Source of the DNA: Aplysia californica
Lineage: Eukaryota
Length of the DNA stretch: 64,000 nucleotides
Assembly: GCF_000002075.1 (NCBI RefSeq)
Contig: NW_004797284.1
Span: 2,010,327-2,074,326, forward strand
Direction: 5' to 3'
Part shown: piece after piece, positions 1 to 64,000 of the stretch
How positions within the stretch are numbered: the first letter of the stretch is position 1
Layout of the letters: every line of letters begins with the position of its first letter
The notes under the pieces: model-generated
What the model saw: the letters and a program-made list of their open reading frames with translations, nothing else
Told to the model about the DNA's origin: nothing
Database searches by the model: none
Position numbers and translations under genes: made by a program

Positions 1-6
1 ATATAT

Positions 7-55
<49 letters not shown>

Positions 56-494
56 TAGATAGATATTTTTAGATTCCAAAGCACGCATGCGAACAAAGAC
101 GGCGCGGGAAACGAGCATAAAAAGAACACAATTTGTTGTTATGAAGAAAAAAGAAACAGAACGAAATGGTAAAGAAAAACATCTCAGTCACATCCTTTTA
201 TTTCACTCCATTCAAATTTTGTTAAATTAAATACTTGTCAGAAAGAAGCAGCACTAAAATTGGCAAATAGTGCAGTGATATAATAATAACGAGCCATATT
301 AAAGCTGGCAAGGAAGAAACTTTTTGGTGGTATTTCGGTAGGTACTTTCTGCATCAGGGGTTGGGTGGGGGGGCGTGTACTACAAAAGATTGCCAAAATC
401 AAACCAAACAGAACGAGAAAAGTGAGTAGTTGGATTGTCCCTTCACACACCAGCAGTCAGACAAAGAGTTGAGCAAAACTACAGCAGAGCAGAC

Positions 495-1156
495 TTATTG
501 GGCGCGTCCGCCGAACTTTTCCCGGAAGCTGAAGGAGAAAGTGAGCATGTCGTAATAAAACTGCTTGGGGTCTCCGGCCGGGTATTTCTTCACGGATTTC
601 TTGACCCCCTGGGACAGCACCTCGTAGTGGGAGCCCTCGTTCAGAGCTGGGTCCACGAGGAAAGACCACCCCTCTCTGGGCTCCCTCAGGCGGATCAGCT
701 CGTTTCCGAAGGCGAAAGACCCCAGGTGCAGCTCACAGGTGGCGCCGGAGTAGGATTTGACGCGCTTCAGGTCACAGTTGACGCTCAGGTGGACTCTGGA
801 CACGGACATCAGGTCACCCTGGGAGAAAGCGATGACCTCACGGTTGAGCACCTGCTCGGGTCCGGCGACGTTGAAGAATGCGGTGTCCGGAGACCAGATG
901 TCGGTCCCGCCCACGTAGGCGCCTGAGATGTTGAGGCGGGCCTCGTTGAAGGTCAGGTCGGCGTCATGCCAGGTCTCTCTCTTCCACAGGATCACGCTCA
1001 CGCGGTTGTTGGCTGTGTCCATGTCCACCACGTTGATGTGAGTCACACGCACGTCCAGGTCGAGTGGGGCGGACTTCCGGGGCTGAGGGAAGGCATCGGT
1101 GATCTTTTCTTTGTTGAAGTTGGTGTAGAACTTCTTGTAGCGGCTTGCCTCAGCGC
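495..1156 (-). CDS. Gene A exon 2: AChBP-like soluble Cys-loop ligand-binding domain, divergent class; CDS complement(join(495..1156,3310..3352)), 234 aa
   Basis: Open frame with FPQP..PLD, IWSPD, C-x12-C (CDLKRVKSYSGATC), LGSF, YEVLS, YYD; stops after FSFREKFGGRAQ with no TM helix; acceptor ccgacAG|GC at the same position and phase as in B-G. Confidence 0.92.
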
Positions 1157-1206
1157 CTGTCGGATTATACACAGATGATTATTAGGGTAAATTGAGTGTC
1201 CTAACA

Positions 1207-1358
1207 CGGGGTTCCCACTACGGACGGGATCGGTCGATCGGGCCGATCACCCGACTCGATCGCCCGACTCGATCGCCTAAAAAAACAAACGTGTTTGTTT
1301 TCAGTTTCAGGCGATCGAGTCGGGCAATCGGCCCGATCCAGCCGTAGTGGGCACCCTG
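1207..1358. mobile_element. Small palindromic MITE in intron of gene A
   Basis: Inverted ends ggg(t/g)tcccactacgg / ccgtagtgggcaccctg followed by TA; second copy at 7181-7319. Confidence 0.7.
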
Positions 1359-1362
1359 TATA

Positions 1363-1693
1363 AGAATTAAGTGGCAGGATAGAATAAAGAATAAAAAGCT
1401 GTGGGGAAAGGACAGAAGAAAAGGATACAGAAGTAGAAGTAGGACTAAAAAAGTGGCGATGGATGGGACACACTCTCAGAAAGCCTAGCGGAAACATCAC
1501 AAGGCAGGCTCTGCAGTGGAACCCACAGGGAGCACGCGGCAGGGGTAGGCCACAGGAAACATGGAGGAGATGTGTGGAAAGGGACATGAGAGAGATGAAG
1601 CTCATTTGGAACGAGCTTTGAAGGATGGCCCAGGACAGAGATAAATGGAAGGGGTTTGAATGTGGCCTATACCCTGCCAATGGTGAGAAGCAT

Positions 1694-1746
<53 letters not shown>
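1363..1746 (+). mobile_element. RTE-type LINE 3' fragment with (TGA)n tail
   Basis: Translates to KKWRWMGHTLRKP..ITRQALQWNPQGARGRGRPQETWRR..AQDRDKW, typical RTE C-terminus. Confidence 0.8.
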
Positions 1747-1747
<1 letters not shown>

Positions 1748-2359
1748 GGACGGTAAATTGTCCAAGAAGGTCTTCCATTGTCGAACTTAAAAGAGATTTT
1801 CTTTGACAAGTGGACTCGGTGTGCAGTCATAATAATAATATAAAATAAAAGCTAAGGAATTTGAGAAATGATTGTTTGTACAGGTGTTTGAATTGGAAAG
1901 ACGTTCGTAAAAACATGATATTAGTAGAACGAACTGAAAACGTGGTATTTTGGGTTTGAATCTTTTGTTTTGTTTTGTTTTTTGCTGTTTTTACCTTAGG
2001 TTTTTAAAAATGTATATCACACACCCAGGTTCAATAGATGGCAACAGCCTTGCATTGCAAGCCAGGATGGTGATTTTTTATTTGTGAATGCTGTTTTTGC
2101 TTCTGTCTTCGTCTTCGGTACTGCTAGAATTCAGAACCTTACTTGACATGGTGAAGATAATTTAGCATGAGATAATATACTGTGCTCCTTGTCCAAACAC
2201 CAGGCTCAAAGGACACATCTCGAGTAGGAACATAACAAACATCATCTATGGAACCCCACTAAGGCTCAAACCTCAAACATACGCGTGGAACATAAAGTTA
2301 ATGATTTAAATGTTCGATAGTGGATGGTACACATTGGTCAGAGAGCGGAAAAACAAAAC

Positions 2360-3305
2360 AACAACAACTGCTACTTCAGAAGAAGACATTTCATATTGTT
2401 GCCATATTAATTTTAAGTCATGATTAACAATTAGCAATAAGAAATGAAATATTTCATCTGCATGCTACAATTTAGTCACCAATAGCTACTTCTACTTGTA
2501 AGAATGAAGACATTTCAACTGAATTAAACATCTTACAATAGACTATTACTACACATTTATAAGGAGATTTTTCATCTGAATATTTCATATCGCCATTAAC
2601 AACTTCTACGAAGATAAAATATAATTTATGTCCCGGCTACAAGTCACCATAAACTACTGGTAAAAAGAAACAGAATATTTCATATGATTTCTGCTTGTCA
2701 CAATTAACAACTAGTCAGAAGAAATAAACTATTTTATCTGAATTCAGCATGCCACCGTTGATTGCCCAGAACTACCACTTTAGAATTGTTTCTTTTCTGT
2801 GGATACTGCAAACTGTCACCTTTACATACTCAGAACTACCACTTTAGAATAAACTATTTCGTGTGCATGGAATATGCCACGATTCACTACTAAGTATAAC
2901 CACTTTGAAATAGACTATTTCAAGTGCATGTTGCAAAATGTCACTCAATACTACCATTTTAAAAGAAACTATTTCGTGTGCATGAAACATTTCACCATAA
3001 TTTTCTACTAAGTACTACAACTAATAAAAAATAAAATATTTCATGTGCTTGAAACATGTCACCATTTACTACTCAATACTATCATATTAAAAAAACTATT
3101 TCACATACATGCTACATGCGAACATTAACTCATACACCAACTAAGAAATAAACTATTTAAAGTGCATGAAACATGTCGCCAAGTACTATTCAGTACTGCC
3201 ACTTCAGAATAGACTTTTCATTCTACATGTCAGCATTGACTCATGCAACTACTTAGAAATAAACCCGTTTCATGTGCATGCTGCATGCAAACATTAACTC
3301 ATACA
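2360..3305. repeat. Degenerate tandem satellite, about 60-65 bp unit, about 15 copies
   Basis: Recurring actac(c)actt..agaa..aactatttcatgtgcatg..acatgtcaccatt. Confidence 0.7.
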
Positions 3306-3309
3306 GCAC

Positions 3310-3352
3310 CTGCAAAGGCCAGCATGAAACAGAGGAGAGAGAACCACGCCAT
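3310..3352 (-). CDS. Gene A exon 1: signal peptide MAWFSLLCFMLAFA(G)
   Basis: 43-nt coding exon ending G|GTGCTG, same length and phase as exon 1 of B-G; hydrophobic; TATATAAA about 57 nt upstream. Confidence 0.85.
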
Positions 3353-3408
3353 GATCCCGAGTCGTTGTGAGTCAACTTTCAACAGCCTCTGAGACCTCCG
3401 CTTTCTCG

Positions 3409-3416
3409 TTTATATA
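3409..3416 (-). promoter_or_regulatory. TATA box of gene A
   Basis: TATATAAA on the minus strand at similar spacing to the ATG as in the paralogues. Confidence 0.7.
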
Positions 3417-4414
3417 GACCTCTTCTCTTTTCTTCTCTCTTTTTATTCTGCACCTCGTTCTCCTCTGGCGTGGAATATCGCGCAGATAAGGCAGTGGTCG
3501 CATGCGAATAACCTTTATGGAATCTGTGCTTTCATGTCATGTAGCACAATGATATGTAGGGCAGTATGATATTCTCTCTCCAGCAAGTCCGAGGCATGTT
3601 ATCTCGTTAGGCATAAGATAGTTCTCAAGGGAAAGAAAAGAAAAATATCTTAGAACGGTTTGGGTTTGGAACTCGGACTATCCGCACCACAGCCTAATAT
3701 GATACCAAGGAGGAGAATATTGCACCAAGTACTTCACTGACGCCAAAATAATAATAATGATAATTATAATAGTAATATTTTTTTAATAATAAAGAAAATA
3801 ATAATATAAAGATAAAGAAAAAGATAATAGCTGTTAATTCATTATTATTTCATTATCATTATTATTAGATTATTAATATCATTATTATTTTATTTTTTAA
3901 AATTATAATTTTAAAATTTTTTAAATTTTTTAAATTTATTTATCAATTATTATTATTTTTTTACTACTATTATTATTTTTATTATTATTATTATTTCTTT
4001 GGTACAGTGCTATGTCCACATGTTTGTTTTGAGAAAAATGGATGTTAAGGGCAAACTGCTGTAGCTATTTCTTGGACATATGCACATGAAAAATAGCCAT
4101 TGTGGCCAACGTTCATAGTGGATTGTTTTGATAAATACTGGCATACCGCAACATCGATTGGAGGCATCTGTTATGCTTTTTCATAATTTGGGCCAGAATG
4201 GATATTGTCTCCTCAAGCTTTCAACTCACGTCAAATAACAACAACAACAACAACAACAACGACGACAATAACGACAACAACAACAATAAGTAAATGAATA
4301 GCAACCTTTCCCACCAAAGATTAGTAGGTCAGGCATTATCTAGACGCAGGTGTCAACGTCTAGATCCACAAGTCGCATCAAGCACGACGAACAATTATAA
4401 ATATCTGATAGAAA

Positions 4415-4850
4415 TGTGAGGCAGCGTGGTGGAATCAGGCTCTCGTCAATTTGGGGGCATGTAGAGATATTGGTATCATCTTAAAGTTTGTTCACTTGTC
4501 TTTATTTGGATGAAAAATAAATCCTTTTATCTTGAATACAAGTCGAGATATTTGCAAAAGAAGGAGGTGGGGGTCACTTGTTTTCAGAGGTAACATTAGT
4601 GAGAAAATGGCCGCCAAAGATTAGTTATTTCCTTAGCTTAAGTGTCCGTGGTAACTGAAAATTTACATTTTTGCACCTTCAATCAACGATTTTATTAAAA
4701 ATCCACACAGAAATGAGTTCTTTAATGGGCAAGAAAGGTGTTGAGCCAAAAAACAAAAATTTGATAAAAATTCAGAAACCATCGGAAAAAAGCAAGTTTC
4801 TTCACTTTGATGATTTTGACGAGAGCCTGATTCCACCACGCTGCCTCACA
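4415..4850 (+). mobile_element. MITE family 1 (about 435 bp, TGT..ACA ends, 35-bp TIR)
   Basis: tgtgaggcagcgtggtggaatcaggctctcgtcaa ... ttgacgagagcctgattccaccacgctgcctcaca. Confidence 0.9.
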
Positions 4851-7180
4851 TATCAATGATTTATTGAGAAACTGTATTCCATAAAGCCTTACTCCAAACA
4901 CAAACAAACTTGTTGCCAAGAAAATTTTGTTCCAAACACACAGCTCAGATTACACTGAAGGTTCTATCTAGGCCGAATTGGATACACACATTGTATATTA
5001 TGCCACAAAAGGACTGAATTTACCGTAAAATGGGCTTTTGTCTGACACATTTGATCTAAATGAAAATATAATAGTGCAAAACTAAGTTTCAAGTTATGAG
5101 CACTGGAAAAGTTTAATATTTTTTCATTCTGTAGTTTCTGAGAGTATTGATAGTGTTCGCCAAATTTGGCCTAAGCTCCATTATTAGTAAGATACGCTGA
5201 AAAACGAGATATTTTTAAAACAATGATATGAATTAATTAAATGAGACAAACTTTAAAATTATGACAAACAAATGCAAACCACTGTTTGCTCTTATTCTAG
5301 TTTGTCAGAGCCCCCCCCCCCTTAGCGCTCCCCAGAGCAGTTGAGTTTGGCAACCATGATCTAGAAAATGGCGGCTTGTTCCGGCGGTAATTTTTTCCCG
5401 CCGTTATCTCCCCTGTCCAGGGTCCATGGACCATGAGCAAGTGTCACTTTACGACTGTCTCCACAGTTTTTGCTGTTTTTTTTCTTCTTATTTTGTTTTT
5501 CACCCTGGTGTGGATAACGACCTCGTACTTACAAAAAATTGCTCTACTTTTACCGATTGTCTCTAGGGATGTGTTACTCACTGTTTTGTTTGCGCGCGTG
5601 TGTGTGGGTCTATTTTTTAAAGCAGTTATTGTCATGTGGGGCAAATAGGCTCAATGTAAGGGTTGTGACTTCGAGCACAATTTGTTGTTTTCCATCTTTG
5701 CACTGCTCAGACGCTGTGTCCTCACAGTTTGGCATGATGCTGCTATCTGGCAAAATGTTACGAAAGACATAATTAACACATGTATCGCAAACAATGGGCG
5801 CAGTGTGATAATCTGTCTGTCAGCCTTGAGAAAAAACATGTGGGTTTGATTTCCTCTAGATGCGAGGTATTCACTTACAGAGACTGCAGCTCTCGTCTGG
5901 GATATGTATCACCACAGGATGCTCGTTGGGTCAGACAAATAAGGCAGAAAAGGATCACCACAGGCTGCAACTATTAGATCTACAATTGAATCAATTTAGT
6001 GGGCATTGAAAACGTGTTGAAATAGATTCGCCCCACCTTTTACCCCAAAAAAAGCAACAACGAAACAAAACTAAACAAAATAGAACAGAACAAAACAAAA
6101 CAAGAAAAGCAAAAAAAAAACAAAACAAAAAACCAAAACAGAACCCCAAAAAGTCAAATGCCTGAAATCGTCTGATGAGAGAAAATGGTATGTCCAAAGT
6201 AAATAAATGTCCAAGCTTTCAAGGAATGTATCTAGCAAACAGCAACATTCCATGTAATAATATGGGGCACCAAGGCCTTCTAAGTAAGATATAGAATTGT
6301 GTAACTTTTCTGAAAATGGCGCTTAGATCTAGATCTATATCTTTGCAGATTTACACTTGAAAAAACCCCCACCAACAATAAAACAACCCCGCACAAATAA
6401 AATAAAGGTATATTATTTCTTTGAGAGATTATGACGAATGAAACGAAAAAGCTAAACCTCTGACCCCGGTACTCGACCAGCAAACGGAACACCCCCACTG
6501 GAATATGTGAGTCGTACCAAACTGTTCTTCTGATCTCTCCACGACTTATTTCCTTCTAAGTTGGACGACCGGGGGTGGGGGAGGGGGGGCAAGGGAAAGA
6601 CGCCTGGTAGGATTTTTTACTTTTGACAAAATGTATAACAAAACAGCGACCAAAAGAAAAACAAAAACAAAAAATGTTTTTTAAAGGAAGTGAAAGTATG
6701 TCAGCCAACATGATATTTATTTTTACTTTGACAAAATGTACAACGAAACAGCGACCAAAGGAAAAAACACAACATTTAAAAAAACGATGTGAAAGTATGT
6801 CAGCCGACATGAGAAAGCACCAAAAAAACCCCGTAATTGGAGATGTTTATACGCCAGCATTGACCCAGCTTAGGAAATGGAGGAGGCGGGCTGTCCTGGC
6901 CTTGTCTGACAGGGCCACCAACCCAGGCTGAGACGGAGANNNNNNNNNNNNNNNNNNNNNNNNNNNNNNNNNNNNNNNNNNNNNNNNNNNNNNNNNNNNN
7001 NNNNNNNNNNNNNNNNNNNNNNNNNNNNNNNNNNNNNNNNNNNNNNNNNNNNNNNNNNNNNNNNNNNNNNNNNNNNNNNNNNNNNNNNNNNNNNNNNNNN
7101 NNNNNNNNNNNNNNGACACACGGGAAAAGAACTCATGTTGCTGGCATGACGCTGAAAAACGCCAAACCGTTAAACGTTCT

Positions 7181-7319
7181 AAGGGGTGCCCACTACGGCT
7201 GGATCGGGCCGATCGCCGGACTCGGTTGTGTGGAACTGAAAACAAACACGTCTGTTTTTGAGGTGACCGAGTTTGGCGATCGGCCCGATCCGCAGATCCC
7301 ATCCGTAGTGGGCACCTTG
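7181..7319. mobile_element. Small palindromic MITE, copy 2 (opposite orientation to 1207-1358)
   Basis: gggtgcccactacgg ... ccgtagtgggcacc. Confidence 0.7.
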
Positions 7320-8238
7320 TATTACACCACACATTTGGGAGGAGCAAGGACACAGTGGGCCAGCCATAGGACCAGAGCCTCACGTGGACATCTACTGNNN
7401 NNNNNNNNNNNNNNNNNNNNNNNNNNNNNNNNNNNNNNNNNNNNNNNNNNNNNNNNNNNNNNNNNNNNNNNNNNNNNNNNNNNNNNNNNNNNNNNNNNNN
7501 NNNNNNNNNNNNNNNNNNNNNNNNNNNNNNNNNNNNNNNNNNNNNNNNNNNNNNNNNNNNNNNNNNNNNNNNNNNNNNNNNNNNNNNNNNNNNNNNNNNN
7601 NNNNNNNNNNNNNNNNNNNNNNNNNNNNNNNNNNNNNNNNNNNNNNNNNNNNNNNNNNNNNNNNNNNNNNNNNNNNNNNNNNNNNNNNNNNNNNNNNNNN
7701 NNNNNNNNNNNNNNNNNNNNNNNNNNNNNNNNNNNNNNNNNNNNNNNNNNNNNNNNNNNNNNNNNNNNNGGGGAGAGGAGTAGGTCAAGAACAGCAGAAC
7801 AGAATAACAGCACGAAGCCTTGACCCAGATATAAAGGATAAAATCTCACAGCTGGATGCAGCTCTCCTGAAACTGAACACGTAGACAGACAGATAGGACA
7901 ATCGCCACTGGAGGCAGAAAGTAATTAGTATGACTATGACTATTTTCTCGAGTGTGTATTTCTATACATAGCTGAATATCTTTGTTTGCTTGAGTTAAGA
8001 GAAACTCATCAACATAATAATGGTCTTATTATCACTCTCGTCCAAAACCATGCATGTTAATGATGTAATTAATGATGTAATTTGGGAACATCAAGAAGTG
8101 TACTTTAGCTAAAGGACTGTGGGGATGTCATTTACACCTCAAGATAGATCTAGATGGCTGTCAGTCATGGGAACACTAATGGTCACTGGAGTGGGCGGAG
8201 CTTGCACTTTTCCACTCGCACTGAAAAGTCTCGCAATT

Positions 8239-8666
8239 TGTGTCACGCCGTGGTGGAATCAGGCTCTCGTCAATTTTTGGACATATGGGTATCACTTTAA
8301 GGCCTGTTCATTTGTCTTGCTTTTGCTAAAAAAATTCCCCATCTGTGTTGAAAAGAAATCGAAATATTTGCGATTGAAGGATGCCAAGATTAGGCTGGTT
8401 TCAGAGATAAAATAAGCGAGAAAATGGCCGTCAAAGTTAGGTAATTTCCATAGCTTGAGAGTCCTTAGAAACTGAAAATAAGAACATTTTGGTGCCTTTA
8501 TAATCAATGTTTTCCCCAGTAAAATCCACACAGCAATGTGTTTTTAAATGTAATAGATGTTTCTTTAAAAAAAAAAATTGAAAACAAAACTAACAACCAC
8601 CAAACGGCCATAAAAATTGCAATATCTTTGATTTGATTATTTTGACGAGCGCATGATTTCATCACC
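8239..8666 (+). mobile_element. Older diverged relative of MITE family 1
   Basis: gtggtggaatcaggctctcgtcaa left end, collinear interior, degenerate right TIR. Confidence 0.65.
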
Positions 8667-8775
8667 AAGGAATAACACAAAGAGACAGGTTGGGAGGACA
8701 GACAACAGGAAGGCATGGGGTACCATGGTCGTCAATGGCTGAATGCTCCCACGCCTGATACCCCGAAGAATAAAA

Positions 8776-9172
8776 TGTGAGGCAGCGTGGTGGAATCAGG
8801 CTCTCGTTAATTTTTGGTCATGTAGAGTTATTGGTATTATCTTAACGCTTGTTCACTTGTCTTTATTTGGATGGAAAAAATATCCATTTATCTTGAATAC
8901 AAGTTGAGATATTTGCCAAAAGAACGATGTTGGGGTCACTTGCTTTCAGAGGTAAAATTAGTGAGAAATTGGCAGCCAAAAATTAGTTATTTCCTTTGCT
9001 TAAGAGTCCGTGGTAACTGAAAATTTACATAAATGAGTTCTTTAATGGGAATGAAAGGTGTTGAGCTAAATAAAACAAAAATTCGATAAAAATTCACAAA
9101 CCTGCGGAAAAATGCAAGTTTCTCCACTTTGATTATTTTGACGGGAGCCTGATTCCACCATGCTGCCTCACA
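8776..9172 (+). mobile_element. MITE family 1
   Basis: Both TIRs present; small internal deletion. Confidence 0.9.
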
Positions 9173-9183
9173 AATAGACAGCT

Positions 9184-9489
9184 TTAGTATAGCGTAAATC
9201 CCACGTCAACATCAAGCTCTGTGCGCTCCACAATACTATTACCCCAGCAGACCTGGGAGCATTCTGAAACAACCTCAACTTCCTGGGAAGCACGCAGTTC
9301 AAGCGGCCATTTGTAGGCGCCAAAATACTGACAAATCTTTCGCTTTCTATTGCCGGCTACCCATTCCCGCCTGGGTGAAGTGAGGACAATTCGTGTAAAG
9401 TGCCTTTCCCAAGGGCACAATGTCGGGCCCACGGCTCGAACCTCCGAACCTCACGATTACGAGTCCGGTAGCCTAACCACGAGACCACC
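9184..9489 (-). mobile_element. tRNA-derived SINE family 1
   Basis: Homologous to 54508-54837 in reverse. Confidence 0.75.
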
Positions 9490-9608
9490 TACACCACCAC
9501 CACCACCACCACCATCACCACCACCACCACCACAACAACAACAACAACAACAACAACAACTCTTCGGGGCTCCGAACATTTCGAACGGATAGGCTACCAC
9601 ACACACAC

Positions 9609-9639
<31 letters not shown>

Positions 9640-9727
9640 CCTCACGATTACGAGTCCGGTAGCCTAACCACTAGACCACCTACACCACCACCACTACCAC
9701 CACCACCACCACCACCACAACAACAGC

Positions 9728-9774
<47 letters not shown>

Positions 9775-10805
9775 CCTCACGGTTATGAGTCCGGTAGCCT
9801 AACCACTAGACCACTGACGTCACAAGAAAAAGAAGATGACGTTGTCACTTGGAGACTGCCAGACAAACTGACGTCATGGGCCTGGCGGTGGCCACCGGCA
9901 TTGTTATACATTGTTCTGNNNNNNNNNNNNNNNNNNNNNNNNNNNNNNNNNNNNNNNNNNNNNNNNNNNNNNNNNNNNNNNNNNNNNNNNNNNNNNNNNN
10001 NNNNNNNNNNNNNNNNNNNNNNNNNNNNNNNNNNNNNNNNNNNNNNNNNNNNNNNNNNNNNNNNNNNNNNATTGCCCTTCTGCGATCAATAAAAATGTAA
10101 TTTAAAAAAATTACGAACGCTGTTTTGAGAGGACTCACAAGCACCATGCTGAACTTACTGAACTGTCTAAAAAACCGAAGCACAACCTCCAAGCACCAAT
10201 GGCCTACAACATCTGTCCTACTTGTTGCGTGGGTCTTGTCTCTGTGTTATCATGGCAGAGGTGTACATTACCTGGTTTGGCTCCCAACGACTTAGTTCTC
10301 GAAAACAAAACAAACAAAAAACAAAAACAAAAAACAGAAAGGAAAAACAAAAAGGACCAAAAAAACCCAACAACAACCGGCGAAAAAAAAAAAGACAAAC
10401 CAAATGACCGTTGGTAAGTAGATCACATCGGCACGTCGGTAGTTTGCTTGGAGCACACTGCTCTGTTCTTGTGTCTTTCTCAACTTTCTGGTTTTTGTTT
10501 TTTTCCTCTGCCGATACCCTATTTTTTTNNNNNNNNNNNNNNNNNNNNNNNNNNNNNNNNNNNNNNNNNNNNNNNNNNNNNNNNNNNNNNNNNNNNNNNN
10601 NNNNNNNNNNNNNNNNNNNNNNNNNNNNNNNNNNNNNNNNNNNNNNNNNNNNNNNNNNNNNNNNNNNNNNGTTGTAAGGACCCAAGGACACATATTAGAT
10701 TAATGTTGTTTATAGATGTTATCGCCGTGACGTGAAATAATTAATCTTTCATGCGTTGCCTTGTAGAAAGCTTCCATTACATTTCTGTAATTGTCCAAAG
10801 ACGTT

Positions 10806-11056
10806 CATTATCTCCAAAGAATAATAGCCTTTATAGTGATTTCTAAGAACATTATCTCCAAAGAATACTGTTTCTATAATAATTTCTAAGAACATTATGT
10901 CCAAAGAATATAGTTTCTATAATGATTTCTAAGAACATTATGTCCAAAGAATATAGTTTCCATAATGAACTCTAAGAACATTATCTCCAAAAAATAAAGT
11001 TTCTATAATGAACTCTAAGAACATTATCTCCAAAGAACATAATTTCTCTAATGATC
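10806..11056. repeat. Minisatellite, about 39-40 bp unit, about 6 copies
   Basis: ctaagaacattat(c/g)tccaaagaatatagtttctataatga repeated. Confidence 0.85.
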
Positions 11057-11280
11057 TGTAAGTATGCATGCCTTGGTAACCTCAACAATCTCGAAGTTTA
11101 TATCTTAAGCCGGAACTTCTAACAACAAAAAACCCTCCTTCGTTTTACTCATAATTTACTTTTCAGATGATTATTCCCACACCACTGGGCTAGTGAATTC
11201 CTTTTCTTAAAATAAAAATATTTCTCCCGTTTTTTTTGGGTGATTCCTGAGATTTATGAATCATCAGCAACTGTTATATA

Positions 11281-11616
11281 ATAACAATAATAATAATAAT
11301 GATAATAATAATTGCTCTATGCGCTTTACAACTATTATTACCCCTTACCCCCGCAGACCCTCTGAGAACACTCAGAAACATTTTCAGCTTCCGAGGAAGC
11401 ATACAGTGCAAGTTGCGGATTTCACGCGCTCAAACACTATCAAACTGACAAGATCTTTCACTGTCTATAGCTGGGTACCCATTCCCACCTGGGTGAAGTG
11501 AGGAAAATTTGTGCAAAGTGCCTTTCCCAAGGACACAACGTCGGGCCCCTGACGGGATTCGAACCCACGACCTTACGGTTGCCAGTCCGAGAGCTTAACC
11601 ACTAGGCCACCGACAC
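11281..11616 (-). mobile_element. tRNA-derived SINE family 1, full length
   Basis: A box TGGCCTAGTGG, B box GGTTCGAATCC, central gtgtccttgggaaaggcact..cacccaggtg..atgggtaccc, (TTA)n tail. Confidence 0.85.
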
Positions 11617-12171
11617 ACTGTGTGTGTGTTTGTGTAGTTAGTGTATACCGGTCATTAGGCGACCGGACACAACCCTGAGCCACACCTGTGTCTGCTTCAA
11701 TAAATTCTGACATGGTTTTTGTTGAGATTCTTAAACTGTGATCTGGCCGTGAGAGAATTCAATATTATGTATGCAGTAATAATATTATTTAATGTACATC
11801 AATTATACAATTTAACAACAGTACTATCAGCAGGTGTCGTTGGATGATGTTGAAGGCCGATTTAAAAAAAGAAAGATAAAAAATGCTTTAGCCGGATGCT
11901 GCAAGGTGTTTAACAAGGGTTTAAAAAAGCTTCCCCGTATCCTTCACTCCTCCCCTCCCACCTGTCCCATCCACTCATGTTATGTTCAGTAGTCTGTGAG
12001 GTATCAGTGATATAGTGATATAAATGTTCGTGTTGTGGCCTGTAGTGCCTCCTTTGCGGTTTACCAAATAGAAATCGGTATTAATTAATTTAGAGAAATT
12101 CCCAAAGTTTTTTCGATATTGGTTCGCTTTGAAACTGACAGCTGCTGTTTTCTGTCTGATGAGTGAAGATT

Positions 12172-12385
12172 CATCATCATTGCCTTTCTCACCCTGCACC
12201 AGGGTATAGACCACGGCCAAGCACTCTCCACTTTTCTTTATCCTGGGCTAGCTTCTTGATGTTATTCCATGTCTTCCCACTTTTCTGTACATCGATTTCT
12301 GTGATTCTTCTCCAGGTTCCACGAGGTCTTCCCCTTGATCTCTTACCCTGTGGGTTCCAATCCAAAACTTTCTTTGTTATTGAGT
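12172..12385 (-). mobile_element. RTE-type LINE 3' fragment
   Basis: ITKKVLDWNPQGKRSRGRPRGTWRR..LAQDKEKWR; (TGA)n tail; relatives at about 39170-39342 (+) and 47395-47565 (-). Confidence 0.8.
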
Positions 12386-12462
12386 GAAGATTGCTCGAAA
12401 CCAAAAATCCGAAGATACCATGTATTGTAGTCCTGCGTCATACCAACTGAGCTAGGGGCATA

Positions 12463-12899
12463 TGTGAGGCAGCGTGGTGGAATCAGGCTCTCGTCAATTT
12501 TTGGGCATGTAGAGTTATTGGTATTATCTTAAAGCGTGTTCACTTGTCTTTATTTGGATGGAAAAAAGATCCATTTATCTTGAATACAAGTCGAGATATT
12601 TGCGAAAGAAGGAGGTGTGGGTCACCTGTTTTCAAATGTAAAATAAGGGAGAAAATGGCCGCCAAAAATTAGTTATTTCCTTAGTTTAAGAGTCCGTGGT
12701 AACTGAAAATTTACATTTTTTGTGCCTGTAATCAATGTTTTTCAGAAAAAATCCACACAGAAATGAGTTGTTTAATTGGCATGAGAGGTGTTGAGCCAAA
12801 AAACAAAAATTTAAAAACAATTCACAAACTGCGTAAAAATGCAAGTTTCTTTACTTTGATTATTTTGACGAGAGCCTGATTCCACCACGCTGCCTCACA
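12463..12899 (+). mobile_element. MITE family 1
   Basis: Both TIRs intact. Confidence 0.9.
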
Positions 12900-25464: not shown

Positions 25465-27537
25465 GTCTGTTGTGGGTTGATCAACTCCTGTCTGTTTGAT
25501 GATTGACTCTAGGCGTCTGTTTGCTCTACCGATTGACTTTGTTTCTATGGATTCCCAGACAAAGAAAAAAGAATGTATCTACAGAAAGGGTGACAGAAGA
25601 TGTATTCCTTGGTCTAAGTATTGTTCAGAACATTTCTGAACTTTTTAAAGTGTGCAAAAATTGTACTGTAATTTTTCTGTTGTCAACAAAGTTTTGATTT
25701 GGATCCCCTAAAATGAACCAGACTTGTTTTCCTTTTCATATCATAGTTTTGTTTTGCAATTTCCCCAATCTTTTCCAGAAAATATTTTACCGTCTGTTTT
25801 GGGTTTTTGTGCGTTAGTCTGTTTGCCTACCTTTCTCCGCTCTCTCAACTACTTGTTCGCATCTCTTCTAACCTTGCGGGGGATTGGGGAGGAATGTGGG
25901 TTCGGAGAAGATGGATGATTTGTTGCTGTTTCTTAAAACTGCAAATCAATGTACATTTTGACGTATCGAGAGAGAGAGAGAGAGAGAGACAGGGGGCAAG
26001 GGTATGTAGAAAGTATGTTTTCGGTGTTGTCTCTAGGTCTGTCTGCCATTATTTTGATGGTGATATAGGATGGTTCCTCTATAAGGCCCCGACGTTCACC
26101 TTCTGATTTTAGAGTCAAGTGGAGCGCCCAATGAGTCGAGTGTTTGTCATACACTGTCTTGTGATGGCGGACAAATCCTGTAAGCACTGCTGGGTGGGGA
26201 GCGTCGTACGTATCTTGACATTTACTTCTAAGGATACCAGAGGAAGGAAAAGTGAAAAGTAAAAAAGTAATTAATTTACTTCGAATATTATTTTACACCA
26301 CGGGCTGATCTTATTCCTCAACTTTATCACAGATCTGTTGTTGTGTAGACGTATATGTTGTGTAGACTTACACTATATTTGAAAAGCGTTCACAGCTATG
26401 TCTAACGCCGCCTTACTGTACACTAACGTGTTTTTTAAAGTTTCAGTGGGCGGTTGGCGGGTGCCCTGGAGTGGTTTGCTCCTTCTTTTCGAGAAAAAAT
26501 CTGTCGCCCTGATCTCTTCTCCTTTTTTATGCTTGTTTCTCTTTTGTAAAACATCTAATCGTCGGCACTTATATAACCTTACTGTGTTGTAAGTGCCGTA
26601 AAACTCTTACTAAAGCTAAAAAAAACTTAAAGTTTCTACACTCTTGAGAGTTCGTAAATTCTATAAGTTTCGCTGCCCGCTCGACACAATTCAGGATGAC
26701 ATAACAGAAGGACGCATGTACCCAACAAGTGAGAGTCAACCCAGGATGAGTAGGAGACAGCAACTCCGCAGAGAAGTNNNNNNNNNNNNNNNNNNNNNNN
26801 NNNNNNNNNNNNNNNNNNNNNNNNNNNNNNNNNNNNNNNNNNNNNNNNNNNNNNNNNNNNNNNNNNNNNNNNNNNNNNNNNNNNNNNNNNNNNNNNNNNN
26901 NNNNNNNNNNNNNNNNNNNNNNNNNNNNNNNNNNNNNNNNNNNNNNGGCACGTTTACGCCCCCCCCCCCCCCCAACCGACACTATCCTAGTTGGGAAGCA
27001 TGGGAGAAAAAGCTAATAGCAGGAGGCATTTTTTCAAAAAAAGGTACATCCATTCAAAACAAAAACAGAAAAAAAAATCTAGATCCCGTGGATCTCAGGT
27101 ACGTCAAATTATTGGATTCTGAGGAAATCTAGAGGAACTATGAACAGACAACTTTGACCGAGACACGTGACCTCATTCATTACAGACTCTTTAGAAAAAC
27201 AGTATTCAGTGGAGAATCTTGTATGATTGTAATGCTATGGTTATGGAAGGGAAAGTGGAGAGAGAAGGGAAAAAGGGGGAGGGAGACCTACCAAATCTAC
27301 AAAAGATTTTAACAGGACGATAACTGGATTGAAATATGCACACATCTCTCTAACAGCAGGGGGGAAAGAGAAAGAGACAAATCTTCGAGGACCATTAGGG
27401 ACACAGCGTACCACAGAGAGTGTAATAACGAGGACGATGACTGTCACAAACTGTGTGTCAGAGCTGACCTGTCTTCGCAGAATTTGGTGGTGAGAAACAC
27501 GGAGAAACTCTACAAAAATAATTTCTCACATAATATA

Positions 27538-27975
27538 TGTGAGGCAGCGTGGTGGAATCAGGCTCTCGTCAATTTTTGGACATGTAGAGTTATTGGTATC
27601 ATCTTAAAGCTTGTTCACTTGTCATTATTTTGATGAAAAAAATATCCATTTATTATCTTGAATACAGGTCGAAATATTTGCAAATGGAGGAGGTGAGGGT
27701 CACCTGTTTTCAGAGGTAAAATTAGTGCCAAAATGGCCACCAAAGATTAGTCATTTCCTTAGCTTAAGAGTCCGTGGCAACTGAAAATGTACATTTATTG
27801 TAACTTTAATCAAAGTTTTCAGAAAAATCCACACAGAAATGAGTTCTTTAATGGGCATGAAGGTGTTGAACCAAAAAACAAAAAATTAATAAAAATTCAC
27901 AAACCTGCAGAAAAATGCAAGTTTCTTCACTTTGATTATTTTTACAAGAGCCTGATTCCACCACAGTGCCTCACA
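27538..27975 (+). mobile_element. MITE family 1
   Basis: Both TIRs. Confidence 0.9.
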
Positions 27976-28297
27976 TATTATGTATCTCACATCTTTCACG
28001 TATTTACAACAAGGCACTTGACATGACCATTACGCAGACGAAGCTGGTATTTAATTCTTTTCAGCAAAACACCAAAACACAAGAAGTCAGAACAACGACT
28101 TGACTGATTCCAAAAGCACTGAAGCTTGCCAACCCGCAATACAAACACAGTCCAAAGACAGAACATATACTATAACAGGGAGAAAGGACATGTGACACTT
28201 GGCTGAGCGTCCTAAAAAATCCCTCACATCTAGACTGCATGATCAATGCTCACTTTGAGATAGTCGATGAAAAGATTACTTTTACAGAGGGAACAAA

Positions 28298-28704
28298 TGT
28301 GAGGCAGTGTGGTGGAATCAGGCTCTCGTCAATTTTTGAGCATGTAGAGTTTTTGGTATCATCTTAAAGCTTGTTCACTTGCTTGAGTACAAGTTGAGAT
28401 ATTTGCGAATGAAGGAGATGGTGTCGCCTGTTTTCAGACGTAGAATTAGTTAGAAAATGGCTGCCAAAGATTAGTTATTTCCTTAACGTAAGAGTCCGTG
28501 GCAAGTGAAAGTTTACATTTATTGTGCCTTTAATCAGCGTTTTTCAGAAAAATCCACACAGAAATTAGTTATTTAATGGGCATGAAAGGTTTTGAGCAAA
28601 AAAAACACAAAAATTTTATAAATATTCACAAACCTGCGGTAAAATGCAAGTTTCTTCACTTTGATTATTTTGACGAGAGCCTGATTCCATCACGCTGCCT
28701 CTCA
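28298..28704 (+). mobile_element. MITE family 1
   Basis: Both TIRs, internal deletion. Confidence 0.88.
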
Positions 28705-28884
28705 AATGATCCGACAAAAAAGGATATTGTTTAATTCAACATAAAGTTAGAAAGATAAATATTTAGGAGGATAGTTTTCTCCTTGATGTCACAATTTGGG
28801 CTTCAAATGACGAAACATGAAATGGAAAAGGCAAGAGCTTCTTATGAAAAATACAAGACAAATACCACCAATTTCAGTCACTCG

Positions 28885-28984
28885 TATTTCAGTCAGACTA
28901 TTTCAGTCAGACTATTTCAGTCAGACTATTTCAGTCAGACTATTTCAGTCAGACTATTTCAGTCAGACTATTTCAGTCAGACTA
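28885..28984. repeat. 14-bp minisatellite, about 7 copies
   Basis: tatttcagtcagac repeated. Confidence 0.9.
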
Positions 28985-29601
28985 CAGATGTGACTATCAA
29001 AACTTGAGAAATAAAAGGACAAGAAAGAGAAACAGCATGCACAAATTCTTAGGTGGCGTCACAAGTGATATTTGAGGACGCTTTTTTCACTTGCTAAAAG
29101 ATGTGAGGCAGGAGAGCCAGAGGAAGACAAAGAATAACATGGATAGATAAAATACAAACGTGGACTGGCATGAGTATAACAGAATGTTGTCCCAGATATG
29201 GTATGTGATTTTCTGCACATTATCTTTAGCCAACCTTTTTATCAAGAACGGGCTATAGTATCCGTTTATTTTATTTATTATTCTGACGAGCGCCTGATTT
29301 CACTGTGCTGCCATACATTTTTACTTAGATCTAATTCTGGAGGTCAGATCTTTGCGTGAAACATACTTCTCCGACCTCCGACCTGATATCTTTAAGATAA
29401 AATAGAAAACTGCGAATTGAGTTAAATAAACAAACCAGGTATAGATCTAGTGCAATCAGTGGGGGTGTGTCCTTGAGCAAAACACGATGACCCTAACTCA
29501 ATCCCCCCCCCCCCCCCGGGAGGTGTCTGTTGGCATTCTGGGTGTGTGTGTGTGTTTGTTTGTGTCTGTGACCTTGTGTATTATTAATTGTATTGAAAAG
29601 T

Positions 29602-29925
29602 AAAGTTGTTCTCGCATCCGATCCGGACAATGAGGATTGCCTTGTTAGTGAGGCAACTTCCTGGGCCTTCGGCATATTGTGGTAGGGTGGCCAGTTCCTT
29701 TCCACGCCGCCTTTACTTCCCTAACTCGAAGTCAGGTACCCATCACTGCTGGGTGGGCAGTTCCTTTCCACGCCGCCTTTACTTCCCTAACTCAAAGTCA
29801 GGTACCTATCGCTGCTGGGTGGGCACGGGGGAGGGGGCGAAAAAAAATCCGTGTCCTAAACGAGGCTCGAACCCGGACTTTTCTGTTCGGAGACCAGCGC
29901 ACTAACCATCCCACCACCGCTCCCT
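29602..29925 (-). mobile_element. tRNA-derived SINE family 3 with an internal tandem duplication of about 60 bp
   Basis: B-box-like ggttcgagcc on minus strand; second copy at about 56783-57030; cagttcctttccacgccgcc..gctgggtggg repeated twice. Confidence 0.7.
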
Positions 29926-31085
29926 GATTAATTGTCTTATTCACGCATACACTTGGGAAGAGGGGGGGGTGGGGGGATGGGGGGGGGGCAATAAAATAGA
30001 ATGGTTATTAATTTCTATTTTTACTTAAATACATTAAAGAATAATTGTTCCAAAGAGAAGTTACAGGAAGACTGCGTCATTTATTAGCCACGACTGTTGA
30101 GGTATAGGCAAAGGCAGTACATAGTTGTCTGAGGGTTGTCCAAGCCCCAAACGTTAGGTTGTCGTTCTAAAGGCAGGCCGGGGAGAGGCGTGTAGAACAG
30201 TTGTGCGACTTTGGGGTGGAATCAGCCGCTCTTTCAAATAATCAAATCGATGAAAATTACTTTCTTTTAAAAATTGTTCAGGCAATTTTCATCAATTTTT
30301 CTTCTTTTTTTTTAGAAGGGGTGGGGGGGGGGGGAGGTTGGACATTATATTAAATCCTTGTAAAAGACATTCCAGGCTGGATTTTACTATAAAAAGAAAC
30401 GTGGATCAAAGGCCCAAGAAGATGTCAAATTACAGTTTTCCAGCTACGGACACTCAAACTTTAGTAGTTATCAAACTTTGGCGGCTGCTTACTCGCTAAT
30501 TCTAAATCTGACATCAACAAACCCCCGCCTCATTTAATATCATATATCTCAATTTCTAGACCAGATTGATGGATATTTCATTTTCAGCAAAGGCAAGGCA
30601 AATGAACAGTCTGTGAGATGATAACAATATCTCTGTAGGACCAAAAACTGGTGAGCCCATGACGCCATCCTGCCGTGACCCATATTGATAAAAAATACAT
30701 TTTTTTCTTATTTTTCTTTCTTTTGTTTGCCTTTTGGTGCATTATTAGGTTCAACATAAAAGTTGGTCAAATCAGAAAGAAACGACTAGAATGAACAACA
30801 GAGTAGATATTGTGTGTTTCAAAGTCCTACATATCCACGCTACGGCCTTCGCGCCATGAAAAGGAAAACCGCGCCGGAATACTCGATCCTGGTGAGCTGT
30901 TAATTAAGCAAGGCACACTGACCTACATTTTTTATGCTGTCGTGCATTTTCGTACAATGATCTCATCGTCACTGAAAGAGACAAGCGTCTTACTTTTAGA
31001 ATAGATAGCGTTATTACAATAAAAAAGAGCAAAAAAAAGAAGGTACTGAGAAAAGTACACAATTGGTACAAAGAGAAGCCAGCTG

Positions 31086-31093
31086 TATATAAA
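31086..31093 (+). promoter_or_regulatory. TATA box of gene D
   Basis: cagctgTATATAAAaagg. Confidence 0.75.
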
Positions 31094-31146
31094 AAGGTTG
31101 CAGTGTTCCCTGTATCTTCACCAACTCCCTCCAGAGATCAGGAACC

Positions 31147-31189
31147 ATGGCTCGCTTCATCCTTCTGTGCATCGCTCTCACGTTTGCTG
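31147..31189 (+). CDS. Gene D exon 1: signal peptide
   Basis: MARFILLCIALTFA(G), donor GTGAGA. Confidence 0.92.
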
Positions 31190-31534
31190 GTGAGATTTTT
31201 TGTTGAACTCTTGTACTTTTTACCGAGGTTCATTTAATATGTTTTGATTATTGTTTAAAATCTTTTTTTTAATATGAACTTCACATTGTCTTTTCCTGTT
31301 TGTGTGTTCCTCCTGGTAGATCTCAGAGGTAGTACCCTGCTAGTTCTTCAACATGCAGAGCAACTGATTTTTTCCGTCTTTTACCGCCCTTCCTTCTTCA
31401 TAATGCCCTTTGTCTGTGATCTCAAAGAAGTATTTTAGCGTAACAAAATGACAAACAATGACACTCGATTCTTGTTTGAGTCAGATCTGGAGAAAAAGAG
31501 AAAGGCACTTTCTGACGTAAATACACATAAAAAT

Positions 31535-31975
31535 TGTGAGGCAGCGTGGTGGAATCAGTCTCTCGTCAATTTTTGGGCATGTAGAGTTATTGGTATCATC
31601 TTAAAGCTTGTTCACTTGTCTTTATTTCATTTGGATGCAAAAAAATATCTATTTGTCTTGAATACAAGTCGAGATATTTGCAAAAGAAGGAGGTGGGGGT
31701 CACCTGTTTTCAGAGGTAATATTAGTGAGAAAATGGCGCCAAAGATTAGTTATTTCTTTAGCTTAAGAGTCCGTGGTAACTGAAGATTTACATTTTTTAT
31801 GCCTTTAATCAACGCTTTTCAGAAAAATCCACACAGAAATGAGTTCTCTAATGGGCATGAAAGGTGTTGAGCCAAAAGACAAAAATTTAATAAAAATTCA
31901 CAAACTGCGGAAAAATGCAAGTTTTTTCATTTTGATTATTTTGACGAGAGCCTGATTCCACCACGCTGCCTCACA
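31535..31975 (+). mobile_element. MITE family 1 in intron of gene D
   Basis: Both TIRs. Confidence 0.9.
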
Positions 31976-32996
31976 ACTGTCAACTACTATTAACCATTTG
32001 ATGTCGTCACACATATCTTCTATGACGACAGAGTAACAGAACAGAAGTACTCATGTACCGTATTCCCAGATTCAAATCGCGCAGAGGATTTTGTCGCTCA
32101 CCATTACAATATTTTCATACAGTGTAACTCGGATTCAGTGAAGTCGACACTGCCTGTCCTTCAATTTCTTTGAGTTCGAGTGTTCATTATAGCAAATGTG
32201 GCGGTTTTTTTAACAGATAGTTACAGGCACCGAGCAAGTAATGTGTAATGTATTTGACTGTCTCTGTCAAAAGTTGTTTGGTTTCTTTGATACCGAAGAA
32301 ATGCTAGAAAATTCCAGGAAAATGCGTTGAACTCTACCAAGCACATATTGTGCAAAAAGGACGATTCGTTGAAAAGCACGCCTATGGCATCTGTTATCTA
32401 AAACTTATAACGTTCTGTTTGATGAACAAATTATTTTGCTGTGTAGAGCCTAGCATACGGCAACGTTTCATTTCGCAGTACAGTATTCTTTTCATTACGT
32501 AAATCTATGTGCCATTATGTCAGTTCTAACTGTAAAATAATGATTGTAATACGCCTATATCGTTGACATTCCCATTGCTTGCTATAATAATAATATACAT
32601 AGTGATTGAGCGTTTATTGACTTCACTGTTGTCTTGAAAAGCGAAAGACAGCGGGCGTTCCACCAGAAAATTGTAACTAAAAGACTTACACATCATCAGC
32701 ATTTGCGAACATTTTATAGATATGTATGCACTAAGTATCGAGTGCACCTGTTGTTGGAAACTAGATGGCTACAAACTTACTCAAGCCTTGGTTGGTGTTT
32801 GTCCTGTCCTCGGTTCCCAGTGCCGAACTCCTCTTAGTCATGAACTTACCTCTGTGTAGAGGTTTCTCAAACATCTCCAGAACGACTCTGGCTTGCACAA
32901 ACAACTCTTCTATTAGTGTTTGAAAGTCCTTTAAACATTATCAAAAACAACTCATATTTTTCAACTTTAACTTATTCTCCTCCTCATCCCCCCCAG

Positions 32997-33640
32997 GCGC
33001 CTCCTCGGCAAGCCGCTACAACGAACTGTACAACTGGGTCAGCGGAAAAGCCTCCCCAGGATTCCCCCAACCCGACGACTCCGGACCCCTGGATGTGGAC
33101 ATGCGTCTGACCAAATTGGATGTCGTTGATGTGGACAGTGCCAACAACCTGGTCACTTTGATTGCCAGAAGAAGGGTTCTGTGGGCTGACCGTAATTTGG
33201 CCTTTGACGAGGCCACGTACAACGTATCCTGTGTGTATGCTGCGGCCACCAACATCTGGACTCCTGACAGTACTTTCTACAACTCTGCTAGCCAGGAGCA
33301 TGTGTTGAACCGTGAGGTCATCGTCTTTGCCGGAGGTGAGTTGCTGGAAATTGAAAGAGTCCAGGTGTCCATCAACTGTGACCTGAGTGGTGTGAACACC
33401 TACACTGGCGCCACCTGCCACCTCCAACTTGGCTCCTACGGTTTGGGAAATGAGCTGTTCCATCTCAGGGAGCCCAAGGACAACTGGACCTTCCATCTGG
33501 AGTCGGCTTTCAACGGAGCCTCCCCCTACGAGCTTCTGTCTGGTGACGTCAGCAAATCTGTGGAGCCCTACGCTTCCGGTGACCCCGAGCAGTTCTATTA
33601 CGATGCTCTGACCTTCACCTTCAGCTTCAGAAGAAAGTAG
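32997..33640 (+). CDS. Gene D exon 2: AChBP-like domain; CDS join(31147..31189,32997..33640), 228 aa
   Basis: Same acceptor and motifs; ends FSFRRK TAG; AATAAA at 33851. Confidence 0.95.
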
Positions 33641-34004
33641 GATGGTCCAAAATCTGGTGTGAGTTGATCAACTCCTGTTTGTCTGATGATTGACTCTGAG
33701 CGTCTGTTTGTTTGAATGGTGGAATTTGTTGCAACAGAATCCCAGATGCAGAGAGTATGTGTGGAAGTAGGGACAGAACATGCATTTCTTGAACTCACCA
33801 TGGTTAAGAACATTTTTCTGATGTCAACCATTTTGATTTGGATCCCTTGAAATAAACGATACTTGTTTTCATTTACATCATGCCTTTGTTCTTAATTCAT
33901 CATTTTATTTCCAGAAAATGTTTTGCAGTCTCCTATTCTGCCTTTATCTGTCTGTTGTTTTTTTCCTTGTCTTTTTTACTTTTTTTCAATTTTGTTGTTG
34001 TTTT

Positions 34005-34240
34005 GTGTGTGTGTGTGTGTGTGGTAGCCTATCCGTTCGAAATGTTCGGAGCCCCGAAGAGTGTGCTCTTCGCCAGGGCCACCGCCTCCCTTGGGTAGCG
34101 GGTGAGGCAGTCCAACCTCCCTGAATCCTCCCCGAAGAGATGCCACCGCCGGGCCTCCGTGGCGGGGCATCTCTGCAGCCAGTGCTCCAAATCTTGGGGC
34201 TCCTCGCTGCACAATGGACATATTGGGTCCGATGTTTTGT
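34005..34240 (-). mobile_element. LINE 3' end with Cys/His knuckle and (CA)n tail
   Basis: CPLCSEEPQDLEHWLQRCPA..LFGAPNISNG stop; short matching piece at 9560-9610. Confidence 0.7.
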
Positions 34241-34492
34241 CTATTCTATTTTTGTAGGCCCGAAGCCCAGAGAAATGACCGGTCCTGATTTTTGCCAGTA
34301 ATGTTGTTGTTGTTGTTCTGCTGTAATTTTTGGGGTGGGTGGGCGGGTGGGCGGGTGGGGGGTGGAGTTGAAGGACAGGGGATGTGTTATTGTATTTCTA
34401 AATTCAAAGCCAAGGCGCTTCATGACCTATCTAGACAATGGGTCGAGGGGTGTGGGTGGGGGGAGGGTTCTAGACACTTCGATGCTGGTTTA

Positions 34493-34576
34493 AGGTCGGT
34501 TAAGCACCGTGCTTATGGTGACGTGGGACAGTTTCATTATGATGCCATGGCCCTTACCTTCAGCTGGGAGGTTTGA
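34493..34576 (+). pseudogene. Decayed 3' fragment of an additional AChBP-like paralogue
   Basis: RSVKHRAYGDVGQFHYDAMALTFS aligns without gaps to RSVEPYASGDPEQFYYDALTFTFS, followed by ggggcggt as in paralogue 3' ends; upstream part absent. Confidence 0.7.
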
Positions 34577-34889
34577 GCGGGGCGGTTGGTGAGTCTAGAT
34601 GTCTGTGTTATGATTGGCGGGACAAATTCTGTTGACTCACCTGGAGGAGGTTTGGGGGGGGGGATTATTTCCAGTATTTCCTGACACTTATTACATAGTA
34701 ATTTTATAACATGCGATGATTTCATTCGTCGCTTGTTCTTTTATCACAGACAACGTTCTCATAACGTATGGGGAAGGTTAACTGCTATGTCCAGCGCCTT
34801 ACTCTAATCGTACGTACCATTTCGAAGGTATAACACTTTATTAATTGCAAGTAAATTTTAAATATTTTGCAGCCCAATCGACACAATTT

Positions 34890-35183
34890 AAGCTCTATGC
34901 GCTTCACATATTACCTTAGCAAACCTGAGAGCTTTCTAAAACAACCTCAATTTACTAGGAAGCTTGCAGTGCAAGCAGGCATTTATAGGCGTTAAATCAC
35001 TAACATAGTGACAAGATCTTTCGCTGTCTATAGCCGGGTAACCATTCCCACATGGGTGAAGTGGGGAAATTTCGTGTAAAGTGCCTTTCCCAAAGACACA
35101 ACGTCGGGCCCGCGGCTCGAACCCCCGACCCCGCAACCTCACGAGTACGAGTCCTGTAGCCTAACCACTAGACAAACGACGCC
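34890..35183 (-). mobile_element. tRNA-derived SINE family 1
   Basis: Homologous to 54508-54837. Confidence 0.75.
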
Positions 35184-37799
35184 AAAGATGAAACTGAAGA
35201 TATGTTTCCACCAACACCGACACAAGCTAAATCATTCAGGAGACGGGCAGGTTCCACTCTGTCTGTCACTTCATAGCCTACTGTGGCTGAGATGGATACA
35301 ACATCCAGGCAGAAGCATGCATACTAGAGTTGTAAAGCTCATAGAGTATGCCATGGGTCTTGGATATCTCGCTTGCATAGCTACCTGGCCATGTGGGCAT
35401 CAGAGGAAACGAGCAGGTCTATCTTCTGGCAAAGAAATCCATGTCCGATCTCTTGGGACCTGCTGACATACTTTATTTACTTACTTTACTTTATCCTTCC
35501 TCTTGCCCCTCTAGGGCGTCGAGGGGAGAAAGACGCTTTTGATCTCAGGTAAGCTGGATGATTTGGTTGGGTGGGGTGTTGTGGGTCTGTAGTGTATCCT
35601 TCTCACCCTCAATCCAGGTTTCCTCGGTCTTCCTCGTGCTTTGTACCCTGATATCCTTTTGTTGAACTCTTTACTATCAGTCTGGTGAGGCGTCAAACGT
35701 ATCAGACGTTAAAACCACATGATTGTTTTGCCTTTTAGTTTTAGTAAGAGTTTTACGGCACTTGCAACACAATACGGTAATCTAAATGCCGAAGATTAGA
35801 GGTGTTACAAGAGAAAAACAAACTCAAAAAGAAGGAGGGGAGATCGGGACGATAGATGTTTGATAGGAAAGAAGGATCAAACCACACCAGAGCAACCCGC
35901 CAACCACCCACTGTTTTGTCTTTGAATGTAGTGGAGGACAGCTGTTGATCCTAGACACCGACTTCTAAAATACGGCCAAAAGCTACACCTCTCGTTTTTG
36001 AGAGCAACACTGGCGTGAATAAGTAAACAACAAACTCCACAATAGTATGACCAAACTGGACCTTCGAAAACCTTCGGGCCTCTCCAGAAGAAATGGTGAA
36101 ATGGTATGGCTTTAACACCTCTATCAACACTATTAGGTTATTTAAGAGGCGGGACCTCAGAGGTTATCCACCATCTCCGAAAGGACCGAGCCAAGTTGGG
36201 AAATTCGTGTAAAGAGCCCTTCCCAAGGACACAACGTCGGACCGAGCTGAGGCTCGAACCCCCACCCCAGAAGAGACGCAGTTTAAAAAAAAATAAGAAT
36301 ATGTCTTTAACATAGCTCCTTGCGCATACATACTTCCTGCAGGGAGATGAGGAACCTTTTTGTGCCGGATTCGATACGGATTTTATCATCAGACACAATA
36401 TTATTATGTTAATAGAATGTCTTGACTTTGGACAGGTACGAAAGAAACATTTGATTATTACCAGTAGTAGTGGTATTAGTTGTAGTGTCGTTAGTATTAT
36501 TACATACCTCAAAGAAATTGCTCAAAATGTTTGAAAGTGCATTTTATTGGGTCAAAAGAATATATTTATTAAACAAATGAAGACAAAATCCAATATTCCC
36601 AAAAGCAGAATGGAGACGGATTTCATTGATGTTTAAACTTAAAAGTATGAATTAGTTGAATCATAACTTTTAATCGTTTTGTATCATTACAATACTACTA
36701 TAGAATCTAACACGGGCATCCTATGTGACGTTTAAAAACTGTGCTGTGTATAGGTTCATAGGTGCTCGAGTAAAAGCAAACGGGAATCCCCAACACGCAT
36801 CTTATCTACTCTTCTTTAGTTTAAATAAGGGTTTTACGGCGCCTGCAACACAAAAGGGTATATAATACTAATAATAATAATAATGAAAATCATTTCTATA
36901 GCGCCCACTCCCGTGTAAACACAGCTCTAGGCGCTTTACATAAATGCATGTAAGANNNNNNNNNNNNNNNNNNNNNNNNNNNNNNNNNNNNNNNNNNNNN
37001 NNNNNNNNNNNNNNNNNNNNNNNNNNNNNNNNNNNNNNNNNNNNNNNNNNNNNNNNNNNNNNNNNNNNNNNNNNNNNNNNNNNNNNNNNNNNNNNNNNNN
37101 NNNNNNNNNNNNNNNNNNNNNNNNNNNNNNNNNNNNNNNNNNNCGAAAGTTAAAGGTGTTAAAAGAGAGTAACAAACACAACACAGGAGGAAAGATAAGG
37201 ACCATAGATGTTTGATAGGAAAGAAGGAGCAAACATCCACCCAAGACCTACCGACAACCACAAGTCAATTTACTATTCTCTTGATTAATTGTATTTTGAT
37301 AATATTTTTTTCTTCTTCTAAAAACACTCTTTTTAAAAATTAAATTAACTCTACAGGACCAACGTGAATCTCCTGTTCCACTTTATAATAAATTATACCG
37401 TACTACAATTTGTGGTATTCTCGAGTATCCAGCCTTTTACTGTTTAAAATGGGATTTTATTTGTTTGTTGTTTTTGCTTTTTTGTTGTTTAGTTTTCTTG
37501 TTTTGTTGTTTGGTTGTTTGTTTGTTGTTGAGTTTTTTGGAAAATGGGGGGGGGGGGGGGGGGGTCGGGGGTTTGGAGGGGGGTGAGTGGCATTCCCAAT
37601 TCTACGCTTTCGATAACACCTAGCCATTGATGGCTGATGCTTCTAAAGATAAATCCTGATTATTGGTCTGTCTGTCGACAAGCCTCGTGTTTTGAGCAGC
37701 AGCCATCTCTCAGCTGAGAACATGAAAATCTGACGATAACCCTCGGATCATGGTTTAAGCAAACTCCATAAGTGTGTGTGTGTGTGTCTATTTGTTATG

Positions 37800-38100
37800 T
37801 TATCACCATCCAGTGCCAGATCTGCGACAGACATCGACGATAATGATTCTCCATTCATTCCTTTTCTCGAATGCTCTAAAAAAAGCTACGTTTCCCTGAT
37901 CTTTCCCTGTTACCTATTTGTTTAGTTTCCTAAGTATGTTGTTCTGGGCCTACCCTGCCTCGCTTGCCTTCAATTTTGCCAGTGAGAGCTAGATGTTCAA
38001 GACCCTTATGTCTATTCAGGTGTCCCAAAAACTGCATTTGTCGTTTCCTGATTGTTTTTAACATTGAGCGTTCCACGTGGGCTTCATCAAGCACTACCTC
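37800..38100 (-). mobile_element. RTE-type LINE 3' fragment
   Basis: IRKRQMQFLGHLNRHKGLEHLALTGKIEGKRGR; near-identical tail at 63841-64000. Confidence 0.8.
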
Positions 38101-38325
38101 TTTTGATTTCTTTTCCTTAATATAACATAATATAATTTGATATAATATAGAGCCGAACCTGTGTAAGACGGCCACACATTGACGAGGAGAAAGTGGCCAT
38201 GAAAGAGAGGGGTTATCATAGGCAGAACTTTTCCAAATAAAGAAAACAAACAATTTACTCGTGAGGTCCCAATTGGAGACGGTCACAGGGTTAGGACTGT
38301 TGTAGGGCTCATTAAAATATTAAGT

Positions 38326-38356
<31 letters not shown>

Positions 38357-40404
38357 GTTGTTGCTGTTGCTGTTTCTGTTGTTGCTGTTGTATTTTTCCT
38401 TTTGAAAGGGTGAGGGGATGTTACGGTTTTTGTGGGACTGTTTGTTTTTAAGTTTTAAAAATTATTTTTTGAAAATGATTATGGTTTAGTGAAAGGTCGA
38501 AACAAAAGGAAAAGAAAAATGTGTCTGACGAGGAAGGCCAAGTGCCGTAGTAAAACAAACAATAGGTCGCCGCCACTCAGTGAACAAGCAACACTTCCGT
38601 CGCCAGTTTGTGGTGACATTTTCATGTTCTCGGCTCCGAGATGGCTGCTGCTCAAAACAGGAGGCTTGTCGACAGACAGACCATTAATCATGATTTATCT
38701 TTAGAAGCATCAACCATCAATGTCTAGGTGTTATCGAAAGCGTAGAATTTGGGAATGCCACTCACATTGGCCGGGTTTACGGACTGAGTTGTGGGCGGGG
38801 CTTGTAGGTTATTACGGATCCCATGCTTCCCTCACCAGCAGCTGAAAATTTTATTGATACTCATTGGTCAACTTGGGTAAATACAGACTTCAATATAAGT
38901 TAAGGACCACTTGCAAATTTGGCTAAAATTCCCCGAGGATTTCCGTGGTGTACTTTGTGGTTTTGCCCCGTTAGGAAGTATTGCAGTACGCATTGGTAAC
39001 CCATTAACACTTTCAGAGCAAAAAAAGTTGAAATATTCCTTTCTGTCTTTTTTTTCGGATTAAAAAAAGTCAGGGCTGTCTGTCAAGGTGGTCATTAACT
39101 TATGTTGAAGTCTGTATTAGGAGCGACCTAAGCAACATGACCGTTTTATCTATTTTAGGGACTGACAATAACGAGGAAGACCTCTTGGAACCTGGAGAAG
39201 AATCACGGAAATGGATGTACAGAAAATTGGGAAGACGTGGAGTGACATCAATCGACTAGCCCAGGATAGGGAAAGGTGGAGAGTGTTTGTTCGTGGCCTA
39301 TATCCTGACCCAGGGTGAGAAAGGCAGTGATGATGATGATGAATAACGACAAGTGAATGAATTACGATGGCTTGTCCCCAACGTCAGGAATGCAGGCCTA
39401 TAATTTTTGACAAAGCCTGGCCGTCTCAGGCAGGCAAATTCATCTGTGGGTTAATAAAATAGGGTGGCCGTGACTGCGTTTTGCACAAGGCATACAATGT
39501 CAAATTACGACATTGGGGCAAAATCGGGTGCTTTGTGAAAATGACGAAATTGAAGAATTTGATAATTTCCCGACTGCTCGGTAACATTAAACCAATTTTA
39601 AAAATTTTGTCTCACCGCCATTATATGTTCTTCTAAAACCATTATCTGTGGGGAGTTTCCTGAAAAACGTAGATCAACTGGGCAAAAATGTAAATTTGCA
39701 GTTTGCAAGGACAATCACGCTTTGAGCGTCATCAAACTTTGGTAGCCTTTTTTTAGGTGATTTTTACATGTTTTAATCATCTAACCCCTTGCCCATTTAT
39801 GGAAGATTGACGTCATCTGATTAGTAGAACAAAGTACGTATGATAGTGTCCAAAAGTGTATTACGTGCATACTTGGTTTGACATGTAACTGTTACAAATA
39901 GAGATTCAAATATTACATCTTTATGTAAGTTATTGATCTGAGAGCGATGATGATGTAAGAAATAATGCTGGTGATGAATGATGATGTGGGATTGGGTTTA
40001 AGTAATGTTAGCGTTAGTCCTATCTTCCTCTGCTCCAGTGAGTCACGAGGGACGTGGGCACTCTATATCCTGTTCCCTGCTTGAACCATATTTAATGTCA
40101 CCGTGAAGTTCCGAAATGTCACTGATTATACCTATGACAACAGACGACCCCCACCTTCTTCCATCGAAAATGTCTCGACTTATACTTTTCCTCCAGATAA
40201 ATGGATATTTTTTTTGGGCAAAGGCAGATCAAATAAACAAGCTTTGATAATAATTATAACAACTCTATGTGTTCCAAAATTATTAATTACGACCACATTC
40301 CAATATGTAGTGACATGACAATGACAATGACAGTCTTTATTCATCTCGCAGGGATATAATTGTTAATGTGTGTTGGTGACACGGTGTTTAGGTGAAGGGT
40401 TAGT

Positions 40405-40633
40405 TGGTCGCTTTTAAGTACAAGGGGGCTATCCCGAAAAATGCCGTTTTGAGAAAATCGAAGGTAAAGGTTTTGGACCCTTATTCAGGAGAGCTTTCTC
40501 TACAACCGAACAAATATACACACCAGTGAAACCAATCTTCTCCTAGAGGTAGGGCAGTGCCCGCTTTTGGTGTTAGTCAAGATTTCTGGAAACCCCCGAA
40601 ATCTGGTTGCCCGCTTGTCCTTAAAAGCGACCA
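40405..40633. mobile_element. MITE family 2 (about 230 bp)
   Basis: TIR tggtcgcttttaag(t/g)acaag; other copies at 44218-44431, and partial at about 20259-20400 and 58755-58905. Confidence 0.75.
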
Positions 40634-40962
40634 GTTGTGCGTGACCTTAAGCAACACTCGACACCCAAGCTTCAAACCAAGGCGCCGTACAGTGACAACT
40701 AACAATTGTAGTACATGGAATGCCTGTTGCTGACACTGTGTATCATTCATGCAGTTACGTATTCATGTATTTGTGTGTTTACGTACGCTACTGCCAATGC
40801 CCAAGAGGATGGATGTAATGGGATGGATTTGTGTCTATGTCTTTGTTTATTGAGTAGATATTGGGTCTGTTCCTAGGACGCAGTGACAGAAAGACTATCG
40901 TCAATTATTATTAGTCGTGGGTATAGTGCCGGTCGCAAGCAATAATATTAGGGCCTATATTA

Positions 40963-42396
40963 TAGTGGTGTCTAAAAGAAACTTGGAAATGTAATCACCC
41001 AATGATCACCCAATGATCACCCAATGATCACCCAATGATCACCCAATGATCACCCAATGATCGTGTTATAGCCTTGTACTACCCACTCATTGAGCACATC
41101 AATTGAACGCTAATTAAACTTTACTTCATCTGACATAATGATATTTTATCTATGTAAGCAGACGCTCGATACATGGTCCCTCAAACCTGACCTGAACAAA
41201 TTAGACTTGGATAAACTATGCGAAATCAGAGAAAGGTAAAAGTGTGTTCGCGTGTGTGTTGAGGTGCACCAACATTAGAGGAATGGACGTGTAGTGAATA
41301 TCAAAGGAAAAAAAGAATGTTGTTGTCCCCTCAATAAAGAGCATCTTCTGATGATATTTTCAAACATGGGAAACAGAGCAGTTCCAAATACCACGCACAA
41401 CTTGGACTTCATTGTTACACGTGTGGATTCGTTGTAATTTTGTTTTTGTTTAAGTAGAAGAGCTATTGATTTCGTGTACAGCACGAAACCTTTTTGGTAT
41501 ATTGGACTGAGTTAGTTAAATTTTGGTCCCAATCATCTGTCAGTGAAGAAATAGAGACCTCGAACTGCCATGATTTTGAGTGGTGTGGGGTGGAATGAAC
41601 AAAAAAACCCTCCTCAGAATCACCAGATGGCTTGGTTTAGCTGACTACATCGCGCAAGTGATCGAATGTCATGTCTTACCCTTATTTTCGTCATGGCGTC
41701 ATTCAAGTAGACACCTCCATGTATAGCAAAACACTTTCTCACAAGGCCATTGCCACTAGACAATTTTTTGAAAACCAAATCAAATTAACCTTGGTGTGGT
41801 CACCAATAAATAGCCACAATATGAATCTTACAGGTATGTGAAGTCCCATGAAACAGCAGCTGAAGAAAAGCGACTTTGCTCCCAATTCAGACAGTTTGTT
41901 TGCAACTCTCTGAGACATTTGAGATGAAATGACAAATAATTGGGTCCACAATTAAGAAGAGTCGATGCTCAAAGTTAACAATGGGCACATGTAATGTGAC
42001 GTCCAAGTTTTGTGTGGTATTTGTGATTTCTCTGTTTTCGTTTTGTTTGAAACTATCGTGACAAATCATCGAAAAAAAAGTTGTGCTTATTGCAGCGACA
42101 AAATTCTCCTTTCAATTGATATGAAATGTGTGTCCAGTTCTAGTAATATTGATGCTCCTTAATACAGAGGCCAAGACAATTTTACATTTCTTTGATTTCG
42201 CATAATTTGATTTTTTAAAGGTCAATTTTGAGTGACCATATCTCGGGCGTTTCTTAACATAGATGAATGATTAACGTGTCAGATGATGCACAATCTATTC
42301 AGCTTTAAACTGGTATGCTGCATGAGTAGGTAAAATGAGAGGCTTTAACACGATGATTGGGTGATTACATTTTCAAGTTTGTTTTAGACGCCACTG
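40963..42396. mobile_element. Non-autonomous Tc1/mariner-like DNA transposon (about 1.4 kb)
   Basis: TA + (t/c)agtgg(t/c)gtctaaaa..aaactt..aaatgtaatcacccaat at both ends in inverted orientation, TA flanks; no transposase ORF seen. Confidence 0.7.
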
Positions 42397-43068
42397 TATA
42401 AAATACTTATGACGATCTTAGCCCTAAGCTCTAGTTTTTCGCGCTGAATGCTCAAAGGCGTCTAGTGCAGGTGTCATGATATAATTGAATCAACCACTTG
42501 ACAATTTCTGGTAATAGTATAAGTATAAAGTTTATATATAGCCCACAATCTTGGATAGAAGTCGAGCTATTTGTGACTGAAGGAGATGGGGGAGGGGGGG
42601 GGGGTCGCCAGTTTTCAGAGGTAGAATTGGAGATAATTTTAATAAACGGTCATCAAAGTTTGAGGACCCTCAAATCTTGAGAGTACTTGTAAACTGAGAG
42701 GGATGAAAGGGAAGGGAGGGGAGGGGGAGTGTGAATTTGATTTTTTAAAATCGCTAAACAGTCCGATACATGCCTGTTTCCTTCCGATTTCATCAGTATG
42801 ACGAGCACATGGTTTCACCACACTGACACACATTTTGAGTGCTCCACATTCTCCCGATGACCTTCACCTCCACAAATGCCACAATGTTACGTCATCAAAC
42901 CATCCCTAAAGTGTGGCGCTCTGCTCTACTTTTTATGCATGTCACGGAGTTCATTAACACTCACACTATTTCTTTTAGAATATACCACGTGATGACCAAA
43001 AAAAAAAAAAAAGAATGCAATGGAAGTGCTCTTTAAAACAGACAGTTGGTACAAAGAGAAAACAGCTG

Positions 43069-43076
43069 TATATAAA
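43069..43076 (+). promoter_or_regulatory. TATA box of gene E
   Basis: cagctgTATATAAAaagg. Confidence 0.75.
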
Positions 43077-43129
43077 AAGGTTGCAGCGTTCCCTGTATCT
43101 TCACCAACTCCCTCCAGAGACTAGGAACC

Positions 43130-43172
43130 ATGGCTCGCTTCATTCTTCTGTGCATCGCTCTCACGTTTGCTG
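43130..43172 (+). CDS. Gene E exon 1: signal peptide
   Basis: MARFILLCIALTFA(G), donor GTGAGA. Confidence 0.92.
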
Positions 43173-43377
43173 GTGAGACATTTTGTTGAATTCTTGTACT
43201 TTTTTAAAATTGACGTTCATTCCGTGTTATTGGTTTTTTTGGGTGTTTTTATTTGCTTGTTTGTTTGTTTTTGTTTATAGTAGGGGGGAGGGGGGTTATT
43301 TCATGATTACCTTTTTTATCATTATATTTTTGTCGATAGAACTTTGTAATTCTGAGTTCGCGAACAGTTACACCACG

Positions 43378-43482
43378 ATCGCTGTACAGAATAGAACATT
43401 CACAATCGCTGTACAGAATAGAACATTCACAATCGCTGTACAGAATAGAACATTCACAATCGCTGTACAGAATAGACCATTC
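43378..43482. repeat. 27-bp minisatellite, about 4 copies, in gene E intron
   Basis: atcgctgtacagaatagaacattcaca. Confidence 0.9.
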
Positions 43483-43683
43483 CAAAGATTGCACAATCTA
43501 ATGTGCACCCCCCCCCCCCAACNNNNNNNNNNNNNNNNNNNNNNNNNNNNNNNNNNNNNNNNNNNNNNNNNNNNNNNNNNNNNNNNNNNNNNNNNNNNNN
43601 NNNNNNNNNNNNNNNNNNNNNNNNNNNNNNNNNNNNNNNNNNNNNNNNNNNNNNNNNNCACCAGGGGAGGCTCGTCGGGCTAG

Positions 43684-43975
43684 AAAGAAGGAGGTGGGGG
43701 TCACCTGTTTTCAGAAATTACATTAGGGAGAAAATGGCCGCCGAAGAGTAGTTATTTCCTAAGCTTATGAGTTCGTGGTAACTGAAAATTTAGATTATTT
43801 GTGCCTTCAATCAACGTTTTTCAGAAAAATCCACACATAAATGAGTTCTTTAACGGGCATGAAAGGTGTTGAGACAAAAAAATTTGATAAAAATGCAGAA
43901 ACCTGCGGAAAAATGCAAGTTTTTCTTCACTTTCTTTATTTTGACGAGAGCCTGATTCCACCACGCTGCCTCACA
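43684..43975 (+). mobile_element. MITE family 1, partial, in gene E intron
   Basis: Interior plus right TIR; left part lost near N run. Confidence 0.8.
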
Positions 43976-45306
43976 TTTTACTATCTTTGGGAATTTGAGG
44001 ACAAAATACTTTTATTTTCATTTTCTTCTTCTCTCTTTGATTCCTAGAACTAAATCTATTTGTTAGCCTATGGTCAGCTTCGTTAATCCTACATAGAACC
44101 TGAACACTCAAGTAAGAACACTTTTACCACTGTAAACCAGCCAAAGGCTCAACCAAGCGGTGACCGAACTATGCCATTTTTTACCTCACGGTCACAGAGC
44201 CGGGGAAAGACCTAAATTGGTTGAGTTTAAGCACAAGGGGGATATCCCGAAAAATGCAGTTTTGTCCCTTGTTAAGTTTCTTTAAAAGACAAGGAGAGTT
44301 TTCTCTATAACCAGACAAATATACACAGCAAACTTCTCCTATAGGTAGGACAATGCCCACTTTTGATGAAGGTCAAGATTTCTGGAAACCCCCGAAATCT
44401 TTTTTTGCCCGCTTGTCCTTAAAAGCGACCAACGAATAGCGAGGCAATGAATCCACCCCAATCCACTTGAGTAACCCGCTGGACTACTCCGGGGCTCACA
44501 TTATGGAGGCATGGAATGCCGCACAGTGTTTTATCTCATTGGATGCGCACTTTCTGGTCATTCGTCAACGCTTCAAGTTGAAGATGCTCTCTTTTGTAGC
44601 ATAACTTCATCGGTAAAACATATTTTTCTGTGTCATTTTCTTTATCTGAAACGTTAAAAGGCTTGAAAAAGTATGCATGCTATGATATAGGCAAAAATAT
44701 TTTTCTGAATTGTATAATGATGGTTCAAAATTTGTCAAAACGTTGACTTTGCTCTACAACTGATCGGACAAATGTGTCTGATACGCCCACAAAGAGTTAT
44801 CGTGTTTATTTCAGGACTGCCTGCTGCGGGCTATGTTTCGGCAGGTGCACATTTAAGATTTGCCGTCTAATTAATTTTTATGTACCTCTAAATTCGCCAT
44901 GTGTGTCGTCATTGATTGGGGTTTGGCTAAAGAGCAATTTGTATATCAGATAACCACTACTGAACATCCTATTACGTCTATTAAAAGCAAGACGACTTTG
45001 GTATGGCGAGGTAGATGTTTTACGGCACTATAGACACAGTGATGGGCTATAAGGCGCAAACGAGGACCTTGTAGTCATACAATAATTATCATGTTAGTGT
45101 TTGTTGCTGTCTTTCTTTATTTTCTATTTGTAGGTGCTTTATGCAATAGTACATTAATAACTTTCGGGCCTCAACGTCTCAAGCATCACCAAAACAATTC
45201 TAGCTTGTAGGAGTAACTCCTACATTTGTATCTCGAAGACCTTCCAACATTGCCAAAAACTGCTCTCTCGTTTCCATATAACTTATTCTCCTCCTCATCC
45301 CCCCAG

Positions 45307-45950
45307 GCGCCTCCTCGGCAAGCCGCTACAACGAGCTGTACAACTGGGTCAGCGGAAAAGCTTCCCCAGGATTCCCCCAACCCGACGACTCCGGACCCCT
45401 GGACGTGGACATGCGTCTGACCAAACTGGACATCGTTGGTGTGGACAGTGCCAACAACCTGGTCACTTTGATCGCCAGAAGAAGGGTTCTGTGGGCTGAC
45501 CGTGATTTGGCCTTTGACGAGGCCACGTACAACGTGTCCTGTGTGTATGCTGCGGCCACCAACATCTGGACTCCTGACAGTACCTTCTACAACTCTGCTA
45601 GCCAGGAGCAGGTGTTGAACCGTGAGGTCATCGTCTTTGCCGGAGGTGAGTTGCTGGAAATTGCCAGAGTCCAGGTCAGCATCAACTGTGACGTGAGTGG
45701 TGTGAACACCTACACTGGCGCCACCTGCCACCTCCAACTTGGCTCCTACGGTTTGGGAAATGAGCTGGTGCGTCTGAGGGAGCCCAAGGACAACTGGACC
45801 TTTCATCTGGAGTCGGCTTTCAACGGAGCCTCTCCCTACGAGCTTCTGTCTGGTGATGTCAGCAGATCTGTGGAGCCCTACGCTTCCGGTGACCCCGAGC
45901 AGCATTACTATGATGCCCTGACCTTCACCTTCAGCTTCAGAAGGAAGTAG
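45307..45950 (+). CDS. Gene E exon 2: AChBP-like domain; CDS join(43130..43172,45307..45950), 228 aa
   Basis: Same acceptor and motifs; ends RRK TAG; AATAAA at 46149; intron contains an N run. Confidence 0.94.
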
Positions 45951-48399
45951 GGCGGTCAGTAAATCTGATGTGAGTTGATCAGCTCCTGTCTGTTTGGATT
46001 ATGGAATTTGCTGCAACTGTCTCCCTTACTCATCAAATGAAATGGGGACAGTACCTGCATTTGTTGGTTTCAGTATAGTTCATAATATTTCAAGTTTTGG
46101 TAACATTTTCGAAAACTGAATCCCATTTTTTCTGCTTGGATCTTTTGAAATAAACAAGAACAATTTTCATGTTTATTGTCTTGGTTTTTACAGTATTATT
46201 AATTTACGTGACTTGTTTTGGTATCTGCTCCTTCTTTCAAATTACCGTTATCTGTTTTGCTAATTATGTTTTCTGTTGCGAATTCACATTTGTTTATCTG
46301 CTATATTCTGGTGGGGCAGGAGGATAGGATTTGTCTCTATTGGTTGCTAGTTTGTTGCAATTCTTTTTAGTTTTAAGTGCAATGTTCATGATGACACAAA
46401 CAGAAATGGTGAAGGATTAATCACTTTTGAATGTCCGTGCTATGGCGGCTATGTCTCTAAACAACAGGTATTACTTTCGGACACAGTTTTACTGAAAGAA
46501 ACACAAAAAAGCTATTAATAGTTCACTCATCTCTTCTTCGCGTGCTCATATTATGACCTTATGCAGTAGCGAGCGCCGTAAAACCCCTAACTAAACTAAA
46601 CTAAAAAACTCATCTCTTTCACTGAGCTTTACACAGTCACATTATAGAAGGAGCAAAGAGGACACCACACGCGTACATCCATTCGATTCCAAATATCAAT
46701 AAATAATAGTAATAAAAATAAATTACGTTTTTATTGATCCCAGGAGGGCAATGTACATACATACATACATACATACATACATACATACATACATACATAC
46801 ATACATACNNNNNNNNNNNNNNNNNNNNNNNNNNNNNNNNNNNNNNNNNNNNNNNNNNNNNNNNNNNNNNNNNNNNNNNNNNNNNNNNNNNNNNNNNNNN
46901 NNNNNNNNNNNNNNNNNNNNNNNNNNNNNNNNNNNNNNNNNNNNNNNNNNNNNNNNNNNNNNNNNNNNNNNNNNNNNNNNNNNNNNNNNNNNNNNNNNNN
47001 NNNNNNNNNNNNNNNNNNNNNNNNNNNNNNNNNNNNNNNNNNNNNAGATAATTTAGTTCTCAGTTCATGTACCACTATAGCAAAAGCAAACAAACAAACA
47101 AACAAACAATATCAAAACAAACAAACAAACAAACAAATAAACGAATACGTTTGCGTTTTCTGTGAGCCAAACTAGAACCGCAAAACGATATTTGGACTGC
47201 AGGTCAAAATCTGTAGACTTCGTTTGTTTTAGAAAGAAAAAAAAAATTGCGCAAGTCCACAAGACGACGAGCGTTTAGGGCTTGGGAAAAGGAAGGTAAT
47301 ACGGACAGACAGAAATATAACACCGACTGTTGATAGAAGTAGGACCTACCAGTGGTGCCCTCTAGCCATTCAAAAAGTCATCATATTTGGCTTTCTTACC
47401 CTGGATCAGGGTACAGGCCACGAACAAACACTTTCCACCCATCCCAATCCTGGGCTAGCCGCTTGGTGTGACTCCGTGTCTTCCCCCTATTTTCTGTTCA
47501 TTAATTTCTGTGACTCCTCTCCAGGTTCCGTGTGGTCTTCCGGTTGATTTTTTACCCTGTTGGTTATAATCCGTTGGATTGGATTGGTAGGCCTACTCGC
47601 AAAGTGCAGGTCAAGTTACTAAAATTTAGTTTAGGTTCTCTATATTAATTAAAAAAAAGTTTCAGCTTTCATTCTTGAATTAAAAGCTGGGCTAAGTTTT
47701 CAATCGCCATTTCTTTTTCAGACTCTCAATCCTAAATATCTTGTTTTAGGCTTTCATTCTTAAAATCTTGTGTTGGCTTTAAACCTTACGATCTTGTTTA
47801 GGCTTAGAGCCGCTTTGAACGTAAACAGAATCGTGCATTCTCGGGATTTCCATCGGCTTGAACCCAAGCATTTTCTGTTGTTTGGATTCAAACCGCGGCC
47901 ACCTGGCTAACCACCCACTGGGATGAGCGTCAAACAGTAGACAGACGATTATATACAGTGTAGATGGTNNNNNNNNNNNNNNNNNNNNNNNNNNNNNNNN
48001 NNNNNNNNNNNNNNNNNNNNNNNNNNNNNNNNNNNNNNNNNNNNNNNNNNNNNNNNNNNNNNNNNNNNNNNNNNNNNNNNNNNNNNNNNNNNNNNNNNTA
48101 TGAGAATATCCACCATGCGAAGCAAATTTCTCTTTGAGGAGACCAGTCAAACCTCATCTGATCTCATCCGCGCATTCTGTATTGACTGGTACTGTATTGA
48201 ACAGTGTCTGTATGTTCCGGGATATCAGTTGGTGTCATGCTACACAAAGGAGGGGATGGCCCTGGTTCCAATCCCAAATTTAGCGTTCTTGGCATTGGGT
48301 CCAAACACTCACCTATCAATGCCAAACACGGAGAACGAACAAGACCATCAATAATTCATTTATAGAGGCACCAGCCATCCATGTCCAACGAACAAGACA

Positions 48400-48790
48400 T
48401 TAGAGCAAATAATTACAACATGTGAAATGCAATGCCTTAGAATAGCAGTTAACAAGATCAGGCGAGACAAAAATCAGAAACTTAATAATCAGAGAAATGG
48501 TGGACACAAATGATGTCATGCATCACATCCAATGCCAAAGAATCAAATGGTTCGGACATCTCCTACGATTACCAACACACCATCCAGCACAACTTGTCTA
48601 CATGAAAAATTCGATAGCAACAAGGCAAGAGAGCGACCGAGAAAGACTTAGATACTAGATAGATGGAGTCAGGGAAACATTAACCGCCCACGGCATCACC
48701 TTGACCCAAGCTCTCCGGCTGGAGACAGAGAGACGTCTCTTTCTTCCTGCGACACACCAAAGGGTATAAGCGGCGAATAAAAGTAAAGGA
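48400..48790 (+). mobile_element. Degenerate RTE-type LINE 3' fragment
   Basis: CEMQCLR..IRRDK..IREMV..QRIKWFGHLLRL with frameshifts. Confidence 0.7.
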
Positions 48791-49539
48791 ATTGGGTCGC
48801 CTTGGTGAGCTTTCAAGGCTCTCAGTCTCAATCCATTTGGTTCGGTCTCACCTCTTAAACAAACCTAACTGTATTGATAGGGCATTAAAACCATACCATA
48901 TTTGTCTACTTTGAGCTTGCAATGGCACACATACAATCCATGTGGTTTGNNNNNNNNNNNNNNNNNNNNNNNNNNNNNNNNNNNNNNNNNNNNNNNNNNN
49001 NNNNNNNNNNNNNNNNNNNNNNNNNNNNNNNNNNNNNNNNNNNNNNNNNNNNNNNNNNNNNNNNNNNNNNNNNNNNNNNNNNNNNNNNNNNNNNNNNNNA
49101 CCGTGGGGTCACCATTGCATCCGACAACCAGCTCTAGCCATTTCTCTTTGTCCTCTGCTTTCCTCAGATTGTCACCCATCGTCTTCCCTGTCCACTCTGT
49201 AATGTTGTCCTCCTACCTTCTTCTCTGCCTTTCTCTCTTTGTCTTTCCTAGTACAGTTCCTTGTAGGGTTGTTTTGGCAAGTCCGGTGGATCTTGTGACA
49301 TCCCTATACCATTTTATTTTTCGTCTAACTGACCCTTTATTGTATAGTAAAACGTTTTACAAAACAGTGAACACTGCCCCACACAGTCACACTCCACAAA
49401 TTATGTTCTGTAGTAAACGAACAAGTGAGGGATCAGATCCACGCGTGCCATGAACTTCAGTAATTGTTTCCCAGACAACAATCGACGTTCTCCACCCTGT
49501 TGTGGTTACGGGGTTTGACCCGCCAATATTCAAACTGAC

Positions 49540-49717
49540 ACTGGACTCACTGACCGCTCCACTGGACTCACTGACCGCTCCACTGGACTCACTGACTGCT
49601 CCACTGGACTCACTGACCGCTCCACTGGACTCACTGACCGCTCCACTGGACTCACTGACTGCTCCACTGTACTCACTGACCGCTCCACTGGACTCATTGA
49701 CCGCTCCACTGGACTCC
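49540..49717. repeat. 21-bp minisatellite, about 8.5 copies
   Basis: actggactcactgaccgctcc. Confidence 0.9.
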
Positions 49718-51057
49718 CACAACTAGAGGTTATGCCAGGCCATCCTTGTGAAGCTGTCCTGTCTCACCGCAAGAGGATTATACAACGTACAGAGCATGTT
49801 TGGTTGTAGTCAGGTTTTACGTAGCTCGCAACTGCATAAGGTCATATGGGCGCAAAGGGGTGGATGTCAACAGAGAAGTCCAAACGGAGAATCAGGCTTA
49901 CTCTGCTCAACTCTGTAGCTTCAACAGCACAAAGTCTGCTTCGACTATCAGGGCTTACCGGAAATAGCTGTTCACAAGAGTGTGACAAATATAGAAAAGG
50001 AGTAGAGGGAAATGACGATAGTAAGAATGAGGAAAGAAAAAGTTACATAGTATAACAGATTCTAAAACCTCTTTGGTATCTCCATAACTGTTCATTCAGA
50101 CCACACAGCCGCGTCCTTCTGCCTTAAAGACAGATGAATTCATTCTGTCGCCTGCTAGTTTTGAGACCGAAGTCCTGCGTCCTACCATTGGCGGGAGTTG
50201 ACAGGATTGAAGTTGTCACGACGCGGTGGAATCAGGCGTTCGTCAGTTTTTTTGGGCATGTGGAGTCATTGATATGTCTTCTGTTAAGTCTGGTGAAGTC
50301 GGACAAGTTCATCCTCGCTAATTTTTGTACTCACATTTTTGTGGTGTTGAAATTGTTAAATCTGATATCATACTCTACTCGTACTCCTGGTCAATTCTTG
50401 ATTCAACAATAACATATCAAAGTCCCAGGCTAAGATTGTTGGTGTGCACGGTGTCGACAGTCACTTCGCTCGCTACCATTCTCATCTCTCTTCACAACGG
50501 AGGTACACAAGGAGGTACTGGGTGCAGCGGTTCGAAAATTTTCAGCATTTTTTGGGAACACTGTCTATATTCACATCTGCAGTACATGAACAAGATAGAA
50601 ATAGACAAGGAGCTGAGCGTTGATGGTAATTGAAATTTTCACATTTTCCAGGATTTTGAAAACCTTGGAAAGATAGTTCCTTCTATTTTAGGATAGATTA
50701 GATAGACTGTTACCCTTTGCTCTTCTTTTACTCATAATATGTCTTCTGCTTTTGTGGGCTTGGGGGTGGACAGGAAAATGTGGCGTTTTGGGAGAGGGCA
50801 GGGAAGGGAGAAGATGGACAACTAAATATAGTAATTCTATTATTATTCATTCAATAGGCTGTATTATGCTTGAAAGCATCATTGCTCTATTATCTTGGTG
50901 AAAACGCCGCCTTCTTGCCTCGACAAATCAAGGACTGTCGTGTTGACGTCTATCGTGGTGAAAGGCACAGCCAGAAACTGAAGGGTGATGGTTTAACCAC
51001 GGTGTACCCTGTCAGTCACCGTTGTCTGTTGTCCGTTAGACAGACGGAAGGATGCGG

Positions 51058-51058
<1 letters not shown>

Positions 51059-51133
<75 letters not shown>
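51059..51133. repeat. (TG)n microsatellite
   Basis: Perfect TG run. Confidence 0.95.
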
Positions 51134-51134
<1 letters not shown>

Positions 51135-52028
51135 AATGTGCCTTAAGACTGTTGTCATCATATTTAAAAGAACAGTAAATGCAGATTTTACAATTTTACA
51201 TGAGAGCCACCCCCTCCAAAAAAAGCAACAAAAAAAGTAAAAAAGCATCAACCCAACAACAAACTGGCAAGTTGTTACCCCGAAAGCAAACTCTTTGCAA
51301 ACATCCCAAGTCAATATTTTCAAAAATACAAATTTGAAAACAACCCTCTTATTATTATCTTTAAGCAAATTAATGTTGTCTCCTTGGTAGCAGTATTCAT
51401 TTGTTGCTTTTTTTTTTGGGGGGGGGGTTGTGGGCTCTCCTGTAAAATTATACAAACTTTATATACTGTTATATACTTTTATAAATGGCAGTAGAATAGC
51501 GCTTAATAGGCCTAGTGACAATAGCGAACTCATACTTTCCATTCGCATATCCCTCTCTCGATAAGCAGTAATCAGCATTGACCTTAAAACTCATAGCAAT
51601 TTATCTTTCCAACGCCTGCCCACGAAAGATATAGCATAGATACACACAAAAACTTGAAAGAGGAAAGAAATCTAGAAAACAGATGATTGCAGAACATATC
51701 CCAGAAGAGACATCAAAATGTGCTCGGAAATTAAATGATAAGTGAAAATTCCAGACATGATGTAAATAAGAACAAGTTTGGTTTATTTCAGGGAATCCAA
51801 ATGGAAACGTGTAAACATAAAACATGAGATTTGACTTTTGGTAAATTTTAGCAGACTCTGAAATAATATTCTGAACAATGCAGAGACCAACAATTGCATG
51901 TTCTGTCCCTAATTCGGAACGTACTTTCTGCAACAGGGGAGACAATTGCAACACATTTTACCATCCAAACAAACAGTCGCTGAGAGTCAATAATGGAGCA
52001 AACAGGAGTTGATCAACCCACCCCAGAT

Positions 52029-52684
52029 TTACTGACCACCCCACTTCCTTCTGAAGCTGAAGGTGAAGGTCAGGGCATCGTAGTAGTGCTGCTCGGGGTC
52101 ACCGGAAGCATAGGGCAACACAGATCTGCTGACGTCACCAGACAGAAGCTCGTAGGGGGAGGCTCCGTTGAAAGCCGACTCCAGATGGAAGGTCCAGTTG
52201 TCCTTGGGCTCCCTCAGACGGACCAGCTCATTTCCCAAACCGTAGGAGCCAAGTTGGAGGTGGCAGGTGGCGCCAGTGTAGGTGTTCACACCACTCAGGT
52301 CACAGTTGACGCTGACCTTGACTCTTTCAATTTCCAGCAACTCACCTCCGGCGAAGCCGATGACCTCACGGTTCAAAACCTGCTCCTCACTTATCGAGTT
52401 GTAGAAACTGCTGTCAACAGTCCAGATGTTGGTGGCCGCCAGATACACACAGGACACGTTGAACTTGGCCTCGTCATAAGCCAGATTACGGTCAGCCCAC
52501 AGCACCCTTCTCCTCACGATCACACTCACGATGTTGTTGGCACTGTCCACTCCGACCACGTCCAGTTTGGTCAGACGCATGTCCACGTCCAGGGGTCCGG
52601 AGTCGTCGGGTTGGGGGAAGGCTGGGGAGGCTCTTTCTCCGAACCAGTTGTACAGCTCATTGTAGTGGCTTGCCGCGGAGGCGC
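52029..52684 (-). CDS. Gene F exon 2: AChBP-like domain, inverted copy; CDS complement(join(52029..52684,53351..53393)), 232 aa
   Basis: Acceptor ccacAG|GC; WTVD variant; C-x12-C; ends RRKWGGQ; AATAAA at 51782-51787 (minus). Confidence 0.94.
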
Positions 52685-53350
52685 CTGTGGAGATGACGAA
52701 GAGAATAAGATCAGGAAAATTGAGAGGAATGTTTTGAAGACTTTTGAAGGATTTTCAGGAACAGGTGAAAAAGTTGTTTGTACATGCCAGAGTCGTTTGG
52801 AGATGTTTGAGAACAGAACATCTAAACACGTGTGAGCTGATGAGGAAGAGGAAAATGGCTCTGGGGTTAGACAAAAGGACAAAACCTCACCAGAACTTCA
52901 ATAGAGTTGTGTGTAGGTCAGTCATTTTAGTCAATGGTAAGAAAAAAGACAAGTGAAGAAAGAACGCAGAATGATACATACACATTAACAAGTCTCTTGT
53001 GCATTCCTGTTGACAGCTATTTTAGATAGTTTCATCAAGGGGAATCTCATTTCATTCACAGTGGGCATAGTTTATTGTTTATTTGCCACATAATATTATC
53101 ATAGAACGCGATTACCTTAAACGCTGAAGCAAAATTGTAACTACAATTTTTTTTGACAACTCATTTAAAGCTTCCGTTACATATTTCCTTCAAAGTCTTC
53201 AAAATCTAAAGTGATTAGAGGAAATGAGTTAATGATCTGCTAAAAACAACCAACATCAAACAAACTAACAAGGCAAAAAATAAGGGTCGATTGAACCCCA
53301 TTAACCCCCCCCCACACACACACACACAAGAATTCAACAAAATGTCTCAC

Positions 53351-53393
53351 CAGCAAACGTGAGAGCGATGCACAGAAGAATGAAGCGAGCCAT
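53351..53393 (-). CDS. Gene F exon 1: signal peptide
   Basis: MARFILLCIALTFA(G) on minus strand, donor GTGAGA. Confidence 0.92.
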
Positions 53394-53445
53394 GGTTCCT
53401 GATCTCTGGAGGGAGTTGGTGAAGACACAGGGAACTGCAGCATCC

Positions 53446-53454
53446 TTATATATA
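53446..53454 (-). promoter_or_regulatory. TATA box of gene F
   Basis: cagctgTATATATAAgg on minus strand. Confidence 0.75.
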
Positions 53455-53873
53455 CAGCTGCCTTCTCTTTAACAACTGTGAGGGTTTTTTTTCTGAAAAC
53501 TATTACAACTATTTTTTGCCCAAGAGTTCTTCTAAAAATAAGACATGTATGTCTTGTGATGCACCTTGGAGAGCAATCTATGAAACGAAACAAAGTCATG
53601 GAAAAATTAGGTCATGGCTGCACGCGATATGTCTCACGACCGAGATAGACGGCGGATGGAGACGCCCAGGCCATTGGTAAGATAGGAAGAAAACAAAATA
53701 GCATGTCTCTCCGGGTTGTCTTTCTGTCTGATTCTTTCGAACTCGTCCTTGGTCGGGAATTTTCTGACTTGATTCCAACAGTTGGACAGACCAGCTCAAA
53801 AAAACACAAAAAAAACAAGCATAACAGAAGGAAAATGAAAAATGCACTGGTAATTATTATGTTAAAGACAATA

Positions 53874-54303
53874 TGTCAGGCGGCGTGGTGGAATCAGGCT
53901 CTCGTCAAAATAATCAAAGTGAAGAAACTTGCATTTTTCCGCAGGTTTGTGAATTTTTATCAAATGTTTGCTTTTTGGCACAGCAACGTTCATGCCCATT
54001 AAAGAACGCATTTCTGTGTGGATTTTTCTGAAAAACGTTGATTAAAGGCACAAAAATGTAAATTTTCAGTTACCACAGTTAAGCTAAGGAAATAACTAAT
54101 CTTTGGCGACCATTTTCTCACTAATTTTATCTCTGAAGACAGGTTACCCCACCTCCTTCAATTGCAAATATCTAGACTTGTATTCAAGATAAATGGATAC
54201 TTTTTTCATCCAAATAAAGACAGGTGAACGACTTTAAGATGATACCAATAACTCTACATGCCCAAAAATTGACGAGAGCCTGATACTACCACGCTGTCTC
54301 ACA
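53874..54303 (-). mobile_element. MITE family 1, reverse orientation
   Basis: Both TIRs; interior is the reverse complement of the other copies. Confidence 0.88.
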
Positions 54304-54507
54304 TTTACAATAAAAACCATAGCATAATCGTAATAGTAATTATGATGATAATAATTGTTTTAAAAAAAAGATTATAATAATGATAAGGTCTCCATGATTA
54401 TTATTATCATTGTTGATATTTAGTTTGCATCGAAAAAAGGAAAGGTAAATGATATAAATAATTTCAGAGATATTAGTTGACTGAATGTTATTGGTAAATA
54501 AATTAGT

Positions 54508-54837
54508 GGCGTCGGTGGCCTAGTAGTTCGGCTCTTGGACTCGCAACCGTAAGGTCGTGGGTTCGAATCCCGTCAGGGACCCGACGTTGTGTCCTTGGGA
54601 GAGGCACTTTGCACACATTTTCCTCACTTCACCCAGGTGGAAATGGGTACCCGGCTATAGACAGTGAACGATCTTGTCAGTTTGTTGGTGTTTGCGCTAG
54701 TGAAATCTGCAGCTTGCACTGTATGCTTCTGCGGAAGCCGAGAATGTTTCTGAGTGTTCTCAGAGGGTCGGCTGGGGTAATAATAGTTGTAAAGCGCATA
54801 GAGCATGCTCTATATCAATGCAATTAGTATTATTATT
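54508..54837 (+). mobile_element. tRNA-derived SINE family 1, full length
   Basis: A box tggcctagtag, B box ggttcgaatcc, CORE-like middle, L2-like tgtaaagcgcatagagc tail, (TAT)n end. Confidence 0.85.
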
Positions 54838-54859
54838 GTCCAATTGTTCTCTATCATAT

Positions 54860-56567
54860 TGAACAAAAGACTGTCACAATGGTGTGATGAAGGTAACCTC
54901 ATCTCTGAATCTCAGGCCGGTTTTAGACGAAATTCTTCTACTATAGATTAAAGGTATATTTTCACTCCAATCGTTAGTCTAAAAGTATATATCCAAGCAT
55001 GGCAGACGATTCTAAGTATTTTGACGACTTTATAAAAGTAATTGACTGGGTTGACATAGAAAAGCTTTGGACAGTATTAATTAAGAAGTCTTGGCTGTTT
55101 TGGACTAGTGTATACTACGTCGTACTTTGAAAATGTATGAGTCAAAGTGTTCCTTCACGTGTTCAAGTCTGTTCAGAAGAACGATGATCCATAACATGTT
55201 ATACTACCAAATACTTCCAATGTACATCAGGTGTCAAACAAGGCTGCATACAGAGCCCTATAGCATTTTTTGGGGTTCATTTCTCAAGTTGAAAAACATC
55301 TTTCCGAATCAAATACCCATACCCTACAGGTATTGCCCAAGGAAGGTGATTGTATTTAATGATTAATATACACTAATGACCTAAGTCTTTTTAACGTCAA
55401 CGCCAAAGGTTTACAAAGGAAAATCGACACGTGTTATGATTCTTGCCAGATATGGGGTTTAAACGTGAATACAGAGCGAGAACAGCAAGAATTTTGGTTT
55501 TTAGAAATGGAGGCTATCTCTGAAAAGATCTGAGAGGTGGTATTTGCAGGGTAAGATCTTAGAGACAGCAACTTTTTGTAGCTACTTGATATGAGCGTTT
55601 TCTTTTCTCCTGGTGTATGCTGGAGACGAACGCTGGAAGATCGAGCTTGTAAAGCTCAGTGGATTGGTTCTCGAACAAGAAGGCTTTTCGGTTCATACCA
55701 TGGATTAAATTTGGAAACAGTAACAACAACAAAACCTGTTGACGTAAAAATTAAACCACTGCAGTTTTATGGCTCTGAAATTTGGGGTACTAAAAATTGG
55801 AAAGTGATTGATAATGGTAGATATCTGGAACGCCTTTCAGGATCTTGGCAAAGCTACACCAAAGTGTTCAGTTCTAAGTGAAGTGGGAAAAACAAATTCA
55901 TGTTCTGATTACGCGCATTGTGTCATTACATTCTGGTGCACCCTTATAGATTTAGACAATGGCAGTTATCCAAAGAAAAGTTACATGTAATTTTATCGTT
56001 CCTGTGAACTGGGCAGAGTCAACTGGTATTCCGAAGTTAAGAACCTATTATTTTCCCTGTGTTTTGGAATGCCTTGTTTTCTAAAAGGGTTGGAGGCACT
56101 GGGATTATTTCTCAGTGAAGTAAATAATAGGCTTGTTGATCGCTCTGTGCAAAACATACAGGAGGCAGTCTGTCACCTGTGTAATCTATTTTCTCTTACA
56201 TATCCATTTCAAGAAACAGCTGAGTACATCATCAATTTCCTACGGTATTGGAACAGAAGAGTCATGGTCTTGTTAAAAACTCACAGTCTTCCATTAATCA
56301 AAAATAGTAATAGGAGGACATAATAAATTCACCCTTGTGTGAGGTGTACCTCTCATACAATTGAAGAGGAATTTCAATGTTGTCCATCAAAGAAAATGGT
56401 TAATTCCTCCCACCCTCACTCTTTCCAGGGACAGAAAGATGCAATGTTGAACCCACAATAAGAGATATATTATGCACATACTATACTTCTTCAATATAGA
56501 AACTATATTTGAGAAATGAGTGTTTTGTATGGTGTGGTGTGGGCCAATGGCCTTAAACACGATAAAT
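54860..56567 (+). mobile_element. Heavily decayed non-LTR retrotransposon RT region
   Basis: Remnants ESQAGFRRNSSTID and GVKQGC with many stops and frameshifts. Confidence 0.55.
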
Positions 56568-58444
56568 NNNNNNNNNNNNNNNNNNNNNNNNNNNNNNNNN
56601 NNNNNNNNNNNNNNNNNNNNNNNNNNNNNNNNNNNNNNNNNNNNNNNNNNNNNNNNNNNNNNNNNNNNNNNNNNNNNNNNNNNNNNNNNNNNNNNNNNTT
56701 ATAAATATTAATTATTATTGTTTATTTATTTACTTACTTTTTAATGATATCATCAATACTGTTACTGTTGTCATGATCATAAAAGTAAAGTTGTTCCTGC
56801 ATCCGATCCGGACATGGGTATTGCCTTGTTAGTGAGACAACGTCCTGGGCCTACGGCATATTGTGGTAGGGTGGCCAGTTCCCTTCCACGCGGCCTTTAC
56901 TTCCCCAACTCTAAGTCAGGTACCCATTACTGCTGGGTGGGCAGGGGGGGGGGCGAAAAAAAACCGAGGCTCGAACCCGGACTTTCCGCTTCGGAGACGA
57001 GCTCACTAACCGCTCCGCCCCTGCACCCTCGTCATGATCTGAATTATTGATAATAGTAGGTACAAAAAATCAGAAGTGTTTTTTTGTTTGTAAAACTAGT
57101 TATGTAGGAGTGTTTTATAACCCACAAACACCATTTAGATCATTTAGGAGGCGGGCTTCCCTCCCTGCTTGTCAAGGCCAATAAGGTCTGAGAGGTATAC
57201 AATATCCCAGCAAAAAGACCGGGACTCAATAAGATATTTACTCCACTCGAGAATCGAACTTGGATCTCTTGCTGTATGCCAAGCAGAAAGCGTGCTACGC
57301 CACAGATGCCAGTGTAAAAATAAGAATGCGATATCGATGACATCAATAACATTAGTGTAATAAAAGCAATAATAATATTAATATTGGAAATAGAGATACC
57401 AATAATTATAAAATCAGTGTAGGATTTTCATNNNNNNNNNNNNNNNNNNNNNNNNNNNNNNNNNNNNNNNNNNNNNNNNNNNNNNNNNNNNNNNNNNNNN
57501 NNNNNNNNNNNNNNNNNNNNNNNNNNNNNNNNNNNNNNNNNNNNNNNNNNNNNNNNNNNNNNNNNNNNNNNNNNNNNNNNNNNNNNNNNNNNNNNNNNNN
57601 NNNNNNNNNNNNNNNNNNNNNNNNNNNNNNNNNNNNGTGGGGTCAACGTTTGCATCACTCTTTAGAAGAAACCACACACCATTCAGAACTCAAAATTTAA
57701 ACAATTACTGTAACGGTCGATATTCTTTGTATCCTGACTGAGCTGGATACGTATTATTTCGAGTGCAGGAATTCATCAAAAGGTTGGTTTTGGTCGCGTT
57801 GTATCGTTGTATAATACCCCAGAAGTTTTAGTTTTAGTTTTAGTAGAGGTTTTACGGCGCTCGCAACTGCATAAGGTCATATGAGCGCCAGAAGATTAGA
57901 GGTGTTACAAGAGAGTAATGAACATAAAAAAAAGAAGGGGAGATAAGGACGATAGATGTTTGATAGGAAAGAAGAAGCAAACCGCACCAGAGCACCCGCC
58001 AACCACCCACATCCCCCAGAACTGAGCTATTTGGTTTCATATTTCTCTTTTACATAATCTTGACGTCCGGTGTTTGGCGTAGTGTCAAGCTTGGGGAGAT
58101 TAAAGAAAAGGGGAATTCCCAAGGCAGTAGCAGACAGGAGTGTTAGATGAGGCTCACAGTGTCATGTGTGTGTGTGTGTGTGTGTGTGACACGATGTGTG
58201 GGTGGGTGGTCAATAGAGTGTTTGTTTTAGTAGAGGTTTTACGGCGATTGCAACTGCATAAGGTCATATGAGCGCCAAAAGATTAGATGTGTTACAAGAG
58301 AATATAAAACATAAAAAGAAGGAAGGGAGATAAGGACGATAGATCTATGTTTGATAGGAAAGAAGAAGCAGCGTGTCCACTACAAGTTAATACAATTCTA
58401 TTATAACATCATTAAGGTTTTTTTAAACTCTCAAATAGATTGGC

Positions 58445-58625
58445 TTCTGATTTTTTCTTCATTCAGCATTAATTTACTTTTCCCCCATCCATTTTTTCCA
58501 CTCTTTCAATGCATTTCTCGACTCTTTCTATGAATTCATCGGTGTCGCATGGATGAAAAGAGCCATACATCTGGGTGTCATCGGCATAGAAATGGTAGCT
58601 GAGTTGATACTTTCGTATTTCTACA
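58445..58625 (-). mobile_element. L2/CR1-type reverse transcriptase fragment
   Basis: IRKYQLSYHFYADDTQMY..VEKCIERVEK.WM..KLMLNEEK. Confidence 0.75.
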
Positions 58626-59143
58626 GCCTTAAAAAAAATACCCCCCCCCCAAAAAAAAAACCCATCCCGTGGCTAACGGCAATGCTGTGTCAGTAGTCTT
58701 TGTCTATGATACTCTGTGTGACTAATTCACTCATGTATGGTCGCTATAACGTCAAGGAGAGTTTTCTCTATAACCAAACAAATATACACACCAATGAAAC
58801 CAAACTTCTCCTATAGGTAGGGCAATGCCCACTTTTCGTGAAGGTTAAGATTTCTGGAAACCGCCGATATCTGGGTTAGCCCGCTTGTCCTTTAAACGCA
58901 ACCATATAAAGTACACGTATTTATGTTTTTCTGTACGCCTCTGTAACCAACAAAAACAAACAAACAAAAAACAAGCCAAAGGAATCAATTATTATAAGAA
59001 ACCTACTTTTTTTTCTTAAAAAAAAACAAAACAATTTTAGTAGATGCAATTGCAAAGATGCTGTGTCAGAAAAAAGAACAAGAAAAAGGTCAAGGAAAAC
59101 CAGAAGAAAGAGAAGAACAAGAACAAGAACAAGAACAAGAAGT

Positions 59144-59670
59144 GGGGCTCTCGTGGCCTAGAGGTTAAGGTGTTGGCCTCTCATTCAAACGTCCCGGGTT
59201 CGAATCCGGATAGCGACTGAAAATTTTTCTTCTCTAAAATTGTCTCCTTTCACATCCTTTCCTGCTCTCTAGCAATGTTCTATCGTCTTCTTTCGTCGCC
59301 ACTTTCTGCTCCCACCCCCTCACCTCCTAAGCCACCTCCTCTGGGCTCCTGACTCTTTCTGCAGCCTTTCTACTTCTTCTCCTTGGTTCCTCCTTGCTGC
59401 TGTCTTTCTGCCACACCCCTGATCTTCTGGTAGGAAAGATCTACAGCAGCAGCTAGCCTTCTTGGGCATGGGCGAAAAATCTCGGAGGTCCCGTGTGCAT
59501 GTTGCGCACGTTAAAGATCCCTTGGTGGTCTAAAATAGATAAGATTAGGCTTCGGCCGCCACCCGGACAGAATTCAAAATTTCCTATTAACTGAAAATGT
59601 TTAATGTTACCCCGCGCTCATATGACGGTATGCAGTTGCGAGCGCCGTAAAACATTTCCCAAAAATAAAA
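59144..59670 (+). mobile_element. tRNA-derived SINE family 2, full length
   Basis: A box tggcctagagg, B box ggttcgaatcc, gaggtcccgtg..cacgttaaagatccc domain, tail catatgac..tatgcagttgcgagcgccgtaaaac also scattered at about 22195, 23545, 46540, 49812, 57848, 58233. Confidence 0.8.
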
Positions 59671-61412
59671 GAGAACAAGAAACGTGTACCTTTTTTCATT
59701 TTCTTCCTGCTGTCGATGAGTTTGAGATTTGATTTGTTCTTCAACAGACATGCAATAGCTTTACGCATGACGAAACATTAAGCGTTTCTTTCTTACGGTG
59801 GCACTCATAGGTCGCTGTATTTCTGATGTAGGCTTAAGAATCCGCCACTGGCTAAACGGCTTTGTTCTCCTGTCTAAATCGTTCACTGGTCTTTTCCCAA
59901 TGTTAGACCAAGCACAATGTTTTATACGGATGATAAGAAAAATAACATAATACAGAACACTTCAAACTTTGTGAAGATTAATAACTCAATTAATTAATGA
60001 CATTATTACGAAATTAATGGCTAGTTGAGATTATTAAAAAATAGAGAAGGGTTGAAAACAAAATTGAAAAGTAAATTATTGAAAATATCATAGTCAAAGC
60101 TGATTGCCTTCTTAATGATCTAATTTGTATCGATGGAGCCGTAAAAAAATTCACAATTGCACATTCTAAAGAGAGGTTCGCACTCATTTCTATTGGACCA
60201 ACGAGGTCGCATAAAATGTGTGTGAAATGTTTTCCATAATTTGCTTGAAAGACTAAGTTCGCACTGCCTACTCCTACTTCCCGCTATGTAGGTCACCACG
60301 TGACGCCCCACAACATGCATCAGAATATCATGTTCAGATGTGGCCGTGGTCACTTGGCAGTAAGAAGTAGAGCACTGAGTTGACAAACTATAAGAATACT
60401 CTCTAGATATCTCCCCCCCCACCCCCCACCCCCCACCCCAGTTACGCCCACAATTTCTTCCAAACATTTCAAGTTTTGTTTCGTTTTGTTTCGTTTTGTT
60501 TTTGGTTTTTTTCTACTGTGTGTACAATCAGGAGAAACCAAGCTGGGAGTGTCAGCTGACATGTCCTCCAACTGTTGAAACAAATTCCTAACCCCCTCCC
60601 CCCCCCCCCCTGCCAAAAAAAGAAAACAATAATAAGAAACAGAAACAGCCTTTGTTTATTCACTTATTTATGTATATATTTATTTATGTATTTATGTATA
60701 TATGTATTGTTAAAAAATTGATTTATTGATTGGTTGATTGATTCATTCATTAGTTGATTTATAATTTATGTATTCTTTTATTTTTTAAATTTATTTATTT
60801 GTAAACTCGTACGGCTGAAAAGGGAAATAAACAGTTCATCGCATAAACAATATCCGTGAGTTCCTGTGCGTCGTCAAATTCCAACACAATAGCACGAAAT
60901 AGAAATGTGGGAAAGGAAAAAAAAACAACCAAAAACAAAACAACAAAACAAAACGAGCGAGTGTGAGAGGCCATACCCTGGCGAGTCGTCAGTACCTCTG
61001 TGTCGCCACACGTAGCGTTGTGGGTCAGTGCAGCAAGGAAGGGGAGTGTGACCTTGCCCCAGATGTCCTTATGTAAGTCTTACACCGCTCTTCATTACAG
61101 CCATGTCACAAGGCACCTCTATGTTATCTCTAGGATGTCTTACATTAACGGAAAAATGAGAAAAAAGAAAACACAAAACAAAACAAAACAAAGAGACTTA
61201 AACAGGGCAAAAAAGGCAACGAGCTCCAAAAAAAAACAAAAAAACAAAACAACCCCACAACATCAACAACCAACAACCAACCACCAACCCACCAACCAAA
61301 CAAAACCAATTCACTCGATAAGTAGGATATCAGAACAACAAAAAAATCAGAAGGAGGTTAGTTAAAAAAAAACACAGGAACTGGCAAGTTATTCGAGGGT
61401 GAGGGGCACCTG

Positions 61413-61419
61413 TATATAA
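61413..61419 (+). promoter_or_regulatory. TATA box of gene G
   Basis: cacctgTATATAAcg; upstream sequence differs from B-F. Confidence 0.7.
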
Positions 61420-61471
61420 CGTGTACGGCCATCTCTGTATCTTCACCAACTCCCTCCAGACACCAGGAACC

Positions 61472-61514
61472 ATGGCTCGCTTCATCCTTCTGTGCATCGC
61501 TCTCACGTTTGCTG
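61472..61514 (+). CDS. Gene G exon 1: signal peptide
   Basis: MARFILLCIALTFA(G), donor GTGAGG. Confidence 0.92.
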
Positions 61515-62059
61515 GTGAGGCATTTTGTATTCATGAACATTAATTTTTTAAAATGTTAAATTCTGATTTTTAACAAATTTAATATTTATTATCATTTTTG
61601 AGAGTGTCTTTTTTTGTGGTTTTTATAATTGTCTATTGTGTCCTCTTTTTTCATTTAGGCTAGAACATAAAGCTTTTGGAAACGTCCCCAGCAGCACAAC
61701 TTGTGTTTTTTTAAATTCGAGAATGTTGTTACTAATTGAACACAGTCCTTTACTTTTGAAGCGAAAGTTATTTTTACGCCGACGTAGGATTCCATAGTTG
61801 CAGACGTTATAAAATGGCAACCATTACTTTCTCCACTTTTGTCATTTTGAGGCGTTAGAATAAAGTGTAATTCTGAAACCTTTCTTAAGCTGCATATTAT
61901 ACAAAAATTGTGGACTACAATTATGTACTACACGAGACACACTCAATGCCTGGTTCAGCTGGCGGTGTTAAGCTCCTTAATTTATACACGTTCTAGAGTA
62001 ATATACATACAGGAATATATGTAATAATAATAATAATGATGATGATGATAATAATTAAA

Positions 62060-62302
62060 TAATAAACAGCACTTGTATAGCGCATAACCCCGTTCGACAG
62101 CAAGCTCTATGCGCTTTACACTATCTTTTTACCCCAGCAGACCATAGAACACTCAGAAACATTCTCAGATTCTTAGAAAGCATTTAGCGTAAGCCCTTAA
62201 ACATAACAAAACTGACAAGATCTTCCACTGTCTATAGCCGGGTACCCATTTTCATCTGGGTGAAGTGAGGAAAATTCATGTGAAGTGCCTTTCCCAAGGA
62301 CA
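62060..62302 (-). mobile_element. SINE family 1, 5'-truncated, in gene G intron
   Basis: Matches middle and tail of 54508-54837 in reverse. Confidence 0.75.
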
Positions 62303-62772
62303 GTAGCTCCGTTTGTATATATACATGTATGTGTCTTCTTTTTTCTTTCCACTCCTTTTCTTATTTTGACCATCGTGAAAAGGTTTGTCTCACTGCCTTA
62401 CTTGATCAAAACGGTGTCTTGTCTTGTATTTTCTGATGACGTCAGGGTTTAGTGACTTTCCTACACACGAGCTAACCTGAGTCTGGAAGTCCCCAAGCAT
62501 CAAAGAAACAACGGTGTCCAAAGGTTCTTCAATTCCACCGCGACTAACTCATTGGCTCTACTGCACACGTATCTAAGTGCCCCTAGAACATTTCCAAAAC
62601 AGCTGTGACAATTTCAGAGGTGCAAAATGTACTTGTGGACACAAGTCCCCAAAACATCTCCAAAATCACCACTCATTTTGCTTCTGTACTTGTCTATAAA
62701 GGTCACTGAAACATCGACGAAAGGTTTCTCAAATTTCATTTTTACATAATATTGTCCTCCTCATCCCCCCAG

Positions 62773-63428
62773 GCGCCTCCTCGGCAAGCCGCTACAACGA
62801 ACTGTACAACTGGGTCAGCGGAAAAGCCTCCCCAGGATTCCCCCAACCCGACGACTCCGGACCCCTGGATGTGGACATGCGTCTGACCAAACTGGACATC
62901 GTTGGTGTGGACAGTGCCAACAACCTGGTCACTTTGATCGCCAGAAGAAGGGTTCTGTGGGCTGACCGTGATTTGGCCTTTGACGAGGCCACGTACAACG
63001 TGTCCTGTGTGTATGCTGCGGCCACCAACATCTGGACTCCTGACAGTACCTTCTACAACTCTGCTGGCCAGGAGCAGGTGTTGAACCGTGAGGTCATTGT
63101 CTTTGCCGGAGGTGAGCTGCTGGAAATTGCCAGAGTCAAGGTCAGCATCAACTGTGATGTGAGTGGTGTGAACACCTACACTGGCGCCACCTGCCATCTC
63201 CAACTTGGCTCCTACGGTTTGGGAAATGAGCTGTTCCATCTGAGGGAACCCAAGGACAACTGGACCTTCCATCTGGAGTCTGCTTTCAATGGAGCCTCCC
63301 CCTACGAGCTTCTGTCTGGTGACGTCAGCAAATCTGTGGAGCCCTACGCTTCCGGTGACCCCGAGCAGTTCTATTACGATGCCCTGACCTTCACCTTCAG
63401 CTTCAGAAGAAAGTGGGGCGGTCAGTAA
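62773..63428 (+). CDS. Gene G exon 2: AChBP-like domain; CDS join(61472..61514,62773..63428), 232 aa
   Basis: Same acceptor and motifs; ends RRKWGGQ; AATAAA at 63676. Confidence 0.95.
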
Positions 63429-63840
63429 ATCTGGGGTGGGTTGATCAACTTTAGTCTGTTTGATAATTGACTCTCAGGTTTATTTATTTTCATGGTGACA
63501 TTTGCTACAAATGTATCCCCTGACATAAAAAGAAATACAGAAATGGGGACAAAATGTTACATTTTTTGCCCTTGCATGTTTCACCATAATATTATTGTTA
63601 TGGTAAAATTTACCAGCATTTACCAACCTGTTTTTGTTTTGTAATGTTAAGATCATTTCCATTCGGGCACCTTGAAATAAATGACGATGAGATCTACTTT
63701 CTTTAAGACACTGTCTCAGATGTTGCTTTGTTGTTGTGTTATTCCACTTGCTTATCATGCTACTGTTATGGAACATCTTCGTTCTCCCTTTTCTGTTTTC
63801 ATTCCATGCTTCATTTTGCTGTTTCGTTGATTGGTTTATT

Positions 63841-64000
63841 CATCATCATCCAGTGCCAGATCTGCGACAGACATCCACGATCATGGTTCGCCGTTCATTC
63901 CTTTGCTCGGATGCTCTCAAGAAAGCTACGTTTCCCTGATCTTTCCCTGTTACCCATTTGTTTAGGTTACCCAAGTATGTCGTTCTGGGCCTTTCCCTGT
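63841..64000 (-). mobile_element. RTE-type LINE 3' end running off the window
   Basis: Near-identical to 37800-37960; (GAT)n tail. Confidence 0.75.

Follow-up and report, generated by a model that had tools for sequence, protein, structure and literature searches.

Structural work on nicotinic receptors uses acetylcholine-binding proteins (AChBPs) as its standard surrogates; what these proteins do in nature is still under debate. The stretch of an Aplysia californica scaffold analyzed here (64,000 nucleotides, referred to below as the window) raises the question of what else such proteins may be made for, since the species behind one of the two classical AChBPs also has a separate eight-gene array, strongly transcribed, of predicted secreted proteins of this family. 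The explanation that best accounts for the whole of our data, and which we consider likely to be correct, is that the array consists of eight tandem soluble AChBP-family paralogues with an altered pocket and a non-cholinergic use.

Seven two-exon genes were found within the 64-kb window in the order and orientation A-, B+, C+, D+, E+, F- and G+ (Table 1). An eighth copy, H, lies on the same scaffold 11 kb downstream of the window end, with A-H spanning approximately 75 kb, and five looser relatives are spread over three other A. californica scaffolds. Neither the 10 kb on the upstream side of the window nor the 11 kb following copy H contains a further copy, and the flanking open reading frames gave low-complexity matches and one sub-threshold sulfatase match, nothing else. 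A tRNA scan, which asked if high-depth repeats were tRNA-derived, identified no tRNA genes in the window. The first-pass annotation, made from the letters of the window alone, had described seven intact genes with TATA box, first exon, full ligand-binding domain and stop, all of which were confirmed at their places and strands, and its suggestion that adjacent DNA be searched for more copies yielded H.

All seven genes share one plan. Behind a TATA box (59-65 nt 5' of the ATG) comes a 43-nt exon for a putative signal peptide, joined by a phase-1 GT..AG intron to a single large exon that encodes a complete Cys-loop ligand-binding domain (LBD) and then a stop. The first coding exon specifies MARFILLCIALTFA (MAWFSLLCFMLAFA in A) and the opening base of the following codon and ends at a GTGAG-type donor, a pattern with 6 matches versus 0 expected by chance; promoter and 5'UTR are also conserved between copies in the alignment. 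Gene A is a divergent copy (52% identity to G) whose first exon was not detected with the remaining first exons as queries. A search for hydrophobic segments running from ATG to GT in the correct phase located it, and RefSeq protein P0148 (gene A) starts with the same peptide. All eight copies already exist as RefSeq models, named "acetylcholine-binding protein(-like)" or, for gene A, "neuronal acetylcholine receptor subunit alpha-10". None of the 14 assembly gaps in the window touches an exon; the sole gap within a gene lies in the intron of E and the others are intergenic, and the length of that intron, the linkage of the two E exons and the intergenic distances are accordingly read across unfilled gaps. 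Searches were run with separate exons, and the full-length forms are the database proteins which those searches returned.

Table 1. Features of the array genes in the window (positions counted from the first letter of the window).
Feature	Position	Strand	Remarks
Gene A exon 2	495..1156	-	LBD and stop; PF02931 E 6e-15
Gene A exon 1 CDS	3310..3352	-	MAWFSLLCFMLAFA + 1 nt; donor GTGCTG
Gene A TATA box	3409..3416	-	62-64 nt upstream of ATG; promoter alignment
Gene B TATA box (17596-17604), 5'UTR, exon 1 CDS (17661-17703)	17596..17703	+	
Gene B exon 2	18772..19415	+	213 codons, end RRK-TAG; identical to RefSeq P0006
Gene C TATA box, 5'UTR, exon 1 CDS (24235-24277)	24174..24277	+	
Gene C exon 2	24809..25464	+	217 codons; identical to RefSeq P0009
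Gene D TATA box, 5'UTR, exon 1 CDS (31147-31189)	31086..31189	+	exon 1 skipped by RefSeq model P0001 (gene D), which has no signal peptide
Gene D exon 2	32997..33640	+	213 codons
Gene E TATA box, 5'UTR, exon 1 CDS (43130-43172)	43069..43172	+	
Assembly gap	43523..43658	.	gene E intron
Gene E exon 2	45307..45950	+	213 codons; identical to RefSeq P0010
Gene F exon 2	52029..52684	-	217 codons; identical to RefSeq P0003
Gene F exon 1 CDS (53351-53393), 5'UTR, TATA box (53447-53454)	53351..53454	-	
Gene G TATA box (61413-61418), 5'UTR, exon 1 CDS (61472-61514)	61413..61514	+	covered in run X4
Gene G intron	61515..62772	+	1258 nt, GT..AG, phase 1; contains a highly repeated element, ~62010-62312
Gene G exon 2	62773..63428	+	217 codons + stop; identical to RefSeq P0008
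Gene G 3'UTR	63429..63700 (end approximate)	+	AATAAA ~248 nt past stop

The pre-proteins are 228-234 aa long, and all seven large exons match the LBD profile PF02931 (Neur_chan_LBD) with E values of 4e-10 to 4e-18 and 39.8-66.1 bits (cut-off 26 bits), over profile positions of about 18-215 of 216. In the exon 1 product, a hydrophobic stretch of 14 residues precedes small ones (AGA/SS), a pattern read by eye as a signal peptide. The Cys-loop pair, Cys127 and Cys140, occurs in every one of the eight array copies and hardly varies across the family alignment; the array proteins have an N-glycosylation motif (NxS/T) at position 75/76, and B-H carry a third, unpaired cysteine, Cys78. Among solved structures, AChBP from Aplysia and from Lymnaea comes closest (E 4e-19), and the AF2 model of gene G (pLDDT 90) likewise retrieved AChBPs as its top Foldseek matches (TM 0.83), while a three-copy complex prediction of G scored 0.01, which is no answer and informative neither way. 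Once the putative signal peptide is cleaved, the predicted fold would consist of an N-terminal helix followed by the ten-strand beta sandwich typical of Cys-loop receptor LBDs, and homology suggests ring pentamers like those of AChBPs, with ligand sites at subunit interfaces.

The array genes are transcribed, at least G and F. Contigs of run X4, which was taken as RNA by guess, contain a gene G joint (61513->62772) that skips 1258 nucleotides with GT..AG borders (cut +1) and is identical to the junction predicted from the letters. Word depth in this run was 51,000-196,000 on exon 2 versus approximately 0 on unique intron, where the exon 2 depths sum over paralogues and thus permit no assignment to single genes. 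Two RNA contigs (63389-63682 and 63441-63867) run past the gene G stop into a 3'UTR with AATAAA. The gene F 3'UTR (51977-52006) was recovered in contigs from both run X4 and run X9, and loose ends match the F 3'UTR and the C713a paralogue, such that G, F and C713a transcripts are distinguishable. Run X21, which is poly-A RNA for certain, had no reads on array exons. The proposal that the array serves a "high-dose or diversified" binding system fits the depth in run X4 in its first half and finds no support in its second, given that dN/dS values of 0.12-0.38 between the copies indicate purifying selection.

Two readings would remove the array from consideration as a set of soluble proteins, or as a set of genes at all. 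If the genes were the first exons of full receptor subunits, channel exons would lie further off or in gaps, which could hide short exons, and the receptor-subunit name that RefSeq gives to gene A would be apt. We regard this as exceedingly improbable: an in-frame stop follows directly after the last strand in all eight copies (after FRRK or FRRKWGGQ) and in a related A. kurodai entry, the RefSeq model of gene A itself being only 234 aa long with the stop in this place, and the sole scaffold match to the channel domain PF02932 (Neur_chan_memb) is non-significant (E 0.39) and lies ~118 kb off. Whereas channel-type Cys loops have 13 residues and a hydrophobic motif, the 12 residues between the cysteines here (C-DVSGVNTYTGAT-C) are hydrophilic and the motif that contacts the channel domain is missing. 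Splicing onto downstream transmembrane exons, which the first-pass annotation had named as fatal to its proposal, was not seen either, as contigs read through the stop into the 3'UTR and no joint leaving exon 2 occurs in the run X4 contigs. That the array is instead an assembly artefact (such as haplotypes left uncollapsed, or a scaffold joined wrongly) or a set of decaying duplicates is suggested by the 14 gaps in 64 kb and by coding regions that are 83-95% identical at the DNA level, and is also highly improbable. The copies differ by dS 0.11-0.25, far above allelic divergence, and their low dN/dS and lack of frame breaks argue against decay. Similarity between units is confined to ~0.7-0.9 kb about exon 2 and 0.1-0.2 kb about exon 1, introns and intergenic DNA being unalike, two of the genes are inverted, and G, F and C713a each have distinguishable transcripts. 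In a DNA-like run from 2022, depth was 44-53 on the unique intron of G and 180-580 on exon 2, as expected of a multi-copy exon. The copies are thus real paralogues under purifying selection, and the intact, amplified array that had been proposed is very unlikely to be a haplotype duplication. As they have no transmembrane part, the products are predicted from sequence and RNA to be secreted and soluble, each an LBD without a channel, which bears out the original proposal of channel-less AChBP-related proteins.

Phylogenetic analysis placed the window genes inside the AChBP/nicotinic branch. Together with C713 and C727 they form one group (SH-aLRT 99), apart from a second group (SH-aLRT 100) that joins the classical Ac-AChBP pair to A. 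kurodai AChBP. The classical genes (one at G000:C569, L004:2404-3066, the other at L008:2278-2940) are on a different scaffold and their products share 28-32% identity with the window proteins. A search of 1.84 billion representatives returned a single cluster below E 1e-30, that of A. kurodai/A. californica, and outside Aplysia the nearest relatives reach no more than 39% identity to the window genes. The array genes are not classical AChBP. As part of the overall explanation that we favor, and with the same good but incomplete confidence, we consider them a branch within the AChBP family that is specific to Aplysia. The A. kurodai "soluble LGIC-like protein B" (BAO57803.1 / X5I1Z0; 232 aa, 88% identity to G and 91% to C) is by sequence comparison an orthologue or co-orthologue of B-H. 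Monophyly of the A. californica copies was not rejected by the AU test (p 0.146); dating of the duplications against the A. kurodai split was dropped because the node joining B-H and A. kurodai has no resolution. The searchable literature returned no paper describing the array family or the soluble LGIC-like entry, and two Aplysia transcriptome papers make no reference to AChBP. A. kurodai AChBP cDNAs were cloned from the CNS and cited as "manuscript in preparation" (PMC4165275), and the soluble LGIC-like entries and these cDNAs may come from the same work.

The most informative differences lie in the binding pocket. In the aromatic box, the loop-B tryptophan (Ac Trp147 / Ls Trp143) that makes the cation-pi contact with acetylcholine has given way to Tyr in B-H and to Phe in A, whereas 94 of 108 relatives retain it. 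The vicinal cysteines of loop C (Ac Cys190-Cys191; kept in about 70 of the 108) are replaced by Ser-Gly, by Tyr-Asn in C and by Ala-Gly in A, and loop C has a 3-residue insertion in the array clade. The loop-C tip of gene C has been rewritten (LYNAPAQ in place of ASGDPEQ) despite purifying selection over the array. In loop D, the aromatic residue (Ac Tyr55) is Trp in A and Arg in B-H, beside a second Arg (Gln57 -> Arg). Arg at position 55 occurs in only 3 of 108 relatives; Arg or Lys at position 57 occurs in 37 of 108 nicotinic-type relatives and is hence not diagnostic of an anionic ligand. B-H retain the loop A Tyr and both loop C tyrosines (Tyr188 and Tyr195); across B-H and the A. kurodai relative, the Arg pair and the tyrosines in loops A to C show strong conservation. 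Judging from these residues, the array pocket lacks the hallmark acetylcholine-binding residues and probably binds something else; acetylcholine or nicotinic compounds are unlikely as the physiological ligand of a pocket rebuilt in this way, although, with these tyrosines retained, the ligand may yet be cationic.

These changes bear directly on whether the array encodes ordinary AChBPs, made in many copies by glia or other cells and buffering acetylcholine. The RefSeq naming, the AChBPs among the best solved relatives and the kept tyrosines of loops A and C would all agree with such a role, as would a CNS source if the soluble LGIC-like entries share the origin of the A. kurodai AChBP cDNAs. 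We nevertheless consider it very unlikely, given that the loop-B Trp kept by most relatives is replaced, the vicinal cysteines are gone, loop C is longer and an Arg stands in place of the loop-D aromatic. Moreover, two classical genes with an intact pocket exist on another scaffold at low identity to the window genes, and the poly-A run X21, whatever its tissue, was devoid of array exon reads. This is in agreement with the first-pass annotation, which had argued against synaptic buffering, and it follows that RefSeq probably misleads in naming the array genes "acetylcholine-binding protein" and "nAChR subunit alpha-10". Somewhat less improbable, and still unlikely, is that small-ligand binding has been lost altogether and the pentameric scaffold has a structural, mineral-binding or immune recognition role in haemolymph or in some secretion. 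Oyster shell ACCBP and the 60-subunit Biomphalaria haemolymph AChBP provide precedents, the former as cited in PMC3423370. Cys78 of B-H could link subunits or pentamers, and the very high abundance in run X4 would also suit such a protein. The strongly conserved pocket residues of B-H and the A. kurodai relative, together with low dN/dS, are instead what is expected of a maintained binding site, and a shell role is unlikely because Aplysia has a vestigial internal shell only.

We therefore return to a soluble LBD scaffold reused for another ligand or task, as suggested by the combination of discarded acetylcholine-binding residues and purifying selection. The array clade would make a soluble pentamer with a rebuilt pocket, produced in bulk by a particular tissue; such production is suggested by the multi-copy array, its conserved TATA promoters and the very high depth in run X4, and would fit a scavenger or carrier role better than a synaptic buffer. 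The pockets of GlyR, GABA-A and GluCl receptors have Tyr or Phe, not Trp, at loop B and a pocket-facing Arg on beta-2 (loop D). Since the Tyr/Phe of loop B and the complementary-strand Arg of the array resemble these amino-acid-gated pockets, we tentatively guess that the ligand may be a small molecule with a carboxylate or other electronegative group. The fuller proposal, of a bulk-secreted soluble pentamer whose pocket converged on the amino-acid-gated design and captures a carboxylate-bearing small molecule, is more doubtful still. Candidate cargo would include free amino acids or transmitters, pheromones, and neuroactive amino acids from dietary algae, which an animal grazing on seaweed has to neutralize. 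Haemoporin was considered as a lead and dropped, as its subunit of ~70 kDa does not match the ~24 kDa array protein; it is cited as an abundant Aplysia haemolymph protein in PMC3423370. Finding the array ligand would bear on the reasons for bulk production of such proteins by molluscs and could provide a soluble model of a pocket that is not cholinergic. If the fuller proposal is true, the array would represent a natural "non-cholinergic AChBP", a soluble structural surrogate for a different ligand class.

Comparison with known systems places the array most closely beside classical Ac-AChBP ("soluble acetylcholine receptor"; e.g., PDB 2BYN), a secreted protein that is likewise limited to the ligand-binding domain, with an N-terminal helix and beta sandwich. 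Both have a Cys loop of the hydrophilic C-x12-C type, an NxS/T motif for N-glycosylation at equivalent positions and one large coding exon whose acceptor falls right after the signal peptide. The array differs in its eight tandem copies versus two, in the extra Cys78 of B-H, in the replacement of Trp147, Cys190-Cys191, Tyr55 and Gln57, and in the three additional residues of loop C. The A. kurodai soluble LGIC-like protein B has the same length, architecture and pocket residues as the array proteins and a nearly identical signal peptide (MARFLLLCIALTFAG), but belongs to another species and is known as a database entry alone. BgAChBP1/2 of Biomphalaria glabrata and Pinctada ACCBP are AChBP homologues abundant outside the nervous system, and belong to other gastropod or bivalve lineages; the Biomphalaria protein occurs in haemolymph as a dodecahedron for which a non-synaptic role was proposed (PMC3423370), and ACCBP is cited as a biomineralization protein in the same paper. 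The Aplysia proteins are not known to form any higher-order assembly. With the GlyR, GABA-A and GluCl receptors the array shares a pocket signature and no close phylogenetic relation, such that the likeness would be convergent. Cephalopod chemotactile receptors, the nicotinic-receptor-like membrane channels of sucker sensory cells, have also expanded in tandem, and offer a parallel, by analogy only, of a lineage-specific tandem expansion of a nicotinic-type LBD in which the acetylcholine pocket was given up; they are full membrane channels, whereas the Aplysia proteins are soluble and have no channel domain.

In a six-frame ORF list of the window (G000:C14:2010327-2074326 of an Aplysia californica assembly of 927 Mb in 4332 contigs), seven open reading frames of 181-225 aa, paralogous to one another and here called A to G, were recovered at the positions noted at first pass. 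All seven scored above the gathering cut-off of the Pfam family Neur_chan_LBD over almost the full profile (E 4e-10 to 4e-18) and matched no other Pfam family, and the closest solved relatives were the Aplysia and Lymnaea acetylcholine-binding proteins (AChBPs; E ~4e-19). An identical 29-nt start of exon 1 was located upstream of six copies (6 matches vs 0 expected by chance); in these six the exon comprises ATG, 13 more codons (MARFILLCIALTFA) and one base, followed by GTGAG. Exon 2 is preceded by a pyrimidine-rich acceptor (...CCCCAG/GC) whose phase agrees with exon 1, so that the junction reads ...TFA-G-ASSASRY. Every gene carries a TATA motif 59-65 nt 5' of the ATG, with the 130 nt around the motif conserved among copies, and introns span 531-2153 nt (2134 nt in E, including an estimated gap). 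The ORFs, the Neur_chan_LBD scores and the exon pattern together bear out the first-pass annotation, which had described seven intact two-exon genes with TATA box, ligand-binding domain and stop.

These seven genes and H, an eighth copy beyond the window, are all already RefSeq models, named "acetylcholine-binding protein(-like)" apart from A. For A, B, C, E, F, G and H, our two-exon models give exactly the RefSeq proteins (228, 232 or 234 aa). The RefSeq entry for D, XP_035826863.1 (249 aa), starts within the intron and is without a signal peptide, and its 5' end is probably mis-modelled. None of the 14 N runs in the window touches an exon; the sole intragenic gap lies in the E intron (43523-43658). 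Distances across gaps, like the link between the two exons of E, are those of the gapped assembly rather than of contiguous sequence, and the RefSeq protein of E is built from the same two exons.

Features of the array and related loci (window positions unless a scaffold or local stretch is given)
Feature	Position	Strand	Remarks
Gene A	495-3352	-	exon 1 3310-3352 (MAWFSLLCFMLAFA + G, then GT); acceptor 1157/1156
Gene D exons	31147-31189 and 32997-33640	+	conserved TATA box and first exon present
Gene H	G000:C14:2085470-2086141 (L001:2492-3142)	+	90% identical to G; RefSeq XP_012940595.2; intact
TAG stop codons of B, D, E	19413-19415, 33638-33640, 45948-45950	+	tail four residues (WGGQ) shorter
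TGG-bearing tails of C, F, G	25450-25464, 52029-52043, 63414-63428	+, -, +	WGGQ present
~245-nt repeats	4560-4804, 12609-12853, 13887-14131, 20801-21045, 27687-27931, 28411-28655, 31686-31930, 43688-43932		
Classical Ac-AChBP and close second copy	L004:2404-3066, L008:2278-2940 (G000:C569)	opposite strands	~10 kb apart

The products, of a probably secreted type, consist of the ligand-binding domain only. In every copy the reading frame closes directly behind the final strand: B, D and E finish with FRRK-TAG, C, F, G and H have TGG at the TAG position and stop four codons on (FRRKWGGQ), and A ends in ...FREKFGGRAQ. PF02932, searched against all six frames of the entire genome, gave 147 matches, of which the only one on the array scaffold was non-significant (E 0.39) and ~118 kb off. 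The Cys loop is hydrophilic and of the form C-x12-C (DVSGVNTYTGAT), as in AChBPs. The conserved stop, the lack of nearby PF02932 and the absence of a splice joint out of exon 2 uphold the earlier claim that these genes have no channel domain (Neur_chan_memb).

The adjacent DNA, flagged at first pass as a place to look for extra copies, yielded one, gene H, which lies 11 kb past the window end and is part of the same array, so that the window cuts the array; neither the 10 kb preceding the window nor the 11 kb beyond H contained another copy. Looser relatives in a genome protein search lay on other scaffolds, with two on C713 (57-60% identical), two on C727 (39%), one on C255 (33%) and two on C569 (31-34%). 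Pairwise dS among B-H is 0.11-0.25 and dN/dS 0.12-0.38, with no frame breaks. Units resemble one another only over 0.7-0.9 kb at exon 2 and 0.1-0.2 kb at exon 1; elsewhere introns and spacers align only at dispersed repeats, and A and F are inverted. These dS and dN/dS values, the intact frames, the unlike introns and spacers and the two inversions argue against haplotype copies or pseudogenes; the array members are real paralogues. The TAG/TGG split does not follow the protein tree, in which E and G are nearest relatives yet differ, and this suggests gene conversion or recurrent mutation. Several shared residue patches are likewise discordant with the tree, and a patchwork among copies would fit both these and the stop-codon pattern.

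Repeats and remnants are interspersed with the genes. A ~245-nt dispersed family is present in eight copies, 60-77% identical, across array spacers and introns. Another dispersed repeat occupies ~62010-62312 and 63828-64000, in the G intron and just past the G 3'UTR; it has enormous depth in all mapped runs (up to ~800,000 word depth), is found on both strands in poly-A RNA too, contains no tRNA by ARAGORN, and is probably a SINE-like element. Between A and B, an ORF at 14194-14787 (+) has a sub-threshold match (E 9e-5) to zf-RVT, the zinc-binding region of reverse transcriptases, and is likely a retrotransposon remnant.

The array genes are intact, constrained and transcribed. Four sequencing runs were mapped on 61000-64000, the region of G. 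The predicted splice junction of G, for which reads had been proposed as a check, was found in run X4 (guessed to be RNA), where a contig joins 61513 to 62772 ("skips 1258, GT..AG"), exactly the predicted intron. Word depth in X4 was ~3,000 on exon 1, 51,000-196,000 on exon 2, a sum over paralogues rather than one gene, and ~0 on unique intron parts. A further X4 contig (63441-63867) crosses the G 3'UTR, with AATAAA 248 nt past the stop, and no X4 joint leads from exon 2 to any downstream sequence. Coverage in X9 was 3'-biased, confined to the 3'UTR and the final 300 nt of exon 2. The F 3'UTR (51977-52006) is matched by loose ends from both X4 and X9, and the C713a copy by one from X4, indicating that several paralogues are transcribed together. 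Since X21, which is certain to be poly-A RNA, had no reads on the array exons, expression is tissue-restricted. In the DNA-like run X1, depth was 44-53 on unique intron vs 180-580 on exon 2, as expected of a multi-copy exon. From the copy number, the strong TATA promoters and the extreme depth in one run, we infer bulk secretion by a specialised tissue.

Gene A is a divergent class of the array, only 52% identical to the other copies yet of the same gene build; it retains Trp55, lacks the third cysteine, Cys78, and has a pI of 7.95. The RefSeq name of this soluble protein of 234 aa, "neuronal acetylcholine receptor subunit alpha-10", is misleading because A has no channel domain. The A intron also holds an open frame (1201-1830, -) in which a CAT/CAC microsatellite encodes 17 consecutive histidines; the frame matched no Pfam family and is probably not a gene.

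A confident AF2 model (pLDDT 90.1, pTM 0.85) has an N-terminal helix and ten strands, and its top Foldseek matches are Lymnaea (Ls-) and Aplysia (Ac-) AChBP chains (TM 0.81-0.84); from what is known of the family, the products would form ring pentamers with interfacial sites. Pocket residues were mapped to Ac-AChBP numbering through alignments. Loop A Tyr93 is retained in the window genes (Phe in A), as are both loop C tyrosines, Tyr188 and Tyr195. Loop B Trp147 is replaced by Tyr (Phe in A and the C713 copies), the Cys190-Cys191 pair by Ser-Gly (Tyr-Asn in C, Ala-Gly in A), and loop D Tyr55 and Gln57 by Arg (Trp at 55 in A), and loop C is three residues longer. Among 108 relatives, the loop-B Trp occurs in 94, the Cys pair in ~70 and Arg55 in 3; Arg or Lys at position 57 occurs in 37, so Arg57 is not unusual. 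B-H also carry an unpaired third cysteine, Cys78, aligned to Ac-AChBP Asp77, which we take to be on the complementary face, as well as two N-glycosylation motifs and a calculated pI of ~4.7. With the cation-pi Trp and the loop-C disulfide lost, acetylcholine would be an unlikely ligand. A loop-B Tyr or Phe combined with a beta-2 Arg is what characterises the receptors gated by glycine, GABA and glutamate, which suggests a ligand with a carboxylate or some other electronegative group; such a ligand is a tentative and rather doubtful proposal, given that cation-capable aromatics remain and that Arg57 is common in nicotinic-type proteins.

The array belongs to a branch of its own, apart from classical AChBP. 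A tree of 45 sequences placed the window genes in a clade with the C713 and C727 copies (SH-aLRT 99), an enclosing clade (98) adding the C255 paralogue and four unnamed metagenomic sequences; the Ac-AChBP pair and A. kurodai AChBP grouped separately (100). The A. californica genome thus has two classical AChBP genes; one of the pair reads ...HYSCCPEPYIDVNLVVKFRERRAGNGFFRNLFD, and Trp147 and the vicinal cysteines are retained in both. Across 1.84 billion cluster representatives, an exhaustive HMMER search gave a single hit below E 1e-30, A. kurodai "soluble LGIC-like protein B", whose cluster at 50% identity also covers the A. californica copies. Subsequent hits reached at most 39% identity; among those with names are the C255 paralogue, Pleurobranchaea AChBP and proteins from Elysia, Physella and Bradybaena. 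The A. kurodai entry BAO57803 is 88-91% identical to its B-H relatives. A single clade of the A. californica copies was not rejected (AU p 0.146), and the B-H duplications may predate or postdate the A. californica/A. kurodai split. Four AChBP-like proteins of the land snail Bradybaena similaris (P0030, P0146, P0033 and P0147) bear the neighbouring tags BsWGS_22695, 22696, 22701 and 22702. Soluble receptor-domain genes in tandem clusters may thus be widespread among heterobranch gastropods.

We found no literature dealing with the array or with its pocket and function, the sole trace being a statement that cites A. kurodai AChBP cDNAs from the CNS as "manuscript in preparation" (PMC4165275). 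Abundant, non-synaptic AChBP homologues are on record from oyster and from the haemolymph of Biomphalaria (PMC3423370).
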